Part shown: positions 1 through 64,000 of the stretch, in pieces | Position numbering within the stretch: position 1 is the stretch's first letter | Layout of the letters: each line of letters starts with the position of its first letter | Virus record (IMG/VR): IMGVR_UViG_3300032167_000002 | Location: 88,286-152,285 of that record | DNA: 64,000 nucleotides | From: a virus | Lineage: Duplodnaviria > Heunggongvirae > Uroviricota > Caudoviricetes | Strand: one strand, 5' to 3' | Notes under the pieces: model-generated | The model's database searches: none | What the model was told of the DNA's origin: nothing | What the model saw: only the letters and a program-made list of their open reading frames with translations | Position numbers and translations under genes: made by a program

Positions 1-2892
1 GCCAAAAAAGCTAAAGATAACGGAGAGATAACTCAAGAAGAATATCAAAAGTTATTTGATGAGCTTTATGCTAAAGAGCAAGAGAAAAAATACTATGCAA
101 TGACTACATTAAAAACTGCTAGTATTGGAAGAGGTTTCTCTATTAATGACAAAGATTATGAATTAACCATAGAACAATATAATGCTATTTTAAATGAATT
201 AGATGAATATATTTTAGCAGAAACTTATGATGGTGAATTAAAAACTGATGCTGAAGGTAGAAAATTTAATTATAAGAGTAGATATGGTACTCTTTCTAAA
301 GCTTTACAAGAGTTTGAGGCTCAAGGTCATAAAGTTCTTGGAGATTCAGAAGAAGCTAGTGATGTTACTTTAACTGAAGTTGAGGTTACAAATCAAAGTC
401 ATATTCGTTTAGATGTTAAATCTCCTTATTTCTATATTATTAGCGAATAGGGTAAACGTATTTTAAATATTGGTGATGGCACTGGATTTGACTTTGAAGA
501 TTATCCATATTTACAATATTCAATTGAAAAGTTCCAGCGAGATAAAGATGGAACAATTCTTTTAGTTAATTTAACTGATGAAACTGGTTCAACTATTAAA
601 ATTGAAGATATAGATGAGGCTAAAGAATTATTAAATTCTGAATGTTCAATTTTAAGAAGTGATGCTTATAATCGTTTTTAGATAAAAAAGAGCATTACTC
701 AAAAAGATTATGATAATATTTGTTTAGATATTGAGGATTATCGTACTAAGAAATTAGCATATTTAAATACTTGGACAGAAGAAAATGCTGAAACTTTTAT
801 TGATAAGACTTATGAAGTTGAATATATTCAAAAAACTGGTTTTATTGGTACTGGTACACAAAAAACGAATTGGCTTGAACCTTATGGAAGAAACCTTTCT
901 AAAGGTTATTATTTAAAATCTAATGATTTTACTTATACTGCTTTTAGTAAAGAGGATGGTATTGCAAGCGGTCAAGGTTCAGGCTTTTTACTTGATTTAA
1001 CAAATGGACACATTAATGCAGCAAATTTAAGCATTGCTTCAAAAAATGTATTTATTGATTCTGGTAAAAATGCTGACCCATTTTTTATTATTAAAGATAA
1101 TGATGGATGTAATTTAATTTATGCTGGACAATAGGATTTTTATATTCAATCTCATACATATTCAAGATATGCTCTTGGAGATAGGCTAACTGATGATAAT
1201 GGTAAACAATATTATTATCCAGGTATGAAAATTGATACTGATGGAAATAATTTTTTATTTGATATTAGAGGTAATTATCAATCAATAGTAAATATTAATA
1301 AGGATGAATTTTTCCTGCAAACTGATAATTATAAAATTCGAGAATATATTACTATAACAAAGTGTTATAATCAAGATTATAGTATGAGTTTTGATATACA
1401 GGTCGGTAAAGCTGAAAAAGGACATATTATTTATACTGCACCAAATTTTAATAAAAAAAGTGAAAATGTTACGACTGAAGAACATACTTCTATTACTTTA
1501 TATGAAAGTAAAAAAATTGATGGAATAATGTGGTATAAAATTAACACTGAGCAATGGATACCAGCATTATCTTTTGAATCGATTGAGGTAAATGATGAAG
1601 GTATTGGTACTGGTATAACTTATTTAAACCAAATTATTTATAGCGATTCTGATTATAATTCTATTAAAGTTGGTTTTACCAAAGATTCTCATGTTGCAGG
1701 TGTTAATATTTAGGCAACTAGAGCAGTTGATGGAGTAGAGTGGTATGCTATTGAAGTACTTGAAGTTGAACATTGGCTACCTGATTATTCTATTAAAACT
1801 GGTTCTTATGGTTCTGGTATTAGATTGGATTTGTAGGGTGGCTATATTGATGCTTATGATTTTATTATTCGAGGTGAATCTAGCACAGACCCCACTGCAG
1901 GTTCTTATTTATTATTAGATAGTTAGACTCCGCAATTTGTAGTTCATTTAACTACTCCAGACAGTGATGGTATAATTGATTTAGATTTAATTAAAATTTC
2001 TCCAGATGAATTTTATTTACATTCTGCAAATTGGTTAGAAACTACTACTCAAGTCACCACTTAGCGGACAGCTAAGATGGACGGCGGCTGGAATATTAGA
2101 AGCGGTCCTGGTATGGATTATTCTATTATCGGTTATTCTTCAAGTGGAAAAAGAGTGGTTGTATATGAAAAGCAGGGAGATTGGTACTGTATCGGAGAAG
2201 ACTAGTGGATTTGGTATGAAGGTTTAACTGATTTTCAAGAAGGTGGAACCGCAAATAAAACTTATGGCACTGGCATGGAAATTGATTTAAATGATGGTCG
2301 TATTACTGCATACAATGCCAATAATGCGGGTAAAGAATTATTAATTAATTCATTACATGATACATATCCAATTTAGCTAGGAGAAATTGGAGATTATAAT
2401 TTCCAAATTGGTTGGGATGGTAGTTTAAAGGGCGGTAGTATTTATGGTTGGAGTATTGATGCAAGTGGTACTGCTACGTTTAATCGTTTGAATGCTAATG
2501 GTGGTGTTTTAAGTTGGATGTCTATCGGCAGTGCTAATATTTATGATGTTGATATTACTTCTGGCACAATTGCAGGTATGGACTTCACTACTGGAGGCAT
2601 TACTGCAGGAGATTGGAATTTTAGTTCTAATGGATTAAGTCATAATGGAAAAGCAATGGAAAAGAAAACTTATGATTCAGTGCGCTATATGTCTTTATGG
2701 ACAAAAAAAATACCAGTAAGTGTTAGCGGTAGTTGCTCAATCGAAATTGATGGAGCTACTTATTATGGCTCATGCTCTGCTAGTGGAAATACTACTGAAG
2801 ATGTAGGTTATAGAATTGGTTATGTAAAAATGATTTATAATGGATATGGAGAAGAAGGTCAAGAGTCTGCAGTTGTATTTACACCAGCATAA
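1..2892 (+). CDS. 5'-partial tail-associated protein (at least 963 aa) with a bacterial SH3 (SH3b) cell-wall-binding-like domain (NIRSGPGMDYSIIGYSSSGKRVVVYEKQGDWYCI). Nine in-frame TAG codons at 448, 679, 1132, 1711, 1834, 1924, 2062, 2203 and 2374 are read as sense. Stop is TAA at 2890.
   Basis: Frame 1 checked codon by codon from 1 to 2892. It contains no TAA or TGA, only 9 TAG. The three same-frame track ORFs (100..450, 1225..1713, 2488..2892) are pieces of one gene. SH3b motif recognised by eye. Confidence 0.7.
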
Positions 2893-2901
2893 GGAGGATT
2901 T

Positions 2902-3270
2902 ATGACAAATTTAGAAATTTTAAATTTTAATGAATTATATAAACAAAATTTTCAAGAATTTGATGAATTATTACCAGCAAAAATTTTGTTTTATATTTAT
3001 AAAAATTTATCATTAATTGAAATATCATTACATCATATTGAAAATACTAGAAATAGTATTATTCGTAAATATGGTTTAATTGATGAATCAAAAGATACTA
3101 TTCAAATTCCTCCAGAATTAGTAAATGAAGCTAATAAGGAATTAGAAGAAGTTTTAAAAATGGAATAGGAAATTAATTTTTTTTTAATTCCTCTTTCATG
3201 GTTTGATAATATCAATCTTAATCCAAAGCATATGAAATTATTATGGATTATGATTGATGAAAATAAATAA
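2902..3270 (+). CDS. Small hypothetical protein (122 aa with TAG at 3166 read through), paralogue of the following gene.
   Basis: RBS AAGGAGGA upstream. Frame 1 continues past TAG 3166 to TAA 3268. The extended C-terminus (LLWIMIDENK) matches the paralogue C-terminus (ALMFMID). The TAG aligns to CAG (Gln) in the paralogue. Confidence 0.6.
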
Positions 3271-3284
3271 AGGAGAAAAAGGTT

Positions 3285-3653
3285 ATGACTATGACAAACT
3301 TTGAAATTTACAATATCGCTAAAGCTATGAGTGACGCCTTCCAGGATGGCACTCAGTATCTACCCGTTAAAGTAAATTTTTTCATTCAGAAGAATAAAGC
3401 TACTTTAATGTCTTTAGCACAAGATATTGATAATTCTCGTATTGAGATTGTTAAGAATTATGGTACTATGGATGAAGAATCCAATCAGTTTATTGTACCA
3501 GAAGATAAGATTGAAGCTGCTAACGCAGAGTTGATGGACCTGTTTAATATTGAGCAGGAAGTTGATATTCGTAAGGTAAGCATTGATTCTTTCCCCGAAG
3601 ATATTAATCTAACCACTGCTCAAATGGAAGCTTTAATGTTTATGATTGACTAA
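3285..3653 (+). CDS. Small hypothetical protein (122 aa), paralogue of 2902..3270.
   Basis: Intact ORF with RBS AAAGGAGAAAAAGG. N-terminal MTNxEIxN and C-terminal AN.EL... similarity to the upstream gene. Confidence 0.65.
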   Translation: MTMTNFEIYNIAKAMSDAFQDGTQYLPVKVNFFIQKNKATLMSLAQDIDNSRIEIVKNYGTMDEESNQFIVPEDKIEAANAELMDLFNIEQEVDIRKVSIDSFPEDINLTTAQMEALMFMID

Positions 3654-3693
3654 TAAATATTAGGCCAGGTAAATTCTTACCTGGCCTAACTTA

Positions 3694-6678
3694 TTGCAGA
3701 GAGAAAGGAGATTAATGATGTCAACTACTAAGTTATACCCTCCTTATGTGGATGCCGCAGTTCCTGCGCAGTTGGTTCCCGATGAAAGTACATCAGAAAC
3801 AACTGTAACACTTACTATTCCATTTCAATTAAATAAGGCAGTAAGTTGGGTAGATTTAAAATCAAAAAATAATATCGCTTTGATTTTGAAAACGGTATCA
3901 ACAGGAAAAGTTTTATTAGATTGTTATAAAGGAAACGTTTTAACTCATTATGAACCTACTGGAACACCTGCCGCAGAATTTGAAATTCCTAAAACTACTT
4001 TTAATCCTGTTGCAGGATAGTTTTATAAAGCTCAAATCGCTTTCATAGATTCTGATGATACTATTGGATATTTTTCAGATGTGACTATTGTAAAATTTAC
4101 TGCAATTCCTGTTATAGGTATTGCCGATTTAGCAAGTGGAACAAATGCTGCTCAATATGTTTATACAGGTACATTTTCAACTACTGATGTTACTGAAAAA
4201 GTATACTCATATGAATTTAATATTTATGATTGTGAAACTGGTATTTTGCATGACACAAGCGGAGTTATGATTCATAATAGTAGCACAGATGTTGAACGAG
4301 GAAAATCTTTTGACACTTGGACATCTTATAAAACTTTAATTAATGAGCGTCAATATTCTATATGTTATAAAATCACTACTATTAATGGTTTAGTGATGGA
4401 AACTCCAGCTTATGGAATAATGGCAGTTGAAACTTTAGATTTAGTTTCTAGAAACACAGAATTTATTGCAACATTATATAGTGATGATGCTTATATTCAT
4501 GTTCATATTATGCCAAAAGATATTGATGCAAATATTAAAGCAATTACTGGTAATTTTATTTTAGTTAGAGCATCCAGTGAAGATGGATTTGGTAGCTGGA
4601 ATGAAATTTATCGTTTCACTTTGATTAATAACTATCCTTTAATGACACTGTGGAAAGATTTTACGGTGCAACAAGGATATTCATATAAATATGCTGTACA
4701 AGCCTATAATTCTAAAGGTGTTTATTCTAATCGATTAGAATGTAAATATTATGCTAGTGAATTTGATGAGCGCAATGATGACATTAACCGTTAGAATTGG
4801 AACGCAGAAGCAAAAGACCCTATTGAAAATACTAACTTAAATTGGAATTATTTACAAGAAATTGATGGGTCTCCAACTCAAAGCGGATTGCCAGTAGATT
4901 TTGAAGATGCTTTTCTTTATGATGGAAAACGCCAATTGAGAATTAGATATAATCCAAAAATTAGTTCTTTTAAATCAACTGTGCTTGAAACTAAAATGGA
5001 TACTATTGGAGGTAAATATCCTTTTATTTTCCGTAACGGAAATGTTGAATATAAAGAATTCCCAATTTCTGGTTTAATTACAATGATTAGCGATGAAAAT
5101 GCTTTATTTATGGAGTATTCCAAAGAGAATCCAAAAGCTCGTCAGTACAGTACACATCCGCCATATGGTAATGATAATGCGGATTGGTGGGTCAGCCGAA
5201 CTGGTATGACGGAGTATGAAGTTCGTAAGACCCAAGAAAAAGAGTTAAGTGGTTCTCCCACAGCATTAACCGCTAGCAACTTCCGCAAAGAGCGTGAATT
5301 TAAAATGGAAGTGTTGGATTGGTTAACAAATGGACAACCAAAGCTATTCCGTTCTCCAAGTGAAGGTAATTTTATTGTTCGTTTAATGAATACATCATTA
5401 ACTCCAAATGATTAGCTTGGACGATTATTACATACTTTCCAATGTACTGCATATGAAATTGCGGAATGTAATTATGAAAATTTGGAAAAATATAAATTTA
5501 TTCATGCTCTCGATACTAGTTATTAGGAATTGAAATTTAAAATGCTTGATTGCAATAATACTTTTGCTGACATTCATAATAGACAAATTATTATTGAGGG
5601 TGGTGCTTATTACTTTGCAGTAATAGACCAATGGAGTTATTTGGCATTGAGAATTACTTATGTAAATGGTACATCACAAGTTATTGATGTTGGTAACTCT
5701 ACTGGACAATATTTGTTTGACAGAGAAGCATTAAAAAATAACCCAATTGTTTCAGTAACTTATCAAGAAGGTGCGCCAGATGTTGGTAGTAAAATTCTTT
5801 ATGGATATTATGATACATCAGATATTGCTTTCTCTTTGATTGCAAGTGTTACAAGAGAAACAGTAGTAGACCAAATTATCGGTCATCCGCAAACTTCTTA
5901 CCGTATAGATAGTTTTAAAATTAATTATGTTCCAACTATTTTAAATGGCATTGGATATAGAGACTTGGCTACAGATTTACAAAAGGTTTATGGCGAAGAT
6001 GAAATTCCTCGTTGTACTCTTGGTAAATTTTATTACTTAAAAGCTGAACCCAGAGAGATTACTTTCGTTTATAAAAAAGAAAATAAATATTATGAAACTT
6101 CAAAATGTGATTATGAGGTTCGTCAATGGGATGATACTTATATTTATAAAGTTTTCGAAGAAAGTGATGGCACTTGGGAACCTACGAATCAATATAGTGG
6201 ACGTCCTTCAAATAATATCTTATTACCAGAGCCAAGTTATCTCATTAAATTAAATGCAAAACCCAATAATGGTATTGACCCTGCTCAAGAAGAGTTTGTG
6301 GATTTAAGTTTAAAGGGCGGTAGCGGAGGTAATGCTCCTATTACTACTGGACGATATGAACTTTATTTTGATTTGGATAAAGTAGAAAGTTTATATATTG
6401 GCTCAGGAGTTGTATGTGAAATTTGTTATAATTTAAATACAATTCATTATGAAGCTGAAGATAATATTCAATATAGTGAATTGGTTGATAGATATAATAC
6501 TTGGCAAAATCAGCAACGTCAATATAAGAGTATGTTAAAAGCTGGATATAGTAGATTTAGTGCTGATGTCGAACGCGCTCGTATGAATATGGAACAAAGT
6601 TATCATTAGTATTTAAATCAGTTAGAATATATTCTAAATAAGTTGCAAATGGATGGTGAGACTTATTATGCTTTATGA
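3694..6678 (+). CDS. Large tail/baseplate structural protein (about 994 aa). Five in-frame TAG codons at 4018, 4792, 5413, 5524 and 6607. Stop is TGA at 6676.
   Basis: Five same-frame (frame 1) track ORFs (3694..4020, 4081..4794, 4888..5415, 5530..6609) are contiguous through TAG only. Codons verified manually across every junction. RBS AGAGAAAGGAG upstream of 3694. Confidence 0.65.
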
Positions 6679-9310
6679 TAAAGAATTTTTGAAAGAATTA
6701 GACAAAACAAAAAATAAAATTGTCTATGCAAAAGTTACTGCATTAACAGTAGAGGAGTCCCCCATTGAAAGCATTGAAGGTCGTGTAACCCAGGGCTCCA
6801 TCAACTTAGATGGAGCTTCTGCGGTTCGTCGTTCTTGTTCTTTATCAATTGTAGCAGAGAATTTTGATTATTCAGATTATTTATGGGGAATGAATACAAA
6901 ATTTAAGTTAGAAGTTGGTTTACAAAATGATATAAATGATAATTTTCCCAAGATTATTTGGTTTAACCAGGGAATTTATATCATAACATCTTTTAATACA
7001 TCTAGAACTACCAATAACTTTACTATTACTATTCAAGGAAAAGATAAGATGTGTCTTTTGAATGGAGAAGTAAGTGGTACTATTGGAGTACAAACAGATT
7101 TTGGTACAATTGAAGAAGAAGATAATGAAGGAACTTGGACTATTAGACAAATTCCTATTCCTGAAATTATCCGTAATATGGTTCATGCATATGGCGGAGA
7201 GCCTTATCATAATATTATTATTAAAGATTTGGATACTTTAGGCTTAGAGCTTTTAGAATATCGATATGAAAATATGCCTTTAGTTATGTATCGTAAAGCT
7301 GAAAGTAATACATATACAAATATTGCTTTTTTAGATAGTGATATGTATTTATATGCTAATAAAAATGATGTCGGAAATGTAGATAGACGAGTATATTTAA
7401 AAGATATTCCCGATACACATTTTGAACAATTAATTGATGGTATTCATACAAGTGACCCTATTGTATATTATGATGATGATAAAGTTGGTTATAAATTAAC
7501 TAAGCTTCAATACGGAGATACCGCAGGTTATCGAACAACTGAATTAACATATGCTGGAGACTTGATTGCAAACGTAGGTGAATCAATTACTTCAGTTCTT
7601 GATAAAATTAAAAATATGCTTGTTGAATTTGAATATTTTTATGATGTTGATGGACGTTTTATATTCCAGAAGAAACAATCTTATACTCAGACTCTATGGT
7701 CTCCAAGTGGTGATGGAGAAGAGGGAATCACAGAAGGTTTGTTATGGAGTGATGCAGCCGCATATACTTTTAGTGGCAGCGAATTAATCACTGGTTTTAA
7801 TAATAATCCTAATCTTTTGAATTTAAGAAATGATTTTTCAATTTGGGGTGAGCGCACAGGCATTAGCGGCGCGCAGATTCCCATTCATTTAAGATATGCC
7901 ATTGATGAAAAACCAACTGCTTATACAACTATTTCTTTAACTGATTTTGATAAGAATGAAGTGGATGAATATAATTTAAAATATGGAACTAATTTAAATA
8001 ATAATCCTACTTCAATTACTTATTCTATTCACCCAAATATAAGTAGAGCTAAGAATTATGTTTATGTAACCGATTGGCGAGAAGTATTGTTCCAAATGGC
8101 AAAAGATTATTTTAGATATAATACTTTAAGTGATTTTGAAATTCGTGTGCGCGAAGCTAATCCAACGCTCTATCCCTCTGGCCGCACAGGCTATGAACAA
8201 TATTATACTGATATTCAAGTTTGCTGGCGTTAGCTATATAATCCTGAATTACGAAATAAAATTGCGGATTATACAGAAGAAGTTGCGGCATTAACGAATG
8301 AAGTGACTCAATTAGATAAAGAAATTAAAGATATTGAGAATAGAATTATTGAGTTGAATAATCAATTAAATACTGCTACAACTCAGAGTTCAATTGATAG
8401 TATTGTTTTATCAATTTTATCAGAGCAACAATCTCGCACTGATAAAAAAGCATTAAAATCTCAAAAAGAATATCTTATCGAACAAAAATAGGAAAGCTTA
8501 GATTCTTATAATGAAGATATTTTAAATTATTATCAAGCTCAAGAATTAATAGAATTAGATGTAAATTTATTTACTACTCAATTCCCCTTATCTGACAGTT
8601 AGATTACTATTGATATTTTAGATAGATTTAGAGTTCCAAAAAATTTAATTGATGAACTTTTAGATGAGAAAACCGGTGAACCAATTGCTATTAAAGTTAG
8701 TGATATCCTTTACTTTAAAGAAGATGATAGTTATTTTTCTGTTATTAATAGTTTTGATGATTATGTAATAATTGCATATTATGATAAATCTCGTCTACAT
8801 TGGCATAAAAATGTTTTTGAGAATCCTGGCAATTTAAATTATTGGTTTGACTTTTTAGATACCGCAGGAGAGCTAAGCCAATATAGCGTACGAGCTATTG
8901 GAGCACGGACGAAAGCTATTAATGAAAATACCGTAAAATCCATTTATTTTAGGGAAACTCCACCAGTTATTTTCGCACCAGATATTACTGATGACGAAAA
9001 AATGAGTGGTTATAAATATATTCAAATTCCAGAATTTGAAATGGATAAAATGTTTAGTATTAGTGCGCAAGGTAAATCCGCAAAAGAGCGCTTAGATGAA
9101 CTTCTTTACAATCATGGTTATTGTACAGAAAGTGCAACTATTACAACAATTCCAGTATATTATTTACAACCAAACACTCGTATTAAAGTATCTGATGAAA
9201 AAACTAAAATTGATGGAGAATACATTGTAAGTAAACTTACAATTCCTTTAGCACATAACGGAACTATGTAGTTAACTACAACGAAAGCTGCATAGACACT
9301 ATTCTTTTAA
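6653..9310 (+). CDS. Tail structural protein (about 885 aa), possibly a siphovirus-type distal-tail/endopeptidase-tail-like protein. TAG at 8231, 8489, 8600, 9269 and 9293 read through. Stop is TAA at 9308. Start is either ATG 6653 or ATG 6668.
   Basis: Frame 2 ORFs 6653..8233, 8303..8491 and 9002..9271 are joined by TAG-only gaps, verified codon by codon. Overlaps the stop of the upstream gene. Confidence 0.6.
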
Positions 9311-9322
9311 GAGAGGAGAGGT

Positions 9323-9661
9323 TTGATGAAAAAGATATATCAATATCGTTATTATGGTAATTCTGATAAGAATTATCCGAAAACTCTAAATGCAGTACAA
9401 TTAACCAATGGTGAAATTTTTAATCAAACCAGTAAGGGTTCCATTACTCATTTGGGTTTACAAGCTTCTCCAGGGACTACATTTTTTTTGAATCGTTGTG
9501 ATAATCCAATTCAAATTGGAAAAACTGGCATCTACGAGATAGATGTTACTGGTTATGGTTATATTACAAGCATTATGTTTAGTGATGATACACTAGCATT
9601 AGTAAATGAAGATAATGGAATTATTATTGATATTATATATGAAGGAGGTACTATCGAATGA
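9323..9661 (+). CDS. Hypothetical protein (112 aa).
   Basis: Intact ORF with RBS AGAGGAGAGG and TGA stop. No amber codons. Confidence 0.6.
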   Translation: MMKKIYQYRYYGNSDKNYPKTLNAVQLTNGEIFNQTSKGSITHLGLQASPGTTFFLNRCDNPIQIGKTGIYEIDVTGYGYITSIMFSDDTLALVNEDNGIIIDIIYEGGTIE

Positions 9662-10845
9662 GCAGCTTTTATGGTTAGATGCGATGGCAAGATTTTCAAT
9701 AGTTCTTCTTAAATTTCACTCTTGAGAATAAACATTTCTCAATTGATAATATTTTTAACACTTCCCCTCCATATGAAAATCAAATGACAATTGATTCGAC
9801 TATGAAGGCATATATTCAACCCAATGAAGATTTTGCCACATTTAGATTTAATGCAGCAAATCATTGGATTAAATTTGCGCCAATTGATTCTTAGGGGGAT
9901 GAAAAAACAACTTATGTTGGTTTTTCAATTTTTCATAATAAACCAAGCTTGGAAAACACCTATACTCTCCCAATTTTTGAAATAACAGTTCCACCTCAAG
10001 GCGCAACAATTGAAACCCTTGAGAGTGGAGAATGCTTTAAGATTGCTTGTCCTGCCTTTGATTAGGCAGGACATTTCGTAGGTGAGGACCATATAGAGCC
10101 AACCTATTTTAAAATGCCAGAGCAATTGATTCAAATTAATCAATCTGGTAATGACTTAGTTCTAACAGCTGAAAAGAAATTCCATTTTGCGAACACAGAT
10201 GGTTTAATTGAACTATTATTAAATGACGCAAAAAATAAATTAACTTTTTAGCATAAAACAAACTTCAATGACAACGAAGAGCCTGACTTTACTCCATTTT
10301 TATACGAAGGTAGTAAAGATGGTACTCAATATGAAGTTGAAATTGTATTGCAACCTGGTGATTTTATTTCAACTTATCATACGGTTTACGATAAAGCGGG
10401 TCATTTAACTACATTAGAAAAAATTTATTATCAATTACCAATTAGTGAAGTTGATTCTCGTATTGAAGTATTAGAAAATACTGTTGCTGAAATTCAAGGC
10501 GACCTTGAAAATATGGCAGGAGATATTGAGACTTTAACTGAAGATTTAGAAGATGCTATAAAAGATGTACAAAGAGCAAATGAAATGGTTGGTACTGATG
10601 CTGAGTTTGGTAGAGGAGACCAAGCCGCAAAAGAAGATTCTTTTAATGCTTGGGTTAAGGCTTTTACAGGAACAACTCAAAATTATCAATCTTTATCAGG
10701 AGCTCTTTCTGCAGTACTTGAAAAATTATCTTCTAATAATACTGATTTAGATAATGAAATGCGTAACTTCTATTCTCGTATTATTGCTATTGAAGATTAT
10801 TTAGATGGTAAGTTTACCGATTATGAGCCTCCAAAGAGAAGCTAA
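9658..10845 (+). CDS. Coiled-coil virion protein (395 aa) with TAG at 9676, 9700, 9892, 10063 and 10249 read through. C-terminal heptad-like region (EVLENTVAEIQGDLENMAGDIETLTEDLEDAIKD).
   Basis: ATG 9658 overlaps the TGA of the upstream gene (ATGA) and is preceded by GAAGGAGG at the proper spacing. Frame 1 is open to TAA 10843 with only TAG interruptions, translated manually. The track shows only the last 165 aa. Confidence 0.6.
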
Positions 10846-10910
10846 TATGCGTAATTTCTTTCTTTTAAGAAATTAAGATATAATATACTTTTAAGAAAGG
10901 AGAGAATATT

Positions 10911-12392
10911 TTGGCAAATTATGTAAAATTTATGCGTGGTACTCCAAAAGCCTATGAAATGCTTTTAGCCAGTCCAGAGAAACCAAATGTTGATACTCTG
11001 TATTTTATTTCCGAAGCAGATTCAACTAATGCGGTTTTATATTTGGGTGAAAAGCTAATTGCGGGCGGAGGGGGAGCCGCAGGTAAAATTAGTTTAAGTG
11101 AATTAACTGATATTGCTTTAAGTACAGATTTAGCTGATAAGTCTATTTTAGTATATGATACTGCTTCTGGTAAATGGGTTGATTCTACATTAGAACAAGC
11201 TATTTCTGTTTTTATCGGTGCTAGTAAAGATGCCGCAGGTACAGCTGGACTTGTTCCTGCTCCTGGATATGGAGAAACCAATAAGTTTTTACGTAGTGAC
11301 GGCACTTGGGTATCTATTGACAGTTCAGAAGCAACTATTATCACTATTGAAAATGAAGATAGTGAAGTCATGCATCAAGAGTTAATTGACCAAACCACAC
11401 AAGGATGGTTGCCATGTGCTGGTGATATTATCATTATTAAAGATATTATTATCAATGATAAATGGCAATATACTTCTTATGTATATAATGGTTCTACATG
11501 GGCAGCCATGGATGGAAACTATAATGCTGAAAATGTGTATTTTGATTCTGATTTCACATTTACAACTCCAGTTGGTACAGTCACTATTCCTTCTACTGGT
11601 AGTAAAGTAGTGGATGCCGCAGGAATGAATATTAAGGATTTCTTAGCAAGTATTTTTGCAGAAGAACAAAATCCTACTACGACAAAACCCTCTATTGCTT
11701 TCACTAAACCTTCTAGTGATGCTTCTTATGAAGTTGGAACTAAAGTAACTCCAGAATATGCATTAAGTTTCAATAGCGGCTCTTATACTTATAATACAAG
11801 CACTGGTGTTACTGCTACTGGATGGAATGTTAGTGATGGAACAACCACTCGTACTACTCAAAGTGGTACAATGGAAGAAATTCAAGTTATTGATAATATG
11901 AATTATAAAATGACTGCAACAGCTACTTATTCAGATGGTATTATTCCTTCTACCAATTTAGGCAAGGAATATGCTGATGGACAAATTAAAGCTGGAACCA
12001 CCAGTTCTAAAACTTCTAAATCCATTACTGGATATAGACAATGTTTCGCTGGTGGAGATTCTACTGGAAGTGAATTAACTTCTGCTTTTATCCGAGACAA
12101 TTTAGCTGGAAAAGGCAACGGCGCTTCTAATAGAACTATTACTTGGGCCGCAAGTGATTTAGCTGGTATGAAGCGTTATATTATTGCGCTTCCTGTGAGC
12201 GGTGGTAAGAGCGTTACATCTGCAATTATTACTTCAAGTATGAATGCAGATGCTACTGCAGATTATGTAAAACAAACCGCAACTGTTGAGGTTGAAGGTG
12301 CAAATGGATATACTGCAGTCGATTATAATATTTGGATTTATGCACCTGCTTCTATTGCAAGTACAGAAGTGCATAGTGTTACAATTGGATAA
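10911..12392 (+). CDS. Tail fibre/structural protein (493 aa) with no amber codons. Contains the FLRSDGTWVSI motif common in phage fibre proteins.
   Basis: Intact ORF with RBS AAAGGAGAG and TAA stop. Confidence 0.6.
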   Translation: MANYVKFMRGTPKAYEMLLASPEKPNVDTLYFISEADSTNAVLYLGEKLIAGGGGAAGKISLSELTDIALSTDLADKSILVYDTASGKWVDSTLEQAISVFIGASKDAAGTAGLVPAPGYGETNKFLRSDGTWVSIDSSEATIITIENEDSEVMHQELIDQTTQGWLPCAGDIIIIKDIIINDKWQYTSYVYNGSTWAAMDGNYNAENVYFDSDFTFTTPVGTVTIPSTGSKVVDAAGMNIKDFLASIFAEEQNPTTTKPSIAFTKPSSDASYEVGTKVTPEYALSFNSGSYTYNTSTGVTATGWNVSDGTTTRTTQSGTMEEIQVIDNMNYKMTATATYSDGIIPSTNLGKEYADGQIKAGTTSSKTSKSITGYRQCFAGGDSTGSELTSAFIRDNLAGKGNGASNRTITWAASDLAGMKRYIIALPVSGGKSVTSAIITSSMNADATADYVKQTATVEVEGANGYTAVDYNIWIYAPASIASTEVHSVTIG

Positions 12393-12406
12393 GGAGGACC
12401 TGAGAT

Positions 12407-13924
12407 ATGGCTGTAATTAAAAAAGACGGCAACTTCATGGGCCTTCCTATGAATGTTGCGAGAGGTAATCCAATTCCTCTTGATAAAAGTGAAATTTGGT
12501 ACTCTTATGATGCAATGGAATTATATGCGCAAACCGACCCTGTCGCATATGTAGGTCAGATTCTAGGTTTAGTAGACGAGGCCGCAGGCACCGCTACTGC
12601 GTATATCATTCTAAATACCGCAGGTGAACTCCAAGAGATTGGAGCATCTGTTGATATTCCATCTTTAAAAGGAGATAATTCTTCTATTGTTATTAGCAAT
12701 GAAATTATTGCCTTAAAGAACTGGGGTGTGCAATATTATAAATATGTTGCCGCAACTGAAACTACTGAAGCTGAATATGTCCTTCAAGTCGTTGACGATG
12801 AGAATCCTTGGATTAGTGGTTTAGAGCCAAAAGTCGCCAGCGAAAATGGACAAATGGTATTAGCTTGGTATCAACCAAACCCAACTACCATTGAAGGTTT
12901 AGGCAGTTAGTTATCTTCTTTACAAACTTCTGTAAGCGATTTACAAAAGAATACTTATACTAAAACTGAAGTTGATGAGAAGATTGCGGATGCTGGTCAT
13001 TTAAAGCGAATTATCGTTAATTCTGTGGATGATATTAATGTTAATGCCGCAGATGCTGACCAATATATTTATATGGTATTAACTTCTCCTGAGGATGAAG
13101 CTGACAAGTATGATGAATACATGGTTATTATCTATGAGGATGAAACTGGTACAGAAGTTCGTTATGCTGAAAAAGTTGGTTCTTGGGAAGTTGATTTAAG
13201 TAATTATGTTACTAAAAATGCGCTACAAACCGAACTTAATAAGAAAGTTGATGCTGAAGAAGGCTATTCTTTAATTTCTGATGAAGAGAAAGCTAAATTA
13301 GAAGGCATTTAGGAAGGCGCGCAAAAGAATTATATTACATCTGTTGATTCTACAAATTTTGCAGTTGAAGCTGGTAAGCTTTTATTGCAAGGAATTACTG
13401 TTGCACAAGTTCAAAATTTACAATCACTTTTGGACGCGAAGGTAAATAAAGAAGAGGGTAAAGGATTATCTTCTAATGATTTCACAGATGAACATATTCA
13501 AATTATTCAAGGTAATACTGCTAATATTCAAACTCAAGGTAATAAAATTATTACCATTGAAAATGTATTGAATGATACAGAGATTGATGGTATTGTTACT
13601 CCTGGTTTGATTACTAAAGTAAATAATTTAAGTGTTGCTGTTCAAACTAACACTGATAATATTTCAACTAATGCAGGAAAAATTTTAACCTTAGAAGGTA
13701 CGGTAGCAACGTAGGGTAATGCTATTACTTTATTGCAAAAAGATGTTAGTGATTTAAAAACTAAGGTAAATGCAATTGATTTAACTAAATATGTTACTAC
13801 TGAAATTTTCCAAGCTACAGTTGGTAACCTTGAAGAATTACAACAAAATCAAAAGACACTTCACACTCAGGTAAAAGAAATTCAAGAAGCTATTACTTGG
13901 GGTGAAATTAAAATTAATGCTTAA
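12407..13924 (+). CDS. Tail-fibre protein with coiled-coil and fibre repeats (about 505 aa). TAG at 12908, 13310 and 13712 read through. Contains a GKGLSSNDFTDE tail-fibre-repeat-like motif.
   Basis: Four frame-2 track ORFs (12407..12910, 13025..13312, 13385..13714, 13733..13924) are joined through TAG only. The real stop is TAA at 13922. RBS AAGGAGGA. Confidence 0.65.
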
Positions 13925-13941
13925 GAAAGGGGAAAACTATA

Positions 13942-15663
13942 ATGGCAGATACTAATGTTATCACTATTGCTGATAATTCTCAGATTAAGTTTTTACATGG
14001 TTTACAAACCGCATTAGATGCTAAGAGAACCGCCCGTTCTGGCGAAAGCGGCACTTTCTACTTAACCAATGATACTCATAGATTATATGTTGGTTTAAGT
14101 GATGGTAGCATCGAAGCTGTTAATGAAGGTATTACTACTTACGCTACCGTGGAGGTCTTACCAACTGCAACTGCTTTAAATGCTGGTCAATTCGTTTATA
14201 TTACAGCTGATTCTATTTTAGCTGTTTCCAATGGTCAAAATTGGGTTCAAATTAATGCCAATACAGATACCAATTATACTTATGGCGGTCTAGTCACAGG
14301 AGAGCAGACAGGAACTGTTACTGTAACAACTACTTTAACAGAAATTGGTGAAGGTAATAGAAAACCTTCTTTCGCTTTCTCTTTAACTGGTAAAAATGGT
14401 ATTACTATTGTTGAAGGTACAACAGATGGTACTATTGAAGTATATGGTACTAAATTAGCCAGCGAAAATATGGCTCAAGATAATGCTGCAAAGATTAAGT
14501 TAGTTAATGAAGCTGGCGTACAGCAAAGTGCAGTTGTTATTCAGGGTGGTACCAATGTTACTGTTAGCGAAGATAATGGCGTAATTGGAATCACTGCTGC
14601 TGACACTAAATTAGATGGTAACACTCATACAGCAACCGCTCATGCTTGGGACCCCAAAGATGAGACCAATAAGCCTGGTGGATTTACTGTAACAGTTAAA
14701 GATACTGCTAATAGAAGTTCTAGTAGCACATTTAATCCTGCAATTAAATATGGTGGTAGTGGCACTTCTACTGCTAAGTTCAGCAATGGTACTGCGACTT
14801 TAGATGTATATACTAAAGCAGAAGTTGATGCTTTAAGAGCAGACTTTGACGCAATGGAATATCAGGGTGTTGTTAATAGCATTCCTACTGGTTCCATTAA
14901 GAAAGGTTATACTTATAAAGTTGGTCAAGCTTTTGATGTAACAGTTAAAACCGATACTGGTACTGAAGAGATTACAGTACAGCCTGGTGACTTATTGATT
15001 GCAGAAGGCACTGAAGGTACCAATGGATTCTTAACTACTGTACAATGGGGTTATGTTCCTTCTGGTAATGAAGATACCACTTACTCTGTTGGTTTATTGA
15101 CTCCAGCAAATGGTGGTGGTATTCAATTATTAGAAAAGAAAACTGGCACTACTACTGGTACTAATGCTGGCTCTATTTCTGTATTAAGTGGAAATTGTAT
15201 TACTGTAAGTCCAAGTTCAGACACTGCTTCTAAGGCAATGTCACTGACTATTAATCATAATGCGGTAAGTACTACTGACCCAGCTAGAGATACCACTGGT
15301 ACTTTAAATAATCCTACTCTTGGCACCGATTATGTTGCTAAGTCAGAAGATATTGTTATTATTGATGCCTCTAAGGGCGAAAATGGTATTGATAGAGACA
15401 ATTATGGTCATGTACAGAAAGTATATACCAAGACCGTTAAAGTCTATGATACTAATGCTCGTTTAACTGGAATGACTTCCAGTGTATCTAGTGACACTGC
15501 TAAGACTAAGGCTACTGTTTCTATTAAGGGTCAAGTAACTGGCTCTAAGAATCAAAAGAGTGAGCAAACTGCTACTTTCTATGTTGAGTCTACTCATAGT
15601 AACTTGCAGGTAAGTAGCTCTGGCTCTAGCGTTCAGATGTCTCTGGTTTGGGGCACTTTCTAA
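13942..15663 (+). CDS. Virion structural protein (573 aa, Thr/Gly-rich) with no amber codons, followed by a strong terminator. Possibly an abundant tail or fibre component.
   Basis: Intact ORF with RBS AAGAAAGGGGAAAA and TAA stop. Terminator hairpin about 70 nt downstream. Confidence 0.55.
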   Translation: MADTNVITIADNSQIKFLHGLQTALDAKRTARSGESGTFYLTNDTHRLYVGLSDGSIEAVNEGITTYATVEVLPTATALNAGQFVYITADSILAVSNGQNWVQINANTDTNYTYGGLVTGEQTGTVTVTTTLTEIGEGNRKPSFAFSLTGKNGITIVEGTTDGTIEVYGTKLASENMAQDNAAKIKLVNEAGVQQSAVVIQGGTNVTVSEDNGVIGITAADTKLDGNTHTATAHAWDPKDETNKPGGFTVTVKDTANRSSSSTFNPAIKYGGSGTSTAKFSNGTATLDVYTKAEVDALRADFDAMEYQGVVNSIPTGSIKKGYTYKVGQAFDVTVKTDTGTEEITVQPGDLLIAEGTEGTNGFLTTVQWGYVPSGNEDTTYSVGLLTPANGGGIQLLEKKTGTTTGTNAGSISVLSGNCITVSPSSDTASKAMSLTINHNAVSTTDPARDTTGTLNNPTLGTDYVAKSEDIVIIDASKGENGIDRDNYGHVQKVYTKTVKVYDTNARLTGMTSSVSSDTAKTKATVSIKGQVTGSKNQKSEQTATFYVESTHSNLQVSSSGSSVQMSLVWGTF

Positions 15664-15728
15664 TTTGAGGACAAAAGGTATTAAGAAGATTATTTCGATT
15701 TTTAATTAAAAATAGAGGATAATCTAAT

Positions 15729-15767
15729 AGGTGGGAAGAAGATTATTCTTCTCACCTATTTTTTTGT
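15729..15767 (+). terminator. Rho-independent terminator: AGGTGGGAAGAAG / CTTCTCACCT stem followed by a T-run.
   Basis: Inverted repeat followed by ATTTTTTTG, read directly. Confidence 0.6.
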
Positions 15768-15796
15768 TTATAAAGGAAAGAAAGGAGTTTAAATAA

Positions 15797-18700
15797 ATGA
15801 GTGAAAATTATGGCGTAAAATTTATTCCCGTCCGTGGTTATGACAGTAAGATTCAGCGTGCTGAAGTAAAAGATGGATGGATTTATTTTGCTACTGACTC
15901 AGGTAAGATTTATGTCGATAGCCAGGGCCAAAGAACTATTATGGGTTCTGCGGGCGCCGCAATTTACTATGGTGAAGTTGAGAAACCAGAAGTAAATGAA
16001 GATACGGGCTATGCAACACTTCCTAAGAGCGCTGTTAAAGGCGACCCTAAGAAAGGCGACCTAATCTTAAATTCCGATGGCGGTTTCTATAAAGTTGAAT
16101 TAATTGGTGAAGAAAACTATACTTGTGAATTGCTTTCTATTAGCGGCACAGGCGGTGGTCCCGGTGTTTCTACTACTACTCGTCCATCAATCACTTTAAC
16201 TCTTGACAATACTAACTTCATTAATGGTCAAGAGGCTTATTTCCATATCCATGCAGAGTCTGCTTTAGAGGCAGATGGTGTGACTCCTGTAGATACTACA
16301 TTGAATGTTGTATATTCTTTGGGTACTCGTATTTCCGACGAGGTTATTGATAACTATACTACTCAAACTCGTACTTATAAGACTGGTGAATCTGACTATG
16401 AGGGCGTTCCCGGTATTATTGATGACTATATTGAAATTGGTTCTCTATTAAGAGAGTCCTCTTCTAGTGTGTTGTCTGTTTATGTTCAAGGTGCAAATCA
16501 TGACGAAAAGAGCCGTACTAGAACTGTTGACTTATCAACTTCTGCATTAAAGTTATCTCAAGTTTCCGGTTATAACCCAGCTACTAGATATCCTACTTCT
16601 GGATTCCAAATTAAGTGCGGAGTTGTTGGTTCTTTATCTAAGGTCTTAGATTTCTACTATGATGATATGAATACTCCTGCTGAAACTCGTGTTATCGAGG
16701 CTAACGTAGCTAATAGTACTCAGACATTTACAGTAGGTACAGACAAAGCAACTCACGGATATCACACTGTTCGTATTGAGCTGTGGCAGAACACTGGTAC
16801 TTCCAGTAATCCTAAGAGAGGCTTAGGAGTTGCTCCACTACAGTACGAAATCGCAGTTATTGAAACAAGTAACGCAAATGCTAAACCAGTAATTTGGTTG
16901 GGTGATTATAAGGCTGAATATTATAATTACGATACTATTCAAATCCCATTCTTAGTATGGGACCCCGCAAATACCAACTCTACTAAAGTGCATTTGTATA
17001 AAAATAATATTGAATTAGAAAGCTCTCCTCGTGAAGTTAAGGATTTCTCTAAATTTGATTATTGGGAAATCGCTGATGCAGAAATGAATGCTTTAAATAG
17101 CTATCAAATTTCTTGCGGCGAGACTGATGAAAAATTTGTAAAGAGAGAAATTGAGTTTAAGGTTGTTAAAGACCCTAATCGTGATATGACTGTTGAGCAA
17201 GCAGGATTGTTATTAGACTTCTCTGCTACTGGACGTTCTAATTCTGAGTCCGCAGCTAAGAGACAGTTGTGGAGCTACACTTTGAATGGTGAAAAGAAAA
17301 ACGCCATTTTCGAAAACTTTAACTGGTATAATAACGGTTGGATGATGGATTCAAGCATTAACCAGTCTTGTTTAAGAATTAGTAATGGTGCTAGATTAAC
17401 TATTCCATTCCAGCAGATGGTATTTGCTGCCGGTGTTAGTGGACAAGAGTCTCACACTGTTGAAATGCAATTCCGCATTCGCAATGTTCAAAAATATGAT
17501 AATTTAATTACCAATATTACTCGTTATCAAGGTGACGGTGTTTGGTATGAAGCTTTTAAAGCTCAAAAAGATACTGGCTATTCTAACTATGATGCTTACT
17601 TACAAGCAACTTTAGACCCAGACACTTATGATAATTTAAAATTCCAAACTGTTGAAAAGAATATTAACATTACTAATGTTGCCGCAGGTCTATATGATTA
17701 TGATGCAACCAATGTTAAAGCTACTGGTTTCTGCGTAGGCACTCAGGACGCTTTCTTCTCAAACGGTGAAAATACTGTTAACGTAAACTTCGTTGAAGAT
17801 GAGTTAATTAATTTAAGTTTTGTATATCAAGATAGCTTAAAATATTTATATATCTATATCAATGGTGTTATTACTGGTGTTATTAAGTCTACTGACCCTG
17901 ACGCCTTTACAATTAATAGTGGAAACTTTGTTTTTGATTCTAGTAATTGTGACATTGATTTATATAAATTGAGAATTTATAATTCTGATTTAAATGTTAA
18001 TCAGATTGTACAAAATTTCTCTGTTGACCGCAAGAACGTAAAAATCTTTGACCAAAGTAATGCTTATGCATTGGCTGAGGAGAATAATAACTTGAAAGAG
18101 TTCCAGTTCTCTTATGAAGCTATGCTAAGATATAATGAAGCTCATCCTAATGAACCTTTGATGCCTTATATCATTTACGATACTGGTAATGCTACTTTAC
18201 CATATAGTAAAGACGATACTAAATACATTAGTGTTGAATTTGTTAATACCAATTTGGAAAGAGCATATGCTAATGGTGAATTAGAGACTTTGGCTCGTGC
18301 CGATGGCTTAATCGCAGAAGGCGAAACTGATAGTGATAAAATTAAAGAAGGCGTTCGCTTGTACTACAAGCATCATTGCCCATCTTGGATTTCCACTATG
18401 ACTTCTGGAGATAAGGTTGAATTTGCTGTTCAGGGTACTTCTTCTGAGTTCTATCCTCGTCGTAATTACAAGATTAAGACTAAGGTAGAAGGAGAATTTA
18501 ACTGGAAACCAATCGCAGACTTTACCGATAAGGAGAAGGCTGAATTAAAACCAGAAGAGCTTGAAAAATTAAATGCTGAGAGCGGTTTATATATGGAAGA
18601 AGATTCTTTAAATATCTTCTTAAACCGTGGACCTTATGCTGAAGTTTTCGTTTCTGATAAAGCTAAGTTAGCACAAGATAGTAAATATCTTGGACATGAA

Positions 18701-21700
18701 GAGTGTCGTTGTGCTGATGGTTGGTATATGAATAACTATACTAACGGAACTGATAGATGGACTATGAAAGTTGACTATATGGAATCTTCTGGTTCTTATA
18801 ATGCAGGTTTCGCATCTATGGTTGGTAATGGTTATACTAAGCATCCTTTACAAGACTATTTAGCTTTATTAAATAATACCAATAAATTGGAACCTGTTGT
18901 TGATAGCTCTGTAATTAAGGGTATTCAATGGGGCGATTATCGTACTTCTCTATTGGGCTTCCCAGTTATGGCTTTCCAAAAGACTGGTTCTGGTGATAAT
19001 GCTAAGTACACTTTCATCGGTTTTTATCGTATGCTATTGGATAAGAGCTCTACTCAGGTCTTAGGATTTAAACCTAGTAAGAAAGTTACTAATAAGTTAT
19101 TCCCTAAGGGTTTAAATGATGAAGGTAAAATGGAATATAAGGCAGTACGAGACGTAGCAGAATGTTGGGAGTTCTCTAACAATGCTCGTGGTTATTGCTC
19201 TTATCGTGACCCATGGAGCCGTGTTGAATTAAGTTTCACACCTCCTACTAATTCCACTGTATCTAATGGTGGTTACAATGCTAATGAAGCTCCTGTTGTG
19301 GCTAATAGCTTTGAATATCGCTATCACAGCAAGGATGATTATATTGATATTCTTTACAACTTTAAGCAAGCTACTCAAGGTGAACTTGATGAAGTTGCTG
19401 AAGAGTTAGGAACTGGTACAATTCCTAAGGGCGATTTAGAGGCCGGTGCTAAGGCATTGCTATCTACTCATACTAACTGGGAAAAAGTATGTAAATGGTT
19501 GTGGAGTACTAATCTTGATGCAGTTGTTTCTCAAGGTACTTACTCTAAAGTTCCTGTCGGTGATACCGCATATGAGCCTGGTGTTTACTATGTAGTTGAT
19601 GGTGATTCTTACGCTATTAGTAATGCCGACTTTGATGAAAACACTACCTACTATGTAAAGAGTGAAGTCAACTATGATGTTATCTCTTTAACTGCAGAGA
19701 CTTATATTTCTGGTAAATATTACATCTTAAATGCTGATGGTGAATATGTAATTGATGCAAGCACTTTTGATGCAAATAAGATTTATTATGAGCAGGTTAT
19801 TGAAGACCGCTACATTCCAGTTAATGTATGTCCTGCTGAGTATGTATATGTAAAAGGTAAGTTCTATGTATTAACTGCTGGTGGAAACACTGTAAGCACT
19901 ACTGATGATGTTTATGCATTATCTAATGAAGAATTTGCTGGTGGTACTACTTACTACGAATTTAAAGATGATACTCTAGACACTCTAAATTCTCGTTTTG
20001 ACTTACTGATTGCTCCAGTAGATATTGAGAATGCTACTTATGATGCTAATACTCAGTATTATACTTGGCATGGTATGGACTATGATATGAACGACGCTGC
20101 TAATGGTGTTGTTATTAACCCAGGTCATCCAACCGGTGCAGTCCGCGCGGTCGAAACTCCTTCTCAAGAGGATTGGGCTAAGGGATTATATTATGTAGCA
20201 GCTCCAAAAGAATATGCTGGTAAGGTTTATACTCACGATACTAAAGAATATCGTGCTGCTAAATTTACTAATGAATTTGAAGACCACTTCGACCCTGAGT
20301 ACGTTGCTACTTACTTCGTAATGACTGAAGTTATGGAGTTATACGACTCTCGTGGTAAGAACTGTATGATGGCCTCTTGGGGTCCTCATGAAGCTGGTGG
20401 AGAGTACATCTGGTATCCAATCTTCTATGATATTGATACTCAGTTAGGTATTAACAATACTGGTATTCCTTCATTCGAATTCAATGTTGATGCTACTGAA
20501 GCAGGTAACTTCTCTACTTCTGATAGTATCTTGTGGAACAACTTCTATAAGTTCTTTAAAGACACTTGGATTGTTCCTAAATATAGAAACTTAAGAGGTA
20601 ATGATACTCCTAAGTTTGCTAAATTATTAAATGCAGACGGAACTAGTAAAGCTCCTTTACAGTCTGTTGATTATATTGAAAAGTGGTATACTTTTAATCC
20701 TGATGCAACTAATAATATTGCTTGTGAAGGCGAGCGTCCATTATTAGCTACTAATTTGGATATGTACTTTAAGTATATTACTATTTGTAACCCCAAAGCA
20801 AAAGAAGAGGGCGTTGCTCACTTGGGCGGCGAAGGTTCTGGTGGTGCGTTCGCTGAACCAGACACCGGCACTTACTTCTATGCTTTACAAGGTGACCGTT
20901 CTCAATCTCGTCAGCAGTTCGTTGGAAATCGTCTTGAGTACATTGACTCTTGGTTGACCCAAGGTAACTATGCTCGTGGTGGTGCGAACCGTCTATGGGG
21001 TCGTATTTCTGCTAACAACAGAAGTGACCTTGACTCTGATATTACTGATGTTCACTCTGATAAATGGACCAATAGCGTTGATGACCCATATTGGGTAAAC
21101 AATGTACCTTTTGGAACCAAGACTCACGAGTTTGACTCTGAATATTGGATTGAACCTACTCCAATTCGAAGCGCATATGTTACTGCTGGTGATGACAGTA
21201 TGAACTATCCTTCTAAGAAATATGATGGTATCCATAAGATGCAATTCGTATTAAATGAATTGGAAAATGGTATTAAAAATAGTGACAACTATCCTGAACA
21301 GTTGTTATATATTTATGGTACTAACCAAATGTCTGATTTCGGTGACTTAAGTAAGATGTATTGGACTGAGTTTAAACTTGAGGGTAAGGCTGATAAGCTA
21401 ACTCGCTTGAAGCTTGGTCATGATGGTACTACCATTGACTATAAAGATAGTAATGCAAGTACTAAGACTGAAATTGGTTGGTATAATAAGAAGTTAAATG
21501 GTATTACAGTACCTACTTCACTACCTCTATTAAAAGAAGTTAACTTCTGTAATATTGGTCTAGTAAATGAAACTGCTCTTGATTTTAGCTCTTCTGAAAA
21601 GATGGAAAACTTCAGAGCTACTGGTGCAAGTAACTTAACTTCTGTTACATTTGCAGATGGTGTTGCGTTAAATACTTTGTATTTGCCTGCATCCGTTGGT

Positions 21701-23848
21701 TCTTTGGCCTTAACTCAAGCTAACTTGTTAACTGAATTAATTGGCCATGATGAAGACCATGCATATGAAATTCCCACTTTAAATGTTACTACCGATGAAT
21801 TAGAAGCAAATCCTGGATTATACTTAGAAGGTTTCTTCGAGGGTAGTTCCAAGATGAATACAGTTAAATTTATTGGCGGTAAATTAGGTTATAATAGTTA
21901 CATCATTCTAAAGCAATTGTATACTTTAAATAATAATGCTGGTAATGCCAATGTAACCATGACTGATGTTGAATGGTGTCCTTATACTCATTTAACTGAA
22001 GGTGACGTATTTGATGCTTCTAAGAAGTATTACATTGATAATGGTCACTATGGATTTACTCTGTATAATCCTGATGGTTATGTCTATAATGAAAAGCAGT
22101 TCAATATTGATGTATTGAGTGGTGGCTTGTATCGTGACGATGGACATGGCGGCCGCACTGAGGCTGGCGAATTTGCAGCAGACATTACTAATGTTGCCGA
22201 TGATGCAATTACTATGTTAACCAATTTGTATAGTAATCCTCGCTTCAAGGATGCTAGTGGTCTAAATAGACCTAATATTACTGGTGTAATTTATATCAAT
22301 AATACTACTCCTATTGAAGAAAGTTCTATTCAGGATACTTTACAGATGTATTATCCTAACTTAACATTCTTCTTTGCTAACGTTACTCCTGCATACTCTG
22401 CTAAATTCGTTTTAGTAGATAAAGATACTGGTGCAGAAGGATTCGTTGATTACTTAAGTTCTGATGGATATGGACCTAGTGTTCAGAAGATTAGTCAAGA
22501 AGCTATGGCTGGGGATTCCACTTTGTGGTTTACTAACCCATATAGCTTGTATAAAGTAGAAAGAGCCCACTGGGATTTCTATGGTTGGTCTACTTCTTCC
22601 AATGCCGCAGACAAGAGTAAAATTATTTATGGTGATATCAACGATGATATGACTGACGCAGAAAAGATTGCTGCTCATAATGTAGCTTGGATGGCTGCAA
22701 AATCTAAGCTGTTCGCAGCTGATAAGTTTGACTATCCTTTCTATGCTATTTTAACTGAGCATGAATACGAAGCAGTCTTCTTAGATTACTTCGACCCAAC
22801 ATATAGACAAGTAGCTAAGGTTGCTTACAGTGATAAGGGTTCTTATATGAATGATAATGTTCCCGCACCTGTAAACCTAACTGCCGATGATTTGTATATG
22901 CGTAATGCATTTAAGGGCTGGACTAATGACATTGAAAAGGCTAAAGTTATTTACGGTGAAAATGTTCCTGATGAAGAACTTCCTTTAATCAATGTTTCTA
23001 TGTATCCTGCAACCAGAGATTATACATTCTATGCGGTATATAAGAAGGAAAGTGTTTTTGCAAATGTAACTGACCCAGTGAAATACTTTAATTACACTGT
23101 AGGTTCTAGTTATACTGACGCATATGGTGAAGGCGGAACTTATGATTATTCTAATGGATACATTTTATCTTTGAAGCCTGAATATAAGAATGGCTTCTTG
23201 AAAGGTAAGATTACTTTACCAACTCGAACTCCTTCTGGCATTGATGGTGTAACCGCTGGACAACCAATCTATGAATATCGTGGATTCACTGAAGATGAGT
23301 ATATTACTCATATCTTCTTTGATAGTGCAGCTACTTGTGAAGTTCGTATTATTTACAACAATTTCTTTGCTCGTATGAAAGCTTTGAAATATGTTGACTT
23401 CCCCGCAATGAAGAAGTTGAGAGTTATTAATAATGGCGCTTTTGAAAGCTGTCCTTACTTTAGTAACTTTACATTCTGCGACCCATTAGTATTGATTCAA
23501 ACTTACGCTTTCTCTGCTACTGGTAACTTAGCTGAACCTGTTGATTGCGTATTGAATCCAATGCTAAGAGATATTTTAGGTGGAGCAATTTCTTGGGGTA
23601 TTGCATTGAAAACCTTAACTATTGGTGCAGAAAATTCTCCTTCTCAGTTAACTCAAGAAAAATGGTTAAAGAACAAGAGAGATGTCGCTTGTATCGAAAA
23701 TGGTCAAGGCTCTAGACCTTCTGTCGTAACTATTTATTGTCCATCTGGTATGGAAACCACTTGGAATGATTGGATTGTTGGTGGAGCTAATGGTCAACCA
23801 TTCGTAACCGTTGACAGTATTGATAATATCTCTATTGTCGGAAAATAA
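15797..23848 (+). CDS. Giant virion/tail-associated protein (2683 aa), Asn/Tyr/Thr/Asp-rich and predicted beta-rich, containing no TAG codons.
   Basis: Single uninterrupted ORF. RBS GAAAGGAG 9 nt upstream. Double stop TAATAA. Confidence 0.7.
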   Translation: MSENYGVKFIPVRGYDSKIQRAEVKDGWIYFATDSGKIYVDSQGQRTIMGSAGAAIYYGEVEKPEVNEDTGYATLPKSAVKGDPKKGDLILNSDGGFYKVELIGEENYTCELLSISGTGGGPGVSTTTRPSITLTLDNTNFINGQEAYFHIHAESALEADGVTPVDTTLNVVYSLGTRISDEVIDNYTTQTRTYKTGESDYEGVPGIIDDYIEIGSLLRESSSSVLSVYVQGANHDEKSRTRTVDLSTSALKLSQVSGYNPATRYPTSGFQIKCGVVGSLSKVLDFYYDDMNTPAETRVIEANVANSTQTFTVGTDKATHGYHTVRIELWQNTGTSSNPKRGLGVAPLQYEIAVIETSNANAKPVIWLGDYKAEYYNYDTIQIPFLVWDPANTNSTKVHLYKNNIELESSPREVKDFSKFDYWEIADAEMNALNSYQISCGETDEKFVKREIEFKVVKDPNRDMTVEQAGLLLDFSATGRSNSESAAKRQLWSYTLNGEKKNAIFENFNWYNNGWMMDSSINQSCLRISNGARLTIPFQQMVFAAGVSGQESHTVEMQFRIRNVQKYDNLITNITRYQGDGVWYEAFKAQKDTGYSNYDAYLQATLDPDTYDNLKFQTVEKNINITNVAAGLYDYDATNVKATGFCVGTQDAFFSNGENTVNVNFVEDELINLSFVYQDSLKYLYIYINGVITGVIKSTDPDAFTINSGNFVFDSSNCDIDLYKLRIYNSDLNVNQIVQNFSVDRKNVKIFDQSNAYALAEENNNLKEFQFSYEAMLRYNEAHPNEPLMPYIIYDTGNATLPYSKDDTKYISVEFVNTNLERAYANGELETLARADGLIAEGETDSDKIKEGVRLYYKHHCPSWISTMTSGDKVEFAVQGTSSEFYPRRNYKIKTKVEGEFNWKPIADFTDKEKAELKPEELEKLNAESGLYMEEDSLNIFLNRGPYAEVFVSDKAKLAQDSKYLGHEECRCADGWYMNNYTNGTDRWTMKVDYMESSGSYNAGFASMVGNGYTKHPLQDYLALLNNTNKLEPVVDSSVIKGIQWGDYRTSLLGFPVMAFQKTGSGDNAKYTFIGFYRMLLDKSSTQVLGFKPSKKVTNKLFPKGLNDEGKMEYKAVRDVAECWEFSNNARGYCSYRDPWSRVELSFTPPTNSTVSNGGYNANEAPVVANSFEYRYHSKDDYIDILYNFKQATQGELDEVAEELGTGTIPKGDLEAGAKALLSTHTNWEKVCKWLWSTNLDAVVSQGTYSKVPVGDTAYEPGVYYVVDGDSYAISNADFDENTTYYVKSEVNYDVISLTAETYISGKYYILNADGEYVIDASTFDANKIYYEQVIEDRYIPVNVCPAEYVYVKGKFYVLTAGGNTVSTTDDVYALSNEEFAGGTTYYEFKDDTLDTLNSRFDLLIAPVDIENATYDANTQYYTWHGMDYDMNDAANGVVINPGHPTGAVRAVETPSQEDWAKGLYYVAAPKEYAGKVYTHDTKEYRAAKFTNEFEDHFDPEYVATYFVMTEVMELYDSRGKNCMMASWGPHEAGGEYIWYPIFYDIDTQLGINNTGIPSFEFNVDATEAGNFSTSDSILWNNFYKFFKDTWIVPKYRNLRGNDTPKFAKLLNADGTSKAPLQSVDYIEKWYTFNPDATNNIACEGERPLLATNLDMYFKYITICNPKAKEEGVAHLGGEGSGGAFAEPDTGTYFYALQGDRSQSRQQFVGNRLEYIDSWLTQGNYARGGANRLWGRISANNRSDLDSDITDVHSDKWTNSVDDPYWVNNVPFGTKTHEFDSEYWIEPTPIRSAYVTAGDDSMNYPSKKYDGIHKMQFVLNELENGIKNSDNYPEQLLYIYGTNQMSDFGDLSKMYWTEFKLEGKADKLTRLKLGHDGTTIDYKDSNASTKTEIGWYNKKLNGITVPTSLPLLKEVNFCNIGLVNETALDFSSSEKMENFRATGASNLTSVTFADGVALNTLYLPASVGSLALTQANLLTELIGHDEDHAYEIPTLNVTTDELEANPGLYLEGFFEGSSKMNTVKFIGGKLGYNSYIILKQLYTLNNNAGNANVTMTDVEWCPYTHLTEGDVFDASKKYYIDNGHYGFTLYNPDGYVYNEKQFNIDVLSGGLYRDDGHGGRTEAGEFAADITNVADDAITMLTNLYSNPRFKDASGLNRPNITGVIYINNTTPIEESSIQDTLQMYYPNLTFFFANVTPAYSAKFVLVDKDTGAEGFVDYLSSDGYGPSVQKISQEAMAGDSTLWFTNPYSLYKVERAHWDFYGWSTSSNAADKSKIIYGDINDDMTDAEKIAAHNVAWMAAKSKLFAADKFDYPFYAILTEHEYEAVFLDYFDPTYRQVAKVAYSDKGSYMNDNVPAPVNLTADDLYMRNAFKGWTNDIEKAKVIYGENVPDEELPLINVSMYPATRDYTFYAVYKKESVFANVTDPVKYFNYTVGSSYTDAYGEGGTYDYSNGYILSLKPEYKNGFLKGKITLPTRTPSGIDGVTAGQPIYEYRGFTEDEYITHIFFDSAATCEVRIIYNNFFARMKALKYVDFPAMKKLRVINNGAFESCPYFSNFTFCDPLVLIQTYAFSATGNLAEPVDCVLNPMLRDILGGAISWGIALKTLTIGAENSPSQLTQEKWLKNKRDVACIENGQGSRPSVVTIYCPSGMETTWNDWIVGGANGQPFVTVDSIDNISIVGK

Positions 23849-23864
23849 TAAAGGAGGATAAAAA

Positions 23865-24074
23865 ATGACTAAACAAGTTTTATATACTTACTTAGGTACT
23901 AATGGTACTATTTGTTCTCCTGTGCATTTAGAAGATGTTTATTATATTAGAAAATATCGTCTAACTGCAGACCAGGGTAAGCGTTTGACTTGCGATGGCA
24001 AGACTTACCATGATACCGTAGTAATTCCAGAAGCTGACCTTCCTCTTTGGAAAGAAGTTGCTGGACAGAAATAA
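23865..24074 (+). CDS. Small hypothetical protein (69 aa).
   Basis: RBS AAAGGAGGA and TAA stop. Confidence 0.5.
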   Translation: MTKQVLYTYLGTNGTICSPVHLEDVYYIRKYRLTADQGKRLTCDGKTYHDTVVIPEADLPLWKEVAGQK

Positions 24075-24107
24075 TTTAATTATTTAATTAAATTATCAAA
24101 ATAATAG

Positions 24108-24130
24108 AGGGAGAGAGTAATCTCTCCCTC
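24108..24130 (+). other. Perfect 10-bp stem hairpin (GAGGGAGAGA-GTAA-TCTCTCCCTC) without a T-tract. Possible transcript-stability or attenuator element between genes.
   Basis: Read directly from the sequence. Confidence 0.4.
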
Positions 24131-24160
24131 GCAAATTTAAAGAAAGGATGATATTTAGAA

Positions 24161-26092
24161 ATGATTACTTCTATTAAAAATGCAGATTATTCATTCCTTT
24201 TTGCAGATGCTGGAAAGCTACTGTTAGAGCTGGATAGCCAGGGAAAATTGAAGACTCCTCTGCAGCAAGCTGAAAAAGACGAATTAAATCAATTCGATCG
24301 TTTCTCTTCTTTGGAGAAGTATTTTACCCGTTTGGGAGACTTGGTCGATAATGCTGATAACCCAATTAAATATTTAATGTTGCCTTTAGATGAACCTTGT
24401 TTAGAGGTAAATGCTAATACTAGAATTATTACTATTCCTGATGGTTTCAAGAAATACGGCGCTGGCGTTCAAGGTGACGTAATTGCCGAGACTTTGTTCT
24501 TACGCATTGACCGCTTCTTCGATTCTATGGACTTCATGATGACTGAGCCTTATATTCAGTGGAAGCTGAAAAATGGTGAGCAGGGCGCAACTCCTATTCC
24601 TTATATGGATTATGAGAGCGAGCATCATTTAGGTAAGTTGATTTTGGTATGGCCTTTAACTGGTGCAGTTACCGCACAAGAAGGTCCTGTTGAATTCTCT
24701 TTACGTTTCTTAAAGAGAGATGGCGACAAGGTTGTTTATAGCTGGAACTCTGTTCCTGCAACTATCACTATTAAGCAGGCATTAAAGCCCGTAGTTGATT
24801 ATGTTGAATATGATGATGCTGCTTCTTTATTTAAGCTAGCAATTGAAAATAGTGAGCATACTTCTGATAGTGATACTGTAGACCCACCTTCCTTCGATGC
24901 TCCTGGCTATTCTATTGGTTTTGAAAACAATGTTATTCATTTGGATAAGAATAACGCTGTAACTTTGGCTGGTCAAGCTTGGGTTGAAGGTCAGGGACAT
25001 TTGTCTTATGATTGGGAGTACAGTAACTTAACTGGCAATATTGTCGTTGCTGGTATCAATGTTCAAGGTGCTGAAACTACAGCTTTCAAGGAAACTGAAG
25101 ATGATGCTCCAGTTGAGTATAAGGTTTACTATGTACAAAACGCAAGTGCTACTCCTTATGGATATGAGGAATTGCCTCATAATCAGTTCGAAACCACTAA
25201 GGAAGAGAATATCGCTATTTATGAGCGTTATGCCATTTATAGAATTACTGAAAGCATTAGTCCTGCTGCTGATGCTCCTGGTGTTGTAACTGGTACTTAC
25301 AAGCTAATTGCTAAACATAAGCTAGGATTCCCTTCTGCTTCTAAGTCTTTGAGTGTTACTATTCCTGGTCCCGAGGTTTTGGAATTCGTTTCTGGTGATA
25401 AAGACGCTGATGAAAAAGCTTTAGGATTGCCTGCAAATGGTATTTTACTAGATGAAAATGATGGCTTAACATTGAATGTTGAAGTTAAGAATGATGGTGC
25501 GCCTGCTGCAGCTTATCAGTCTATGACTTATTTGTGGAAGAAGAATGTTAACGATGACAAAGAAGATGGCATGGTTGATGTTATTTCTCACACTTATGAT
25601 AATAATACCGAGGGTAAGATTGGTAAAGTCACTGATGATTTGACTTTAGAGACTGCTGAACCCGGCTGGTATAAGGTTTATGTTACTTCTATGTTGAACC
25701 GCGATGATATTGCTATTGAGAGTAATGTTGCTCGTGTGACTAGAGCTCCAGAAGCTCCAGTCTTGAAATATCCTGCTTCTTCTGAATATTCTAAGCAGCT
25801 TGAGGCTCAAGCATTCCCCAACCGCTTAGTTGAAATTGTGATTGAGCATGAGGCTTTTGATGAGCCTGTAGCTTTACACTCTGATAGACTAATCTATGAG
25901 TGGTACGATGAAGATAAGCTATTGACTCAGGACACTCCTGGTGTTAGCTTTGATGGCAATAAGCTATTGATTGATGGTAGTAACATTCATGGTGACGTTA
26001 TGTTCATCCATTGCTATGTAACTAATGAATTAAATGGTGCCTACTCCGCAAGAGAAGATGCTCACTCTGGTAACTTTGTTGTAAGTTTCTAA
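24161..26092 (+). CDS. Baseplate/tail structural protein (643 aa) with no amber codons. Its N-terminal domain is paralogous to the next gene (RIDRFFDSMDFMM versus KVDRFFDYMDL).
   Basis: Intact ORF with RBS AAAGAAAGGATG and TAATAA stop. Confidence 0.55.
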   Translation: MITSIKNADYSFLFADAGKLLLELDSQGKLKTPLQQAEKDELNQFDRFSSLEKYFTRLGDLVDNADNPIKYLMLPLDEPCLEVNANTRIITIPDGFKKYGAGVQGDVIAETLFLRIDRFFDSMDFMMTEPYIQWKLKNGEQGATPIPYMDYESEHHLGKLILVWPLTGAVTAQEGPVEFSLRFLKRDGDKVVYSWNSVPATITIKQALKPVVDYVEYDDAASLFKLAIENSEHTSDSDTVDPPSFDAPGYSIGFENNVIHLDKNNAVTLAGQAWVEGQGHLSYDWEYSNLTGNIVVAGINVQGAETTAFKETEDDAPVEYKVYYVQNASATPYGYEELPHNQFETTKEENIAIYERYAIYRITESISPAADAPGVVTGTYKLIAKHKLGFPSASKSLSVTIPGPEVLEFVSGDKDADEKALGLPANGILLDENDGLTLNVEVKNDGAPAAAYQSMTYLWKKNVNDDKEDGMVDVISHTYDNNTEGKIGKVTDDLTLETAEPGWYKVYVTSMLNRDDIAIESNVARVTRAPEAPVLKYPASSEYSKQLEAQAFPNRLVEIVIEHEAFDEPVALHSDRLIYEWYDEDKLLTQDTPGVSFDGNKLLIDGSNIHGDVMFIHCYVTNELNGAYSAREDAHSGNFVVSF

Positions 26093-26113
26093 TAACTTGA
26101 AAGGAGAGGTAAA

Positions 26114-26701
26114 ATGATTATTTCAACCGAAGAATATTATAAGTATCTTGCTTATATTCAATCAAACAATCGGCCAACAATTGCTATTTTACCTTCGTCT
26201 GAAAAAGTCTACAATATTGACTTAAAAACTCGTCAAATTGAAACGCCAGAGTATCTGAGTGTTGAACATGACCATAAATCTGAAACGGTCTATTTTAAAG
26301 TAGACCGTTTCTTTGATTATATGGACTTGTCACAAACAGTATGCATCGTTCAATATGTAACCGCAGATAATAAGGCTCGCATTTATGCAGTACCTTTTTA
26401 TGATGTTACTTCTTATGCTGACGAGGAAAAAATGTTGATTCCTTGGTGTATTGATGGCGGTGCAACTGCGGTCGCAGGTACAGTCCAATATTCAATTCGA
26501 TTCTACAAGGTTGATGAAGTAGGACAGCAATTTATTTATAACTTAAACACTCGTCCAACAAAGAGTAAAGTATTATATGGTATGGATGTTCAAAAAATTA
26601 ATCATGATTATGATTTAGCTCCTACTGTATATGATGAAATTATCCAAAAGTTGGATGAATTTAGTGAAGCTTTAGGTAGCTTCTGGGAAGAGTTATATTG
26701 A
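26114..26701 (+). CDS. Baseplate/tail protein (195 aa), paralogous to the N-terminus of 24161..26092.
   Basis: Intact ORF with RBS AAAGGAGAGG and TGA stop followed by a terminator. Confidence 0.55.
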   Translation: MIISTEEYYKYLAYIQSNNRPTIAILPSSEKVYNIDLKTRQIETPEYLSVEHDHKSETVYFKVDRFFDYMDLSQTVCIVQYVTADNKARIYAVPFYDVTSYADEEKMLIPWCIDGGATAVAGTVQYSIRFYKVDEVGQQFIYNLNTRPTKSKVLYGMDVQKINHDYDLAPTVYDEIIQKLDEFSEALGSFWEELY

Positions 26702-26709
26702 TAGTTTTA

Positions 26710-26741
26710 GGGAGAGATTTTATATCTCTCCCTTTTTTTTA
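26710..26741 (+). terminator. Rho-independent terminator (GGGAGAGAT...ATCTCTCCC plus T8).
   Basis: Hairpin plus TTTTTTTT, read directly. Confidence 0.65.
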
Positions 26742-26819
26742 TTTGGCCCAAAAGGGAAAAATAGATTATTTTAAATCTCAGTATTAATAGAACAAATTAG
26801 AGGGAAAGGAGGCAGTTTC

Positions 26820-27704
26820 GTGGCTGATTTAGCTTTACAGTTTAAGTAGGGTCAATATGCTTCAGGTAAGTTTGATAATTCAAATGCAAATCATTTGAAA
26901 CACGAAGCTGGTACCCTTTATCTTGCAACTAATGAAGATTATTCTGCTTATTTATTATTTGATGATGGCGTTAACTTTTTGAATATTATTCCATAGATGT
27001 TAGGTTATCACCACGGTGGTACTGGTGTTGATTTATCAAAGAATACTCCCGCAAATGCAGTTTTAATTCAGAATACTACTTTAAATGGTATTGCTAGTGT
27101 TGCAAGTGCAAAAGGTGCTTTTTATTCTACTGGAACAAATTTAACACCTCAATTTGGAACATTGCCTGTCAATGTTGGTGGTACCGGTATTACTACTGCA
27201 ACAGCTGGTGGTATTTTATATGGTAATGGAACTAATGCTTTCAAAGTAACGGCAAAAGGCGCAAAATCTGCTATCTTAGTCGGTGGTAATGGAACTCCCG
27301 CATTTGCGGCTCCCGCAGTTTCTTGGATTGCAGGTACAACTGCAGGTCCCACATTTAGATTTGCATTAAATGGAACAAATTTTGATGCAGTTATTCCTTC
27401 TGCTTCAACTACTGCTTCTGGTATTATTACTAATGATATTCAAACCATTGGAGGCCATAAAACTTTCAATGATGGTCTTACTATTAATGGTACTGCAAAA
27501 TTTAATGGTGGATTTTAGATTGTTGGTGGTATTGATGCATATTATAATTCTTCTAGTGACCAATCTGTCGGTTCATTAGAAGTTATTGGTGGTATTACCG
27601 CCACAATGAATATGCGTGTTGACGGAGGAGCTATTCAATTTAAAAAAGCTGGTAAAATTCAATATGATGATACAAAAGAATGTTTTAATTTTGTATTCGC
27701 ATAA
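26820..27704 (+). CDS. Tail-fibre protein (about 294 aa), Gly/Thr-rich. GTG start. TAG at 26847, 26994 and 27516 read through. Contains IQTIGGHKTFNDGLTING.
   Basis: RBS GAGGGAAAGGAGG 9 nt before GTG 26820. Frame 3 is open to TAA 27702 apart from 3 TAG. The track ORF 26997..27518 is the middle piece. Confidence 0.55.
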
Positions 27705-27716
27705 GGTGGTGGCAAT

Positions 27717-30134
27717 ATGAGTTTACAAGTATGGTTACCATTAAATAATCATATTAATAACCAAGGATTAAATACTATTCGTTTTAAAAGCTCAAATGTT
27801 TCTTACACTCAAGGTAAGTTGGGCTATTGCGCTAGTGGCACCATTCAAGGAACTGCCGCAGAATTAAATTCAACAGATGGTTTTTGTTGTAGTTTCTGGT
27901 GGAATATTGCCAATGGAGATAGCTATAATATTAAATTTCCTATTACTAACACAGGTATTGATGATATTTTTAATATGGCAAAAATGGATTATACTTCCAA
28001 TTATGCTATTAAATTACATTGCAATAATAACAAACCTCAAATGATTTGGATTTATGATACTCGTTCTACTTCTGGAGTATGGGAGCTTGGAACCTGGAAT
28101 CATTATGTTATTAATGTTAATAATGGAGATTTCGGTGTATAGGTAAAAGTATTTGTAAATGGAGCTTTAAAACATCAATACAATAGCGCTGATTATAATT
28201 TTACATTACGCCCTGGTACCATTAGTATTAGTGGAACAGCAAAAATGAATGATTTTAGATTATATGACCATCCACTTTGTCTAAAAGAAATTGATGAATT
28301 AAGTAGAGGTCTAATGCTTCATTATCCTTTACGAGATAGTACTTTACAAAGCACAACTAATTATTTATTGTATCCAACCCCTGGTAGTAGAGTAAGTGCT
28401 GGATGGGACTCTTCTTTACATCCAAATGCTATTAATGTATCTGGATTTACTGCAGGGTATAACAGTGGTGTTGATTCACCAACAATTGGTTATCATGCCT
28501 ATTGGAATGTTATAGATGACGTGCCTACAATGGTGTTTCCAAATTTAAATTCAGCATATAATTATAAAGGCCGTTGGTTAGGAATTTCTTCATGGGGTAC
28601 TGTTAATTTAGCGTAGGCGATTGGTAAAGGTAATAAATATACTATTTCTTTTGAAGCTAAAAGTGATATAAAAGGTAAAACAGTACAGTTTGGTTTATAT
28701 TATAGAAAAAATGGAGCAACTTCAAATAACTTCCATGATGGACAACATTAGTAGAGCTTAACTACAACTTGGAAAAAATATTCATACACTTGGACTCTTG
28801 GACAAGACGGTGATAGTTCTAATGTGGGAGCAGTATATATGTATGGTCATTATGGTATTGAAGGAACTGCTTATGTAAGAAATATTTAGTTAGAAATTAA
28901 TGACCATGCAACAGATTATGTTTCTGGTAGTAGAGAAGCTTCTAAGGTCTATGACTGTTCGGGTTTTGGACATCACGGTCGTGTAGTAGGAGCAGTATCG
29001 ATGATGCCAGATTCTAGTCGCAATAAATATTCTGCATACATCACAGATGGTCGTAGTAATTATATTGCAAGTGATACTATGATATTTCCAAAAGATAGTA
29101 TAACTATGAGTTGCTGGGTTAAAGGTAGTAACGCAGGATATAGTAATTATCATATTCCATTAAGCTTTGGTAGTGCTAATTATGAATTTTCATTGGAGGG
29201 AACGACTGGTAAATTCCGCGCTGGATATGTTATTAGTGGAACTCGCTAGTGCGTAACAACAAATGGTACTACTATTGATGGGAAATGGCATATGATTACA
29301 TCTACATTTGATGGAACAACTATTCGTAGATATGTTGATGGAATACCTTTAACATCTACTGCGGCCGCAGGTACTTTATCCGGTGGTACTGGTAATTTAT
29401 TGGTTGGTAATTATAATGGTACTACATATGGTAATAGTAAATTATATACTAGTGATGTTAGAATTTATGCTACAGCACTAGATGAACTATAGATTAAAGA
29501 ATTATATTTAAATGGTGCCACTGTAGATAATGGTGGTAATGTTTATGCTTATGAGTTCACTGAAGAGGGCGACAACTCAGTCTTTAAAGAAGGAGTAGTT
29601 GACTTTGAGAATTTTATTGAGTATAATATTAATAAGATAATGAGATATGATGGTGATTTGTGGGTACAAATTTTACATCATAATAATAGAGCTGGTACTA
29701 AGTATTTTACACCATCTAATGCCGCCAATCATACAGAAGAAGACTTATATAGTAGGCTTTATTTAACTGAATAGTTAAGAGGAGCTGATGGTGCATTTGA
29801 ATTTTTAGTTTTGCAACCTGATGATGATGCAGGTACTGTATATAGATGGATTCAAACAAATAATCCAAACAATACAACTTCTGTAACAGGATTTAAAAAC
29901 ATTTCTAATATGAGTGGAGGATTAGTAAAATGCTCGGGTAATACTCATTGGGCAATTTCAACCTCTACTGGAAATTGGTGGAATGCAGTGGGATGCTGGA
30001 CCGCTTATAATGGAGGCATTCCTGGATTTGGTAAAAAAACTATTAAAGGGTCTTTAGATGTGTATGTAAAGTTAGATAAAAGAACAAGCTTTTTAATCGA
30101 CTCTATTGAAACTCAAAACTATTATGAATTTTAA
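27717..30134 (+). CDS. Large tail-fibre/receptor-binding protein with LamG-like (concanavalin-type lectin) domains, about 805 aa. Eight in-frame TAG at 28140, 28614, 28749, 28752 (adjacent TAG-TAG), 28887, 29247, 29490 and 29772. Paralogue of 32793..35219.
   Basis: Frame-3 ORFs 27717..28142, 28245..28616, 29001..29249, 29292..29492 and 29811..30134 are joined through TAG only. The 28617..29000 and 29493..29810 gaps were verified codon by codon. LamG signature DFRLYDHPLCLKEIDEL / DVRIYATALDEL. TAA stop at 30132. Confidence 0.65.
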
Positions 30135-30223
30135 CTTGGACTAATAAGATTAAAGTTCATGAAATAAACATCATTATTATTGAGAATAAATCTCAAAATT
30201 GAATTGAAAAGGAGATTACAATT

Positions 30224-30445
30224 ATGTTAAGAATGGACAATATGAATGTCAACTTTAATGGCGCTAGCGTAGTTGACGATGTTGTAGTCGCAAATATGAG
30301 CGCAAGTTATTCTGGTGCTGAGGTATATTTCAACATGACTATTATTGACTTGGATGGTTATAATGGTAACAAAGAAGTTGTTGAATTAGACTTTGATAAT
30401 TTCAAGGATAAAGCCTTAGAGGGCATCAACGGAATTGCACTCTAA
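30224..30445 (+). CDS. Small protein (73 aa). Possible fibre assembly or accessory protein.
   Basis: RBS AAAAGGAGA. TAA stop followed immediately by a terminator. Confidence 0.45.
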   Translation: MLRMDNMNVNFNGASVVDDVVVANMSASYSGAEVYFNMTIIDLDGYNGNKEVVELDFDNFKDKALEGINGIAL

Positions 30446-30453
30446 TAATTCAT

Positions 30454-30490
30454 AGGGGTGAGGATTTATCCTCACCCCTATTTTTTTTTG
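30454..30490 (+). terminator. Rho-independent terminator (AGGGGTGAGGA...TCCTCACCCCT plus T9).
   Basis: Read directly from the sequence. Confidence 0.7.
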
Positions 30491-30524
30491 ATATATAGAT
30501 TTTGAAGAAAAGGAGTGAAAAATT

Positions 30525-32777
30525 GTGGCACAATTAAGAGATTTAATTGTTAATGGGCCTTCTCGTTTTCTTGGAGTATCTACATATAATGAAGATGTAC
30601 TTCTAAATAAAGGTGCAATTGCTTATGATGTTATTATACCAGGAGAAACCTTAACCTATAATTTAGGTACAGCAGATAACGCTTGGTTAAATATATATGG
30701 TGCAAACCTAAGAGCATCAACAGCAGTTATTGTTACTGGCAGTGCAGAAGCGACAGCCGCAAGTTCTGGAGCAATTCAAGTAACTGGCGGTATTTATGTA
30801 GCTAAAAAATCTTTGTTTGGTAGTGATATTTATTTAGGCTCAACATCTTATTATTTAAATGGCACAACAAGTAAACTAAATGGCTTAACAACTGCCAGTA
30901 CTATTACTTCTGGCGGTAATGTTGTTCCAAGTGAGACTAACAAAAAGAGCCTTGGTACTTCTAGTTTGCGTTGGGCTAACTTATATATTGTAAATGGTAA
31001 CGCTTCTGGCTCACTATCTGTGTCTGGAACTGTAACTTCTACTGGCGGTTTTATTGGAAATTTAACTGGCAATGTTGTTGGTAATGTAACTGGTGATGTT
31101 ACAGGTAATCTAATTGGTGTTGCTGATAAAGCTAATCGTTTAACCAAATCAGGTGGTAGTACTGATAGACCAGTTTATTTTACTACTGATGGAATTCCAT
31201 AGCCTACTACTTATCGTATGGCTGGCACTAATGTAACAGCTACAACAGGAATTGCGATTGGCAGTGCCACTAATACTGGTATTTGGTATGTTAATGATAC
31301 TTCTGGTATTCTTGGTATTAGTGATGGTGTAGCTATTGTAAATAAATATAACGACTCTTGGATTACTCAAATTTATCAAGACTATCGCACTGGTCAACTT
31401 GCGGTTCGTGGTAAAAATAATGGTACTTGGCAAGATTGGAGAGTTATTCTTGATGAAGATAATTTTACTAATTATCTTGATGGTCATTATAATGGTAAAT
31501 ATGTTTTAAAAACAGGCGATACCATGTCTGGCCCTCTAGTTATTCAAACCAGTGAAAATAAATTAACAATGAATACTAGTGGAAGTATTACTACTGAAGT
31601 TACAAAAAGCGGTGGATGGGCACGATATATTGATTGGAAATAGAAAAATACATCTAGTGATACTGCAAGCGTAAAAGCAGAAATGGGTGCCTATGGCGCA
31701 GGAGGAACTTTAAATTATTGGTATGTTGGTACTGGTTGGGAAGAAGAAAATACTTGGTTATAGGTTAATGCAACTGGCACCACTGTAAAAGGAATTCTAA
31801 ATGCAAAAGGTCATGTTTATTTAACAGGCTCTCACGCTAGTTCTAGTACTGGTAATACAACTCAATTAGTGTTTGGTACACCAAGTGAAAATCATGTCGT
31901 ATTATCTTCTAATGATAATGCATTAGTTATTAATCCAACTACTTCTTCCACCACAAATTAGATTGTTTTATATTTAAATAGTAAATCTAAATTCCCTAGT
32001 GGCTTAGACGTAGGCACAGCTTCTTCTTTTGCTTCTGATGTGAATATCGGTGGTAATTTACAAGTTACTGGCTCTATTAAAGGATTAAGTACTTTAGCCA
32101 TTACTGGCGCCACAACTTTAAGTAATACTTTATCTGTAACTGGAGCTGCTTCATTATCAAATACTTTAACTGTATCAAAAGTTACTACCCTAAACGGAGG
32201 TCTTATCGTTAGTGGTAGACCTTATGGCTCTGGTGATGATGAAGGTATTGTTGTTGCACCTGCAGCTAACGGATATGCAGGTATTACTTTAGGTAGTGCT
32301 TCTGGTATTAGAAGTACTCTATATTTAACACCAGCTGATAGAACACATAGAGCAGTTTGGCGTTACTATAATGGTACAACCAATTATGATGTTACGCATC
32401 CTGAAACTAGTGGTGAATTGGTGGTACATACCGCTGATACAGCCGCAGGTAATGCTAGTGTTCCCGTTTATATTGCTGCTTCTGGTGTCGCGACCGCAAT
32501 TACCTGTCTTGAACCTTCAAAAGGTGGTACTGGTAATACCAACTTAGTGAGTGGACGTTTGGTTTATACTGAGGCTTACAACGGTTCAGTCAGAATGACT
32601 TCTGGCGGCAATCATTATGCAAATGCTACTAAGGTTGCTATTAATTCAACTGCTGCCCCCACAGGAGCTTTCCATGTGCAAGGTGATACATCTATCAACG
32701 GAGCGATTACAGTTGACTCTAAGGTAAAATTTGTGTATAATAGTACCGATGAAAGTTTAGATTTTATATTTATTTAA
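30525..32777 (+). CDS. Tail-fibre shaft protein (about 750 aa). GTG start. TAG at 31200, 31641, 31761 and 31959. N-terminus (MAQLRDLIVNGPSRFLG) is paralogous to the N-terminus of 35239..38766.
   Basis: RBS AAAAGGAGTG. Frame-3 ORFs 30525..31202, 31218..31643 and 32040..32777 plus two sub-60-aa segments are joined through TAG. TAA stop at 32775. Confidence 0.6.
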
Positions 32778-32792
32778 GGAGGAGATTAATAT

Positions 32793-35219
32793 ATGAGTTT
32801 ATTAATATGGTTACCATTACATGGTAATTTAGAAAACTATGGTTCTTCTCCAATAAAATTTAGTTTAAATACTACTGGTGGCGGTGTTGCAGCTGCCACC
32901 AGTGGTGGAAAAACAGATATGCGCTGTTATCAACGAACAGCTATTAATACAGTTTCTCATATTACTAGTGATTCCACAATTGATTTAAATAAAGATTTTA
33001 CTATGGCATGTTGGTGTTATCCAACCACTCCTGGTAATGCTACTTCTGCAAATGGAATTCTAACGAATCATAATCATTCTCATAATAGTGATAAAGGTAG
33101 TGGTTCAGGAATTACTTTAAAATATAGTGGTAATACAACTTGTTATATGAGTTGTAATACTTCTTCTTCTACTGGAAGAACATATTATTCATATTATGGA
33201 ACTACAAACATCTATGGAGCTTGGCATCACTTATGTTTAACCTATAAGAAATCTACTAAAACTTATCGTTTATTTGTAGATGGTATTTGCGAAAAGGAAT
33301 TTACTTGCGAGAATGTATCTGCTGCAAATAAATTTAATATATTTGATTGGTCTGTCGGGCATTCAAATAATGGGTCATATAGACCCGCCTGTAAAATTAA
33401 TGATGTGCGAGTATATGATGAATGTTTATCCAAAAGAGAAGTGAAATTATTAAGTCAAGGTTTAGTTTTACATTATAAATTAGATGGCGGAAATGCGAAT
33501 AATTTATTAACTAATTCTTATACGATTGGAAATAGACAAACCTCTTTTGATAAGGTCTATGGATTTCCTGTCTGTAGTGCAGATAATAGTGCAGGCACTG
33601 GATATAAAGATTTTGCTTCTTGGGGAGGACACTCTGTTTCTATAAATGAAGTATATACAGCAAGTTTCTTTGCTAAATCATCTACTTCAAGTACTTTAAC
33701 TATGTACTTTTATAATAATACATCTGGCGTGGTTCAAGTTTCTAATATTAAATCATCTGAAGGACATAATAAAAGCGGCAGTGATGGCAATTGTCCTCTA
33801 TCATTAACTCCTCAATGGAAAAAATATACAGTAACTTGGACTTTTGCAGCAAGCGGAACAACTACAAATAAAACCTTGCTATTTAGACTTGCGGCAGGTG
33901 GTAAATGTGATATAGCTTTACCAAAATTAGAAAAAGGTTCGATTGCTACCCCTTATTGCCCAGCATTAAGTGAAACATTTTTTAATGCTGCTGATGATTG
34001 TAGTGGATATGGTCGTAATGGCACAACAGTTGGTAATATTACTTTTAGCTCTGATACTCCACGCTATGCGGCAAGCTCTGTGTTTGATGGTTCAACCACA
34101 GGCATTAATTTACCAATTAAAGATTTAATGAAAGCAGTATTGAGTGATAAGTGTACTATTAATTTTTGGGTAAAAGAATCAAATACATCAAGTAGAAGTA
34201 TTTACTTTGGCGGTTATAGTGGTAGTAATTTTAATATTGAACAAAATGTAACATCTTTCCGAGTATATTGGAATGGTAGTCCAGATTTATCAGTAGGTAC
34301 AATTACTAATAACGAATGGGCTATGTGGACTGTTACAACAGATATTGCTACTGGTATTAAAATATATAAAAATGCAACTTTAGTAAAAACTCATACGGGT
34401 GCTCTTACTAATATTGCTTCAAGTTTTACAAGAGATTTTAATATTGGTAAAGATAGTAGAACTGATGATACAATGATGGAAGGTAAAATGTCAGATTTTA
34501 GAATTTATGCTTCTGTATTGTCTGCTACTGATATTAAAGACTTATATCAAACTGCAGCGTCAATAACTAAAGAGGGTTCTGTATAGGCTTATGAATTTAT
34601 TGAAGAGCCTGATAGTTTTGATATTAAAATGACTAAATAGGGTATGTTAAAAGCTGCTGACATTTCTGAAATTGGATATATTGGCGGTATGAAAGTTAAA
34701 GTGCTATCCGACAATAGTGCTTGGGCACGTATTCATTGGCTTGACGTGACTACGGATAAAACTTGGTTTACTGCTAGCGAAGTTGCCTTTTGCAATTAGG
34801 CTAATCGTTTTAGTCGAATGGGTTTAGTAGACCATTTTAAAGTAGATGGTAAATATGAGTTTATGTTAACTTATCCGTCTTTGTCAAATTCTTTATATAA
34901 TAGATGGACACAAACAAGCTCTCCAAATGCAAGTACTGTAACTGGTTTTACTGCTATTACAACAGCATGGAATAATCATAATGCAGGCATTCGTAAACAT
35001 GGTTCAGCTTGCGTCTATAACTGTGACACTGGCTCAACTTGGTTTGCTCCTATTGGACAGAAATCTGCTTGGGATAGTACTAAATTTATTCCTGCCGCAG
35101 ATGGCACTTCACAAACTGAAACAGAATTGTGGGTAAGAATTGATACATTACCCAACTTAACAAAAACTAGTATGCTTGATAAAGAATATTTACAAGCATT
35201 TAAGATATATGAAATTTAA
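32793..35219 (+). CDS. LamG-domain tail-fibre/receptor-binding protein (about 808 aa), paralogue of 27717..30134 (MSLLIWLPL... N-terminus, NDVRVYDECLSKREVKLL and DFRIYASVLSATDIKDLY LamG signatures). TAG at 34584, 34638 and 34797.
   Basis: RBS TAAGGAGGAG. Frame 3 ORFs 32793..34586 and 34818..35219 are joined via TAG-only segments. TAA stop at 35217. Confidence 0.65.
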
Positions 35220-35238
35220 GAGAGAAAGGAGTATTTAA

Positions 35239-38200
35239 ATGGCACAAGTAAATGATTTACTCGTCCTTGGAAAAGCTAATTTTTTAAATGAGATAACTTC
35301 TTCTCAATTATTAAGAGCCTTTGGCGGTATTGCAGTAGATAGTTCAACTGAAGAATCTACATCTTTACCTTATTTTTTAGGTATTAAAGCTTTTGCTGAT
35401 GGTGGCAATGTTGTTTGGTCTAGTCCCACGAATACAGCTAATGTAATTAGACTTAATGCTTCTGGAACTTGGCCTATTAGTATTAGTGGTCTTGCCGCAA
35501 AAGCAACCGCTGATGCAAATGGAAGTACTATCACTTCTACTTATGCGAAGTTAAAATCTTATAATGATATGATTCATTCTACAAATGAATATACATTTGC
35601 ATCTCCGGCTTATTCTGGAGCCATTTGGATTAACTATCGAACTGCAAGTGGAGCAACTGATGGTAATATTACTACTTATAATTTTGGTAATGGTAAAGGC
35701 GGAACTGCAGGAGTTACTCTTGTGGCAACAACTTTTAATGGCAATGCTACCAGCGCTAATTATGCAACTTCTGCTGGTAATGCAAACACTTTAGATAATA
35801 TTGATTCTACTGGATTCTTAAGATATTACAATAGTAATACTGCAATATCATCTACTGAAGTTGTTAATACTCCATCTTATGTACATACGGTTAGTACAAC
35901 AGGTGGAAATATTACAACATCTGTGAAACCCTCTGGCATGAACAATGCATGGGGACTTATTCACTTACATACTCATACTGGTAATTACGCTACCTAGTTA
36001 GGTTTCGGTGGCACAACTGGAAATTTATATATGCGCAATGCTTATAATTCTGCAACTTTTGGTAGTTGGAAAACTATTCTTGATTCTGGAAACTGGACAA
36101 GCATTGTCGATGGAAGATATTTAAAATTATCAGGCGGAACAATGACTGGCTTAGTGTCATATAAAACCACAAATTATACTTCTACTCCAATGGCAATATA
36201 TGATGACGGAACAAATTATGGACATAGCTTAGTTATTGGTGCTGGCGGCACTACTTATATTGGAGCTGGTGAGGCTGCTAGTACTTTATATTCAACAAAA
36301 CTAAAAGTTACTTCTACTGAGGATTTAATTCTCGGTGCAGACAGTAATATTAGATTTCATACGAATGCAGATAATGCAACCACCACGAATGGAGTAACTC
36401 TTAATACCTCCAATTATTTTTATCCATAGACAACTAACACTGGTAGTGTTGGTACTTCTGGTAATAAATGGGGTTCCATGTATGCCACAACCTTTTATGG
36501 AGCTTTAAGTGGTAATGCTACAACAGCTAGTGCTTTAACTCCGATTACTACAAATGATTTAGCTTCTAGTAGTACGACTAAAAGACGCATTTGGTTTTGT
36601 TATGATAATAATACAACAGGTCGACCTGCTTATGATGATAGATTTACAATTCAAACTTCTACTGGAACATTATTTGCTCCAATTTTTAGTGGTAATTTAA
36701 GTGGTAATGCAACAACAGCAACTACTGCCAATGCCTTAGCAAGTACTGGTTATGGTAATGGTAATTTTACTTGGTTTCAAACTTCTGGAGAGTTCGCTGG
36801 CAATAGCGGATGGGCATCTTATTTAGTTTCTAATCATGGAGATGGCTCTAGTTATTATCATTAGATTATTGCTATACCATTTTGGGATCCTCCAAAATAT
36901 CGCCGCATGGAGGGTAATACTAGTACCGTTAAAGGCTGGTATGATTTTATTACTGATGAAAATTATACTACCAAGTTAGATGCTCGATATTACACCGAAG
37001 CAGAAGCCGATAGCCGTTTTGTAAATGTAACTGGCGATTCCATGAGTGGAACGTTAAGTTGGAGCGGAAATATTTCAAGTTTAAATTTCCGCACTGGACA
37101 TAGTGATTATGATGGTGTAATTAGTTATCAAACAAGTGGTAATGAAGCTATGTTATTTACTACTAAAAACGTAGTTACGAGTTTTATGTTTGTTAATGGT
37201 GAAGACACTATTACTAATATGGCTGCTGATAGATGGACTAAAATAACTCCCGGTTTACAAATTAAAAATAATTGTGTTGCGATTGGTAAATTAATTGCTA
37301 ATGGTAGTACTCCCAGTTATAAACTAGAAGTAGCTGGAATGACATATTCTTCAGGTCGTTACTTATCTGAAACAGTACCTTCTTCTTGGATTGATGGTTA
37401 GCGTTATAATAACGGTGCTTATAATGTAAATACTTATTCTAATGATGGCAGCTATAATCCTTGGATACGTGCAACTAATAGTCATGCTAATGTTGCTAAG
37501 TGGTTTAGTTTTGGTACATTAGGCAAACAATTTTATTGGATTGGTTCTACTACGAGTCGTACTGAAAATAGTTATGATAAAGGTATGTCATTTAATGTTG
37601 AATCTGGTTTATTATATGCTCCAATTGTTGGTGGCGATAGAATTTATACTGGCTATGATGCTGGAGTAACTGGCTCTGTATCTTGTTCTAATTGGTTCCG
37701 TTCAAGTGGCGCAACAGGTTGGTATAATGCTTCTTATGGTAATCATTTATACCCAAATACTGTAACAGGTTATGGCGGTTTTATGATGTATGGTAATGTT
37801 AGAGGTGGATATGAAGGCATTATTCTTGGTAATAGTACTAGTTATATGACATTGATGTCAAGTGACCCTCATCAAGGATTGTATAATGAAGCAAAAGGAC
37901 GTTGGATTATTTATTATAATAAAACTAATAATCAAACTTCTGTAAATGGCGCTTAGACTTCAGCAACAGCTTTTCCATTTACTATTTTTGGTGCAACTTA
38001 TATTGATGGTCGTTTGGTTGTAAAAGGCAATGGTTCTTCTTATAATGAAGGTATTCGTGTTTTACCTGCATCAAATGGATGGTCTAACTTATTCTTCTCT
38101 GGAACGAATACTGTAGAAGGCACTCATGATGGCGGTTGGTTAATCGGTCGTAGGGGAACAGCTGGAAGTACTTATGGTGCAGTTGGAGATTTCTGTATTG

Positions 38201-38766
38201 AAAATAATAATAGTGTTGGAAGTAATTTAACGTTAACTAAAGCTGGTATTTTAGTTAATATTGGACCAATCTTTGGCTATAGATATAAACAAACTAGTAA
38301 TGGCGCTGCTTTTATGTGGGATAAACCTGGTAGTAATTACACTGGTATGGGCGCTAATGATTCTAGTGACACTATTCAATTTAGAGCTTGCGATATCGCT
38401 GGTAATTGGGTAGATTATAAACAACATTGGAATTTCTATGGTGATTTATTTGCTTATGGCGCAAGATTTGCAAATAGAGGTACTTCAACATCTACTTCTG
38501 CTTATAGTGATTCAGCAGTTGAAATTCGTGAATACGGTTTTGGCGGCGCTCAATCTGATACTTGGGGAGTTGCTCCTCGTTTAAGTTTCCATTGGAGTGG
38601 ACGTGTTGCAGCGCAAATAGGTCTTGCTTCTAACGGTAAATTATATATCAATAATAATACTCAAGGAAGTACTACATTCTTACAAATTGTCGGTATGACT
38701 GGCTATGGTACTGCAGCCCCATCTGGTGCAGCTCCTGCTGGTTCAGTTTATTTTAAATATAGTTAA
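35239..38766 (+). CDS. Very large tail-fibre protein (about 1175 aa). TAG at 35995, 36427, 36862, 37399 and 37954. N-terminus is paralogous to 30525..32777.
   Basis: RBS AGAGAAAGGAG. Six frame-1 track ORFs (35239..35997, 36031..36429, 36478..36864, 36907..37401, 37585..37956, 38014..38766) are contiguous through TAG only. TAA stop at 38764, then a terminator. Confidence 0.65.
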
Positions 38767-38779
38767 CTAATTAATTGTA

Positions 38780-38824
38780 TACCTGAAAGATGCTTAAAAA
38801 AGTATCTTTCAGGTATTTTTTTTT
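38780..38824 (+). terminator. Rho-independent terminator (TACCTGAAAGAT...ATCTTTCAGGTA plus T9) closing the tail-fibre operon.
   Basis: 12-bp inverted repeat followed by TTTTTTTTT. Confidence 0.75.
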
Positions 38825-38854
38825 GACTTTTTTCTTCCTATTTCCCGCCAATAG

Positions 38855-38992
38855 AGGTCCTCAAAAAGAATTGTCCCAACACAAAAATAATCTTTATTCC
38901 CTCCTAAAATGGCATTCTCGAGGTCCTAGTGGGAACTCGTCTCGGTCCCCGGTTGGTCAATTTAGATTAATTTTTCGGTCCTAATTTTCACT
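38855..38992. promoter_or_regulatory. Intergenic region with four direct copies of an [A/C]GGTCC motif at 38855, 38921, 38943 and 38986 (CTCGAGGTCC / CTCGGTCC variants), upstream of the 39048 cassette. Candidate regulator-binding or promoter region.
   Basis: Repeats seen directly. There is no ORF and no tRNA-like structure in the region. Confidence 0.3.
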
Positions 38993-39047
38993 ATACTATG
39001 AGGGGATGGATAATGAAAATTTTTTGTATGGAAAGGAGACCTTACAT

Positions 39048-39488
39048 ATGTATTCCAACTATAATTATTATCCACAGCAACCTACACAGACTCCACAAGT
39101 CACCCAATAGCAATCAATGTACTAGATGCCCTATTTACGACAGGCGCCGCCGCAAACAGGACTGAAAGGCCGTTTGGTTAGTTCATTGGAAGAGGCCCGT
39201 GCAACCTCTATTGACTTCGATGGTTCTGTATTCTATTTTCCAGATTTGGCGAACAAACGAATCTACACAAAACAAATAAATATGGATGGTACCGCTACAT
39301 TATGTATGTATGAATTAAGGGAATTACCCATTGAAAAAGAAGAGAGCGCTGTATTGCCATCCGTTGAGAAATTTGTAACGAGAGAAGAGTTTGAGCGGGT
39401 CTTGGAGTATATTAAATCACTTCAAAAGCCAACCGAGCCGGCCGCACCCGCCCCGCAGAAACAGAAAGTAGAAATTTTATCATTCTAA
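39048..39488 (+). CDS. Hypothetical protein (about 146 aa) with a Gln/Pro-rich N-terminal extension containing TAG at 39108 and 39123. The core (from the internal ATG at 39126) has KGRLVSSLEEARA...DFDGSVFYFPD.
   Basis: RBS GAAAGGAGA plus ATG 39048. Frame 3 is open to TAA 39486 with two TAG in a QVTQ-QSMY- context. The track called only 39126..39488. Confidence 0.5.
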
Positions 39489-39498
39489 GGAGGTATGA

Positions 39499-39753
39499 AT
39501 GATGTATCCAGTAGACCCAAATGTTTTAATTCAAATGATTAAATCCGGGCGGAATCCTCAACAGTTGATGTTATCAATTTTACAAGGACAAGCCTATAAC
39601 AATCCCCTCGGAAAAAATCTCCTAAATTTAGCTCAACAAGGTCGAACCGACGAACTAGAGAAAGTAGTTCGTAATATTTACGCTCAATAGGGCGGTTCTA
39701 ATTTCGACCAGGAGTTCGAAGCCTTTAAACGTGCATTAGGCTATCAAAATTAA
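39499..39753 (+). CDS. Small hypothetical protein (84 aa) with TAG at 39688 read through.
   Basis: RBS TAAGGAGGT. Frame 1 continues past TAG to TAA 39751. Confidence 0.5.
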
Positions 39754-39773
39754 AATTTAAGGAGGACACAATT

Positions 39774-40496
39774 ATGTTTAATGGAAAAGGTTACAATTTA
39801 TCTGATATCGCTGCTGTAACTGGTAATCGCAATGGCGATGGTATGTGGGGCGATAATGGCTGGTGGATTATCCTGTTATTCTTGTTCGCAGGATGGGGCC
39901 GCGGCGGATTTGGCGGCTTTGGTGGCGGCTATGAAGCACCTTGTGCTACCCAAGCTGATGTCCGTGCCGCAGTTGACCAGCAAACTTTAATTTCTAAATT
40001 AGACAACCAGACTTATGGTTTGGCAGATTCTACTTACGCATTAAATAACTCTATTATGAGTGGTTTCCATGGAGTAGATACTGCTGTTTGCACTCTTGGC
40101 TACAATATTCAGAGTGGCTTTAACACTTTAGGTCACCAGATTAGTGATTGTTGCTGCGAGACTGGCCGTGCAATTGAGCGTGGCTTTGCAGAGACTAACT
40201 ATAATATGGCAACTCAGGCTTGCGACACTCGTCGCGCAATCGCAGACAGCACCCGTGACATTATTGATGCTAATAATGCTGGTGTTCGTTCTATCTTAGA
40301 CTTCTTGACTAATGATAAGATTGCTACTTTGACTGCTGATAACCAATCTTTGAAGTTCCAGGCTTCCCAGGCCGCACAGAACGCTTACTTGGTAAATCAG
40401 TTACGTCCATGCCCAGTTCCCGCTTATACCGTTCCTAATCCCTACTGCTGCAATACCTACTTTGGTGGATGCGGCAATGGTTTCGGTACTTTCTAA
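39774..40496 (+). CDS. Membrane-anchored protein (240 aa) with an N-terminal TM helix (WWIILLFLFAGW), a Gly-rich linker, and a Cys-rich C-terminal domain (CCCETG...PCPVPAYTVPNPYCCNTYFGGCGNGFGTF).
   Basis: Intact ORF with RBS AAGGAGGA. Hydrophobic segment and cysteine clusters seen by eye. Confidence 0.55.
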   Translation: MFNGKGYNLSDIAAVTGNRNGDGMWGDNGWWIILLFLFAGWGRGGFGGFGGGYEAPCATQADVRAAVDQQTLISKLDNQTYGLADSTYALNNSIMSGFHGVDTAVCTLGYNIQSGFNTLGHQISDCCCETGRAIERGFAETNYNMATQACDTRRAIADSTRDIIDANNAGVRSILDFLTNDKIATLTADNQSLKFQASQAAQNAYLVNQLRPCPVPAYTVPNPYCCNTYFGGCGNGFGTF

Positions 40497-40515
40497 TCTA
40501 AAGGGGGTTTAATTT

Positions 40516-40935
40516 ATGGAAATTATTGCTAATGCTCTTCAGACAGTTCCAGCAAATCAAAATGTTTATTTCACTGATACTGTGATTTGTGGTAATGCTA
40601 CGATTGGTCATCGTGATGATAGTGGTTTAGTTACTCTAAGAGGTTTAACCGACCAATGCCGGGCTAGATTCCGTGTTTCTTTTGGAGCTAACATTGGACT
40701 ACCAGCGGACGGAACAGTTGGCCCAATTTCTTTAGTTATTGCTATCAATGGTGAGCCTGTACGTGCTACTACTATGACAGTAACCCCAGCGGCAGTTGAG
40801 CAATTTTTCAATGTATATGCTTCTTTATATGTCGATGTTCCTCGTGGATGCTGTGTAACTATTAGTGTTCAGAATATTACAACTGATGATGTTGATGTTC
40901 AAAATGCTAATTTAATTGTTGACCGCACCGCTTGA
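40516..40935 (+). CDS. Small beta-rich protein (139 aa), possibly a C1q/TNF-like (BclA C-terminal-domain-like) trimer-forming module.
   Basis: Intact ORF with RBS AAAGGGGG. The resemblance is impressionistic. Confidence 0.4.
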   Translation: MEIIANALQTVPANQNVYFTDTVICGNATIGHRDDSGLVTLRGLTDQCRARFRVSFGANIGLPADGTVGPISLVIAINGEPVRATTMTVTPAAVEQFFNVYASLYVDVPRGCCVTISVQNITTDDVDVQNANLIVDRTA

Positions 40936-40949
40936 AAGGAGGAATAAAT

Positions 40950-41585
40950 ATGCATGAAGAAAGATTAAAGCATATGAAAGAAACTCTAATGTGTGCTGTT
41001 GAAATGCAGCTATGTGATTTAGGTGAGGTAGATACCAAAGAGCTTGGAGAAGCTATTGATATGATTAAAGATTTAGAGGAGGCAATCTACTATTGCACCG
41101 TCACTGAAGCTATGAAAGGCAATGGCTCAGAAATGGAGTTTGAAATGAAAAAAGGCGGCCATCACCAAGAGGAAAATGGTGACAGCCGCATGTATTATAG
41201 TGGCTCTCGCTATCCAATGATGTACGCCGACGAGGGACGTCGTCGTAGAGCTGATGGAACCTTCTATAATGACCCAATGTATATGGACGGCGGGTCTGGA
41301 AATGGTACCAGTTATATGGATAACGGAACTAGTCATATGGACCGTGGAAACGGAACCATGTATCGCGATGAGCGTGAGGGCCGCAGCTACAATAGCCGCA
41401 GAATGTATATGGAAGCCAAAGATATGAAGAGAGATAAAGCTACTCAACTTCGTGAGTTAGAGAAGTATATGCAAGAGCTATCTCAAGACATCACTGAAAT
41501 GATTGCGGACGCATCTCCAGAGGAGAAAGCATATCTTGAAAAGAAGATTACCGCATTGGCTTCTAAAATCGGTCAAATGAAATGA
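40950..41585 (+). CDS. Hypothetical protein (about 211 aa) with a low-complexity Met/Tyr/Gly/Asn-rich repeat region (YMDGGSGNGTSYMDNGTSHMDRGNGTMYRDE) flanked by helical ends.
   Basis: RBS AAGGAGGAATAAAT plus ATG 40950 (the track starts at 40932). TGA stop overlaps the next start. Confidence 0.5.
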   Translation: MHEERLKHMKETLMCAVEMQLCDLGEVDTKELGEAIDMIKDLEEAIYYCTVTEAMKGNGSEMEFEMKKGGHHQEENGDSRMYYSGSRYPMMYADEGRRRRADGTFYNDPMYMDGGSGNGTSYMDNGTSHMDRGNGTMYRDEREGRSYNSRRMYMEAKDMKRDKATQLRELEKYMQELSQDITEMIADASPEEKAYLEKKITALASKIGQMK

Positions 41586-41893
41586 TTATCAATGGAGTGA
41601 GATGGCGAGTCCGAATGGTCTCGCCATCTCATCCAATGCTACTAACCCCTTGGATGACTCATGCTCTTGGAGTTTGTGATAAAGTTACGCAAACTATTTA
41701 CATAGACAAGACGCTCAAACCAGCTAAGGTTAAAGAAGTGCTATGCCACGAAATTGTTCATGCTTGTATGTTTAGCTACGCAGTAGATTTATCATACGAT
41801 GAAGAGGAAATGGTAGCAGAATTAATGTCTAAATATGGAGACGAGATAATCAAATGGTCGAATAGAATTTATAATGGAATTAAAATGAAATAA
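41582..41893 (+). CDS. Small putative zinc metallopeptidase (103 aa) with an HExxH motif (CHEIVHACMF). Minimal ImmA/IrrE- or SprT-like protein.
   Basis: HEIVH motif seen directly. ATGA overlap with the upstream gene. TAA stop, then terminator. Confidence 0.45.
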   Translation: MIINGVRWRVRMVSPSHPMLLTPWMTHALGVCDKVTQTIYIDKTLKPAKVKEVLCHEIVHACMFSYAVDLSYDEEEMVAELMSKYGDEIIKWSNRIYNGIKMK

Positions 41894-41940
41894 AAAAAGG
41901 GTCGTATATGATTTATTCATATACGACCCTTTATTTTTTT
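41893..41940. terminator. Bidirectional rho-independent terminator (A7-GGGTCGTATATG...ATATACGACCC-T-rich) separating the + late module from the - module.
   Basis: Perfect 11-12 bp stem flanked by an A-run on one side and a T-run on the other. Confidence 0.75.
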
Positions 41941-42538
41941 ATGTGCAAATAGCCCACCCAGTAGATGTACCATCTTTGTTAATATATGGAATAGCAACTT
42001 TCCATCCATTAGCAGTTCCATCAACATTGACATATGGTATTGCACTCTTCCATCCATTGGCAGTTCCATCAATATTAATGCGAACTAATCCTCCACCATT
42101 AATCACTGTACCTCCATAAGTAGAGCTATCTCCTCGGTTTCTGATAATAACAATAGTAGGATTTGATTTACGAACAAAATGAAATCTAAAAGTTACTGTT
42201 GACCCAGCGGCTACATATACTCCTCCAAATGTAAAAGTTTTTTGTTCCGTATTATAATAGTTTCCTCCGCTAGTTTTATTGCTTACAGTAATTGTATTGG
42301 ACGTATGCGATGTTCCGTTAGAATCAGTAACAGTTACATAAACATCATATGCATATCCATATCCAGTAACAGTATCTCCCTAATTGTATGTTCCATTACC
42401 TGAAGCAAGACCTATTCTGCATGCAGTTATTAGTTGAGGTGTAGAACCAGTATTTTTATATTTGAGTAAATTTCTACTATAAGTAGCATCTATGCCCTAA
42501 TAAGAAAAACTCCAATCACTATGAGTACTCCATCCCAT
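41939..42538 (-). CDS. Hypothetical protein (199 aa) with two TAG read through. C-terminal tandem repeats of about 13 aa (DGTANGWKSAIPYVN / DGTANGWKVAIPYIN / DGTSTGWAI), possibly a wall-binding module.
   Basis: Not in the track because it is split by TAG. Translated manually from the reverse complement. ATG at rc(42536-42538) and TAA at rc(41939-41941), 600 nt in frame. Confidence 0.5.
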
Positions 42539-42616
42539 TATCTTTTCTCCTTTATCTCTTTTTTAATAAAAAATTTGGTGAAGTAAAAATATAAAATTAC
42601 TTCACCAAATTATGGT

Positions 42617-43087
42617 TTAGACAGGAACCTCATCGTCAGTCTTTAAAGGTAAAGCAATTGCCTTATTATAATAAGTTTCAGCTTGACCATTTCCACCTAA
42701 GCCTTTATATAATTTATAGAATTCCATTAATTGTTCCATCTGGGATTCAGTAATGTATTCTTGGCGTAAAAATCCTTTGCACAATTGGATTAAACGGAAA
42801 CGGTAAGAAGCAACAATTAAGTTCATATGAGATTTCTCTAAGTTCTCATTGTCGCGGCAATACTTTCTTAAATCTTCTAATTCTTGATAAATTGGTTCTA
42901 ATTCAACTTCAATGTGAGTACCAATTCTTTCATCAAGCTTTTGTTCTGCAATAATACGAGCATTTTCTTCGGCTTGGAGTTTTTCTTTCTTTAATTTATC
43001 ACCATGCCATTTTGCCCAACCCATTACAATAGCACTAATTAGACCGAACAAAATTTCTGTTCCCCACTCTGCTAAAAGAGCTTCCAT
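42617..43087 (-). CDS. Hypothetical protein (156 aa) with an N-terminal transmembrane helix (ILFGLISAIVMGWAKW). Possible holin-like or membrane protein.
   Basis: Track ORF. Hydrophobic N-terminus seen by eye. Confidence 0.5.
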   Translation of the reverse strand: MEALLAEWGTEILFGLISAIVMGWAKWHGDKLKKEKLQAEENARIIAEQKLDERIGTHIEVELEPIYQELEDLRKYCRDNENLEKSHMNLIVASYRFRLIQLCKGFLRQEYITESQMEQLMEFYKLYKGLGGNGQAETYYNKAIALPLKTDDEVPV

Positions 43088-43154
43088 AATAAAAGTTTTC
43101 CCCCTTTCAACTTCTCTATTGGATAATAAAAGAAGTGAAAGAGGGATTATCTAG

Positions 43155-43640
43155 TTAAGACCAATCGAATACTTCGACTTTATTATTTACATAGTGAGCA
43201 CCAATACAAATAGCATCACACTCATCTTGAGTAGGTTTTACACCATAAGTTTTTTCAACCCAAGCCTATGCGGCTTTCTTCTGGGCTGGACGGTCTTTAC
43301 CCTTAATACCAAGAGTAGATTTCCAAACGGTTGAAAGAACTGCGGTTCGAGGCATCTTTAATGTTACAAATAATTCATATAAAACACCAAAGACTTCTGC
43401 TAATGCTTTAAAAGTTTGAACATTGTTTGCAACATTGCCTTGAAGCTAAATATCTTCAAAAACAACTTCATCAATATCATATTCATTAATGAGTTGATTT
43501 ACTTTACTCCGAATAAAGTGAAGTCTATCTCCAACATCAGAATGGTCAGCAGTAAACTTACCATATTTTAGAAGCTTACCATCTTCAAATATGGCCCAGC
43601 CGCTTGTTCGGCTTGCCTAGTCTAATGCTAAAAGACGCAT
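43155..43640 (-). CDS. RuvC-like Holliday-junction resolvase (161 aa) with three in-frame TAG read as sense.
   Basis: Reverse-complement translation gives MRLLALD-ASRTSGWAIFEDGKLL...DEVVFEDI-LQG...CDAICIGAHY, a RuvC-family signature. Only TAG interrupts. ATG overlaps the dUTPase stop (TAATG). Confidence 0.65.
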
Positions 43641-44179
43641 TACTTAGATGTGGAGCCAAAACCGCCAGTGCGCTCTCCACCTGCGACGTCATCTTCAGTA
43701 ACGCCATAGGGAAGAATAATAGCCTGACCAATGGCCTCTCCCTTTTTAATCTGAATATTAAATGGAGATAGATTATAAATCTGGAAGAAAATTTCTCCTT
43801 CATTATCGGGATTGTTATAATAGTCAGCATCAATAACGCCGATACCATTACCCATCATTAACCAATATTTTAGAGGAGAAGAGCTACGAACACTCAACTG
43901 TAACCAAGTAGTCGGGTCAAGTTTGCATTTCATTCCAGTAGAAACAAGAGTTGGCTTGAAACCAGTCTCTTTTGTAAATTTAGACATAAGGTCCATAGTT
44001 ACGAACTCATCATCGCCTACAGGCCATAATTCTTTAGCTTCTGCAACCATTTGCCATACAGAAGGAATTATATAATCCTCTGCGGCAACCATATCATATC
44101 CTGCGGACTGTGCAGTCTTTCTGACCGGCATAGCGATGTCCACATCTATATATTTAGAAACTTTTTCAAAAATAGCCAT
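43640..44179 (-). CDS. dut: dUTPase (dUTP diphosphatase), 179 aa.
   Basis: Motifs AGYDM, VRSSS and GVIDADYYN seen in the track translation. Confidence 0.75.
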   Translation of the reverse strand: MAIFEKVSKYIDVDIAMPVRKTAQSAGYDMVAAEDYIIPSVWQMVAEAKELWPVGDDEFVTMDLMSKFTKETGFKPTLVSTGMKCKLDPTTWLQLSVRSSSPLKYWLMMGNGIGVIDADYYNNPDNEGEIFFQIYNLSPFNIQIKKGEAIGQAIILPYGVTEDDVAGGERTGGFGSTSK

Positions 44180-44184
44180 TTTTA

Positions 44185-44427
44185 TTAACCCCTTTCATAA
44201 GACACAACAAACATATCTTCGGGGTCTTTTTCTGCAGTAAACTGCTTAGTAGCTTGAACTACCATATATTCTTCAACCACTTGACCCTTAGCCTTAATCT
44301 GCTTTACTTTATAGCTAAAGCCAACTAAATCAAAACAAGGGTCATTTAAAAGCTCTTCATGTAAAGCTTCAACTGCGGCCTCATCGGGCACTCTATAAGT
44401 ATCAACAGCTTTTAACAAATATCTCAT
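44185..44427 (-). CDS. Hypothetical protein (80 aa).
   Basis: Track ORF, overlapping arrangement within the operon. Confidence 0.45.
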   Translation of the reverse strand: MRYLLKAVDTYRVPDEAAVEALHEELLNDPCFDLVGFSYKVKQIKAKGQVVEEYMVVQATKQFTAEKDPEDMFVVSYERG

Positions 44428-44678
44428 TTTATTACCTCTACTTTATAATTATATTCACTGACCATTAACATATCAAGTAACATATAGCACATATTAATAT
44501 TGCCAGATATTTTAATATTATTTATTAAGTATTTTTCACATAGCAATATAATATCTTCTGTTATTTGCTAAATATTATTGGTATTATTAGTTTTATCCAT
44601 AATTAAAATTTCATTTTCATATATACAAGTTTGGTAATTATTATTATCTATGAAAAAAATATATAAATATTTATCCAT
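44424..44678 (-). CDS. Candidate small protein (84 aa) containing one TAG. AT-rich and low confidence.
   Basis: Manual translation of the reverse complement gives MDKYLYIFFIDNNNYQTCIYENEILIMDKTNNTNNI-QITEDIILLCEKYL... ending in TGA. TAATG/ATGA coupling to both neighbours. Confidence 0.3.
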
Positions 44679-44956
44679 TATTTAATTACCTCTACTTCAA
44701 TATTATTCCAATTATAATGTTTCTTTGAATAAGCAAGAATGTCCTCAGACACAGCTGCTCCATAAACACTATTGCCAGCAAGAGTTACTTTATATACTTT
44801 TCTTGCATCACAAATAGCACTAATTACTTCTGGTAGCTCTTCCAAAGTGGTAATTGCTACACACTCTTTGTCACCAGTACTTGGATTTACAACATAAACA
44901 TTCTGATGTAAATCAAACATATGAATTTCGCAATATACTCTTTTCATTTCATTCAC
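44678..44956 (-). CDS. Hypothetical protein (92 aa).
   Basis: Track ORF. Confidence 0.45.
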   Translation of the reverse strand: MNEMKRVYCEIHMFDLHQNVYVVNPSTGDKECVAITTLEELPEVISAICDARKVYKVTLAGNSVYGAAVSEDILAYSKKHYNWNNIEVEVIK

Positions 44957-45443
44957 CTACCTGAACAATTCCACTATCATAGGGGAATAAGTATAAACAA
45001 GTTGGTTCACCGTCTTGAGGCTGAACCCAAATCTCAACGGCATCGCCAGCCGCAGTCAAATCCATAGCTTTAACTAAACCAACATTTAAACAGCAATCAA
45101 GAACATCTTCACCAAGATATTGAGGTTCAATAATCTTAAATACTGTGAAATAAGAAATTTCTTTACCATACAACATAAAATATTTATTATGGTAAGTTTC
45201 ATATAAGGTCCAAATATCATCCATCGCCTTACTAAAATCTTCAAGAATAGGCAATTGAGAAATGATTTGTTTATTCATATCATATAGACCCATATTAATA
45301 CCGCCGCTCTCCATCTTGATTTCATTCCAGGCACCTTCGTGCCAAATCATATATTTACCTTCAGGAGTCTGAACTAACTCACCTTCGGTAGGAGTGTAGC
45401 GGATTTGAGAAGGGTCAATCTTCTTGATTTTTAGGTCACCCAT
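44949..45443 (-). CDS. Hypothetical protein (164 aa).
   Basis: Track ORF. Confidence 0.5.
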   Translation of the reverse strand: MGDLKIKKIDPSQIRYTPTEGELVQTPEGKYMIWHEGAWNEIKMESGGINMGLYDMNKQIISQLPILEDFSKAMDDIWTLYETYHNKYFMLYGKEISYFTVFKIIEPQYLGEDVLDCCLNVGLVKAMDLTAAGDAVEIWVQPQDGEPTCLYLFPYDSGIVQVGE

Positions 45444-45482
45444 ATCAAATCTCTCCTTTATCTCATTTATACTAATATTATA

Positions 45483-45965
45483 TCAATTTTTTTTAGATAA
45501 GTCAATTATTCTCTGATTACGTGAACCTCTCATTTCAAGAGTAATATCACGCTCTTCTTCAATATAAGGACCATCAATTAGGTAATCCGCAAGCTCTAGC
45601 GCATGCCGCACTTGAGGATGACTTGCGTGTTGTAGTTGTTCATATGTATAACCACTCCAGATATATATCTTTGCTCCTGGAACTTTCTCTTTAACCTCTT
45701 TGACTACCAAATAGGTAAGGAAAGCATTTTCGTCACAAAGAGGTTCACCGCCCATGATACACAAATTTCTCTGTATACCCTGGGCGGTCAGTCCGGAAAT
45801 AATCTCATTTAAAGTCCCAGTAGTAAATTCTTTTCCTCGGTTGAAATCCCAAGTTTCTGGATTATGGCAGCCTTTACATCTATGCGGACAGCCTTGTGTA
45901 AAAAAGCTCACACAAAGACCGGGGGCCGCAGAAATATCATTTAAAATTAAACCACTATAATTCAA
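45483..45965 (-). CDS. nrdG: Anaerobic ribonucleotide reductase activating protein (radical SAM, CPHRCKGCHN).
   Basis: CxxxCxxC motif near the N-terminus. Adjacent to nrdD. Confidence 0.8.
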   Translation of the reverse strand: MNYSGLILNDISAAPGLCVSFFTQGCPHRCKGCHNPETWDFNRGKEFTTGTLNEIISGLTAQGIQRNLCIMGGEPLCDENAFLTYLVVKEVKEKVPGAKIYIWSGYTYEQLQHASHPQVRHALELADYLIDGPYIEEERDITLEMRGSRNQRIIDLSKKN

Positions 45966-45989
45966 GGGAATTTACTCCTTTCGTATGAG

Positions 45990-46014
45990 CGTAGCTAACT
46001 TGTAGTTAGCTACG
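45990..46014. other. Perfect 11-bp palindrome hairpin (CGTAGCTAACT-TGT-AGTTAGCTACG) between nrdD and nrdG. Possible RNA processing or regulatory element.
   Basis: Read directly. No adjacent T-tract on the coding (-) strand. Confidence 0.35.
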
Positions 46015-46015
46015 A

Positions 46016-48223
46016 TTAACTAAATTTACTATGTTTGATGCGGTGTTCAACCTCTGACTGTTTTCCTTTGTTAAAATGATGATAGTCAGTAGTTAAATAA
46101 CCAGTAACACGACGCAGCTGTTGAATGTTCTCACTGCCGCACTCGGGACAAGCATCATTGAACTCGCCCTGGTAGCCGCAATCTAAACAAGAGTCGATTG
46201 GGAAATTAAAAGCTAAATAAGGAATATTTAGTTCTTTAAATGCGTAGTCAATAATCTGCTCAATAGCCTTGGTATTCTTTACAAATGTAGAATCTAATTC
46301 AACATAAGTAATGCATCCGCCAGTAGGATACTTACAGAAAGGAGACTCAACAGCTAATTTCTCAAAGATACCAATTTCATACCATACAGGAACATGGTGA
46401 CTATTGGTTAAGAACTCATGGTCAGTAACATTAGGAATAATACCATACTGCTGACGCAAAGCCTTTAATGCGGTATGACATAAACCTTCGGCGGGAGTTG
46501 CATAGCAAGAGAAGTTTAAGTCATGGCGCTCAGAAGCTTCTTTAGCGTATTCGTTAATTCTCTTAACAACTTTCAAAGCGAACTCGCGCACATTCTCATC
46601 TTCAGCATGATTCTTGCCGAATAGAGCCTGACACATTTCTGCGATACCAATATAACCCATAGCCAAAGTACCATGCTTCAAAGCCTCATAGTTAGATACT
46701 CGGCAGCTTTGAGAATCCTTCATTGTACCATTCTGATACATAAAAGGTGCGGCCTCGGGTGGCTGATTAACCATAATATCGAAACGCTCCAAAAGACCTT
46801 GCTCACAAAGCATCAATAAATCCTCGAATGCAGACCAGAAGCCGTCTAAATCCGGGGTCTCACGCTTGCCTAAACAAATTCCGTATTCAATACCTAATTT
46901 GGGCAAAATCATAGTATCAGGAACAAGGTTTCCACGACCGACACGATTATAAGAATCACTATGTCTGTCATAACCAAGCATTGTGCGGCAACCCATAGTT
47001 GCGAAATATGTGTCTGGATTACTTAAATCTTCATGTGCTTCAGAATAATCACAATTGACAAAGTTAGGATAAATGCGCTTACTCAAAGACTCAATAGCTA
47101 ATTTCTTTAAATCATAGTTAGGGTCTTCGGGATTAGCATTGCAGCCCTGCTTATATTGGAAAATACTAATTGGGAAAATAGGAGTTAAGTGATGTTTACC
47201 AATACCAGCCAAAGAAGCCTTTAACATATGTTCACTTACAAAGCGACCCTCAGTAGAAGTATCACGACCGAAGTTAATAGAAGTGAAAGGAACCTGGCTG
47301 CCCGCACGGGACTCCAAAGTATTTAAGTTATGATACATAGCCTCAGAAGCTTGAGTTCCCTCACGCTCTAACTGCTTCAACGCATAGGTGAAAGCCGCAG
47401 GCATCTCTTCTCTTAGCTTATGATTATCCATAACGATAGGACCATGCTGACCAAGAATAATATCTGCATTTTCATCAGTCTGACCTTCAACATCAGTTAG
47501 ATAATTGTGCATATGCTTACGGAAGCTCTTGGCTACAAAAGGTGCTAAGTCATAGTCTGCGTGAACAGTTCCAACACCGCCGAACTGAACCTGAGACTGA
47601 CACTGATAAACAACTGCATATTGCTGACAAGCAGTAGAGTAAGATGCGGGTGGACGAATATCGCCGTTACGAGTTACGAAACCATCTTTAAATACTTTAC
47701 CAAAATCAACAAACAAACAGTTATGTTCACCAATATTTGTCTTTTCCATATCATGCTGATATAATAGCATATCTTTGTGAGCAGAAGCTACTTCTGGAGA
47801 TAAAGTATAATCCAAAGCGATAATCTTCTGAATGTCAGCAGAAGCTTCCTTCTCACGACCTGAGAAGCTCTTTTCATCAACATTTGCATTTGCATTTTCA
47901 ACAGCAGTAGCGTCAATACGCTTCATAACTGCTTTGATTAATTTACTGCGACGAGTGCGCTCTTTACTGCGCTGGTCACGATAAATAATATATGATTTGG
48001 CTACTTCTGGATATTCACTCTTCATTAAGTAGCCTTCTACTAAATCTTGAATTTGTTCGACAGTCATATCGACCCCGCGACTACCAATCAAATCTGCAAT
48101 TTCCTCTGCAGTGTCGGATTCATACACGGAGCCATATGCACTGACCATTGCTTTGTTAATGGCACGGACAATCTTGTTAGGGTCAAACAAAACGCGAGTG
48201 CCGTCTCTCTTAATTACATGCAT
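46016..48223 (-). CDS. nrdD: Anaerobic (class III) ribonucleoside-triphosphate reductase, 735 aa.
   Basis: N-terminal ATP-cone-like start MHVIKRDGTRVLFDPNKI. C-terminal Zn ribbon CLDCGYQGEFNDACPECG. Glycyl-radical motif RRVTGYL. Confidence 0.85.
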   Translation of the reverse strand: MHVIKRDGTRVLFDPNKIVRAINKAMVSAYGSVYESDTAEEIADLIGSRGVDMTVEQIQDLVEGYLMKSEYPEVAKSYIIYRDQRSKERTRRSKLIKAVMKRIDATAVENANANVDEKSFSGREKEASADIQKIIALDYTLSPEVASAHKDMLLYQHDMEKTNIGEHNCLFVDFGKVFKDGFVTRNGDIRPPASYSTACQQYAVVYQCQSQVQFGGVGTVHADYDLAPFVAKSFRKHMHNYLTDVEGQTDENADIILGQHGPIVMDNHKLREEMPAAFTYALKQLEREGTQASEAMYHNLNTLESRAGSQVPFTSINFGRDTSTEGRFVSEHMLKASLAGIGKHHLTPIFPISIFQYKQGCNANPEDPNYDLKKLAIESLSKRIYPNFVNCDYSEAHEDLSNPDTYFATMGCRTMLGYDRHSDSYNRVGRGNLVPDTMILPKLGIEYGICLGKRETPDLDGFWSAFEDLLMLCEQGLLERFDIMVNQPPEAAPFMYQNGTMKDSQSCRVSNYEALKHGTLAMGYIGIAEMCQALFGKNHAEDENVREFALKVVKRINEYAKEASERHDLNFSCYATPAEGLCHTALKALRQQYGIIPNVTDHEFLTNSHHVPVWYEIGIFEKLAVESPFCKYPTGGCITYVELDSTFVKNTKAIEQIIDYAFKELNIPYLAFNFPIDSCLDCGYQGEFNDACPECGSENIQQLRRVTGYLTTDYHHFNKGKQSEVEHRIKHSKFS

Positions 48224-48308
48224 AATAAAACCTCCATTTAAAAAACTATATTTTGTGTGGGCGTAAAAAACCTCTTACTAAATATAGTGTTTGTGCTTAA
48301 TCAATTAA

Positions 48309-48878
48309 TTACTTTTGTCCTTGAGCGAATCTGCGTCCGCTCTGGACCAAAATCTCCTTGACGTTGTCTTCTAAGTCGCCTTCAGTATTGTTGATAAGAC
48401 CGATATAACTAAAATCAATATCTTCAAAATCATTGTAATCAGCCTAAAAACGTCTTACAACTTCTCTAACGTCAGGGTCTTCTTCTCTGTTTAACTGGCG
48501 CAATAAACGAATCTTGTCATTGGTTTGAATCCAAAAGACAATTACATCACAATCCGGACGAGCCAAGAGAGACTCAACGCCTGTGGGATTGAATACGCCA
48601 ATATTGATTACTCCATCGCTGCGGACGGAGTCATAGCTGGTGCCATAGAACCAGTCGTTGAAAACGGTACACTCTAGCATCTCTCCATCAAGAACTTTCT
48701 ATCCAAATTTTTCTGGAGTATAATAAAAATAATTGACACCATGTGCCTCACCCTAGCGCATAGGGCGAGTGGTACAGCTAATAATTTCATGGAGGTCAGG
48801 GTTGGCTTCTATTACCGCCTACATTGTACGGTCTTTGCCAGACCCAGCTTCGCCCATTAAGGCAATAATTTTGTACAT
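48309..48878 (-). CDS. gmk: Guanylate kinase-like protein (189 aa) with four in-frame TAG read as sense.
   Basis: Reverse-complement translation: MYKIIALMGEAGSGKD (P-loop)...TTRPMR-GEAHGVNYFYY...FNDWFYGTS, matching Gmk signatures TTRxxRxGE, DY.F and NYYGT. Only TAG interrupts. The track shows only a 78-aa piece. Confidence 0.65.
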
Positions 48879-49102
48879 ATGTCAACTTCCTCCTCAAATT
48901 CGTATTCTAATTTGCCGGGAAGTTCACCCTCCCAGAATGTTGCATGACCATCGCAATCGGGATTCTCACACTTATAAGGATATTGTGCTGGATAAGTAGT
49001 GAGACAAATGCCAGTGGGGATTAACTCCCCACCGCACTTATCACAAATTGCTCTGGTTGTATAAATATTTTTTACCTTATATCGTTTAAGCATCTTCCTC
49101 AA
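48857..49102 (-). CDS. Small zinc-ribbon protein (81 aa; CDKCGG...CENPDCDGH).
   Basis: Track ORF. Cys pairs seen by eye. Confidence 0.5.
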   Translation of the reverse strand: MRKMLKRYKVKNIYTTRAICDKCGGELIPTGICLTTYPAQYPYKCENPDCDGHATFWEGELPGKLEYEFEEEVDICTKLLP

Positions 49103-52100
49103 TGCCTCCTTGATAACGAGAGTCTTTCAAAATCAATTCTCCATTAGGAAGAACTGCATCAATTTTATATAGCTGGTGACCGCCCGTAGAAGCATATTTC
49201 TTAGACACGAAATCATCACCAGAACGAATACCAGTAACCACAATCATATTTCCACGATTAAACCAGGATTTCTCCATAATCTTCTTCGTACCATCTGCTT
49301 GACGCTCAGAAATCTGCTTATCAAACATTGTGAAATATTCTTTTCTAAACTTGACATTTACAACACCTGTTGTAGTCAAAATAGTTACCGTACTCTTTGT
49401 CTTATTCTTTGCAATGCAAGTGCCGCAGATACGATTCAGTTTAAAGATATGAATATCTTTGCCACCCTTTGTAAAAGTCTTTTCAATTACTGGGTCTTCT
49501 GGTAGACTATAAAAGTCTACAAAACCATATCTATCATTATTGATATGCTCCAACTCATGCTCGTGATAATAGAAACATAATACTTCCATTTCCCATGCGG
49601 AAATAGTTCCTTTAGCATATTTCTCCCAATCTTGCATAAAGATTTCAGTATTTAAAGCATCCAAGATAGCTTCCTTATCAGAGGCAATCCACTTTCTAAA
49701 TACATCCATATGCTTCTGGTAGATATTATCCCAAGCCTTGGTTTTTACATACCAAGATAAGTTATCTGTTTCCATAATATCATCACATTCAATTTCATGT
49801 AAGAACGCAATCGCTCTTTCATCAAGACTATACATTCCTGCATATGTATACTTATCAGCTTTTGTAATTGCTTTTAAGTATCTGTTGAACTCATATACTC
49901 TACGAGCCATAATCTGTTCAGGAGTCTTTTCAGGCAGAAGATTATGTCTAATTAAACCACCCATATTCTGCAAAGTGATTCGACTCTTCTTATCACAAGT
50001 CTCCCAAATATACCAGGCCATAGTAAACTTTCTATCTTCCATACTATCAAAGGCTCCACCCTTGATTAGAGAAATCATAGCTTGCTTACCAGGTTTAACC
50101 TTATTCAAGAAGTCCTTGGGTGAACTATATGGTCTATTCGCAATGATTGCCGCAACCACATCATCACCTACATTTAACATACCCTTTAGACCGAATAGAA
50201 TTCGATTGTTTTCAACATCGGGAGCGAAACCGAACTTAGACTTATTAATGTCAGCTAAACTAACCTTAATGCCGGCGGCTTGGATGTCTCCAATCGCCTT
50301 TGCAATCTTACCATAATCGGTTGCCGCAGTTCTACGAATTTTCGCAGACTTATCGGGCAAGTCAATAAACTTAACTCCCTCTGCTAAATCTTGTGCTTCT
50401 GGAGCATAAATATCTACAATCTCTTCTTCACTATTATCTTCCAAAGAACCACTGTTAACAATCAAACAAGCAGTATTCCAATAAATTGGATTGAAATTAA
50501 TAACGAAATAAATAGACTGAATACCTACGAATGAGTAAGGTAGAGAGTGGTTCAAGCTAAATGCATAACCCAACTGAGGTGCAATCGCATTCTCCCAGAA
50601 ATAGTTTGCCACTCGAACGTCATCAAAGTTTCCATATACCTGCTCACGCAATTGAGGAATCTTACTCATTTGTTTCTTACCAACAATCTTTCTTGCATTG
50701 TTAGCTTCACCCAGAGTGAAACTAGCTACATCCATTAGAAGTTCCATCATCTGCTCCTGGAGAGCGCAACATCCCCAATACTGGTCACAATGCTTATGCA
50801 TTAATGCTTTTTGTTCGGGAGTGAAGTTTGCTTTATCCATTTCTCGGTCGAAAACATCCAAACCTTGATGCTGAATACGAACATATCTATCCTGTTGAGA
50901 CTCTTTATCTTTTTCAGACATAAGTCTCATCATAGCGTTCGCCGCAGTCATCTCCATAGGATTTTGAGGCTTTAATTTCTTCGCAATTGCCAAGCCGACG
51001 CCAGTACTGAACTGGAATACATCCAACACATCACCGGCCGCAAGATGGTCCCAAATGCGTTGGTCGCTTGTATCAATCACTTCTGGATGAATATACTTAT
51101 TATAAAGGTCACGCAGACCCATTTTTTCAATTACATTATCTTCAACAAGTAACTCAAAACATTTGATAATCTTATCAGAAATTTCAGTTACCAGGAAGTC
51201 ATACTTGGTATCACCGGCGGCCTCAGCCTTATGCAGGTCATAACAAGTAATTAAATCTCCACTTGGAGTTCTCATAAAACTTGCAGTTTCAAATGGGTCA
51301 TCACCATATAGAATGACACCAGATGCGTGAGAGGAACGCTTATTAACCAATCCTTCAATGGACATAATAATATCCAACAAACCAGGATAGTTGTTTACCT
51401 CACGTATGAACGGAGCCACGGGTCGTCTGTCTTTTTCTTCGTTTCCATAGACGACATCATTGATTGACCAAAGGAATCCTCGTTCCTGTGGCACCAGTGA
51501 AGACATGTATTGTGCGAGGTCGACATCGATTCCATCTGGGTAATCCTCGCTTCTATAACCGCGGCAAGCCGTGAGTATAGCTGATTTCGTACCCTCTGTT
51601 CCGAAGGTTGCAACCTGGACCAAACCAAGTTCTCCACGTTCTCTTCGAATTGCGTCAAAGATTGCGGGTCGCTTTGATGGTGCAAGGTCAATGTCGATGT
51701 CGGGCAATTCGGCTCTTTCCTTGTTAAGGAAACGCCAATAAGGTAAGCCCCATCTAACTGGGTCGAGCTGGGTAATGCCCAAGAGGTAGTTAGACAGAAA
51801 TCCTGTGGCCGAGCCTCGACCTGGGCCAACAATTGAGCCACATTCCCAGAATAGGTCGATATAGTGTTTGAAGGTGTTAAAATAGGCGAACAAGCAGTCA
51901 TCTAATTTCTCTCCAATATCTTTAATAACATCAGCCTCAGTCTCAAGACGAGTTAAGTATTCATCATATAATAATAAACCTTTTTCCTCTAAAGACTTTA
52001 GACACTCATTTATCCAATAACGCTCTTGAATATTATCGCTAGTTAAAAGTTCATTCAGTAATGGATGGCTAGAAAATCTCCATCGTTCATTTGATGCAGG

Positions 52101-53048
52101 ATAATCAGGCAAATCAATCTTAGGAATCATTTGTTTTCTTTCAAGAGAATACTCTTGATATTTTAATCTCAATTGATGAGAATTATTTAGAATTTGCTCT
52201 GCGATTGTGCCATCACCGAAGCAATCCTTTAATAAATCATAAACCTCATCATAGCTCATCAGATGAGCAAACTCATAGAAGCTATCAACCTCACGTTCGC
52301 CGCCTTTTGAATTCAAATAAGATTTATGAACAAATCTATCTGCTTTTGTCAGATAATGAGAGTCAGTGCCCACAATGATTGGAATATCATATGCCATTGC
52401 GATACGATATAACTTGCGATTCGTTGCACACTGGTCTTCCGCAGTTGAAGGCGCACACTCAATATAGAAATCATCACCAAAAATATCTCTACAAAAAGTG
52501 ATGAAATCACAAATCTGGTCATAAAAAACTTTTGCAGAAGCCATATCATTTACAGTTTCCGCACACACCATATTATAGGCGGCCGTAGATAACTCTCCGC
52601 CCATACACGCAGTTGATGCTACTACGTGTCCTTTATACTTGGACATAATTTTTGTCAGTTCCTCTTTAGTAATCGGAACACGTTCCATTCCTCGGTCAAC
52701 ATAAGAATTATACCAGGCGATAGAACTCAATTCACGAAGTGCTTTATGTCCAATAGCATCTTTCGCAGTCAAGATAAAGTGATAATATTTAATACCATTT
52801 TCTCGTTTATCTACTAAATAAACCTCATTGCCAAGAGCGATAATAAAGTCAGGATGTTTCTTTTTAATCTCCTTTGCATATTGATTTACTTCCATATGTG
52901 CAGATAAACACTCATGGTCAGTAATCGCAATGCCAGACAGACCTAACTCAATCGCTTTGTCAATGAGGTCTTTTGGTCTATTGATACAATCGAGCAAACG
53001 GATATTCGAATACATCGTATGATTATGTATGTTGAAATATGTTCCCAT
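49086..53048 (-). CDS. DNA polymerase III alpha subunit-like replicative polymerase (DnaE/PolC family) with an N-terminal PHP domain, 1320 aa, no TAG.
   Basis: PHP motifs HNHTMYS...GIAITDHE at the N-terminus. Size and general architecture fit. Confidence 0.75.
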   Translation of the reverse strand: MGTYFNIHNHTMYSNIRLLDCINRPKDLIDKAIELGLSGIAITDHECLSAHMEVNQYAKEIKKKHPDFIIALGNEVYLVDKRENGIKYYHFILTAKDAIGHKALRELSSIAWYNSYVDRGMERVPITKEELTKIMSKYKGHVVASTACMGGELSTAAYNMVCAETVNDMASAKVFYDQICDFITFCRDIFGDDFYIECAPSTAEDQCATNRKLYRIAMAYDIPIIVGTDSHYLTKADRFVHKSYLNSKGGEREVDSFYEFAHLMSYDEVYDLLKDCFGDGTIAEQILNNSHQLRLKYQEYSLERKQMIPKIDLPDYPASNERWRFSSHPLLNELLTSDNIQERYWINECLKSLEEKGLLLYDEYLTRLETEADVIKDIGEKLDDCLFAYFNTFKHYIDLFWECGSIVGPGRGSATGFLSNYLLGITQLDPVRWGLPYWRFLNKERAELPDIDIDLAPSKRPAIFDAIRRERGELGLVQVATFGTEGTKSAILTACRGYRSEDYPDGIDVDLAQYMSSLVPQERGFLWSINDVVYGNEEKDRRPVAPFIREVNNYPGLLDIIMSIEGLVNKRSSHASGVILYGDDPFETASFMRTPSGDLITCYDLHKAEAAGDTKYDFLVTEISDKIIKCFELLVEDNVIEKMGLRDLYNKYIHPEVIDTSDQRIWDHLAAGDVLDVFQFSTGVGLAIAKKLKPQNPMEMTAANAMMRLMSEKDKESQQDRYVRIQHQGLDVFDREMDKANFTPEQKALMHKHCDQYWGCCALQEQMMELLMDVASFTLGEANNARKIVGKKQMSKIPQLREQVYGNFDDVRVANYFWENAIAPQLGYAFSLNHSLPYSFVGIQSIYFVINFNPIYWNTACLIVNSGSLEDNSEEEIVDIYAPEAQDLAEGVKFIDLPDKSAKIRRTAATDYGKIAKAIGDIQAAGIKVSLADINKSKFGFAPDVENNRILFGLKGMLNVGDDVVAAIIANRPYSSPKDFLNKVKPGKQAMISLIKGGAFDSMEDRKFTMAWYIWETCDKKSRITLQNMGGLIRHNLLPEKTPEQIMARRVYEFNRYLKAITKADKYTYAGMYSLDERAIAFLHEIECDDIMETDNLSWYVKTKAWDNIYQKHMDVFRKWIASDKEAILDALNTEIFMQDWEKYAKGTISAWEMEVLCFYYHEHELEHINNDRYGFVDFYSLPEDPVIEKTFTKGGKDIHIFKLNRICGTCIAKNKTKSTVTILTTTGVVNVKFRKEYFTMFDKQISERQADGTKKIMEKSWFNRGNMIVVTGIRSGDDFVSKKYASTGGHQLYKIDAVLPNGELILKDSRYQGGIEEDA

Positions 53049-53054
53049 ATGAAT

Positions 53055-53095
53055 ATCCTTTCACTTATTTATTATATAATAATTATACCAAAATT
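53055..53095 (-). promoter_or_regulatory. Sigma70-like promoter for - strand transcription: -35 TTGACT (rc 53084..53089), 16-nt spacer, extended -10 TGGTATAAT (rc 53062..53070). Lies upstream of the polymerase gene.
   Basis: Near-consensus hexamers read from the reverse complement. The same motif recurs at 54601 and 61904. Confidence 0.55.
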
Positions 53096-53112
53096 TTTAT
53101 TATAAGTCAACC

Positions 53113-54303
53113 TTACGGTCTCACCCAAACGAGTTTTTCACTGGCACGGGTTGCCGCAGTATATGCCCAGCGTGCATGCTCGGTCTTTTCATAAGGAAAA
53201 CCTTCTTCATAGACCATTACCTTACCCCACTCAGAGCCTTGTGCTTTATGACAAGTAATACCATAGGCATAGGCGAATTCGAATGGAGGGTCAGGACATT
53301 TAGGATTTTTACGCATCTGGAACTCTTGCTTACCAGTTAAGAATTTCTCACCAGTAGTCAAAGAGGTATAATCGACGGGAATATAATTAAATACATCACC
53401 ATTCTCGTCAATCATGTTTGTATATAAAATAGGAATTTTTTTCTCACTAATCCAGAATGGAAGACTCATATCATAACGGTCAGTGCGCTGGATAACTCCA
53501 ATAGTGCCATTAGTTAAAGGAGCTGGGTCTACAACTCCATTAGAGAAGAACTCCCATTGATTTCTCAAACTAATAATCTTATCACCAACTGCGGGTTCGG
53601 GTCCGAATCCTTTAATCTGGCGCATATTCATATTAATCGCATTTCTCTTTGCGTTAGTCGCACAAAGAATTTGGTCTGCCCAATCGTACATTCCAGTTAC
53701 GATTTCTTCTGGCTTTACAAACATTACTTGTTGACCGGATGCAGGGAATTCGTTAAGAGGCTTGCCTTCACGAATCCACATAGAGAAACGAATAATTTCA
53801 CTATCATATGCCTGTCGCATAATTTCATCCAAGAAAATATGCGGATGGTCAAGTACATGATTATCACTATCCTTGTCGATGGGAGGTAACTGGAAGGGGT
53901 CGCCGCACGCAATAACATGAATGCGATGTGACAACAATCTCAACCACATTTCTTTTGGAAGCATAGAAACCTCATCAACAATAATAACTTCCAACCCATC
54001 ATCCAAGGAGGGTTTTGGTTCAAATTTAAAAGTGCCATTTGGCATGGGTTTTGCTTTATAAAGCAATTTGTGAGCAGTAAAAGGATTAGGACACCCCTTC
54101 TGCTTTAACACTTGTGCGGCCTTACCAGTATATGCCACATAACACACTTGCTCGGGTTCTAGACCAAGGGCCGCAATGATAAACTTAATCAATGTAGACT
54201 TACCTGTGCCAGCGTAGCCGGAGATACAAGTGTAGGCTTCATGCGACTTATAACGAGAAACCGCAATCTTTAATCCCTCTTCTTGTTTAGCTGTTAAAAT
54301 CAT
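53113..54303 (-). CDS. SF1 DNA helicase, Dda/RecD-like (AAA_30 / UvrD_C_2 type), 396 aa.
   Basis: Walker A GYAGTGKST, Walker B VIIVDEVSMLP, motif VI ITCHKAQGSEWGKVMV. Confidence 0.75.
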   Translation of the reverse strand: MILTAKQEEGLKIAVSRYKSHEAYTCISGYAGTGKSTLIKFIIAALGLEPEQVCYVAYTGKAAQVLKQKGCPNPFTAHKLLYKAKPMPNGTFKFEPKPSLDDGLEVIIVDEVSMLPKEMWLRLLSHRIHVIACGDPFQLPPIDKDSDNHVLDHPHIFLDEIMRQAYDSEIIRFSMWIREGKPLNEFPASGQQVMFVKPEEIVTGMYDWADQILCATNAKRNAINMNMRQIKGFGPEPAVGDKIISLRNQWEFFSNGVVDPAPLTNGTIGVIQRTDRYDMSLPFWISEKKIPILYTNMIDENGDVFNYIPVDYTSLTTGEKFLTGKQEFQMRKNPKCPDPPFEFAYAYGITCHKAQGSEWGKVMVYEEGFPYEKTEHARWAYTAATRASEKLVWVRP

Positions 54304-54578
54304 TTTATATCATCCTCCTGGTCATGCGCATGAACCAGTTGCTCAAGAGTCATATAGAAATGTTGTTTACGACTATTCATACGACGCTTTTCTTCAATTG
54401 GGTCAGTGCGCTCAACACGAGCCTTATATATGGCTAATTCATCACATACCTCAGCAAATCTGAAGTAAATACTATCAAAGCCAAAATCAAGCCTATCTTT
54501 ACAGACTCGATTTAATTCGTCTCGGTCAACATAAACCTTATTTAATTTTTCTACTAATTTTTGTGCTTCTCTATTCAT
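54300..54578 (-). CDS. Hypothetical protein (92 aa).
   Basis: Track ORF. ATGA overlap with the helicase. Confidence 0.45.
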   Translation of the reverse strand: MNREAQKLVEKLNKVYVDRDELNRVCKDRLDFGFDSIYFRFAEVCDELAIYKARVERTDPIEEKRRMNSRKQHFYMTLEQLVHAHDQEDDIK

Positions 54579-54599
54579 TTACATTCACCTTTTTATTTT

Positions 54600-54630
54600 T
54601 ATTATACCAAAATTTATATTAAAAATCAAC
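54600..54630 (-). promoter_or_regulatory. Sigma70-like promoter (- strand): -35 TTGATT (rc 54624..54629), 17-nt spacer, extended -10 TGGTATAAT (rc 54601..54609).
   Basis: Read from the reverse complement. Identical architecture to the 61904 promoter. Confidence 0.5.
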
Positions 54631-55077
54631 GGTAAAATCCCATAAGGGTCGCTGTTGTATAAAGTCCTCACTATCAAGGTCGACAAAACCAGGTAAAAAT
54701 GGATTTTGCTCAATTTGGGAAAAAATTTCTAAATCCCCTTTTTGATTTGGGTTTTCGGTCTTCTCGTCCAAGGCCGACCGGAGCTCGTCTATTTTTATTT
54801 CATCTATATCAATTATTGCTTGTAATGCAGCATCTCGACTTTCACACTCATATCGCAAATCATGCAAGTCATCTTTAATAGCAGTAATCTCACTACTATG
54901 ATATTCTAGACGAGAAAGAACTTCATTCATTCTTTTAATTGCCTAAGTCATTTCATAAGCCGTAACCCCAGTAGATGACATAGCTCGAGCCAAATCTTGT
55001 ATTTGACTTGAAAATTGATTCATTGATGGTAGTTCATATACGGTGCCATTCACCGCAATTGAATGTAACTGTGACAT
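54619..55077 (-). CDS. Hypothetical protein (152 aa) with one TAG read through. N-terminal 49 aa (MSQLHSIAVNGTVYELPSMNQF...) is missed by standard-code ORF calling.
   Basis: RBS AGGAGAAAATAAG plus ATG at rc(55075..55077). Frame continuous with track ORF 54619..54930 through a single TAG. Confidence 0.5.
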
Positions 55078-55090
55078 CTTATTTTCTCCT

Positions 55091-55132
55091 ATAAATGAAA
55101 ATAATGGGAACATAATATTAAATTATGTTCCC
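55091..55132 (-). terminator. Rho-independent terminator for the upstream (-) gene: GGGAACATAAT-ATTAA-ATTATGTTCCC followed by a T-rich tract on the - strand.
   Basis: Perfect 11-bp inverted repeat read directly. Confidence 0.6.
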
Positions 55133-55140
55133 TATTTATA

Positions 55141-56028
55141 TTAGCCTACGAAATACTCGTAAGCACGTCTTGCGTAATCTCTACGCACCCAACGATGTCC
55201 TTCGCCACAACGCTCATAATAACAAGCGAAAGCATAAGCACAATCTTCAGGAGTTTCTGCATTTATAATCTTATCGAGCTGACTGTCAGTAACCTGCTTA
55301 GTCACTCCATTAGTTCCATATAATTCGTCTTTTACGAAGTCAAGCTGGTTTTCAACACTGGGATTATTTCCATAGATTGAAAATAACTGCTGTTTGCGGC
55401 CGCCTAACCACTGAATCATACCAAAACCACTAGAACTACTTACGTCCCAGTCAAGGTCGGAAGTCCAGCAACCGCCGCATTCTGCCATCATGTTACCCAT
55501 GATACCAGCGCAAACAATATCACTAAAACCAAGTTCATTCTTCATATAGAGCCAAGCTTGAGTGGCGACCGGATATTCCTCTGCGCGCCCTCTCCAATTC
55601 TCTTCCTCTTGGCGAATTAACTGTTGTTCGGTATAATACTCAACATCTGCTTCAGCATTCTCGAAATCAGTTTTAGCCATGACTACCGCCGGGTGTTCTG
55701 TATCATAGCCCAAGAGCAATAATCCTTCATACACTGATTTTGTTGTATCTTTGCGAAAGATGGCATCTTCTAATGCAGTATTAGCCTCGTCTAATGTAGC
55801 AGGTTCGACACGCTCGACCTCTACAACTTCTAATATAATTATCTCTTCTTCTGGTTCGGTTTCAAGAACCGGTTCAGAAGGCTCAGAAGGGATGTAAGCT
55901 TCCGAAATAGTAGCAACTGGTTCAGTTGGTATAGATTGATTTGCACTGGCAGTGATGGCAATCGTAGCAGCCAATCCTGCGAATAACAAGCTCAATATAG
56001 CAACTAAACAAATAATTTTTCTTTTCAT
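55141..56028 (-). CDS. Secreted peptidoglycan hydrolase, phage-type lysozyme-like (295 aa). N-terminal signal peptide/anchor (MKRKIICLVAILSLLFAGLAATIAITASA). C-terminal domain carries CAGIMGNMMAECGG and a Cys-rich tail.
   Basis: Signal peptide and lysozyme-2-like motif recognised by eye. The location inside the replication module is unusual. Confidence 0.5.
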   Translation of the reverse strand: MKRKIICLVAILSLLFAGLAATIAITASANQSIPTEPVATISEAYIPSEPSEPVLETEPEEEIIILEVVEVERVEPATLDEANTALEDAIFRKDTTKSVYEGLLLLGYDTEHPAVVMAKTDFENAEADVEYYTEQQLIRQEEENWRGRAEEYPVATQAWLYMKNELGFSDIVCAGIMGNMMAECGGCWTSDLDWDVSSSSGFGMIQWLGGRKQQLFSIYGNNPSVENQLDFVKDELYGTNGVTKQVTDSQLDKIINAETPEDCAYAFACYYERCGEGHRWVRRDYARRAYEYFVG

Positions 56029-56067
56029 AATTTCCTCCTAATATTTCTATCAGGCCGTCATTATTTA

Positions 56068-57804
56068 TTAGAAATAGTATTTCTGTTCTCCTACGATTTC
56101 GTAATCTTCAATAATAATTTGTGGTGTTACCGTTCCATTCCAAACGTTGCGCTCACATTTACCCACAACGTTGATAGTAATGCATCCGGATTCGGAGCGG
56201 AGTTTTTCATACTCTTCTTGTGACGACTTGAATTTGATTAAACTCGTGCCATTTGGCAAGGTTATCTTCAGAGTCGGACTCTTATCGGGCGACATTAAAA
56301 CTACATTACCTGCATATACATTAATGTATTCAATCGCCACATAAGGTTCATCGACTCCTTGGCCCCATAAAGATTTGAGTTCAGCGATTTCAACAATATC
56401 TTTTCCACGGAAATCAGCACCATTGAAAATGAAATCAACTTTATAACATGGGGTAAAGTCAAATTCTGCGAGTTCTCGATTAGAGTATTCAATAAAGGTT
56501 TTAAATGCTTCATCAGTAATGCCAACACCCAATGCGTTAGCATGGCCTTCGGCATACATGACTAAATCACTTTCCTTTAAGAATTCTCTTAGGTTATCAA
56601 ATTTCGATTTATCGTATCCTCTTCCTGAACCCTCCCAGCCATCTACTGTCTTATTTAGTAGCAGAACTGGTCGTTGATATTTCGCCATTAGTTGGTTTGC
56701 AATCAAACCAGTAAGGTTTCTATCGGCCGCAAAAGTATCTAATTTGACAACCAAAATCTTATTCTCTAACAGATTTTTTTCTTTGATTATGCGTTCAATG
56801 TTCTCCAAGGCTGCGTCTCTTGCTTTTGTCTGTCTATTTTTAATGTTTGTGCAATTACGACAAGCCTGCTCTACTCTTGTCTCCTGCTGACCCTTACATC
56901 CTCTCTTGGTTGATGGGACTAGTTCATATCCCCGATAGTCAAGCATAGACTCGAATAGCATGAGCTTTTCTTCTTGCGTTCCCATTCGAATAGTGGCATT
57001 TACATAGGGAGCAATATAGAAAGCTACTCCAATAGGTGTGATTTCACCTTTCAGCGAATACGCTTGTTTGTCTACCATACCTTTGAAGTATGGATTACGA
57101 ATATTTTCAAGACCGCGTGTAATCAGATGTCTCGTTTCAAAATCTCGTAAGTCCATCATGTCGGCCACCATGCCCAGTGCGACCAAATCCAAATAATCAT
57201 CTGCGTAATCAACATTGAGGAGTTCATCCATATAAGAACAGAACTTATATACCATTCCAACTCCAGACAAAGACTTGGTGGGATAATCACAAAGTTGATT
57301 GTTAATAATCACAGCATTTTCGGAAATTTTATCTGCTTCATGGTGGTCAATTACCAACACATCCACTCCTTTGGACTTCAACTGTTGATGTTCATCATAG
57401 TCATTAGAACTAGAGTCTGGTGCGATAACCAGTTTTACATCATCAGGGATGGTTTCCAAAAGAATTCCGTGTTGTTTCCCCGTATGGATACGATAGTAAA
57501 TATTAGATTGCACAAAGCCGGGGAAAAGACGATTTAAATAGTTGATTAAAGCGGCGGCTGAAGTATAACCATCACAGTCGCTATCAATCTAAATTAGAAC
57601 TTTGTCACCTTGTGCAATGTGTTTCACGAGGACTTTTGCGCCCTCTGCGACATTCATAATCATCTATGGATTAAGAATATCTTCATCTGTTGTGTTTAAA
57701 TAGTGTTCTACATTTTCGGGGTCAATACCTCGATTAAACAGCACCTGTTCGACCGCACTTAATTCTCTAGGCGGGATGCGAGATGCTAAAAGTTGATATT
57801 CCAT
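56068..57804 (-). CDS. RecJ-like DHH-family ssDNA exonuclease/phosphoesterase (578 aa) with two TAG read through. The true N-terminus (97 aa, including DHH motif I IDSDCDGYTS) lies upstream of the track ORF.
   Basis: DHH motif VLVIDHHEA in the track ORF. Reverse-complement translation of 57514..57804 gives MEYQLLASRIPPRELSAVEQVLFNRGIDPENVEHYLNTTDEDILNP-MIMNVAEGAKVLVKHIAQGDKVLI-IDSDCDGYTSAAAL, in frame (1737 nt). RBS AAAGGAGG. Confidence 0.65.
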
Positions 57805-57868
57805 AGAATTCAACCTCCTTTCATGTAGACCACCAACTATTTATTTGAAAAATGTTTCAAATCAATTA

Positions 57869-58186
57869 TCACTCCTTGGCATGAAAAAATTCATAATGTC
57901 GAGGACCGTTATAACAAATCAAGGTTCTTTTAATAACGCAATCGACGAATTCTTCACTGCACCGGGAGTCAATCCAAGCATAATTGGAGCGAATACCTCT
58001 ACTAGACTCGCTAGCACTAGCAACTCTCCATATGTCGCCATTCTCAAACTCAACCCAAGAATTTTGACGAGAATAAACTTCTCTAGTAGGATTAATACCA
58101 GACCAAATATATCTATCTCTGATATATTTTAGTTTTTCAATTCCATCACCCGCTCTATCATAAGACCAGATAACACCTTTCATCAT
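57869..58186 (-). CDS. Hypothetical protein (105 aa).
   Basis: Track ORF with TGA stop. ATGA overlap with the primase. Confidence 0.45.
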   Translation of the reverse strand: MMKGVIWSYDRAGDGIEKLKYIRDRYIWSGINPTREVYSRQNSWVEFENGDIWRVASASESSRGIRSNYAWIDSRCSEEFVDCVIKRTLICYNGPRHYEFFHAKE

Positions 58187-59286
58187 AAAACAATCCTCTC
58201 TTTAAATAGCTTTAAAAATGTATCGGGGCCGCAGTCAATCGGACTGTCCTTATAACCAGTAATCATGTTCTTATCAAAAATAAATGAAATCAAAACAAAG
58301 GTCTTATATTTATCTCTTAATCTTACTAAATTAGTCTTTAAATGTTTAAATTCTTCATCACCGATTTCTTGGAACTGTCTATCAAATGCGACAATAATTT
58401 CTTCGGCGCCAGCTTCTATGAGCATTTGTATCTGGTATGATGACACACTCGACCCGCAGCACGCAACCGAAATATCATTTTCCAATCCAAAATATGATTG
58501 ATATAACAAACAAGATTTTTCACCTTCAAAAATAATCGCTTTCTTCATCAGTTTGATATTATCTTTACTATTGTTGAAATTATATAAATTCATTCCAAGA
58601 GGATGATTATATAACTCACGATTAATTCTCATAGGTCTATACTTGCCGAATCGCTCGCCCTCTTCCGCACATAGTGTTCGCCCACGCAAACCTATAAATC
58701 GACCATCTTTGTCGAAGTGCGGAATTGTGATTTGGTCTCCTCCTGGATAATAACCAATTCTTGCTTGGTCAAGTGCGGCTTGGGTAATACCCTCCCGCAA
58801 CCAGGGACCTATCTTCACAGAGTAGTTGAAGCGTTCCAATATATCATTTTCATATTCTTTTAAGACGACCGTGTTGGTTTTCACAACAACATCTTGAATA
58901 CGCTCGTAGTTAGCAAGGTATTTCCAATCGTCTAATGCTTCATCTTCTGGACGGTCTTCATGGTCGCCAGAAAATCCAAATCGTTGGGCAATCCACCTAA
59001 CTGCGTCATTTAGGTCGAACTCTTTATCCCATTGGATTTTAGCGACCTTAGTAGTTAGTTCGAAAATATCAAAGTAGCTATCACAACCTGTATAACAACG
59101 AAACAACCCAGTATTTTCATAGTAATATAATTTTCTACTTCCTTCACCGGGAGGGTTGTGGCAGATGGTAGTGGAGGTAAACCCGAACACTTCACGTCCA
59201 GGGTCTCCACCCCATTCCTGCAACAAATCGTATATATTTTCGTCTGTTAGAGCTTCTCTGATTTTCGTTTTGTCAAATACTAACAT
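58183..59286 (-). CDS. DNA primase, DnaG-like with a CHC2 zinc finger, 367 aa.
   Basis: CHNPPGEGSRKLYYYENTGLFRCYTGC zinc-binding motif. Located next to the DnaB-like helicase. Confidence 0.7.
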   Translation of the reverse strand: MLVFDKTKIREALTDENIYDLLQEWGGDPGREVFGFTSTTICHNPPGEGSRKLYYYENTGLFRCYTGCDSYFDIFELTTKVAKIQWDKEFDLNDAVRWIAQRFGFSGDHEDRPEDEALDDWKYLANYERIQDVVVKTNTVVLKEYENDILERFNYSVKIGPWLREGITQAALDQARIGYYPGGDQITIPHFDKDGRFIGLRGRTLCAEEGERFGKYRPMRINRELYNHPLGMNLYNFNNSKDNIKLMKKAIIFEGEKSCLLYQSYFGLENDISVACCGSSVSSYQIQMLIEAGAEEIIVAFDRQFQEIGDEEFKHLKTNLVRLRDKYKTFVLISFIFDKNMITGYKDSPIDCGPDTFLKLFKERIVL

Positions 59287-59588
59287 TAATTAATATCAAC
59301 AAGAACCTTGACGCAGAATCCTTTCAAACCGCACTCGCGGTTTACATAATCACACAGAATCTCCTGTGCGGGCTTGGGCAACTTACCGCTCTTAGTCTTG
59401 GCGTCATTGAGAATCTGCTCAGCCATGACCTTGCCCATCTTGTACTCGAAAGTGCCGGCGCAAACATCAGGAGCGGGAATGGTGTCACGCTTCTTGTTAA
59501 AAGCTCCGTCCAAACGAGGTGTATTGTTATTGGGCTTGCGGTTATTGTTTCTCTTGCCGTTATTATTCTTCTTTACAAACTCTGCCAT
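59286..59588 (-). CDS. Small Asn/Lys-rich hypothetical protein. Likely start at the internal Met (about 100 aa), avoiding a 56-nt overlap with the helicase. The track version is 59286..59720.
   Basis: RBS AAAAGGAG upstream of ATG at rc(59586..59588). Confidence 0.4.
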   Translation of the reverse strand: MAEFVKKNNNGKRNNNRKPNNNTPRLDGAFNKKRDTIPAPDVCAGTFEYKMGKVMAEQILNDAKTKSGKLPKPAQEILCDYVNRECGLKGFCVKVLVDIN

Positions 59589-59664
59589 ATCATTAATCTC
59601 CTTTTTATCAATAATTCCAAAATCGGAATCGTGTAACAAATTTAATTTACTTCTTGAGCCACGC

Positions 59665-61206
59665 TCAATCTTCGCACTCGAAAGCTGACTCTTCATCGAT
59701 TCTAATACGAACATCATCAATACTCACCATTTCATAATCATATGTGGTGCAGAACATTGGTTTAATTCGGCAAACACCCAAATCAGCCTTACACCACAAA
59801 ATTACACCCTTGTATCGTCCTCGTCTATTTTTATAAATAGACATCTTAATTGTAGGTCTTTCAAAAATATTAGAGGACAATATATTTTCCAGAGATACCA
59901 AATCATCATCTTTTACAGACAACAAAATAGAACCATAGTCAATCTTATCCGCAATGGCTTTCGCACCACGCAGTAAGTTCTGGTCGGGAGTTTTACTATC
60001 TTGGTAATCACCGTTCAACTGGGTTGCTGACATAATAAACACACCATACTGATTACAAATGTCTTTTAAACGAGTTGACAGCATGAATAGAATATTATCT
60101 TCTCTCAACTTAACGCCACCAGAACGCTTTGTGATTTCTTCCAAGATTTTCAAACTTGTATGAATATAATCGTGGAACACATATTTTACATCATGTTCAC
60201 GAATATTCTTTTTGATTTTATTTTCAACATCCTGTAGAGAGAAGTCAGGCAACTCTTCTACATAAATAGGACTTTCTTTTAATAACTTTGCCGCTTGAAG
60301 AATTCGTTCCTCTTCGCCTTCGCCATATTCGCCATTAAGAATATGTTCCTCGTTAACGTTAGATAAGAACGCAAGCATCATAGTTTGAATTTCTTCAAGT
60401 TCCTGCTCTGTTGTGATGAATAAAACTGGCTCGGCAGGGCCACTACCAATCCATCCAAAAGTTTCATCGTAAATCTTATTACAACCAATATAGCAGCAGT
60501 CCGCAATCATTGAACGAGTTTTACCGATACCGGTTGCCGCAGAACGAAGATAGAATTTCTTCAATCTTGCGCCACGAGTAACTGTATTAATAAGCGGGCC
60601 ATATAGAGGTACACCGACTTCTGGATGCTCTTTGAATTTTTCAATCAAATCAAAAATTCCATCACCGGCTTGCTGTGCTTCTCCAAAAGCGTCATCAACA
60701 TATTGAAGTCGAATATCATCAATCTTTTTATCAACTTTATCAGCAATTTCTTCCAAAGTTGAATTATCTAATTGGTCCTCTTGGAGTTGCTTTTTCTTTG
60801 TATCTAAAATATTATCTGCGTCATAAATATCGGTAACATCAATTCCGCAGTTATCAAATGCACGAAGTAAAGAGAATTTCTTTAATCGTCCATAATAGTA
60901 ATCAAATGCTGATGGCATTGCGTTTTCTGAAATCTTCAGTAACCACTCTTCGCCCTTGCCTTGCTTATATACCGCAGCACTCTTGGGTCTTGACGATAAG
61001 AAATCGGAGATACTCTCCAATGTGATTTTATTCGCACCCAATTCATGGATTTTATAAATCGCACCAAAAACAGTTTTATGGAAAGGGTCTGCGAAATCTT
61101 CATCGACAATTGAATATCTATCAGTCGCTTCCAGAAGCTGAGGGGTATTAAACACGCAGCCAATTACCTGCATAATCGCAGTTGTATCTACATACTTACT
61201 GCCCAT
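59665..61206 (-). CDS. DnaB-like replicative helicase, 513 aa.
   Basis: Walker A SAATGIGKT, Walker B-like VFHDYIH, arginine finger NRRG, DnaB-like N-terminal domain. Confidence 0.7.
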   Translation of the reverse strand: MGSKYVDTTAIMQVIGCVFNTPQLLEATDRYSIVDEDFADPFHKTVFGAIYKIHELGANKITLESISDFLSSRPKSAAVYKQGKGEEWLLKISENAMPSAFDYYYGRLKKFSLLRAFDNCGIDVTDIYDADNILDTKKKQLQEDQLDNSTLEEIADKVDKKIDDIRLQYVDDAFGEAQQAGDGIFDLIEKFKEHPEVGVPLYGPLINTVTRGARLKKFYLRSAATGIGKTRSMIADCCYIGCNKIYDETFGWIGSGPAEPVLFITTEQELEEIQTMMLAFLSNVNEEHILNGEYGEGEEERILQAAKLLKESPIYVEELPDFSLQDVENKIKKNIREHDVKYVFHDYIHTSLKILEEITKRSGGVKLREDNILFMLSTRLKDICNQYGVFIMSATQLNGDYQDSKTPDQNLLRGAKAIADKIDYGSILLSVKDDDLVSLENILSSNIFERPTIKMSIYKNRRGRYKGVILWCKADLGVCRIKPMFCTTYDYEMVSIDDVRIRIDEESAFECED

Positions 61207-61209
61207 TAT

Positions 61210-61869
61210 TTACTCCTCCTCGTCTAAAAATGTGAATAACGGACGCTTTTTAACTTTTCTCTGCGGCCTGGGGATAACAATCTCCTTGACCTTTGGAGTA
61301 TATTGTTCGACTTCAACATCTTTATTTTTCTGCTTGGCAAGCCATAAATTATAATAGTAGTTATAAGCATTTTCATACACATAAGGTACAATACCAATAC
61401 CACCATTTGCTTTTGACTTGTCTCCGCCTTTTATTTCATAATGATATACTAATGCTTTGCGAATGCCCGAATATGTATAATTGAATTCCTCAACATACTT
61501 TTTAATCTGCGCTCTAACTCTTGGGTCAATGTAAGTTGTATTAAATAATTCTTTAATATAATCTTCCAACTGTTCCTTATCAGTTTTTTCACGCTTCTCT
61601 TCAAGCTCTTGACAAGCCTTATGAACATATTTATTATTTCCAATCATAACGCAATCTGCGTCTTTCTTGGACATTGGTTTTTGACAATATGCACACTTAA
61701 CATTATCAAGTGGGTCAATGATTTCTTTCTTTACATAGTTTGGGTCTTTCTCTGCTTCACGAAGCATACAGGCGGCGTGTGCATAGCGACGCGCACCGAT
61801 TAACGCATATTCTTCCTTATCTCTGTCAAACTTCTATTTACAATAAGGACAGAGAACCATATGTGCCAT
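61210..61869 (-). CDS. Tandem zinc-finger protein (219 aa) with one TAG read through. Two repeats of CxxC-(22-23)-HxxC (CPYCK-KF...YAHAAC and CAYCQKP...YVHKAC).
   Basis: Reverse-complement translation of 61768..61869 gives MAHMVLCPYCK-KFDRDKEEYALIGARRYAHAACMLREAEKDPNY, continuous with the track ORF. RBS AAAGGAG. The track shows only the second finger. Confidence 0.55.
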
Positions 61870-61903
61870 ACCTTATGCTCCTTTCTTACATTTCTTATAA
61901 TAT

Positions 61904-61954
61904 ATTATACCATAAAAAATAAAAAAAATCAAGTCGGAGCGGAACGCCCCGACC
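61904..61954 (-). promoter_or_regulatory. Compound element. GC hairpin terminator (61932..61954) for the upstream - gene, overlapping a sigma70-like promoter: -35 TTGATT (rc 61927..61932), 17-nt spacer, extended -10 TGGTATAAT (rc 61904..61912).
   Basis: Read from the reverse complement. Third copy of the TTGAyT-N16/17-TGGTATAAT architecture. Confidence 0.5.
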
Positions 61955-61966
61955 TGATACAAATTC

Positions 61967-62938
61967 TTACATTAGGTCAGACTTAATGTCAGCAACAATC
62001 AAGCTAACGAATTCAGCCTGCTCAGGAGTGGTGTCTCCTACCTTCTTGCCCTTGCCAAGATATCTCTCAACAATAGCAGTAATCTTGGGGCCGTTGGTAG
62101 TACCCTTACTCATTAGCTGACCGACCAAGTCCTGGAATTCAGCCATCAGAGCATCGTAATCATAAGTTACCGCAGTAGGAGCAACAATGCGCTCGCTAGT
62201 TACGAACTGACCAGCAGTTTCAGCGGCTTCCTTGTCAATAGCTTCATTCAAAGCATTAACAAGATTCTTGTAGCTCATAACAATTTCAGTAGGCATATAC
62301 TTGAAACGGCAGCCGCACTCAATAGTACCAGAAGCATCACGCAGAGTCAGAACAGACATCTCACCTGCGGCCTTCTGATGAGCATAACCGTAAATATCAG
62401 CCATACCAGCGATAACAGTCTTGGTGGAGTTGCTTAGAGTAGGACGAATCTTCAAAGTCTTAGTACCATCGGGATTATCAATGGATTCGGGCTTATCGTG
62501 TCCAATGAAGAATACTGCATAACCCAACTGAGTCAAGCCACGGAATACTTCATTAAACTCTTCCTTGAACTTAGTCCAACCTTTACCGTAGCCAAGGTCA
62601 CCTAAGTCCTCAATGCCATTCTGATTGCAGATATACTTCTTACAACGGTCGGCAGCGATGTCAATAGTGTCAATAATAACACAGCGATACATCTCCTGAA
62701 CACGAGGGTCCTTCAACTGACGGTACAGCTGCTTCATTTCGGCCCAGGAAGTAACATCCTGTGCCATAACACCAGGCAATGCGTGATAACCAGGTTCGAA
62801 AGCAACTAGAAGGGCCTTATCCATCTGTACGGCAAGAGTAGTCTTGCCGCACTTAGGAGCGCCGTAAATATATGTGATGTAACCACTTAGGTCACGAGAA
62901 ACTTTATGAGGCTGTAGAGCCAATAAATCAATTGCCAT
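61967..62938 (-). CDS. RecA-like/Sak4-like AAA ATPase (recombination/annealing-associated), 323 aa.
   Basis: Walker A GAPKCGKTT, Walker B CVIIDTID. Position next to the SSB-like gene. Confidence 0.6.
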   Translation of the reverse strand: MAIDLLALQPHKVSRDLSGYITYIYGAPKCGKTTLAVQMDKALLVAFEPGYHALPGVMAQDVTSWAEMKQLYRQLKDPRVQEMYRCVIIDTIDIAADRCKKYICNQNGIEDLGDLGYGKGWTKFKEEFNEVFRGLTQLGYAVFFIGHDKPESIDNPDGTKTLKIRPTLSNSTKTVIAGMADIYGYAHQKAAGEMSVLTLRDASGTIECGCRFKYMPTEIVMSYKNLVNALNEAIDKEAAETAGQFVTSERIVAPTAVTYDYDALMAEFQDLVGQLMSKGTTNGPKITAIVERYLGKGKKVGDTTPEQAEFVSLIVADIKSDLM

Positions 62939-62961
62939 GTTTATGTCCTCCTCAGTTTAAA

Positions 62962-63900
62962 TTAGAAATTAAATCCGCCCTGAGCAGGAGCTGCGGCCTT
63001 AGGAGCAGCGTTACGAGATGCCTTATATTCATCCTGACGCTTCTTCATAGCAGCCAAATCAACCTCACGCTTCTGGATAGCTTCATTCAGCTCAGCAGCA
63101 GTGATAGAACTCTCGTCGTCCCATACGTAAGGCTCCTTAGCTGCGCCAGTGATGACGAAATCACGACGAGTATTCTTAACCTCACGAACCTCGTCCTCAC
63201 CGAATGCGGACTCAGTTACAATCTGACGAACAACGACTTCAGATACCTGACGTCCCCAAACACAAGTGAACACAGGATTCTTCTGAGAAGCCTCAAGACT
63301 CTCAAAATATCTCATAGCGTTAGGATTAGTAGCGCTGAACTCAATAGGAAGCAAACTCTTACGGAAGTCGAAGATAGCACCCTTAACAATGCACTTCTCA
63401 GGCAGGTTCTTCTCATCGTCAGCATCAATATGCTTTACAGAAGTGATAACCATATCAGCCTTGAAAGTGTTACGAACCTTTTCATCTTCGTCCAAGGCAT
63501 CAACCTTATGAACGAAACCGCCTTCGTTACGCTTTGCAGAAACAAGCTCTTCCTTACCATTACGGTCGGTATAGAACTCATTTAGACCCAATGCAGAGTC
63601 AACGCGAAGCTTAACGGCCTTATCAGCACCATCCTTCATATAAGAACCGAAAGTGCCATTAATGATATTACTCAAAGTAGTGAAAGTATCATTGGGCTTG
63701 CCGGAACCGAAAGTTGCAGTCACATAAGTGAAATGAACTGGAACAATATTAGTCATAGCATCATCAGTTGCAATGCTGATAGTACCAGAAATGAACTTGG
63801 TTCCAGGATTCTTGGAGGTCTCTCCAGACTCCTTCAAAGTTAAGTCATGCTCATACAAAATACCCTCAATGTGAGTCTGATTAATCATAGTCTTTTTCAT
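62962..63900 (-). CDS. Putative single-strand DNA-binding/annealing protein (312 aa) with a C-terminal aromatic tail (...GGFNF).
   Basis: Genomic context (upstream of the Sak4-like ATPase) and a C-terminal flexible Ala/Pro-rich tail ending in Phe. Weak. Confidence 0.35.
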   Translation of the reverse strand: MKKTMINQTHIEGILYEHDLTLKESGETSKNPGTKFISGTISIATDDAMTNIVPVHFTYVTATFGSGKPNDTFTTLSNIINGTFGSYMKDGADKAVKLRVDSALGLNEFYTDRNGKEELVSAKRNEGGFVHKVDALDEDEKVRNTFKADMVITSVKHIDADDEKNLPEKCIVKGAIFDFRKSLLPIEFSATNPNAMRYFESLEASQKNPVFTCVWGRQVSEVVVRQIVTESAFGEDEVREVKNTRRDFVITGAAKEPYVWDDESSITAAELNEAIQKREVDLAAMKKRQDEYKASRNAAPKAAAPAQGGFNF

Positions 63901-63917
63901 AATTAAATTAAATCTCC

Positions 63918-64000
63918 TTATTCAATCTCAATATTTTTTCCATTGTCAGTGATAGAGTAGATAACCGGGTCCTGACCAACCTTTTCGACGAAACCATCAG
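63918..64000 (-). CDS. 3' end of a gene continuing beyond the window (...DGFVEKVGQDPVIYSITDNGKNIEIE*).
   Basis: Open - strand frame to the window edge. TAA at rc(63918..63920). Confidence 0.4.
   Translation of the reverse strand, partial: DGFVEKVGQDPVIYSITDNGKNIEIE

Follow-up and report, generated by a model that had tools for sequence, protein, structure and literature searches.

The window analysed here, a 64,000-nt stretch of DNA, comes from the large genome of a gut bacteriophage that uses TAG for glutamine in roughly half of its genes, and it makes up ~40% of that genome (~158 kb or more). With genes re-called with TAG as a sense codon, the refined set comprises 47 genes that carry 69 in-frame TAGs and bring the window to ~95% coding (95.5%). 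The genes fall into two arms, a plus-strand structural arm and a minus-strand early arm.

The structural arm opens with the last 963 codons of a virion/tail gene (1..2892, 9 TAG), which encodes 2547 aa in all and lies behind the tape-measure gene; in L004 the full 2547-aa gene comes after a 3091-aa PhageMin_Tail protein. Next on the plus strand are a 122-aa gene (2902..3270) whose single TAG is CAG, CAA or TAG in relatives, a 987-aa structural gene (3715..6678, 5 TAG), an 885-aa tail protein assigned to phrog_1887/32343 (6653..9310, 5 TAG), a 395-aa gene (9658..10845, 5 TAG), a TAG-free 486-aa gene (10932-12392) and a 505-aa gene (12407..13924, 3 TAG). A block with no TAG in 4094 codons then extends over 13942..26701, and holds genes for proteins of 573, 2683 (BspA-type LRR), 643 and 195 aa. 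Beyond it lie a 294-aa gene (26820..27704, 3 TAG) with a GTG start behind AAGGAGG, an 805-aa virion structural protein of phrog_26670 (27717..30134, 8 TAG, two of them adjacent), a 750-aa fibre-like gene (30525..32777, 4 TAG) with a GTG start behind AAAGGAG, an 808-aa virion structural/tail protein (32793..35219, 3 TAG) and a 1175-aa fibre-like gene (35239..38766, 5 TAG). The upstream GTG starts at 30525 and 26820 add one and two TAGs, respectively, and an apparent 1.08-kb gap at 30135-31217 was rejected as such, being the 5' part of the next, GTG-started gene. Two small genes at 39006..39753 encode 160 aa (2 TAG) and 84 aa (1 TAG); the lone, 3'-proximal TAG of the latter (39499-39753) was considered as a terminator and rejected, because the tail downstream of it is conserved at the protein level in relatives. 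Four TAG-free genes of 240, 139, 211 and 103 aa, the 103-aa one metalloprotease-like, end the arm (39774..41893).

On the minus strand, a 199-aa gene (41939..42538, 2 TAG) is followed in map order by a RuvC-like resolvase (43155..43640, 3 TAG, all at sites that are CAA, CAG or TAG in 9/9 relatives), two small genes of 84 and 121 aa (44424..45043, 1 TAG apiece) and the anaerobic ribonucleotide reductase pair NrdG and NrdD (45483..48223, 0 TAG). The Pfam match of NrdG covers only 60-137/137, and an N-terminal truncation hiding a TAA or TGA was considered and rejected: the gene is intact, with a TTG start at 45965 and its CxxxCxxC motif in place. Then come a guanylate-kinase-family protein (48309..48878, 4 TAG, one within the TTRPMR-x-GE motif), a YorL-like PolIII alpha of 1320 aa together with a PIF1/RecD-like helicase of 396 aa (49086..54303, 0 TAG), a 164-aa gene (54619..55113, 1 TAG), the sole recognisable lysozyme-domain gene (55141-56028, 0 TAG) and a RecJ-like DHH exonuclease (56068..57804, 2 TAG), which is a single 578-aa protein in the ENA calls and is split into 46 + 481 aa in the JGI calls. 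A candidate TAG gene at 57881-58255(+) was rejected as a spurious antisense ORF, relatives having TAA at its TAG position. The arm continues on the minus strand with TAG-free genes of 367 aa, 143 aa and 513 aa (DnaB-like) at 58183..61206, a YorH-like 219-aa gene (61210..61869, 1 TAG), and the AAA_24 (323 aa) and YorF-like (312 aa) genes (61967..63900, 0 TAG), whose glutamine codons are CAG only (20 CAG, 0 CAA).

The original prediction cited seven regions, and their in-frame TAG counts were reproduced exactly, with zero internal TAA or TGA: 9 in 1-2892(+) (closing TAA at 2890), 5 in 3694-6678(+) (closing TGA), 8 in 27717-30134(+) and 5 in 35239-38766(+) (both closing with TAA), 3 in 43155-43640(-) (at 43619, 43448 and 43268), 4 in 48309-48878(-) (at 48821, 48755, 48701 and 48446) and 2 in 56068-57804(-) (at 57666 and 57591). 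The opposite strand of each region contains dozens of TAA and TGA. As had also been claimed, such frames do not arise by chance: the longest TAA/TGA-free frame in 100 shuffles was 885 nt (mean 542 nt), and since 13 TAG-containing frames of the window exceed this length, chance is excluded. Frames of at least 900 nt cover 49% of the window under the standard code, 79% with TAG as sense, 51% with TGA as sense and 59% with TAA as sense, and the last two codes were rejected for failing to restore long frames. Across the 20,389 codons of the 47 genes there are 69 in-frame TAGs, no TAA or TGA and no frameshifts, and no in-frame TAA or TGA was seen inside the phage's conserved domains. TAG terminates none of the 47 genes (36 end in TAA and 11 in TGA). 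The earlier statement that every gene ends at TAA or TGA is circular for the TAG-containing genes; it carries information only in the case of the 26 TAG-free ones, which never end in TAG, and it is their inclusion that makes the terminator test non-circular. Within genes, TAG positions are uniformly distributed (KS p = 0.40). Pfam profiles run across X-masked TAG sites in the guanylate kinase (Guanylate_kin 3-178/182) and in RecJ (DHH 1-125/125 plus RecJ_OB); the RuvC profile crosses a masked TAG as well, although it matches the N-terminal half only. The placement of RecJ motif I upstream of a TAG was mistaken, as this DxD motif (IDSDCDG) lies just downstream of TAG-72. These results support TAG as a sense codon, with TAA and TGA as the sole terminators.

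The guess that the inserted residue is glutamine (code 15) held up when codons were compared between the window and its relatives, and the Gln-type CUA tRNAs of the latter agree with it. Where a TAG of the window faces a sense codon in a relative, that codon is CAA or CAG at 55 of 126 sites (44%), the next residues being Glu (12), Asn (10) and Ser (10), and a further 31 aligned relative sites are also TAG. The log-likelihood of the residue at TAG sites decisively favours Gln (-285.7, vs -424.5 for Lys). Swaps between glutamine codons and TAG are seen directly between relatives, which are themselves recoded: their tape measure has 33 TAG in 3125 codons, their portal 3, TerL 1 and major capsid 0.

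ARAGORN and Rfam found no tRNA of any kind in the window, and no tRNA appeared in ~17 kb of the window phage's own flanks or in ~100 kb of a 132-kb relative plus the head module. The contig of this relative stops 1.25 kb before the tRNA array, which we reached via the DUF2828 gene: four relatives (L211, L215, L216 and L220) carry a tRNA(CUA) in a conserved tRNA array, confirmed by Rfam at 49-61 bits and 79% identical to Sup-CTA-2 of phage phAss-1. The acceptor stem of the CUA tRNA has features common only to tRNA-Gln genes, and the 75-nt CUA tRNAs of close relatives show 5'-UGGGG, a weak 1:72 pair and G73. The DUF2828 gene of the four relatives is 82-98% identical to that of the 132-kb relative, whose replication proteins are 88-90% identical to those of the window phage; the link is indirect, and a CUA suppressor is predicted for the window phage itself. 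A six-frame search of 3.38 Mb with the pattern GGQ[HN][VI]N for a release factor, which the original prediction had suggested looking for, gave no match, and no aminoacyl-tRNA synthetase was found.

That TAG would be translated throughout this genome is right in so far as both strands and both modules contain TAG, but it is absent from 26 of the 47 genes (53% of codons). Most of the 21 TAG carriers are low-copy genes for virion, tail and fibre proteins; RuvC, RecJ, the YorH-like gene and the guanylate-kinase-family enzyme are also among them. The TAG-free class (10,741 codons; P = 8.5e-35) includes the replication core (PolIII alpha, NrdDG, the DnaB-like and PIF1-like helicases) and also the 2683-aa protein; relatives, too, have no TAG in their major capsid, scaffold-like and tail-tube-like genes. 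TAG makes up 20% of glutamine-equivalent codons in TAG-containing genes vs 0/347 in TAG-free ones, and the two classes also differ in GC3 (0.20 vs 0.31), CAG/(CAA+CAG) (0.16 vs 0.48) and the AAG share of Lys codons (0.20 vs 0.54). TAG status does not keep to the module boundary: a 12.7-kb stretch of the structural arm lacks TAG, and TAG occurs in four DNA-metabolism genes of the early arm. A mosaic of TAG-containing and TAG-free genes is the norm for such phages (Borges et al., bioRxiv 10.1101/2021.08.26.457843). The 26 TAG-free genes are compatible with the standard code as well as with code 15.

We therefore take the window to derive from an SPbeta-like siphovirus of a gut community that uses genetic code 15, with UAG standing for glutamine and termination left to UAA and UGA, and put the probability of this reading at roughly 0.88. 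The decoder of UAG would be a 75-nt tRNA of the phage (anticodon CUA), derived from a tRNA-Gln, whose gene is predicted to lie outside the window in the tRNA array of the early (minus-strand) arm and which may be aminoacylated through the host's glutamine-charging route. The TAG-free genes could be translated immediately with the standard code of the host, while full-length products of TAG-containing genes would appear only after the suppressor accumulates, and TAG would therefore act as a translational gate; that TAG status does not respect the module boundary counts against such timing. Tentatively, this gate could work gene by gene and not as a module-wide code switch, with the level of suppressor tRNA setting the timing and stoichiometry of individual proteins; we regard this last step as possible and short of probable. 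On this reading, selection would keep the two classes apart, as their distinct codon usage suggests. In the co-directional early arm, the only TAG carriers besides some small genes are RuvC, RecJ, the YorH-like gene and the guanylate-kinase-family enzyme.

Other explanations of the in-frame TAGs fare poorly against the same data. If they were real stops, in pseudogenes of a decaying element or through assembly errors, one would expect the fragmented genes that the standard code produces, as in the JGI calls. Yet the interruptions are by TAG only, domains and conservation run across and past them, identical TAGs occur in the independent ENA and JGI assemblies, relatives alternate TAG with CAA/CAG, and the pattern is repeated in dozens of related contigs; no excess of other disabling mutations was found, and we give this explanation practically no credence. 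Insertion of another residue, whether pyrrolysine or by a Ser-, Leu- or Tyr-type tRNA, appears extremely unlikely. ARAGORN does label CUA tRNAs 'Pyl', but this is its default, and although the CUA tRNA of one relative measures 97 nt and, like class II tRNAs, has a long extra arm, the 75-nt tRNAs of close relatives have the tRNA-Gln acceptor features described above, substitutions at TAG sites match Gln much more closely than any alternative, and searches confined to most of the window genes against Pfam and PHROGs returned no pyrrolysine-pathway (Pyl) family. In other code-15 phages, peptides confirm TAG -> Gln (PMC9523058). It is also very unlikely that TAG is a sense codon in the host as well, which the phage would simply match with no code switch. 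The lack of a tRNA in the window and of any TAG terminator would fit such a host, but the complete avoidance of TAG by half of the coding capacity (P ~1e-34) is unexpected for an ordinary host codon, and the relatives encode a CUA tRNA themselves. Furthermore, the MAG bins containing relatives are Clostridia, to which the host probably belongs, and we know of no TAG-sense lineage there. For all code-15 clades, standard-code Firmicutes or Bacteroidetes hosts are predicted (Borges et al., bioRxiv 10.1101/2021.08.26.457843).

A different kind of alternative concerns only why TAG is avoided. Suppression may be incomplete, so that highly expressed or essential genes purge TAG and low-copy genes tolerate it, in which case avoidance would reflect translational efficiency and not timing, and no regulatory switch would exist. 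The distribution in relatives (no TAG in the major capsid, scaffold-like and tail-tube-like genes; TAG in portal, TerL, tape measure and fibres) fits this, as does the interleaving of both gene classes within one transcription direction; it leaves the broad codon-usage gap in GC3 and AAG share unexplained, however, and the low-copy 2683-aa protein has no TAG. We consider efficiency, too, a possible but doubtful account, and one that is compatible with code 15 and glutamine, since it alters only the final, inferred step of the proposed mechanism.

The recoding is correct, yet its kind is already known: code 15 is well documented and experimentally validated in phages, and our observations agree with those of Borges et al., Peters et al. 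2022 and Babkin et al. 2023. phAss-1 (GenBank OQ749652), described together with the proposed genus Phassvirus (Babkin et al. 2023, PMC10607447) and placed by NCBI in a 'Caudoviricetes code 15 clade', is likewise a large siphovirus of the gut and has a tape measure of ~3100 aa, a YorL-type PolIII alpha, NrdD/NrdG, RecJ and RuvC; a further likeness is that its Sup-CTA tRNA adjoins tRNA-Leu(UAA). It differs in having homologs for only 12 of 48 window proteins (26-46% identity), in GC content (44.5% vs 36% in the window) and in carrying two suppressor genes beside nrdD, where the window has none. When 25 kb were compared with the GenBank phages by megablast, no match to phAss-1 or any other phage was found. 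Members of Phassvirus (phAss-1, BK046881, BK025033) share 80-86% nucleotide identity with one another (PMC10607447), and by nucleotide similarity and synteny the window phage falls outside the genus. Phassvirus is contained in a wider SPbeta-like group (Babkin et al. 2023), to which the window phage may belong, sharing Yor/Yon Pfam families and having a PolIII alpha that is 38% identical to those of SPbeta, Enterococcus phages and phAss-1 alike.

Among cultured phages, Bacillus phage SPbeta and its relatives have the nearest homologs of the replication and virion modules (for PolIII alpha, YorL, 38% identity across 99% of the length), and the Pfam families YorF, YorH, YonB, YonD_N and YonG_N are shared; they are nevertheless distant, and tail and fibre genes are not in common. 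Phages of the SPbeta group are, as far as is known, annotated with the standard code. In its recoding features, the window phage resembles the code-15 clades crAss-like, Lak, Garnet, Amethyst, Agate and Topaz (Borges et al., bioRxiv 10.1101/2021.08.26.457843), low-GC gut phages of standard-code hosts in which TAG is depleted as a terminator and recoding is partial, concentrated in structural and late genes with replication genes 'variably' recoded; suppressor tRNAs are detectable in only 40% of TAG-recoded genomes in that study. Unlike in those clades, no RF2/synthetase 'code-change module' was found for the window phage, and lysis genes do not clearly stand out by their recoding, the lysozyme-domain gene having no TAG. 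crAss-like phages, in which proteomics has proved TAG -> Gln (Peters et al. 2022, PMC9523058), share the reassignment and its occurrence in structural proteins; they belong to an unrelated phage order with Bacteroidota hosts.

What is known of the genetic code itself is unchanged by this phage. Annotation with table 11 shatters 21 genes, and table 15 yields a 95%-coding, interpretable genome. The clean two-class gene set, interleaved and distinct in codon usage, offers a test of whether amber recoding controls when a protein is made or how much of it. An abundant SPbeta-like lineage is also added to the code-15 phages, one head-module protein having at least 6797 relatives in public data.

The original prediction held that TAG is a sense codon throughout this genome, with TAA and TGA as the sole stops. 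Counting in-frame stops in the window (64,000 bases, GC 36.2%, no N) reproduced its TAG counts exactly: the + strand frames at 1-2892, 3694-6678, 27717-30134 and 35239-38766 hold nine, five, eight and five TAGs, and the - strand frames at 43155-43640, 48309-48878 and 56068-57804 hold three, four and two. None of these seven frames contains an internal TAA or TGA, each terminates in one or the other, and the opposite strand of each region carries 50-60 stops. Such frames had been called essentially impossible by chance, and this is borne out by 100 shuffles of the window, where the longest TAA/TGA-free frame averaged 542 nt and reached at most 885 nt; the real window has 13 TAG-containing frames longer than 885 nt. 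Under the standard code, frames of at least 900 nt cover 49% of the window; treating TAG as a sense codon raises this to 79%, compared with 51% for TGA and 59% for TAA, so among the three single-stop reassignments only that of TAG restores the long frames, and a TGA-sense or TAA-sense code was rejected for the window. With X placed at TAG, Pfam profiles continue across the TAG sites of the conserved enzymes, as anticipated: Guanylate_kin matches over positions 3-178 of 182, DHH (1-125 of 125) and RecJ_OB cross the TAG sites of RecJ, and the RuvC profile continues over its N-terminal half only.

More than 200 related loci were gathered from IMG/VR, metagenomes and MAGs; in tblastn alignments of the window proteins to these loci, we noted which subject codon faced each TAG. 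CAA (39) and CAG (16) are the commonest sense codons at these sites, with TAG itself seen 31 times, followed by codons for Glu (12), Asn (10) and Ser (10). Scoring the substitution profile of the TAG sites against the empirical profiles that these alignments gave for all 20 amino acids put Gln first, at -285.7, and the runner-up, Lys, at -424.5, supporting the interpretation of the correctly observed frames as genetic code 15. All three TAG sites of RuvC are CAA, CAG or TAG in nine of nine relatives, and the 84-aa gene at 39499-39753 shows direct swaps of Q and TAG between relatives. Within genes, TAG positions are uniformly distributed (KS p = 0.40), which is what a sense codon should show, and where a gene's only TAG lies close to the 3' end, as happens once, the protein tail past the TAG is conserved. 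Together, these comparisons show that 21 genes have TAG read as Gln and that the terminators are TAA and TGA.

Gene calling with TAA and TGA as sole stops gave a map of 47 genes in which 95.5% of the window is coding. Two starts, at 30525 and 26820, were shifted upstream to GTG codons behind ribosome-binding sites, and NrdG starts with TTG at 45965; an antisense ORF at 57881-58255 was dropped as spurious, its TAG position being occupied by TAA in relatives. The virion, tail and fibre arm runs up to 41.9 kb on the + strand, preceded just left of the window by a 3091-aa tape-measure gene. The arm for DNA replication and nucleotide metabolism lies on the - strand (41.9-63.9 kb), where domain and homology assignments identified a RuvC-like resolvase, dUTPase, NrdG, NrdD, a guanylate-kinase-family enzyme, PolIII alpha, a PIF1-like helicase, a Phage_lysozyme2-domain protein, RecJ, a DnaB-like helicase, and YorH-like, AAA_24 and YorF-like proteins. 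Outside the 47-gene list are two small TAG-free ORFs, one Zn-ribbon-like (~60-89 aa, 48879-49085, -) between the kinase gene and PolIII, the other of ~70-80 aa (MLRMDNMNV...; 30135-30524, +) upstream of a fibre-like gene.

While TAG is indeed a sense codon, "throughout" proved too strong, since all 69 TAGs fall in 21 genes and the other 26 (10,741 codons) hold none. TAG makes up 20% of Gln-equivalent codons in the TAG-containing genes, and at that rate the probability that the TAG-free genes would use none for their 347 Gln codons is 8.5e-35, showing that a distinct gene class avoids TAG. None of these 26 genes is terminated by TAG, and to this extent the claim that every gene ends in TAA or TGA stands, the rest of it being circular. 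The TAG-containing and TAG-free classes also differ in GC3 (0.20 vs 0.31), CAG/(CAA+CAG) (0.16 vs 0.48) and AAG/(AAA+AAG) (0.20 vs 0.54). At the extreme, the AAA_24 and YorF-like genes (61967-63900, -) encode Gln by CAG alone (20 CAG, no CAA), in the same genome whose TAG-containing genes have 43 CAG vs 229 CAA.

TAG density is higher in the structural arm than in the replication arm (4.0 vs 2.2 per 1000 codons), yet the split between the classes departs from the module boundary: a 12.7-kb block of the structural arm (13942-26701), including a 2683-aa LRR protein, is TAG-free, and TAG is present in the RuvC, kinase, RecJ and YorH-like genes amid TAG-free replication genes. Relatives likewise lack TAG in the genes for the major capsid, a scaffold-like protein (512 aa), a tail-tube-like protein (312 aa) and a protein of 294 aa, with 3 TAGs in the portal gene, 1 in TerL and 33 in the tape measure of those relatives. 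The TAG-free block of the window has higher GC3 within an otherwise TAG-rich arm, and its 2683-aa protein (15797-23848, +), with a BspA-type leucine-rich repeat near the C-terminus, may be a recently acquired host-binding module.

No tRNA was found in the window by ARAGORN, which recovered both known CUA tRNAs of the gut siphovirus phAss-1 as a positive control, or by Rfam at gathering thresholds or at E up to 5. This is unremarkable, as Borges et al. (bioRxiv 10.1101/2021.08.26.457843) detected a suppressor tRNA in only 40% of TAG-recoded genomes. Likewise, there was none in ~100 kb of a 132-kb relative with replication proteins 88-90% identical to those of the window phage, or in the head module and the small-gene region upstream of it; the contig of this relative ends before reaching a DUF2828 gene that lies 1.25 kb further downstream. 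Relatives with DUF2828 82-98% identical, represented by longer or overlapping contigs, have a conserved tRNA array directly upstream of that gene, in the order Tyr, Thr, Ser, tRNA(CUA), Leu(UAA), Gly, Lys, Lys, Met, Cys, and the 210-kb relative L211 additionally has tRNA-Gln(UUG) and tRNA-Gln(CUG) farther upstream. The relatives' CUA tRNAs score 49-61 bits in Rfam (threshold 29); the ~75-nt form among them, TGGGGTGTCGTTCAAAGGCCAGGACCGCGGTCTCTAAAACCGCAGATGTGAGTTCGATTCTCACCGCCCCCGCCA, is 79% identical to phAss-1 Sup-CTA-2, and in phAss-1, too, the suppressor adjoins Leu(UAA). A 5'-UGGGG, a weak or mismatched 1:72 pair and G73, which are identity features of tRNA-Gln, are common within the array only to the suppressors and the two tRNA-Gln genes. 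These findings show a Gln-type amber suppressor encoded by the lineage, on the same arm as the replication genes, and by analogy the window phage itself probably has one. A release-factor GGQ motif was absent from the 3.38 Mb of fetched DNA.

The tRNA(CUA) is a plain 75-nt molecule in the close relatives L215, L216 and L220. In L211 (7595-7691; ENA ERZ27227483:k141_12588) it is 97 nt long, with a long extra arm made of a 5-bp stem (CACGG/CCGTG) and a 7-nt loop (CUCUGAC) that resembles a second anticodon arm with anticodon CUG (Gln), U33 and A37 included; phAss-1 Sup-CTA-1 (L059 12442-12532, 91 nt) has a long extra arm too. That such an arm presents a Gln anticodon mimic to the charging enzyme is pure speculation.

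Around the array, genes use TAG very rarely (1 in 2815 codons and 2 in 3943) and have only TAA or TGA as terminators. Following the published model of Borges et al. and Peters et al., the host would use the standard code, expression would begin with the genes that can be read either way, among them most of those near the array, and TAG-containing genes would yield full-length protein only once the suppressor accumulates and competes with RF1. Alternatively, TAG avoidance could track expression level, suppression being incomplete, rather than timing, a variant that we consider less likely. Gating by the suppressor is the model for which the window offers a clean two-class gene set. That test set and correct annotation are its main value.

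Gut phages are well known to recode stop codons (Borges et al., bioRxiv 10.1101/2021.08.26.457843), in crAss-like phages peptides have confirmed translation of TAG as Gln (Peters et al. 2022, PMC9523058), and the NCBI taxonomy has a "Caudoviricetes code 15 clade" that includes phAss-1 and Lak phages; the phenomenon is thus already known, and the window phage adds a member. Its closest analogue was described by Babkin et al. 2023 (PMC10607447), whose phages have 2-3 Sup-CTA genes. The window phage works alike, yet it is not a Phassvirus, since it shares only 12 of 48 proteins with phAss-1, at 26-46% identity, and GC differs (36% vs 44.5%).

Megablast of 25 kb of the window against 50,697 GenBank phage records gave no match. 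PolIII alpha shows 38% identity to YorL of the SPbeta group and equally to its counterparts in Enterococcus phages and phAss-1, and the SPbeta-named Pfam families YorF, YorH, YonB, YonD_N and YonG_N occur in the window or in the relatives' head module. Proteins identical to those of the window are found on at least 23 public contigs, the longest of which (ENA ERZ27248370:k141_3261538, 158,502 bp) contains the window, reversed, at ~34.7-98.7 kb. A public protein collection already holds full-length proteins with Q at TAG positions; RecJ is a 578-aa protein in the ENA calls, with TAG read through, and is split (46 + 481 aa) in the JGI calls. Relatives are very numerous (at least 6797 homologs of one head-module protein at E <=1e-30), and MAG bins of some are labelled Acutalibacteraceae, Clostridium, Lachnospiraceae or "Mollicutes", which points to a Clostridia host, bearing in mind that phage contigs can be mis-binned. 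Lengths of 0.2-1 Mb are recorded for several contigs that encode identical proteins. Among 121 related loci of at least 15 kb, reading TAG as sense raised open-frame coverage by more than 0.10 in 57, in some from 3-6% to 90-96%; the standard code serves at least one relative, L093, just as well. TGA as sense gave such a gain in 18 of the 121, which could be code-4 relatives or noise from low-baseline loci.

Several other features lie near the relatives' tRNA array. A full-length ROOL RNA (RF03087, 316.5 bits, model 1-574 of 574) is found within the array of L211 (2719-3308), and the closer relatives L215 (4411-4593) and L216 (5327-5509) have weak partial matches to the OLE model (52 bits) at the equivalent place. 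The slot between the array and the DUF2828 gene holds a restriction-modification or anti-defence cassette, different in each relative: N6_Mtase and Methylase_S in L215 (6862-9866), EcoRI_methylase and GmrSD/HNH in L216 (7430-9837) and L220 (6180-8569), and RE_Bsp6I and DNA_methylase in the related locus L217 (4849-6704). Downstream of DUF2828 is an 824-842-aa protein with MVP_shoulder/Vault_3-like domains (5372-7897 in a further related locus, L112; L211 13009-15537; L220 16060-18534), and L220 also encodes a protein (11206-11667) with an Mtd_N domain, a kind of diversity-generating retroelement target.

Follow-up and report, generated by a model that had tools for sequence, protein, structure and literature searches.

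We propose that the stretch of 64,000 nucleotides analysed here, hereafter the window, comes from a large tailed phage of the gut that translates TAG as glutamine (genetic code 15), and we hold this explanation as a whole to be very probable. It stands on in-frame TAG codons, homology-supported read-through of these codons, their correspondence with glutamine and the absence of TAG stops, all of which comparison of the sequences demonstrates. According to this proposal the window would be part of a genome of ~160 kb or larger, that of a gut-metagenome tailed phage with Bacillota-style Shine-Dalgarno sites, in which TAG would be translated as glutamine and TAA and TGA would serve as the sole stops. 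The tandem paralogues from which the first-pass annotation had read the identity of the codon would represent an old, variable duplication of a small helical tail-module protein (phrog_1401), the very AT-rich upstream copy carrying one TAG where the family has glutamine throughout. The TAG sense codons cluster in virion genes, and the main replication enzymes have none. The most likely decoder would be an amber suppressor tRNA(CUA) of the phage, charged with glutamine and encoded outside the window; the presence of this tRNA in the window genome, its charging with glutamine and a regulatory role of the recoding in late expression are predicted steps of the proposal. The coordinates of the features discussed are collected in Table 1.

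Table 1. Positions in the window of the tandem paralogues, their facing codons and the genes or gene groups referred to in the text
Feature	Position	Strand	Description
C-terminal part of giant post-tape-measure tail protein	1..2892	+	9 in-frame TAGs
Upstream paralogue	2902..3270	+	122 codons, one in-frame TAG, GC 19%, phrog_1401
In-frame TAG of upstream paralogue	3166..3168	+	codon 89, putatively read as Gln
Predicted TAG-spanning peptide	within 2902..3270		e.g. K.MEQEINFFLIPLSWFDNINLNPK
Downstream paralogue	3285..3653	+	122 codons, no TAG, GC 34%
CAG (Gln91) facing the TAG of the upstream copy	3555..3557	+	
Tail or baseplate genes	3715..10845	+	g3, g4, g6: 5 in-frame TAGs each; g5 none
Structural gene	12407..13924	+	3 in-frame TAGs
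Tail-fibre-like genes g14-g22	26997..39753	+	23 in-frame TAGs
Gene with Gln-rich amber context	39006/39048..39488	+	TAGs at 39108 and 39123 face CAG in relatives
Replication and nucleotide-metabolism module	41939..61869	-	scattered TAGs
Minus-strand TAG-bearing genes		-	g27, g29, g32, g42, g49
Guanylate kinase	48309..48878	-	4 TAGs
RecJ-like gene	56068..57804	-	TAG-bearing

The two neighbouring genes, each preceded by an AGGAG-type ribosome-binding site, are tandem paralogues of equal length once the TAG at 3166 is read through, as the first-pass annotation had described them, and their products share 33% identity over 120 residues with one gap (BLASTP, E=4e-22). In this alignment the X that stands for TAG 3166-3168 pairs with Q91, encoded by CAG 3555-3557; the amber codon thus lies exactly opposite glutamine, as had been claimed, and the contexts quoted for the two copies (...LKME[TAG]EINFF... 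and ...FNIE[CAG]EVDIR...) are correct. By profile matches both genes are members of phrog_1401, a phage tail-module family, the downstream copy with E=7.8e-11 and the upstream copy with 5.7e-5. The AlphaFold model of the downstream product is helical (pLDDT 90) and its structural matches in BFVD are uncharacterised phage proteins only; the family has no Pfam match, and a fold search of the PDB returned nothing below E=1.

Taken alone, the coincidence within the pair is weak evidence, since glutamine already makes up 7 of the partner's 122 residues and a single column would face glutamine by chance with p ~0.06. The column becomes strong because its glutamine is invariant across orthologues. 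A search with the TAG-free downstream copy yielded 207 relatives, all metagenomic, and in the best 120 of these (57-99% identity), taken together with the downstream copy of the window, glutamine occupies the column of TAG 3166 in 121 of 121 sequences. As the upstream copy retains only 11 of the 14 other columns that are conserved at 98% or more in the family alignment of the pair, this column on its own makes glutamine at TAG 3166 likely but leaves it well short of certain.

The upstream copy could also be read as a gene in which TAG 3166 is a true stop, giving an 88-residue truncated protein or marking a decaying pseudogene, the equal lengths of the two copies being coincidental. Its unusually low GC content, its identity of no more than 40% to any relative and its absence from some close relatives would all fit a dispensable gene; among related contigs the copy is missing in L005 and L007, has 125 codons in L006 and L009 and 122 in L008. 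Yet the frame remains open for 33 more codons past the TAG, up to a TAA, at which the length equals that of the partner, and these 33 codons are, judging from the profile, still homologous to the family. The family-profile score of 62.8 bits obtained with the first 88 residues rises to 79.7 bits at full length, so that the residues after the TAG add 17 bits to the match, and on their own they score 7 bits, a value equalled by 2 of 1000 shuffles. In addition, the upstream copy of L008 has a TAG in the very column of 3166 and its frame likewise continues, all other copies having CAA or CAG there, and further exchanges between TAG and glutamine are seen at other positions of this paralogue family among the relatives. 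The 64 other in-frame TAGs of the window behave alike, and we regard a true stop at 3166 as very improbable. In our reading of these comparisons, the upstream paralogue is an old but variable member of a tandem duplicate.

Beyond the pair, the window (GC 36%) has 52 called genes, 20 of which contain a total of 65 in-frame TAGs, and none of the 52 ends in TAG, the stops being TAA in 40 and TGA in 12. This tally was made with our own gene calls, which agree with the calls on identical ENA contigs. With TAG treated as a sense codon, open reading frames of 100 aa or more cover 95.6% of the window instead of 85.4%, and genes 800-1200 aa long are restored. On ENA contigs 99.99-100% identical to the window the long genes are called, as expected if TAG is read through, and the same genes and proteins are fragmented in the JGI calls made with the standard code. 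The ENA contigs include k141_3261538 of ERZ27248370 (158.5 kb) and k141_1991094 of ERZ27248446, and JGI contig Ga0257089_10000596 encodes proteins identical to those of the window. A glutamine-rich amber context had been noted in the gene that ends at 39488 and is exact, as the frame reads PQVTQ[TAG]QSMY[TAG]MPYLRQ.

The plus-strand half of the window encodes tail and tail-fibre proteins, and the minus-strand half encodes DNA polymerase III alpha, NrdD/NrdG, Dda-like and DnaB-like helicases, primase, a Sak4-like protein, dUTPase, guanylate kinase, a RecJ-like protein and lysozyme. DNA polymerase III alpha, NrdD, the helicases, the primase and the lysozyme contain zero in-frame TAGs. Within the plus-strand half, the block 10932..26701, which includes a protein of 2683 residues, is free of TAG except for the structural gene that begins at 12407; the block is higher in GC, mosaic and missing from some relatives. 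As a class, the TAG-bearing genes avoid codons that end in G. The CAG share of CAA plus CAG is 16% in TAG-bearing genes and 47% in TAG-free genes, and we considered whether TAG has specifically replaced CAG, an idea that we rejected as AAG, GAG and TTG are similarly depleted; the low share of CAG in TAG-bearing genes thus reflects a general difference in codon usage between the two classes of genes.

The amino acid was identified by codon substitution against related lineages. Related loci were gathered through exact-protein look-ups and from GenBank and compared by tblastn with X at every TAG, counting one observation per site per non-identical lineage; this gave ten lineage groups of 32-77% overall identity, nine of which have observations at TAG sites. 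The 134 observations at TAG sites of the window comprise Gln 46, TAG 29, Glu 10, Ser 8, Ala 6, Lys 6, Gly 6, Thr 5, Arg 5, Asn 3, Leu 3, Ile 3, Val 2, Met 1 and Asp 1, and Trp and Tyr occur in none of the 134. Glutamine therefore accounts for 46 of 105 sense observations, as against a background of 3.6% of aligned residues. About half of the sense residues opposite TAG sites are not glutamine, which is expected at 32-77% overall identity and which means that individual TAG sites are no proof by themselves. The reverse tally points the same way: in-frame TAGs of the relatives lie opposite a glutamine of the window in 73 of 165 cases, and TAG makes up 6.1% of the positions that face a window glutamine and at most 1.0% of those that face any other residue of the window. 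Moreover, conservation as "glutamine or TAG" is 56% at TAG sites and 57% at ordinary glutamine sites.

A further possibility is that TAG is a sense codon but stands for another amino acid, be it Glu, Lys, Trp, Tyr, Leu, Ser or pyrrolysine, and Glu and Lys are indeed among the commoner partners other than glutamine. Likelihoods calculated from substitution tables that were estimated per lineage on the same alignments exclude these amino acids: relative to glutamine the natural-log likelihoods are -92.7 for Glu, -102 for Lys, -193 for Ser, -257 for Leu, -280 for Tyr and -341 for Trp. Glutamine is thus the best fit, and none of Ser, Leu, Tyr and Trp, whose predominance the first-pass annotation had named as speaking against glutamine, predominates opposite TAG. 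Features of the relatives' suppressor tRNAs that might be taken to favour Trp or pyrrolysine are considered below; overall, we find another amino acid extremely unlikely. The reading of TAG as glutamine in the window phage, at which the first-pass annotation had arrived from the paralogues, is therefore supported by these comparisons, and it is borne out mostly by evidence from outside the pair, namely the tally across the window and the orthologues with their invariant column.

Crass-like and Lak gut phages had been named as the precedent for the reassignment, and the precedent holds for the code itself: crAss-like phages (Crassvirales) and Lak megaphages use genetic code 15, as the window phage appears to do, and mass spectrometry has confirmed the translation of TAG as glutamine, so far only in the crAss-like group (Peters et al. 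2022, PMC9523058). It does not extend to the phage, which is neither crAss-like nor Lak. These are unrelated lineages that infect Bacteroidota, whereas the window phage has strong Shine-Dalgarno sites (AGGAG), and its structural and replication genes match proteins of Enterococcus, SPbeta-like and Clostridium phages in PHROG and tblastn comparisons; no crAss-like relative was found for the structural and replication genes searched. Because of the strong AGGAG sites and the genes of SPbeta type and Enterococcus-phage type, we rejected membership of Crassvirales. The single link to crAss is a widespread protein of 240 aa (39774..40496) with a weak, partial match to the spike protein of cr116_1.

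A megablast search with positions 2000..6000 gave no nucleotide match to GenBank phages, and a scan of IMG/VR with the single protein 3715..6678 found one distant locus only. The best relatives in GenBank by protein search are an unannotated gut phage of 176 kb (MT835469) and phAss-1 (OQ749652), with non-recoded Enterococcus phages as more distant protein relatives. The latter of the two, a phage of the proposed Phassvirus group, is placed by NCBI in the "Caudoviricetes code 15 clade"; its description (Babkin et al. 2023, PMC10607447) reports TAG in 41 ORFs, three tRNA-Sup-CTA genes and, in the terminase, glutamine where positions are conserved, and the phages of its group are large, of Bacillota type and already described as reading TAG as glutamine (PMC10607447). 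By tblastn, the tail proteins, the DNA polymerase (38%), the primase, the Sak4-like and the YorF-like proteins of the window match phAss-1 in the same order, with amino-acid identities of 26-38% and no nucleotide match. Both are large human-gut phages (136 kb for phAss-1) with TAG used as glutamine inside virion genes and some genes of DNA metabolism, and the gene set of phAss-1 resembles that of the window lineage in DNA polymerase III alpha, NrdD/NrdG, the primase, homologous tail and replication proteins and the NAD-salvage genes that adjoin the tRNA array. Unlike phAss-1, the window lineage possesses 29 kb of additional tail-fibre genes in one block, as well as the tandem phrog_1401 pair. 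As identity to phAss-1 is only 26-38%, the window belongs to another lineage within the broad group; on this protein evidence its phage is a distant relative of phAss-1 within the "Caudoviricetes code 15 clade" and lies outside the genus Phassvirus. Judging by metagenomic hits, the lineage is very common.

How the codon is decoded has to be approached largely through relatives. Within the 64 kb of the window, ARAGORN and Rfam detected no tRNA or other gene for a code change. In phAss-1, which encodes tRNA(CUA) genes, two suppressors adjoin nrdD; the same place was considered for the window and rejected, there being none at its nrdD (ARAGORN, Rfam). No tRNA was found in 10 kb of the window's own right flank, carried by a contig (L024) that is 100% identical to the window, or in the left-flank stretches of relatives. 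A combined search with two flank proteins returned tape-measure fragments only, and the short contigs obtained were without tRNAs. The walk to the right went through an IMG/VR contig whose nucleotide identity to the window genome is 88% across an overlap of 10.7 kb; this contig has no tRNA in ~48 kb beyond the right end of the window, equivalent to positions up to ~+112 kb, and it stops 0.4 kb upstream of a gene of 499 aa. In relatives a tRNA array lies upstream of this 499-aa gene, with tRNA(CUA) at the same array position in many of them, and in genus-level relatives the array lies ~48 kb past the point that corresponds to the right end of the window. Contig L197, a metagenome contig that is 96% identical in nucleotides to the IMG/VR contig where the two overlap, continues into ten tRNAs, including a tRNA(CUA) of 75 nt with U1.C72, G2-C71, G3-C70, G73 and the anticodon loop CUCUAAA.

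The loci of the relatives hold 28 tRNA(CUA) genes with 25 distinct sequences, that of L197 among them. The 1-72 pair is mismatched in 19 of the 25, G73 is present in 20 of the 25, and the loop is CUCUAAA or CUCUAAC in all. A weak or mismatched 1-72 pair of the U1.C72 type with G2-C71, G3-C70 and G73 is the acceptor identity set of E. coli GlnRS. Amber suppressors of E. coli include supE, a tRNA-Gln with its anticodon changed from CUG to CUA, and su+7, a tRNA-Trp changed from CCA to CUA that is charged mainly with glutamine, U35 being a determinant for GlnRS. Like the short tRNA(CUA) of the relatives, both belong to class I and combine the CUA anticodon with G73, G2-C71, G3-C70 and a 1-72 pair that is weak or mismatched. 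The E. coli suppressors differ in being chromosomal mutants with partial suppression, whereas the tRNA(CUA) of the clade is a standing phage gene whose charging is predicted, and in the window alone a tRNA(CUA) of the clade type would have ~65 codons to serve, unlike the E. coli suppressor mutants. According to a preprint, phage tRNA(CUA) species are substrates of E. coli GlnRS (PMC12636597).

The D and anticodon arms of the L197-type tRNA(CUA) are nearly identical to those of a phage tRNA-Trp(CCA) except for C35U, and over their whole length the short tRNA(CUA) of the nearest relatives are closest to tRNA-Trp(CCA), with identities of 0.74-0.75, which might be taken to favour Trp as the inserted amino acid. 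However, su+7, itself derived from tRNA-Trp, is charged mainly with glutamine. Classing the tRNA(CUA) by overall similarity was tried and set aside as non-discriminating, since Trp, Gln, Cys and Met tRNAs all score 0.65-0.77, and an origin from tRNA-Gln is not distinguished from one from tRNA-Trp by this measure. As for pyrrolysine, ARAGORN labels the long-arm tRNA(CUA) genes of some relatives as Pyl, but the Pfam listings of the window genes hold no Pyl machinery.

It is also conceivable that TAG is read as glutamine with no phage tRNA involved, through a suppressor of the host, a near-cognate tRNA-Gln or inhibition of RF1, the reading being partial and regulatory. No tRNA was found in the roughly 130 kb covered in the window and the relatives closest to it, one contig of a close relative ends just where the array is expected, and recoded phages without suppressor tRNAs have been described (PMC10607447). 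In opposition to this, L197 does run into an array with a tRNA(CUA), the position of that gene is shared by many relatives, and a single essential structural gene contains 8-9 TAGs, for which leaky read-through would be extremely inefficient; we therefore consider decoding without a phage tRNA to be unlikely. Taken together, the array and the features of its tRNA(CUA) in relatives and the precedents for GlnRS make a phage-encoded, glutamine-accepting tRNA(CUA), located outside the window, the most likely mechanism for the window genome. The suppressor of this genome is inferred and not seen, because no tRNA was found in the window, in its flank or in the 88%-identical relative.

Gut phages that use genetic code 15 are already well documented, and the broad group to which the window belongs is published; likewise, recoding of TAG and its link with late genes are established in phages (Borges et al., bioRxiv 10.1101/2021.08.26.457843). 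The practical consequence is that the window and many of its metagenomic relatives need translation table 15, as translation with the standard code fragments tail genes of 800-3000 residues, which is what has happened in the JGI calls and in the deposited record of phAss-1. A well-populated lineage of large gut phages of Bacillota type thereby joins those that recode TAG to glutamine, and in it recoded and TAG-free genes stand side by side, including a mobile TAG-free block of tail-fibre genes. The assignment of TAG to glutamine is correct but ordinary and raises no new question. One might be raised by a tRNA mimic found among the relatives, which concerns how a suppressor tRNA retains its amino-acid identity once the anticodon is altered.

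Among the 28 tRNA(CUA) genes of the relatives, six are 88-98 nt long and combine a class I body with a hairpin in the variable region. In all six, which were found without selection on the arm, the 7-nt loop of this hairpin is YUCUGAR, that is, the anticodon loop of tRNA-Gln(CUG). Under the tRNA model of Rfam, the CUA arm occupies the anticodon position, and the extra hairpin is assigned to the variable region. Class I tRNA(CUA) with such a mimic hairpin were found on 63 contigs in a motif scan of IMG/VR. In a set of 62 unique sequences, the mimic loop is closed by a stem of 3 bp or more in 42; the central triplet is CUG in 35 and UUG in 7 of these loops, and 12 different stems close them. A scan unbiased with respect to the arm found more long tRNA(CUA) with class I bodies, their arm loops carrying UUG, the other glutamine anticodon, or CUG. 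The motif is present in 1 of 18 CUA tRNAs with class II bodies and in 8 of 217 ordinary Leu, Ser and Tyr tRNAs.

In the literature searched we found no description of an anticodon-like variable arm, and the mimic may be a new observation, an earlier description being possible. We suggest tentatively that the arm is a decoy of the cognate anticodon that secures the amino-acid identity of the tRNA, acting either as an identity element or through an alternative fold, an idea that we regard as possible but rather doubtful. If true, a new mechanism of tRNA identity, by way of a mimic read by the synthetase or of an alternative fold, would lie beneath the reassignment of a stop codon. The window phage itself may or may not use such a mimic, since the suppressor of its nearest relative is of the short, su+7-like form. 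Comparable arms accompany other anticodons, although the mimic scans were overall partly selected on the motif. Long tRNA-Ile(UAU) genes have an arm with the loop CAGAUUA, central triplet GAU and covarying stems, and in 24 phage tRNA(UCA) genes, from a scan selected on the loop, the variable arm reproduces an entire anticodon arm of tRNA-Trp type, with a stem of 4-6 bp and the loop CUCCAAA.

Many amber-suppressor tRNA(CUA) genes of phages combine a class I body with a variable-arm hairpin whose 7-nt loop duplicates the anticodon loop of tRNA-Gln (N-U-CUG/UUG-A-N). Among 42 unique sequences the central triplet of this loop was CUG in 35 and UUG in 7, and the Gln-like loops were closed by 12 different stems. 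The loop was rare in control tRNAs, being present in 1/18 class-II-bodied tRNA(CUA) and in 8/217 Leu, Ser and Tyr tRNAs. We propose that the Gln-like loop may act as a decoy identity element; no description of a tRNA(CUA) variable arm copying the Gln anticodon loop was found in the papers that were searched.

The variable-arm copy design recurs in further tRNAs whose anticodons are non-native, tRNA(UCA) and tRNA-Ile(UAU). The phage tRNA(UCA) genes (94-99 nt) have a tRNA-Trp-like acceptor and, within the variable region, a full tRNA-Trp-like anticodon arm with a 4-6 bp stem and the loop CUCCAAA; this set was picked by the loop motif itself and is not an unbiased census. In long tRNA-Ile(UAU) genes the hairpin has the loop CAGAUUA, with GAU at its centre, and its stems covary.

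The form found in the window's nearest relatives is a short tRNA(CUA), of the type exemplified by the metagenome contig L197 (3182-3256). Except for C35U, its D and anticodon arms are nearly identical to those of a tRNA-Trp(CCA) at the related locus L190 (3375-3448), and the 1-72 pair, A-U in the phage tRNA-Trp, is replaced by a U.C mismatch. The su+7 suppressor of E. coli is charged mainly with glutamine, and the short tRNA(CUA) of L197 looks like a natural counterpart of this suppressor.

Location of tRNA, split-gene and recoding features (L-numbers denote related loci or contigs)
Feature	Locus	Position	Strand	Source
tRNA(CUA), Gln-like arm	L027	7051-7141		phAss-1
tRNA(CUA), Gln-like arm	L177	7140-7230
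tRNA(CUA), Gln-like arm	L191	1506-1603
tRNA(CUA), Gln-like arm	L198	3813-3904
tRNA(CUA), Gln-like arm	L219, L223
tRNA(CUA), Gln-like arm	L252-L383			IMG/VR
tRNA(UCA), Trp-like arm	L389, L395, L402, L409, L416, L421, L422, L432 and others			IMG/VR
Long tRNA-Ile(UAU), GAU hairpin	L174, L212, L243, L130
GIY-YIG-split gene	L018	15334-18432
GIY-YIG-split gene	L021	18335-20698
Mixed recoding pattern, guanylate kinase gene	window	48309-48878	(-)
Mixed recoding pattern	window	55141-56028	(-)

Across the whole window the genes fall into two codon-usage classes, TAG-bearing and TAG-free. The G-ending share of codon pairs is low in the TAG-bearing genes (CAG 16%, AAG 20%, GAG 22%, TTG 17%) and much higher in the TAG-free genes (CAG 47%, AAG 52%, GAG 36%, TTG 38%). 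Since AAG, GAG and TTG are also low in the TAG-bearing genes, the low use of CAG by recoded genes is not peculiar to Gln. A simple early/late split of recoding is contradicted by the 4 TAGs of the guanylate kinase gene and the 1-2 TAGs in each of the RecJ-like and YorH-like genes, together with the lack of any TAG in the phage lysozyme gene.

Within 10932-26701, a block of raised GC, the structural or tail-fibre-like genes are devoid of TAGs except for gene 12407-13924, and the gene for a 2683-residue protein (15797-23848) has none, although the TAG frequency of the genes around it predicts ~16. A larger stretch of the window, ~9.6-39 kb, is missing from the relatives L001 and L009, and gene 10932-12392 is 98% identical to its counterpart in the relative L005, compared with 58-80% for the genes beside it. 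The block looks like a recently exchanged cassette, whose donors were possibly phages with the standard code.

Annotation under the wrong code affects deposited records. On L025, a JGI contig with proteins identical to those of the window, standard-code calls cut the DHFR gene, which lies just outside the window, into two. Because the GenBank record of phAss-1 (OQ749652; L002 and L027 here) was deposited with standard-code annotation, its virion genes show up as series of short CDSs labelled 'hypothetical protein'; a re-annotation by table 15 is given only in the authors' supplementary data (PMC10607447).

For the 240-residue protein encoded at 39774-40496, the metagenomic protein set holds >8000 relatives, many of them 85-100% identical; one exact copy lies on a 406-kb contig. 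Its C-terminal two thirds also match proteins annotated as fibre or spike in phages of Clostridium and Bacteroides and in crAss-like phages, all unrelated to the window phage. The protein is apparently a receptor-binding module that has been widely exchanged. In some relatives nrdD and the gene for DNA polymerase III alpha are split by GIY-YIG endonuclease genes, which look like homing-endonuclease or intron-type insertions; the window copies of both genes are uninterrupted.

The upstream paralogue 2902-3270 has a GC content of only 19%, compared with 34% for its neighbour 3285-3653 and 36% for the whole window. Its product is at most 40% identical to the copy of any relative, and some close relatives (L005, L007) have no counterpart. 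The upstream gene is either evolving fast or has been exchanged, and it adjoins the highly conserved 3285-3653.

Follow-up and report, generated by a model that had tools for sequence, protein, structure and literature searches.

Suppressor-dependent expression of TAG-bearing genes is a published model for stop-codon-recoded phages, in which a bias of TAG toward structural over replication genes has also been reported (Borges et al., bioRxiv 10.1101/2021.08.26.457843). Some of the recoded phages have no detectable suppressor tRNAs (bioRxiv 10.1101/2021.08.26.457843; PMC10607447). In a crAss-like phage, a mass-spectrometry peptide spans both a Gln encoded by a recoded TAG and the Met of the code 11 start (Peters et al. 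2022, PMC9523058, Fig. 3B), the same TAG-Gln/Met configuration as in the genes considered here. A further recoded phage, phAss-1 from human gut (proposed Phassvirus; Babkin et al. 2023, PMC10607447), uses TAG as Gln in 41 ORFs and has a predicted Clostridia host.

The window, by which we mean the whole stretch of DNA that was analyzed, is a 64-kb fragment of a large TAG-recoded gut phage. With code 15 gut phages (crAss-like, Lak, Jade/Sapphire/Agate) it shares in-frame TAGs in conserved genes, the alignment of TAG with Gln, TAA/TGA stops, a denser recoding of structural genes and an origin in gut metagenomes. Related contigs, derived from human and animal gut metagenomes, reach about 160–220 kb, which is close to the reported sizes of Jade and Sapphire. 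The window differs from these phages in that neither a suppressor tRNA nor a release factor was seen in its available sequence. Moreover, crAss and Lak phages infect Bacteroidetes, whereas the AGGAGG ribosome-binding sites of the window point to a Firmicutes-type host. In a tblastn search with the PolIIIα of the window, that of phAss-1 was one of the top hits (38% identity at 100% query coverage); the identity is also 38% to the homologs in SPbeta-like Bacillus phages and in Enterococcus phages. However, phAss-1 is distant kin, having no DNA-level match to the window and no tblastn match for one of the genes discussed below (gene 9658), and it carries three tRNA-Sup(CTA) genes (PMC10607447), of which no counterpart was detected in the window. 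The likeness to SPbeta-like Bacillus phages (SPBc2, phi3T) lies in the replication module and includes PolIIIα (yorL) as well as the YorF and YorH Pfam families, which are present in an orthologous locus. In contrast to the window, the SPbeta phages use the standard code, and they show no detectable similarity to the structural genes that we examined. Searches for other relatives gave no match for window positions 9000–20000 against GenBank phages (megablast) or for the gene 9658 protein against phages (tblastn). IMG/VR scans with this protein and with an alignment revealed no relatives either, although the back-translated patterns used may possibly miss TAG-encoded Gln.

The window is made up of two blocks. 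The plus-strand block (100..41893) codes for virion, tail and receptor-binding-type proteins. It includes Laminin_G_3 domains and a 2683-aa LRR-like protein, with SH3_3 and Flg_new domains found in the orthologs. The minus-strand block (41939..63900) is devoted to replication and nucleotide metabolism, and contains PolIIIα, NrdD, guanylate kinase, dUTPase, a PIF1/UvrD-type helicase, DnaB, AAA_24 and YorF/YorH-like genes. At the left end, ORF 100–2892 (plus strand) encodes the C-terminal portion of a ~2300-aa protein (SH3_3, weak match) that begins upstream of the window; this portion has nine in-frame TAGs. Two adjoining 122-aa genes at 2902–3270 and 3285–3653 (plus strand) look like tandem paralogs judging from their similar N-terminal sequence and length, and the relatives L003 and L005 have a single called copy at this locus (here and below, orthologous loci are referred to by such labels).

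We asked how TAG is read in the window as a whole. ORFs of at least 100 aa cover 79% of the sequence under code 11, 81% if TGA is taken as sense and 94.5% if TAG is taken as sense. When ORFs are defined with TAG as sense, the 40 curated genes terminate with TAA (30 genes) or TGA (10 genes) and none with TAG; their lengths agree with those of homologs, and the TAG-sense ORFs are matched by full-length homologs. In-frame TAGs, 57 in total, occur in 17 of the 40 genes and are scattered over gene length. The homologs in databases had been called under an alternative code, and we therefore went back to the nucleotide sequences of the orthologous loci. Among 21 ortholog sets, the codons aligned to TAG were CAA/CAG in 86 cases, Glu codons in 15 and Lys codons in 12, the Gln identity of TAG being drawn here from relatives that are mostly recoded too. 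For guanylate kinase, the alignment to PDB homologs is continuous across its four TAGs; the RuvC-like protein had no match in PDB. Taken at the level of sequence, these data indicate that TAG is reassigned from stop to Gln genome-wide (genetic code 15 type), which is a known phenomenon.

The density of recoding differs between the two blocks. Of the Gln-type codons, 44 of 388 are TAG in the plus-strand structural block versus 13 of 232 in the minus-strand replication block. PolIIIα (49086–53048, minus strand, 1320 aa), NrdD (46016–48223, minus strand, 735 aa) and DnaB have no in-frame TAG at all. The gene for the 2683-aa LRR-like virion protein (15797–23848, plus strand) is also TAG-free despite its heavily recoded structural neighbors. 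Within the replication module, in-frame TAGs were found in the minus-strand genes for guanylate kinase (48309–48878, four TAGs), a RuvC-like protein (43155–43640, three), a RecJ/DHH-like protein (56068–57804, two), a YorH-like protein (61210–61869, one) and a 199-aa protein (41939–42538, two). Since replication genes carry TAGs, recoding is not limited to late genes, and suppression would be needed already at the time when these genes are expressed.

The relatives of the window are not uniform in this respect. Locus L015 (ena:ERZ28633733 TONG22-1 scaffold_156), syntenic with window positions 24161–35219, has no in-frame TAG in its 10 called genes and has one TAG-terminated gene. It thus appears to be on the standard code, unlike its TAG-recoded sister lineages. 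In L012, the ortholog of gene 26820 (see below) is free of TAG, yet there are 21 TAGs across four other genes. L021 (jgi:3300024303 Ga0257089_10000596) represents the same phage as window positions 49–64 kb, and its JGI standard-code annotation splits genes at TAGs: DHFR is broken into fragments of 65 and 92 aa, the YorH-like protein is cut to 185 aa and the RecJ-like protein to 481 aa.

Against this background we considered three plus-strand genes of the virion module, designated here by their start positions, in which TAGs lie shortly after the start codon. A first-pass annotation of the window had interpreted them as having amber-gated N-terminal extensions. The positions on which that interpretation was built proved accurate: gene 9658 has TAG as its 7th and 15th codons, gene 39048 as its 21st and 26th, and gene 26820 as its 10th, in-frame ATGs are found at 9679 and 39126, and the ribosome-binding site (RBS) at 9658 is good. 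The list of TAGs was incomplete, however, as it left out codons 79, 136 and 198 of gene 9658 as well as codons 59 and 233 of gene 26820.

Gene 9658 (9658..10845) codes, with TAG read as Gln, for a 395-aa protein of the structural module with a C-terminal coiled coil. Its ATG at 9658 is preceded by AGGAGG (9643–9648) at a 9-nt spacing and forms an ATGA overlap with the stop of the preceding gene. The 31 full-length homologs, some as divergent as 32% identity, keep the N-terminus MSSFYGQMRWQDFQQFF, and M1 and Q7 do not vary among them. In the first six codons, those before the first TAG, all differences among the orthologous loci are synonymous. Codon 7 (9676..9678) is TAG in L001–L004 and CAG in L005, and the corresponding residue is Gln in 30 of 30 homologs. 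The in-frame ATG that follows (9679..9681) has no RBS and codes for Met8, an internal residue rather than a start; it belongs to the conserved GQMRW motif and is Met in 29 of 30 homologs. Codon 15 (9700..9702), which we also assign to Gln, is TAG in L001, CAG in L003/L004 and CAA in L005, and at this position the homologs have either Gln (18) or Arg (12). The remaining TAGs occupy less conserved positions. Codon 79 (9892..9894) falls at a variable position, codon 136 (10063..10065) corresponds to K/E/Q in homologs, and codon 198 (10249..10251) is CAA in L001 and L003, with Gln in 13 of 30 homologs.

Gene 39048 (39048..39488) codes for a 146-aa protein of the phrog_21718 family with a Gln/Pro/Tyr-rich N-terminal tail. 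The start at 39048 has AGGAG at 39034–39038 with a 9-nt spacer, and this arrangement is kept in orthologs. Of 27 homologs, 26 retain the N-terminal sequence MYSNYNYYPQQ, and the phrog profile extends over this region too, spanning residues 15–148 of a longer ORF that begins at 39006. An alternative start at 39006 was considered but rejected: its RBS is weak and the homologs begin at the Met of 39048. Both early TAGs align with Gln, that at codon 21 (39108..39110) in 25 of 27 homologs and that at codon 26 (39123..39125) in 26 of 27; in L006 and L009 the former is also TAG, while the latter is CAG. The in-frame ATG at 39126..39128 (Met27) lacks an RBS and is Met in 14 of 27 homologs, the others having V/I/Q/P/T. 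It is an artifactual start seen under the standard code, and the JGI code 11 call P0063 (120 aa) begins exactly there. In addition, orthologs have TAGs downstream of Met27, at codons 120 and 121 in L006 and at codon 94 in L009, and within the Gln-rich stretch itself L009 has TAGs at other Gln positions. The family as a whole is very large and widespread among phages (4568 database homologs, the distant ones including proteins of Clostridium perfringens phages) and combines a conserved core with a length-variable Gln/Pro/Tyr-rich tail in front of it.

Gene 26820 (26820..27704) codes for a Gly/Thr-rich protein of 294 aa that is probably fiber-like; the gene adjoins genes of the Laminin_G_3 receptor-binding type. 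It starts with GTG, and all sequenced relatives have ATG at the same position. The start is preceded by AGGAGG (26807–26812) with a 7-nt spacer, homologs start at the same position and the FK.G.Y..GKFDN block is conserved. Codon 10 (26847..26849), assigned to Gln, is TAG in L017, CAA in L018/L019 and TTA in L012. Codon 59 (26994..26996) is CAA in L017 and CGT/CGA in L018/L012, and it is followed by an ATG at 26997 (Met60). At codon 233 (27516..27518) TAG is present in L017 as well. Standard-code callers begin this gene at Met60 (P0154 and P0156, 235 aa), which lies inside a conserved motif and is kept in 19 of 21 homologs.

The contrast between the upstream starts and the internal ATGs is the same in all three genes. 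The Shine-Dalgarno score is 5–6 for the starts at 9658, 39048 and 26820, and 0 for the ATGs at 9679, 39117, 39126 and 26997; the RBS-like sequences that the first-pass annotation had proposed to look for before the internal ATGs are thus absent. Because of the strong Shine-Dalgarno sites and the conserved N-terminal peptides upstream of the TAGs, we consider the upstream starts to be real. Purifying selection has kept the residues upstream of the TAGs. Such conservation is, on comparative grounds, the counterpart of N-terminal peptides mapping only to the upstream start with Gln at the TAG positions, an outcome that had been named as evidence against isoforms. The 120-aa and 235-aa versions in databases are artifacts of standard-code calling.

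The functions of the three proteins are less clear, as no Pfam family was found for any of them and the PHROGs that matched have no functional name. AlphaFold models are of low confidence (mean pLDDT 60.9 and 54.5). The model for gene 9658 suggests a beta-rich middle part and a long C-terminal coiled coil, which would fit the place of this gene among tail/baseplate-like genes. For the gene 39048 product, in which residues 10–29 have pLDDT <50, the model suggests a disordered Gln-rich tail before a small beta domain.

The best explanation of these observations as a whole, to which we assign a probability of about 0.9 on the sequence evidence, is that the TAGs are ordinary Gln codons in true N-termini and are read through from the upstream starts. 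Ribosomes would initiate at the Shine-Dalgarno-preceded starts 9658, 39048 and 26820 and then read through the TAGs with the help of a tRNA having a CUA anticodon. This tRNA would presumably be encoded elsewhere in the phage genome and, by analogy with other recoded phages, receive its Gln from the GlnRS of the host. We infer the decoding agent because a suppressor tRNA was not found in the sequence searched: ARAGORN and Rfam revealed no tRNA of any kind, and no other Rfam family, in the window or in related loci totaling ~150 kb, and no suppressor tRNA in the 10 kb to the right of the window, with about one third of the ~160–200-kb genome visible. Under plain read-through, the downstream ATGs would be internal methionines that look like starts only to a standard-code ORF caller, and peptides such as SSFYGQMR, or others that span ...VTQQQSMYQMPYLR, would be expected with Gln at the TAG positions. 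All TAG-bearing genes would be completed only once suppression becomes available, a timing effect that we infer, and no position-specific device would be involved. The idea that these genes depend on suppression for their expression therefore holds as far as can be judged from the sequence, but it is not specific to N-termini, since it concerns every one of the 17 TAG-bearing genes.

Why, then, do the TAGs lie so close to the starts? One possible answer is selection: Gln-coding TAGs might be kept preferentially near 5′ ends, so that ribosomes translating before the suppressor is available abort early instead of producing long truncated proteins. To evaluate the positions of TAGs we shuffled, within each gene, which of its Gln-type codons (CAA, CAG or TAG) are TAG, without changing how many TAGs the gene has. 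The 40 window genes have 9 TAGs in their first 30 codons versus 7.0 expected (P=0.23), and windows of the first 15, 20 or 50 codons gave a similar outcome. Taken singly, the three genes also show no significant tendency toward an early TAG under this shuffle (P values of 0.23, 0.31 and 0.49). In seven related loci (90 genes, using the collection's own gene calls) the observed number is 14 versus 16.0 expected (P=0.80). It is only with a null that is blind to amino acid content, in which TAG may fall on any codon, that a weak excess emerges (9 versus 4.3 expected, P=0.02), and it arises because the N-termini are Gln-rich. In gene 9658, Gln occupies positions 7, 11, 14 and 15, and gene 39048 has eight Gln among its first 26 residues. 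Under plain read-through, the Gln-rich character of the three N-termini would likewise be the reason for TAGs near their starts. When the positions of Gln are allowed for, TAGs lie early no more often than expected by chance, and the clustering of TAGs after start codons, as originally proposed, does not exceed that expectation.

Several other observations bear on preferential retention near 5′ ends. There are RBS-supported minus-strand genes with an early TAG (at codons 14, 8, 20 and 12), and TAG7 of gene 9658 and TAG21 of gene 39048 are retained in relatives of 61–84% identity, as might be anticipated if early TAGs were maintained by selection. On the other hand, in Gln-type alignments early TAGs are retained no more than late ones (5/12 versus 11/39, Fisher P=0.48), and in many heavily recoded genes the first TAG lies past codon 100. 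The +4 nucleotide context of TAG is the same as that of CAA/CAG. Taking into account that the excess disappears under the within-gene shuffle and is not seen in related loci, we regard selection for early abortion as very unlikely.

Another alternative, put forward in the first-pass annotation, is that the early TAGs produce isoforms. An unsuppressed early TAG would terminate translation and the adjacent ATG would give rise to a shorter protein, the long and short forms being made at different times. In bacteria, termination-reinitiation at adjacent stop and start codons is known, and TAG is directly followed by ATG at 9676/9679, 39123/39126 and 26994/26997 as well as on the minus strand at 57663. 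However, such adjacency is no more common for TAG (4/66) than for CAA/CAG (19/588; Fisher P=0.28), and not one of the internal ATGs has an RBS. In gene 39048 of the window genome, a product starting at 39126 would indeed be TAG-free. Yet Met27 is missing from almost half of the homologs, and in orthologs further TAGs follow it. In gene 9658, since Met8 is followed by the TAG at codon 15, seven codons on, with three more TAGs later, a start at 9679 gives no TAG-free product. Gene 26820 similarly has a TAG at codon 233. The N-terminal peptides are moreover conserved as protein. A useful comparison is provided by the lambda S105/S107 holin-antiholin pair, in which alternative in-frame starts give long and short isoforms, both starts being served by the ribosome-binding region and having no stop between them. 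As in this system, the 5′ end of each gene considered here offers two candidate in-frame starts with few codons between them, but the downstream ATGs in the window have no RBS, are not all conserved and still face further TAGs. Long and short isoforms thus seem very improbable to us.

A related possibility is that the early TAGs act as a timing device, with translation stopping at codons 7–26 before the suppressor appears and with some reinitiation at the UAG-AUG junctions 9676/9679, 39123/39126 and 26994/26997. If this were true, a 120-aa core protein of the 39048 family would be made early without need of the suppressor, and the complete protein with its disordered Gln-rich tail would follow late. 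We give this possibility very little credence as well.

Finally, that the TAGs are real stops (in pseudogenes or fragmented genes, or through assembly errors) or encode pyrrolysine can practically be dismissed: the ORFs are broken under the standard code, as reflected in the JGI code 11 fragments P0063, P0154 and those of L021, but identical TAGs were recovered from separate samples (L001 and L002, L003 and L004, L017), protein conservation carries on across every TAG, 0 of the 40 genes need TAG as a stop, the codons that take the place of TAG are CAA/CAG, not those for Lys (Q 86 versus K 12), and TAGs are spread over unrelated structural genes, with no pyl-type families among the results of the Pfam scans performed.

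To sum up the case for plain read-through, the recoding itself, the Gln identity of TAG, the reality of the upstream starts and the absence of positional enrichment are demonstrated here by comparative analysis. We did not see a new mechanism, and the genes of the window are an ordinary instance of an already published phenomenon. The analysis nevertheless carries a methodological lesson, namely that tests on the position of recoded stops must be conditioned on the position of the corresponding amino acid. For annotation, it means that the standard code truncates such genes or adds false internal starts to them, while reading TAG as Gln restores their conserved N-termini. As for the phages themselves, the window adds one more lineage, of Firmicutes type and SPbeta/phAss-1-like, to the recoded phages of the gut.

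Follow-up and report, generated by a model that had tools for sequence, protein, structure and literature searches.

Non-random distribution of in-frame amber codons in a phage genome and its coupling to codon bias

Relation to described recoded phages

Phages with early standard-compatible and late recoded genes have been described by Borges et al. (10.1101/2021.08.26.457843), a preprint that also holds the idea of selection enriching or depleting recoded codons by gene family. Dual-coded blocks were described with Mgcod (10.1101/2022.06.29.495998); in crAss-like phages, these and block-wise 'multiple genetic codes' are known from Ivanova 2014, Yutin 2021 and Pfennig et al. (Mgcod). Translational selection on phage codon usage is treated by Lucks et al. 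2008 (PMC2266997).

The DNA analysed, a stretch of 64,000 nucleotides that we call the window, is, judging from its sequence, from a large, gut-type phage that decodes the amber codon TAG as glutamine and has a genome of at least 130–160 kb. It shares several features with the stop-codon-recoded phages that Borges et al. describe from the Lak, crAss-like and 'gemstone' clades, especially Agate: TAG stands for glutamine and the host is presumably a standard-code one, replication genes are standard-compatible and structural genes recoded, codes 11, 15 and 4 occur among close relatives, genomes measure about 120–200 kb, and the most heavily recoded genes include one for an endonuclease (in this case the GIY-YIG gene beside thyA, O/E 2.8). 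Detection of a suppressor tRNA in only a minority of their genomes is also counted as a likeness to the window lineage; no suppressor tRNA was found in the lineage sequence examined (Rfam over 147 kb, ARAGORN over all loci), and neither were phage tRNA genes. The clade of the window contains standard-like, TAG-recoded and TGA-recoded members, among them the standard-like contig L002 (63 genes; stops TAA 44, TGA 17, TAG 0) and the TGA-recoded L005. This mix resembles that of the Agate phages.

Other features differ. Lysis-type enzymes, instead of being preferentially recoded, are here TAG-free, both at 55141..56028 (TAG 0/11) and in the 864-aa endolysin of a relative whose adjacent gyrase-like gene is about 95% identical (TAG 0/30). 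The window has a TAG-free island within its tail module, and TAG density tracks codon optimisation, including avoidance of ATA, a link that the preprint does not report. As in the dual-coded blocks of crAss-like phages (Mgcod), TAG-free genes are never TAG-terminated and early functions are over-represented in the dual-coded set. Unlike in those blocks, the code boundary does not lie at the strand switch: TAG is present in 8 of the 25 genes on the minus strand, and the plus-strand late module contains a dual-coded island of 12.8 kb. Shared with the phages of Lucks et al. are selection-maintained codon-bias differences between genes of one genome and the shunning of rare codons in a subset of structural genes; the window differs from those phages in that a reassigned stop codon is one of its rare codons and in that no tRNA genes were found in the lineage sequence examined.

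Amber codons along the window

With TAA and TGA as sole stops, broken-up reading frames merge into long ones. In alignments with relatives L006 and L004 (87–89% identical), 19 of 25 TAG/non-TAG codon pairs have CAA or CAG as the partner, and all 7 TAG codons in the giant genes of these two relatives face CAA/CAG in the window. Invariant glutamine columns of the RecJ alignment of relatives hold TAG (7 TAG and 50 CAR of 57; 6 and 48 of 54). These comparisons show that TAG encodes glutamine. The 51 genes of the window end in TAA (39) or TGA (12), never in TAG, so that the TAG-free ones have an identical reading under codes 11 and 15.

Nine virion genes, all on the plus strand, carry 47 in-frame TAG in 7240 codons (0.65%), the same numbers of genes and TAG codons as in an earlier note on this DNA; in-frame TAA and TGA are absent from them, against 71–173 off-frame per gene. 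An annotated family is lacking for almost all of these virion proteins, and 'fibre' and 'structural' are putative labels. The first gene (100..2892, 9 TAG) covers 930 codons at the C-terminal end of a 2547-aa protein of the tail module; in L019 (1965..9608) the full gene lies 3' of a 3091-aa tape measure, contains 17 TAG and is not codon-optimised (ATA 19/194). There follow a 987-aa virion gene (3715..6678, 5 TAG, GC3 0.175), an 885-aa tail/baseplate-like gene with an N-terminal match to phrog_1887 (6653..9310, 5 TAG, of which four are CAA, CAG or TAG in L006 and the remaining one AGA), and a 395-aa gene (9658..10845, 5 TAG, three of them also TAG in L006). A 486-aa gene (10932..12392, with a possible TTG start at 10911) opens an ATA-free stretch; its GC3 is fibre-like. 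The earlier note had listed it among the TAG-free genes, and it indeed has no TAG, but with just 11 glutamine codons this is not significant (P = 0.08). It precedes a coiled-coil fibre-like gene of 505 aa (12407..13924, 3 TAG).

Beyond the island, a 294-aa gene with a GTG start behind a ribosome-binding site (26820..27704, 3 TAG) adds to the TAG-bearing genes counted in the earlier note. The remaining ones encode a virion structural protein of 805 aa (27717..30134, phrog_26670, TAG at 8 of 22 glutamine codons), a fibre-like protein of 750 aa (30525..32777, GTG start after a terminator at 30452..30481, 4 TAG), a second phrog_26670 structural protein of 808 aa (32793..35219, 3 TAG) and a fibre-like protein of 1175 aa (35239..38766, 5 TAG), followed by a terminator (38779..38817).

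The plus-strand island (13942..26701) opens with a gene for a 573-aa all-beta protein of no recognised fold (13942..15663; TAG 0/21 glutamine codons, P = 0.008; ATA 0/30). A terminator-like hairpin of 15 pairs with a T-run (15726..15760) separates it from the giant gene of 2683 aa (15797..23848; phrog_14959, C-terminal BspA-type LRR). Among the 2683 codons of the giant gene there is no TAG, against an expectation of 17.4 (P0 = 3e-8, or 2e-7 when scaled to its own 67 glutamine codons), in agreement with the earlier estimate of about 17. Its TAG trinucleotides number 0, 39 and 42 per frame, the off-frame counts being normal; it has no ATA among 141 isoleucine codons, is rich in TTC (67/120) and AAG, and its codon usage is uniform from end to end. 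After a TAG-free 69-aa gene (23865..24074) and a hairpin (24107..24130) comes the stretch 24161..26701, which is TAG-free as claimed (0/27 glutamine codons, P = 0.002) but consists of two genes, of 643 aa (24161..26092; TAG 0/18, ATA 0/36, G-ending fraction of Lys/Glu codons 0.55) and 195 aa (26114..26701; TAG 0/9). The latter closes the island and is followed by a terminator-like hairpin (26709..26733) with T8. With such hairpins 3' of 13942..15663, 23865..24074 and 26114..26701, the TAG-free genes are not obviously interleaved with TAG-bearing ones in one operon, as had been supposed.

Over the whole island TAG occupies 0 of 118 glutamine codons (P = 2e-12; Fisher 5e-10 against the TAG-bearing virion genes). 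Among the glutamine codons of all genes, heterogeneity amounts to G = 127, with a mean of 54 and a maximum of 92 in 20000 permutations (p<5e-5), and within the virion genes alone it is significant at p = 2e-6. The distribution of TAG is non-random, as the earlier note had stated.

Codon preference and the replication core

The island differs from the rest in codon preference, not in base composition. It has no ATA among 226 isoleucine codons and no AGG (0/39), and fractions of AAG and TTC are 0.55 and 0.58, versus 0.16 and 0.18 in TAG-bearing genes, which have ATA at 51/538. At four-fold sites the island has T at 0.65 and G at 0.02, and G+C is not raised (0.14 v 0.14 in comparison genes). In a logistic model of TAG per glutamine codon on the G-ending fraction of Lys and Glu codons (LRT chi2 = 60, p = 8e-15), 2.3 TAG are expected in the giant gene, and the heterogeneity statistic of 127 drops to a residual deviance of 66.9 (49 df, p = 0.045). 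TAG density is far from uniform before correction, and most of the heterogeneity goes with this covariate, but codon bias itself bears the mark of selection and not of neutral composition. TAG, although G-ending, becomes rarer as G-ending Lys, Glu and Gln codons increase (rho = -0.66). In the island the neutral benchmark TTG/(TTG+CTG) stands at 0.87, whereas TAG/(TAG+CAG) is 0 there and 0.72 in the fibres. TAG distribution is coupled to codon bias, and the best-supported reading of the island is that TAG is avoided, alongside ATA and AGG, in genes under translational selection for codon choice, codon bias serving only as a proxy of expression level and timing. Exceptions exist. In the 195-aa gene of the island the Lys/Glu G-ending fraction is low (0.30), and its zero rests on few glutamine codons. 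The genes 12407..13924 and 26820..27704 lack ATA and yet have 3 TAG apiece, which shows that avoidance of the two codons is imperfectly coupled. Gmk, with 4 TAG despite moderate codon bias, is the sole clear outlier of the model (p = 0.0005).

The replication module is split as the earlier note described. TAG is absent from the DnaE-type Pol III alpha (1320 aa, 49086..53048, minus strand; TAG 0/39, ATA 4/106), the anaerobic ribonucleotide reductase NrdD (46016..48223, minus; TAG 0/30, clade O/E 0.56), NrdG, the SF1 and DnaB helicases, Sak4 and the putative primase. It is present, also on the minus strand, in a RuvC-like resolvase (43155..43640, 3 of 8 glutamine codons), the guanylate kinase Gmk (48309..48878, 4 of 9), a RecJ-like DHH exonuclease (56068..57804, two, both within the conserved N-terminal domain) and a YorH-like Zn-finger gene (61210..61869, one, at codon 12). 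The RuvC-like gene, named from motifs and by the earlier note and for which no family match was obtained, belongs to the most TAG-rich family across the clade (O/E 4.15). Small or unannotated genes at 41939..42538, 44424..44678, 44678..45043 and 54619..55113 have 1–2 TAG each.

Across the clade, in counts without phylogenetic independence, DnaE has 8 TAG versus 297 expected (50 unique orthologues from recoded relatives), or 8 in 2650 glutamine codons of 59 recoded loci whose remainder stands at 12.8%. The dearth holds even in loci without DnaE codon bias (GC3 0.15, AAG 0.12). Ligase has 0 TAG versus 16.8 expected and a gyrase-like subunit an O/E of 0.10; these three, RNase H, the putative primase and DnaB are TAG-free or nearly so across dozens of recoded relatives, regardless of codon bias. 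The replication genes of the window use ATA at 24/391 and TAG at 0/183, where 24.7 TAG would be expected if TAG tracked ATA (P = 3e-12). Exclusion of TAG from the replication core is clade-wide and absolute, a second exclusion beside that in the island.

Selection, timing and history

In recoded relatives, orthologues of the giant gene contain 3 to 41 TAG (individual genes 7, 15, 16, 17, 25 and 41), with an overall O/E of 0.79, near the density of their neighbours; TAG density in the orthologous island and its neighbours is 0.23 v 0.22 in L003 and 0.46 v 0.49 in L007. ATA and TAG climb jointly among these orthologues, from 0/141 and 0/67 in the window to 32/142 and 25/44 in L011. Divergence of the window from L006 is 0.33 at four-fold sites (saturation 0.51). 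C-first leucine codons are T-first in the partner at 19 of 34 sites, while CAG has become TAG at 1 of 36 (Fisher 5e-7). Turnover of AAG and AAA is symmetric (32 v 34), so codon frequencies are stationary, and the two share 5 TAG sites, so recoding is older than their split. As judged from these substitutions, purifying selection against TAG in the island is established.

It is possible, if rather unlikely, that the island is a separately regulated class within the tail module, translated, like the replication genes, ahead of the suppressor or without need of it and hence TAG-free. In its AAG fraction among lysine codons it matches the TAG-free replication genes, the hairpins after 15663, 24074 and 26701 split it into three units, and the published model ties TAG-free status to early translation. 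However, orthologous islands of recoded relatives bear TAG at neighbour-like density, no sigma-70-like promoter was seen in the short intergenic spacers, and the island sits mid-way within a same-strand module. ATA is wholly avoided in the island but not in the replication genes, which points to efficiency and not code compatibility. The amber-gated expression proposed earlier has support for the replication core only, as exclusion instead of gating, and finds none for the block of the 2683-aa gene.

A mosaic history, in which the TAG-free island or the TAG-rich fibre genes were gained by recombination from relatives of other code or composition and have not equilibrated, is improbable. It would suit the three kinds of code in one clade, the L004 allele of the 573-aa gene, which is 36% identical, has 6 TAG and adjoins an 88%-identical giant gene, and the fibre genes, which have no homologues in distant relatives and resemble AT-rich recoded relatives in codon statistics. 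Against it, the island has kept its low TAG content and its codon frequencies over the divergence from L006, with more than 50% turnover of leucine sites; recoding predates that split, four-fold G+C is no higher in the island, and no gene ends in TAG. The rarity of CAG-to-TAG change likewise tells against the recent acquisition from a standard-code source suggested in the earlier note.

Compounding of imperfect suppression over very long reading frames would fit the TAG-free 2683-codon gene, the longest complete one in the window, and the 1320-codon polymerase, but is refuted by the 17 TAG of the 2547-codon gene directly upstream in the same genome and by the giant-gene orthologues (up to 41 TAG, and 20 in-frame TGA in a TGA-recoded relative), and we give it hardly any credence; of the earlier proposal that very long or high-copy proteins avoid TAG, the length part falls, and a modified form, for codon-selected genes, is the best supported. 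Chance or simple base composition, the least credible reading, accommodates the zero of 10932..12392 and the absorption of most heterogeneity by a single covariate, but is refuted by the island probability and the permutation test, and is opposed by the negative correlation of TAG with other G-ending codons and by normal off-frame TAG.

We regard an account with two separate filters on a balance of mutation and selection as the probable one on the whole. TAG would arise chiefly from CAG through C-to-T mutation pressure. The first filter, absolute and clade-conserved, would require the replication core (DnaE, ligase, gyrase-like subunits, RNase H, putative primase and DnaB) to be readable in the standard code of the host; it is presumably translated before the suppressor acts, so TAG would be purged whatever the codon bias. 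The second, quantitative and lineage-dependent, would treat TAG as the poorest synonymous codon, purged with ATA and AGG from genes under translational selection on codons, which in this sublineage would include the island with the 2683-aa gene. We infer that the first is due to timing and the second to expression level or translation efficiency. In other tail, baseplate and fibre genes, codons would lie at AT-biased mutational equilibrium and TAG would drift to about 20% of glutamine codons. The pattern agrees with the model of early and late recoding in the literature (Borges et al.; Mgcod), and the finding refines this described phenomenon and is not a new system.

Gene layout and the reading of TAG

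The plus-strand genes, from position 100 to about 41.9 kb, form a tail, baseplate and fibre module that is almost wholly unannotated. The minus-strand genes (41.9–64 kb) form a replication and nucleotide metabolism module, encoding a DnaE-type Pol III alpha, NrdD, an SF1 helicase, a DnaB helicase, an AAA_24/Sak4 protein, a dUTPase, a RecJ-like DHH protein and a lysozyme-domain protein. Exact-protein look-ups show the phage to be present on at least 23 contigs, whose lengths reach 130–158 kb, and identify the first open reading frame of the window as the C-terminal third of a 2547-residue protein, itself located after a 3091-residue tape measure. Walks along four viral contigs past the window's right end reached early and auxiliary genes alone, all of them TAG-free. 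In a megablast search against INPHARED phages, 24 kb of the window had no match, and neither the window nor any of the fetched loci contains a terminase gene.

Two adjoining paralogues of 122 residues have sharply different compositions: the first (2902..3270) has a G+C of 0.19, a GC3 of 0.09 and one TAG, the second (3285..3653) a G+C of 0.34, a GC3 of 0.33 and no TAG, with a strong hairpin after it (3661..3689). An 84-residue open reading frame with a G+C of 0.18 and one TAG (44424..44678) is located amid replication genes of G+C 0.34–0.40; no fetched locus contains an orthologue. The 1175-residue gene is followed by a terminator (38779..38817) plus T9, past which four copies of a GGTCC-containing motif are found, upstream of 39006. 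The open reading frame called at 38790..38984 is probably no gene, and the region containing it (38767..39005) gave no above-threshold Rfam match. The extended -10-like motif TGGTATAAT occurs nine times, versus 1.3 expected. The three intergenic copies, on the minus strand at 53082, 54601 and 61904, are candidate early promoters, because they precede the units of DnaE, the SF1 helicase and Zn-finger/DnaB, respectively.

When TAA and TGA are taken as the sole stops, fragmented open reading frames merge into long ones. The nine virion genes singled out in the earlier note indeed contain exactly 47 in-frame TAG codons in 7240 codons and no in-frame TAA or TGA, with 71–173 off-frame TAA or TGA per gene; the 51 genes terminate in TAA (39) or TGA (12), never in TAG. 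In discordant TAG pairs between the window and its 87–89%-identical relatives (L006 and L004), the partner codon is CAA or CAG in 19 of 25 cases. All seven TAG codons in the giant genes of these relatives correspond to CAA or CAG in the window, which shares a further five TAG sites with L006. Among 57 RecJ orthologues, TAG is found at invariant glutamine columns (7 TAG with 50 CAR; 6 with 48). Interruption of reading frames by TAG only, alignment of TAG with glutamine and absence of TAG as a terminator all agree with code 15, and in these alignments the close relatives and RecJ settle the reading of TAG as glutamine. In Gmk and RuvC, compared with PDB homologues, and in the giant gene of a further relative (L001), all TAG sites are at variable positions, where the amino acid is unreadable. 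For annotation, code 15 is needed throughout the genome, though about 60% of genes read alike in code 11.

ARAGORN detected neither an amber suppressor tRNA(CUA) nor any other tRNA gene in the window or any locus of this incompletely recovered lineage, and an Rfam scan of 147 kb of it gave no match. Pfam and PHROG scans of the available part of the genome contained no RF2 or aminoacyl-tRNA synthetase family. One tRNA with a CUA anticodon, a U1.U72 mismatch and a G73 discriminator is present in a distant relative (L195:315-390), next to tRNA-Leu(CAA) and tRNA-Cys in a TAG-free early-type region. Two other loci (L190:3329-8103 and L199:2-955) encode a phage sigma factor and RNA-repair or tRNA-maturation proteins: an RtcB-like protein, an RNA ligase and a Thg1-like tRNA-His guanylyltransferase.

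TAG and codon usage in the tail module

Analysis of all genes shows that TAG is unevenly distributed, with G = 127 exceeding every value in 20000 permutations (mean 54, maximum 92); the uniform density that the earlier note had set against its own claim is not borne out. TAG-bearing and TAG-free genes are both present on each strand. The giant gene (15797..23848), encoding 2683 residues with a C-terminal BspA-type LRR, is amber-free as had been noticed: it contains no TAG where 17.4 are expected (P = 3e-8), or 0 of 67 per glutamine codon (P = 2e-7), and the other two frames contain 39 and 42 TAG trinucleotides. The 573-residue gene in front of it (13942..15663) is amber-free too (0 of 21 glutamine codons, P = 0.008). 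The segment 24161..26701 lacks TAG as claimed (0 of 27, P = 0.002) but consists of two genes instead of one; 10932..12392 also has zero TAG, but with only 11 glutamine codons this is not significant (P = 0.08). The island as a whole (13942..26701) has TAG at none of its 118 glutamine codons, in 4163 codons (P = 2e-12).

The TAG share per gene falls as the G-ending fraction of lysine and glutamate codons rises (rho = -0.66). A one-covariate logistic model (LRT chi2 = 60, residual deviance 66.9 on 49 df, p = 0.045) predicts only 2.3 TAG for the giant gene. Its sole clear outlier is Gmk (48309..48878), with four TAG versus 0.4 expected, a family with an unremarkable clade-wide observed/expected ratio (O/E) of 0.82. 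GC3, proposed earlier for comparison, does correlate with TAG share (rho = -0.45), but more weakly than lysine and glutamate codon choice, and it was rejected as a misleading covariate because four-fold-site G+C does not differ. This is 0.14 both in the island and in the fibres, so the difference between them lies in codon preference, not base composition.

Judged by its codon choice, the island carries the classical marks of codon optimisation. ATA is used at 0 of 226 isoleucine codons, versus 51 of 538 in TAG-bearing genes, and AGG at 0 of 39; TTC reaches 58% versus 18% in TAG-bearing genes and AAG 55% versus 16%, and the four-fold sites are 65% T and 2% G. Between 10932 and 27704, ATA is absent from 329 isoleucine codons, against 54 of 506 (Fisher 6e-13). 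This ATA-free stretch is wider than the TAG-free island, taking in 12407..13924 and 26820..27704, with three TAG each. Across giant-gene orthologues ATA and TAG climb together: ATA per isoleucine codon and TAG per glutamine codon are 0/141 and 0/67 in the window, and in the relatives' loci 0/132 and 3/69 (L006), 0/150 and 0/77 (L002), 3/147 and 7/72 (L001), 16/176 and 16/74 (L135), 15/179 and 41/90 (L007), 30/177 and 15/66 (L003), and 32/142 and 25/44 (L011).

Comparison of the island proteins with PHROG, Pfam and PDB sequences gave families of unknown function and one BspA-type LRR, nothing else, and tblastn with the giant protein gave remote hits only, of less than 28% identity. An AlphaFold model of the 573-residue protein, built from a 30-sequence alignment, is all-beta and elongated (mean pLDDT 77, pTM 0.26); a Foldseek search with it against the PDB returned nothing below E = 0.01. 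A sigma-70 promoter scan of the island was uninformative (97 hits versus 74 expected).

Replication genes and competing explanations

The mosaic reported earlier for the replication module is as described: DnaE, NrdD, the helicases, Sak4 and the putative primase contain no TAG. Exceptions in this module are Gmk, RecJ and RuvC, and also the GIY-YIG gene. The TAG-free replication genes of the window use ATA at 24 of 391 positions and TAG at 0 of 183, where 24.7 would be expected if TAG tracked ATA (P = 3e-12). Since these genes use ATA but no TAG, and the island avoids both, there are two distinct exclusions; as codon usage indicates, that of the replication core is absolute and that of the island is of the rare-codon type. 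In DnaE from 59 recoded loci, TAG accounts for 8 of 2650 glutamine codons, versus 12.8% in the remainder of those loci, and this scarcity persists even at a GC3 of 0.15 without codon bias. Clade-wide O/E values, calculated from raw orthologue counts that are not phylogeny-aware, are low for ligase (0), DnaE (0.03), the Band-7 protein (0.07), a gyrase-like subunit (0.10), RNase H (0.12), the putative primase (0.19) and DnaB (0.36). They are high for RuvC (4.15), the GIY-YIG gene (2.78), 42617..43087 (2.74) and RecJ (2.32). The lysozyme-domain gene (55141..56028, TAG 0/11) has a value of 0.46.

As for amber gating or timing, one of the explanations offered in the earlier note, the published model of early standard and late recoded genes fits the replication core very well, but not the giant gene, with its clade-wide O/E of 0.79. 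For RuvC, RecJ and the GIY-YIG gene, positive selection in favour of TAG was rejected as unproven, because their TAG share (about 0.45 of glutamine codons in RuvC) does not exceed the near-neutral level that fibre genes reach in AT-rich relatives. TAG is spread over 40 alignment columns, without fixed gate sites. The GIY-YIG nuclease gene (L016:6888-7880) is located some 3 kb past the window's right end, immediately in front of thyA; it has TAG at 9 of 19 glutamine codons, 29 of 31 orthologues are TAG-rich, and Rfam detected no group I intron there.

Recent import of amber-free genes from a standard-code source is not supported. Between the window and L006, the four-fold sites of the island are 33% different (saturation 51%). 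Of 34 leucine codons that begin with C (CTR), 19 begin with T in the partner, but of 36 CAG codons only one is TAG there (Fisher 5e-7). Lysine codons change symmetrically between AAG and AAA (32 v 34), with AAG stationary at 53% in the island and about 20% in the fibres. TTG/(TTG+CTG), which serves as a neutral benchmark, stands at 0.87 in the island and 0.96 in the fibres, with TAG/(TAG+CAG) at 0 and 0.72, respectively. Leucine turnover without CAG-to-TAG change, stationary codon frequencies and this benchmark thus show that selection has kept the island TAG-poor inside already recoded genomes. In L004, the position of the 573-residue gene is held by a 36–41%-identical allele with six TAG (L004:351-2141), beside an 88%-identical giant gene, which suggests replacement between lineages of different TAG load.

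Avoidance of TAG in very long proteins is refuted by the adjoining 2547-codon gene of the same genome (17 TAG), by giant-gene orthologues with 3 (L006), 4 (L004, first 935 codons), 7 (L001), 15 (L003), 16–17 (L135, L137), 25 (L011, 1779 codons) and 41 TAG (L007), at shares of glutamine codons near those of their neighbours, and by the orthologue in L005 (205-8067), with 20 in-frame TGA versus 16 TGG, no TAG, and intact only with TGA as sense. By these counts, TAG-freeness is no intrinsic requirement of the giant gene.

Our preferred reading of two exclusions supposes that TAG would arise from CAG under AT pressure and, wherever the choice among synonymous codons is free, drift to a near-neutral frequency. 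It would be purged, first, where proteins have to be made under the standard code, a conserved filter that probably reflects timing and, second, where translation efficiency is selected, a lineage-dependent filter. We infer the timing of the former, the link of the latter to expression level, and the agent that decodes TAG.

Relation to known recoded phages

In the published model, an early standard-compatible phase precedes a late recoded phase, and, depending on the gene family, selection enriches or depletes recoded codons (Borges et al., 10.1101/2021.08.26.457843); dual-coded blocks have also been described (Mgcod, 10.1101/2022.06.29.495998). As in that model, the replication machinery here lacks the recoded codon. 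Unlike in that model, the structural genes are not recoded throughout, the island being TAG-free, and the switch of code does not coincide with the switch of strand. The lysozyme-domain gene and the endolysin of a relative (L138), both with a putative role in lysis, are TAG-free, whereas reports have lysis genes as the most recoded. A dual-coded island inside the tail module, and TAG in some replication-module genes, nucleases above all, likewise depart from the published pattern.

L138 is about 95% identical in the gyrase-like gene. Its 864-residue multi-domain endolysin (13312-15906; M15 peptidase, lysozyme, amidase and SH3) has TAG at 0 of 30 glutamine codons. At 1-9500 and 9668-11176 it also contains an NAD-related cluster (PRPP synthetase-like, Sir2, NAMPT and NAD synthase), together with genes for a YqeY/GatB-like and a Band-7/flotillin-like protein; all of these are TAG-free, with very strong codon bias (AAG up to 100%, GC3 up to 0.55).

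The Agate clade has a mean length above the phage average, includes an analysed TGA-recoded lineage of ~127 kb, and unites standard, TAG-recoded and TGA-recoded members (Borges et al., 10.1101/2021.08.26.457843). The contigs of our relatives measure 120–200 kb; that of L002 is standard-like, many are TAG-recoded, and L005, given its giant gene, appears TGA-recoded, so this clade holds all three codes. Large genomes and three codes in one clade are shared with Agate phages, a resemblance that is no proof of membership, and the TAG-rich GIY-YIG gene is reminiscent of the homing endonuclease that is reported to be preferentially recoded in them. The phage falls among TAG-recoded gut phages whose early genes are dual-coded, an established class; the coupling of TAG to the avoidance of ATA and AGG usefully refines that picture without amounting to a new kind of system.

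When a phage genome uses a reassigned stop unevenly, neither gating nor horizontal transfer need be the cause, and comparing TAG with ATA use, and with the TTG/CTG ratio, offers a simple sequence-only test to separate both exclusions elsewhere. The soft exclusion behaves as ordinary rare-codon avoidance, so amber suppression would carry a translational cost visible to selection. It is a rather unlikely proposition that in this sublineage the terminator-bounded island, with its 2683-residue LRR protein, forms a distinct translation class inside the tail module, made efficiently without or before suppression, and that per-gene TAG density in recoded phages is a quantitative read-out of two separable constraints. 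If true, these would be code compatibility for genes expressed before the suppressor and, for late proteins made in abundance, translational efficiency, and the expression class of a gene could be inferred from its sequence alone.

Follow-up and report, generated by a model that had tools for sequence, protein, structure and literature searches.

A giant phage protein with LamG-like, CotH kinase-like and leucine-rich repeat modules, encoded within a TAG-free gene module

The window analyzed here, a 64,000-nucleotide stretch of a tailed-phage genome, contains on its plus strand a genuine open reading frame encoding 2683 amino acids (15797..23848) that starts with ATG, ends with TAA and is preceded by an AAGGAG Shine-Dalgarno sequence 8-9 nt 5' of the start codon. 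The gene lies among fibre-like genes; LamG fibre proteins and a PHROG tail protein are encoded close by, and in one relative a Gp34_trimer fibre gene is located near the giant homologue. PHROG searches with ten neighbours returned mostly families of unknown function, NCBIfam and Pfam searches with four neighbours in the same module returned nothing useful, and megablast of the giant gene against 50,697 phage records yielded zero matches. The features surrounding the gene are as follows.

13942..26701, plus strand: TAG-free, syntenic module of five genes (573, giant, 69, 643 and 195 aa)
15726..15760, plus strand: terminator-like hairpin separating the 573-aa gene from the giant gene, with a 15-bp stem and a T run after it
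23865..24074, plus strand: 69-aa open reading frame directly 3' of the giant gene, with a strong AAGGAGG ribosome-binding site

The order of the five genes is retained in relatives down to 30% identity, and all ten of the relatives examined have an open reading frame of 65-75 aa at the position of the 69-aa gene. Two further terminator-like hairpins are found at 24107-24130 and 26709-26733.

An earlier note made from the sequence had described the giant gene as free of amber codons, and this is correct: it contains no in-frame TAG, as compared to 39 and 42 in the other two frames. The remaining plus-strand late genes contain 51 TAG in 10433 codons, a frequency at which ~13 would be expected in the giant gene and at which finding none has a probability of ~2e-6, so the absence is non-random. 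It is not, however, the only long late gene lacking TAG, as had been claimed; the genes at 10932-12392 (486 aa), 13942-15663 (573 aa), 24161-26092 (643 aa) and 26114-26701 (195 aa) are TAG-free as well. The module also differs in codon usage from the recoded late genes that flank it, as its GC3 is 0.22-0.31 and CAG is used, whereas the flanking genes have a GC3 of 0.13-0.20 and nearly lack CAG. In two close relatives the giant gene contains 1 and 3 TAG codons, and in five more distant recoded relatives it contains 13-25. Because the distant recoded homologues carry this many, the amber-free state stems from the history of the lineage and is not something that the protein requires. The five-gene module as a whole shows it, in one sub-clade whose ancestor probably imported the module from a relative using the standard code. 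A somewhat unlikely alternative is that timing of expression, as opposed to module origin, explains the pattern, translation of the giant protein having to precede the TAG suppressor or do without it. Bracketing of the module by terminator-like hairpins (15726-15760, 24107-24130 and 26709-26733), a codon usage (CAG, higher GC3) that resembles the TAG-free early minus-strand genes, and TAG depletion that persists in relatives at ~80% nucleotide identity are all consistent with such timing, but the 13-25 TAG codons in five recoded relatives argue against any general need for standard-code translation, and a mere 36 nt separate the first hairpin from the giant ATG. A tRNA scan of the window detected no suppressor tRNA. 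The TAG-poor module is a clean natural case of codon-reassignment mosaicism inside one late operon, and it could be used to study the exchange of fibre cassettes between recoded and standard-code phages.

The giant protein is modular. Its composition (T 7.6, N 7.4, G 7.4, D 7.2, A 7.1 and Y 7.0%) agrees with the earlier description of an N/Y/T/D-rich polypeptide, and on reading the sequence neither terminus shows a signal peptide or a cell-wall anchor. Its predicted beta-rich character is also borne out, as the modelled N-terminal 470 residues are nearly all beta strand. The proposed repetition of YY-containing strands holds only locally; the 13 YY pairs match the 13.3 expected from composition, and 7 of them are clustered between residues 1264 and 1465, within the repeat insert of the kinase domain. 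Structure prediction by segments followed by fold searches, an approach suggested in the earlier note, revealed Ig-like domains and a kinase fold. From the N-terminus the protein consists of a beta domain, a Gly hinge, three Ig-like domains, a LamG-like domain, a CotH domain, an LRR-like region and a BspA-type LRR, which map to the gene as listed below.

15797..16141, plus strand: N-terminal beta-rich domain (aa 1-115), conserved family-wide
16142..16174, plus strand: Gly-rich hinge (aa 116-126); G119, G120 and G121 invariant or nearly so, pLDDT <50
16175..17176, plus strand: three tandem Ig-like (PKD/FN3/CARDB-like) beta-sandwich domains (aa ~127-460)
17174..18031, plus strand: putative LamG/concanavalin-like lectin domain (aa ~460-745), assigned via homologues
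18359..21031, plus strand: CotH-like atypical protein-kinase fold with large insertions (aa ~855-1745)
18431..18478, plus strand: N-lobe motif QGTSSEFYPRRNYKIK (aa 879-894); Q879, G880, T881, S882, S883, Y886 and N890 invariant
19529..20221, plus strand: variable insert in the kinase domain (aa ~1245-1475), the least conserved interior region
20252..20596, plus strand: catalytic core of the kinase C-lobe (aa 1486-1600), with D1517-S-R-G-K-N1522 and F-Y-D1545-I-D1547-T-Q-L-G1551
21314..22396, plus strand: putative LRR-like region (aa ~1840-2200)
22397..23173, plus strand: variable region (aa ~2201-2459), for which the family consensus shows 'YDFxGW'-type motifs
23174..23845, plus strand: BspA-type LRR C-terminus (aa ~2460-2683), where the protein varies most

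The first 115 residues, presumed to form an attachment domain, contain positions conserved throughout the family (F9, P11, G14, I19, G27, Y30, A32, D34, D41, N92, D94 and G95). This domain has no significant family match or recognisable similarity to known fibre anchors, and a fold search with the N-terminal model returned generic Ig, PKD and FN3 matches only, none of which identified these 115 residues. A candidate anchor motif common to the N-terminal 135 residues and the fibre-like neighbours ('GWIYFATDSGKIYV' versus 'GTFYLTNDTHRLYV') was dropped, as its E-value is 0.77. The LamG-like region aligns colinearly with stretches that Pfam assigns to Laminin_G_3 in Bacillus phage G gp353 and in the Hankyphage target of a diversity-generating retroelement (DGR), and Laminin_G_3 is matched in one family member (E 1.1e-4); the corresponding fragment of the giant protein by itself has no Pfam match. 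Similarly, the LRR-like region has no direct Pfam match in the giant protein, and its assignment stems from residues 1919-1979, which align with the Hankyphage protein, and from Pfam LRR matches at the equivalent place in gp353. The variable region that follows may possibly comprise Listeria-Bacteroides repeat (Flg_new) domains, a weakly supported assignment based on Flg_new matches in single family members. The C-terminus scores 29.3 bits on Pfam LRR_5, above the cut-off, and the family profile matches the BspA-type LRR structures 4fs7 and 4gt6 in the PDB (E 2.7e-33 and 2.4e-29, respectively). It is the candidate receptor-binding end.

The earlier note had seen no recognisable catalytic motif in the protein. 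This is wrong, as a CotH-type kinase signature is present at QGTSSEFYPRRNYKIK, D1517SRGKN1522 and FYD1545ID1547TQLG. The first of these motifs resembles the 'RGNSS..PKKSYKI' motif of the CotH family. An AlphaFold2 model of residues 845-1760 (pLDDT 72, pTM 0.74) has the atypical protein-kinase-like fold of CotH, although it is partly of low confidence, with pLDDT <50 at model residues 673-676 and 704-722, in loops around the catalytic motifs. A fold search with this model returned kinases and also recovered phage G gp353. The insert within the domain is built from 3-4 beta-hairpin repeats of ~45 aa each (Y-x-[PS]-G-x-Y-Y ... F-D-x3-x-Y-Y). At the level of Pfam, against a gathering threshold of 23.8 bits for CotH (PF08757), the middle of the giant protein scores 16.9 bits (E 0.0047) and the fragment containing residues 1488-1604 scores 21.9 bits (E 1.4e-4, profile positions 159-253), both below threshold. 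The profile is matched by 7 of 23 family members (best E 5.5e-6), and gp353 passes it with 60.4 bits, having Laminin_G_3 before and LRR after its CotH domain. The giant protein in turn aligns colinearly with gp353 over residues 1488-1604 (E 6e-24) and with the Hankyphage DGR target (E 4e-14). Searches of PDB sequences with the whole protein, a profile of the kinase region and the C-terminal 925 residues gave no CotH match, and neither hhalign comparison of the family profile with B. cereus CotH nor a local HMM of the catalytic core found anything. Because these comparisons with spore CotH are null, the link to CotH depends on the results of the fold search and of the Pfam profile, together with the bridge through gp353.

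Residue equivalences were set by Pfam coordinates and motif matching, as distinct from structural superposition, and align D1517 with B. cereus D224, the counterpart of B. subtilis D228. More generally, the alignments show D1517-x4-N1522 and D1545-x-D1547 as invariant, and these residues occupy the same Pfam columns as B. cereus D224/N229/D247. The giant protein thus appears to contain the catalytic Asp and Asn of CotH as well as its metal-binding Asp (B. subtilis D251, WDxD-type). In B. subtilis CotH, D228Q and D251A each abolish catalytic activity (PMC7821199). Among 118 homologues, mean identity peaks in this part of the protein (82% over residues 1501-1550 and 73% over residues 1551-1600) and is lowest at the C-terminus, and ~228 of 232 long family members retain a D-S-R-x-K-N ... 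[FY]YDxDT motif. The ATP/metal-binding and catalytic residues are under the strongest purifying selection in the protein; it is the kinase active site, rather than the adhesin parts, that selection preserves most strongly.

These folds and motifs bear on two roles that had been raised earlier and whose only points in favor are the size of the protein and its position among late genes: a tape measure or structural ruler, and a crAss-like virion RNA polymerase. Either is extremely improbable. No PHROG or Pfam tape-measure or polymerase family is matched, and modelling gave globular domains of beta or kinase fold in place of the long, mostly alpha-helical structure of a tape measure. As the earlier note had stated, DxDGD and HExxH are absent from the sequence. 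We rejected the polymerase on the lack of DxDGD and the return of kinases by the fold search, and an HExxH protease on the lack of its motif; the sole DxDxD is DLDSD at residue 1744, in the low-confidence tail of the model.

We consider it fairly probable that the giant protein is a modular adhesin associated with the virion, in type a tail fibre or a baseplate appendage, that is built around a LamG - CotH-kinase - LRR core. The host-adhesion or tail-fibre role proposed earlier fits its Ig-like, LamG-like and LRR modules, its fibre-like neighbours and its Hankyphage homologue, and these would place it in the virion. In such an arrangement the conserved N-terminal beta domain and Gly hinge would anchor the protein to the tail, the three Ig-like domains and the LamG-like lectin domain would form a stalk able to bind glycans, and the variable BspA-type LRR C-terminus would make specific contact with the host surface. 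The CotH-type atypical Ser/Thr-kinase domain would be positioned between the stalk and the LRR end. Because its catalytic residues are the most strongly conserved, we infer that this domain is an active phosphotransferase. Phosphotransfer would most likely occur in the ATP-rich cytoplasm during assembly, with the protein itself or its partner fibre proteins as substrate; CotH offers the analogy, as it patterns the spore coat by phosphorylating coat proteins. A component of the host envelope, modified at adsorption, is a less likely target. It counts against the overall proposal that an extracellular kinase would lack a dependable supply of ATP. We put forward only tentatively, as a possibility, that the giant fibre is a kinase-armed receptor-binding protein, in which an active, tail-displayed CotH-type kinase phosphorylates either virion partners, in a maturation step patterning the assembly of fibres, or a component of the host envelope at adsorption.

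It is unlikely, though worth weighing, that the protein is purely an adhesin whose CotH-fold domain serves as a non-catalytic ligand-binding or scaffold module, with the motif retained for stability or to bind a small ligand. Every other recognisable module is a binding module, the kinase domain contains large insertions that include the repeat insert, and virion proteins would work outside the cell, where ATP is presumably scarce. There is also precedent in the cell-surface CotH proteins of Mucorales, which are described as invasins. Pseudokinases usually lose their catalytic residues, however, whereas here no positions in the protein are more conserved than the catalytic Asp/Asn/Asp and the N-lobe motif, and the catalytic residues persist in nearly all long family members, in gp353 and in Hankyphage.

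Less probable still is an effector that is not a fibre, carried in or on the virion or made late, whose kinase acts on host proteins and manipulates the physiology of the host. Manipulation of host signaling was proposed for the CotH-like targets of PC_00012 by Roux et al. (bioRxiv 10.1101/2020.04.01.020958), and other phage kinases act on host proteins (PMC8008677). Yet the gene is located inside the fibre cluster and not among early genes, more than 1700 residues of Ig, LamG and LRR modules with a hypervariable C-terminus are hard to explain in the cytoplasm, and the end that is diversified in DGR-bearing relatives is the classic receptor-binding position.

Returning to the adhesin with a CotH-type kinase domain, the protein is a member of a large family of phage proteins of ~2000-2900 aa that have the LamG - CotH-kinase - LRR core. 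The family profile finds 1718 cluster representatives, which span Bacteroides, Bacillus and recoded gut phages. The core occurs here where no DGR was noticed, in a very large family that crosses genetic codes and includes groups of phages unrelated to one another. An active kinase would place phosphorylation alongside glycan depolymerisation among the enzymatic activities of receptor-binding appendages; if the kinase-armed reading is true, the 1718 representatives would make phosphorylation an unrecognised, widespread step in tail assembly or host recognition.

Giant phage proteins containing CotH have been flagged as odd DGR targets, and called unstudied, by Wu 2018, Roux 2020/21 and Benler 2021. 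Those with CotH and Laminin_G_3 form category f1 of Wu et al. 2018 (PMC5758913), and the CotH-like DGR targets form PC_00012 of Roux et al. The 2245-aa 'tail fibre' DGR target of Hankyphage p00 (Bacteroides) has its LamG, CotH-like and LRR-like regions in the same order as the giant protein, and the two have in common the motif D-x-R-x-K-N ... YDxDTQ(L/M)G, a position in the tail cluster and a size of ~2000-2700 aa; with more than 2000 residues and colinear Laminin_G_3 and CotH-like regions, the giant protein is a LamG-CotH tail protein of this kind. The Hankyphage protein bears a tail-fibre annotation, and mass spectrometry detected it in PEG-precipitated particles; this is a crude sample, and the homologue is very distant from the giant protein. 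Identity between the two is only ~25% and patchy. They differ at the C-terminus, which is a BspA-type LRR in the giant protein and a DGR-diversified C-type lectin in the Hankyphage target. On inspection, no DGR (reverse transcriptase, TR/VR) was noticed near the giant gene, which is followed by the 69-aa open reading frame and fibre-like genes. Moreover, the YY-hairpin insert in the kinase domain is an addition unlike the Hankyphage target, and the host of the giant's phage is probably Gram-positive, whereas that of Hankyphage is Bacteroides.

Bacillus phage G gp353, on which we found nothing in the literature, has Laminin_G_3, CotH and LRR like the giant protein and is 36% identical to it over the catalytic core. 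Phage G is a jumbo myovirus that uses the standard code, and its uncharacterised gp353 is shorter (~2055 aa), with a CotH domain of ~340 aa that is without most of the insertions, as compared to ~890 aa in the giant protein. Bacillus spore CotH (PDB 5jd9 and 5jda) has the catalytic Asp, the Asn at +5 and the DxD metal motif in the same Pfam columns, but identity is 8% and there is no profile-to-sequence signal. Spore CotH is also a stand-alone mother-cell enzyme of ~360 aa, whereas the kinase fold of the giant protein is split by ~550 aa of insertions within a 2683-aa modular protein. Finally, the C-terminal ~220 residues match the BspA-like/LRR_5 surface proteins of gut bacteria (4fs7, 4gt6 and PcpA 4cp6), with the LRR_5 repeat forming only the terminal module of a protein encoded in a phage structural cluster. 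What is new here is a variant of the previously flagged, uncharacterised giant CotH phage proteins.

The open reading frame at 15797..23848 on the + strand runs from ATG to TAA and encodes 2683 aa, exactly as the earlier note described it. Searched as a whole, this giant protein has a BspA-type LRR at aa 2517-2578 as its sole Pfam match, matches one PHROGs family of unknown function, and gave no match in a PDB sequence search. A homology search recovered 120 unnamed proteins, nearly all of them full-length (~2100-2870 aa), with identities down to ~28%. With E <= 1e-3 as the limit, a profile built from the middle region matches 1718 cluster representatives, of which 426 remain at E <= 1e-30; among the matches listed most are 2000-2900 aa long. 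Across 118 homologues, conservation peaks at aa 1501-1600 (82% and 73% identity) and reaches its minimum in the last 500 aa. Besides the kinase described below, the following regions are delineated, the first three from a model of aa 1-470 (pLDDT 84):

Regions of the giant protein
aa 10-115: beta domain
aa 116-126: disordered Gly hinge
after the Gly hinge: three beta-sandwich domains
aa ~460-745: Laminin_G_3-like (colinear alignment with the Pfam Laminin_G_3 regions of Bacillus phage G gp353 and the 2245-aa Hankyphage protein)
aa ~1245-1475: variable insert in the kinase fold, with three to four YY-hairpin repeats of ~45 aa
aa ~1840-2200: LRR-like in appearance (alignment to the Hankyphage protein, and the LRR matches of gp353)
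C-terminal ~220 aa: BspA-type LRR (family profile against PDB 4fs7, E 2.7e-33)

The middle region of the giant protein is a CotH-type kinase, its fold broken up by variable insertions. Residues 845-1760 were chosen for modelling because reading of the sequence suggested CotH-like motifs, and the resulting model (23-sequence alignment) has a pLDDT of 72 and a pTM of 0.74. Foldseek comparison with viral models retrieved gp353 together with phage proteins named 'spore coat protein-like', 'CotH kinase protein' and 'internalin-like'. The Pfam CotH score lies just below the 23.8-bit cut-off (16.9 bits for the whole protein; for aa 1488-1604 alone, 21.9 bits with E 1.4e-4), and 7 of 23 family members match Pfam CotH. 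The query core matches gp353 at E 6e-24, and gp353 itself passes Pfam CotH with 60.4 bits. To place the catalytic residues, the Bacillus cereus CotH sequence was recovered via a PDB search and equivalent fragments were compared by their Pfam CotH coordinates:

Fragments aligned to the Pfam CotH profile
B. cereus CotH, fragment 2-101: profile 160-264
gp353, fragment 1-108: profile 158-258
giant protein, fragment 2-110: profile 159-253

From these coordinates, D1517 and N1522 would share columns with B. cereus D224 and N229, and D1545-x-D1547 with D247-x-D249. The B. subtilis counterparts are D228 and D251, and the D228Q and D251A mutants of B. subtilis CotH are catalytically inactive (PMC7821199). 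We infer this mapping from the Pfam profile and motifs rather than from a printed superposition, because direct profile-to-sequence comparisons with spore CotH gave no match. D1517, N1522, D1545 and D1547 are invariant in the alignments of the giant protein, the motif D-S-R-x-K-N ... [FY]YDxDT occurs in ~228 of 232 long family members, and the N-lobe motif QGTSSEFYPRRNYKIK shows the same degree of conservation; beside this conservation, a CotH fold that is non-catalytic and used for binding seems unlikely. The presence of a CotH-type catalytic motif overturns the earlier view that the protein lacks any recognisable one. The YY dipeptides that had been noticed show no overall enrichment (13 seen, 13.3 expected) and are clustered, 7 of 13 lying within aa 1264-1465. 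Tape-measure and RNAP readings are contradicted by the lack of DxDGD and by the beta-sandwich and kinase-fold models.

The giant gene sits amid fibre-like genes, including a PHROG 'tail protein' and LamG/CBM proteins downstream, and in one relative a Gp34_trimer fibre gene lies near its homologue. The order [~550 aa] - giant - [65-75 aa] - [~640 aa] - [~200 aa] is kept in every relative examined, to 30% identity. Directly after the giant gene, a 69-aa ORF (23865-24074) with a strong AAGGAGG ribosome-binding site has no family match; a 65-75 aa ORF occupies its position in 10/10 relatives examined, and it could encode a fibre chaperone or kinase partner. The 643-aa (24161-26092) and 195-aa (26114-26701) proteins that follow are paralogues with a ~150-aa common domain (29% identity, E 9e-20) containing 'DRFFDxMD'; neither matches a known family, and the pair is kept beside the giant gene in all relatives. 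Terminator-like hairpins occur at 15726-15760, 24107-24130 and 26709-26733; strong hairpins flank the giant gene together with the small ORF after it, and likewise the next gene pair, and the latter two hairpins have the common core AGGGAGAGA...TCTCTCCCT. Strong AAGGAG(G) ribosome-binding sites, along with GH25/CW_7/LysM and CHAP lysins in one relative, point to a Gram-positive host.

Elsewhere among the late genes, two successive fibre cassettes are apparent, each with a ~805-aa LamG-type protein starting MSLxxWLPL (27717-30134 / 32793-35219) and then a Gly/Ser/Thr/Asn-rich fibre protein (31218-32777 / 35239-38766). They look like a duplicated receptor-binding module, and fibre genes of this type vary in number among relatives. 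There is a 26-nt overlap between the large genes at 3715-6678 (987 aa) and 6653-9310 (885 aa); the 885-aa protein matches a PHROG 'tail protein' at its N-terminus and an SbcC-like PHROG in its coiled-coil-like middle.

The phage is TAG-recoded. On the + strand to ~38.8 kb, reading TAG as sense makes most long genes continuous (the summed ORFs grow from 13.5k to 18.8k aa), with 3-9 in-frame TAG in each recoded long gene; CAG is almost absent from the TAG-using late genes (1-38766), as if replaced by TAG. The minus-strand replication genes (41939-64000; NrdD-, DnaE-, RecD- and RecJ-like by sequence reading) are mostly TAG-free with a GC3 of 0.32-0.44, and a few small minus-strand ORFs contain TAG, such as 48309-48878 (4) and 43155-43640 (3). 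GC skew flips sign at ~42 kb, where the convergent gene blocks meet. ARAGORN found no tRNA gene within the window (1-64000), so the expected TAG suppressor tRNA must lie elsewhere in the genome. An identical giant protein is encoded by contigs 104-130 kb long, and one contig listed in the cluster table measures 406 kb.

The giant gene is amber-free, as had been noted, with 0 in-frame TAG and 39 and 42 in its two other frames. The rate in the other + strand late genes (51 TAG in 10433 codons) predicts ~13, giving P(0) ~2e-6, and the absence is thus real rather than chance. It is not the only long late gene of this kind, since four other late genes (486, 573, 643 and 195 aa) lack TAG as well; in the window the TAG-free block is the entire five-gene module (13942-26701). 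Within it CAG is used (9 in the 573-aa gene, 26 in the giant gene, 10 in the 643-aa gene) and GC3 is 0.22-0.31, versus 0.13-0.20 in flanking recoded genes almost without CAG. Related phage loci compare as follows:

In-frame TAG in the giant gene of related loci
L012 (86% aa identity): 1
L013 (76% aa identity): 3
L009 (more distant, recoded): 18
L010 (more distant, recoded): 13
L011 (more distant, recoded): 25
L006 (more distant, recoded): 24
L008 (more distant, recoded): 17
L005 and L007 (standard code): not applicable

The module genes on either side of the giant gene likewise lack TAG in L012 and L013 and have the same GC3 offset. Among the more distant recoded loci, TAG per gene ranges from 0 to 26 in the same syntenic genes, and together with the standard-code loci the relatives form a graded recoding series within one gene order. 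One explanation is timing, with the amber-free module translated before the suppressor acts; its codon usage does resemble that of early genes, but the homologous giant genes of five other recoded relatives carry 13-25 TAG, which shows that the protein does not need to be amber-free and leaves timing a somewhat doubtful account. The simplest reading is that a standard-code relative supplied the sub-clade ancestor with the fibre module, in which TAG has only begun to accumulate.

We consider it fairly probable that the giant protein is an adhesin anchored at the tail, whose variable LRR end would bind the host and whose conserved CotH-type kinase is predicted to be catalytically competent. The most plausible setting for the kinase is the cytoplasm at the time of assembly, where its targets would be the protein itself or its fibre partners, an analogy being the way CotH patterns the spore coat; a host-directed effector kinase, set against this fibre-like gene context, is very unlikely. 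The family is very large, and whether a phage tail appendage carries a built-in kinase is a sharply testable question.

The class of giant LamG-CotH phage proteins is already in the literature but has never been characterised, and the present find is no surprise of principle. Wu et al. (PMC5758913) described DGR targets ~2000 aa long that bear CotH and Laminin_G_3 motifs, PC_00012 of Roux et al. (bioRxiv 10.1101/2020.04.01.020958) carries a CotH-like kinase, and Benler et al. called DGR-target proteins of the CotH kind 'currently unstudied'. In Hankyphage, the region matching the giant protein lies in a 2245-aa ORF that ends with a DGR variable repeat beside a minor tail protein; this ORF was named a tail fibre, and 5 of its peptides were detected in PEG-precipitated particles. 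The giant protein is a variant of the class that is LRR-terminated, heavily insertion-bearing and apparently non-DGR.
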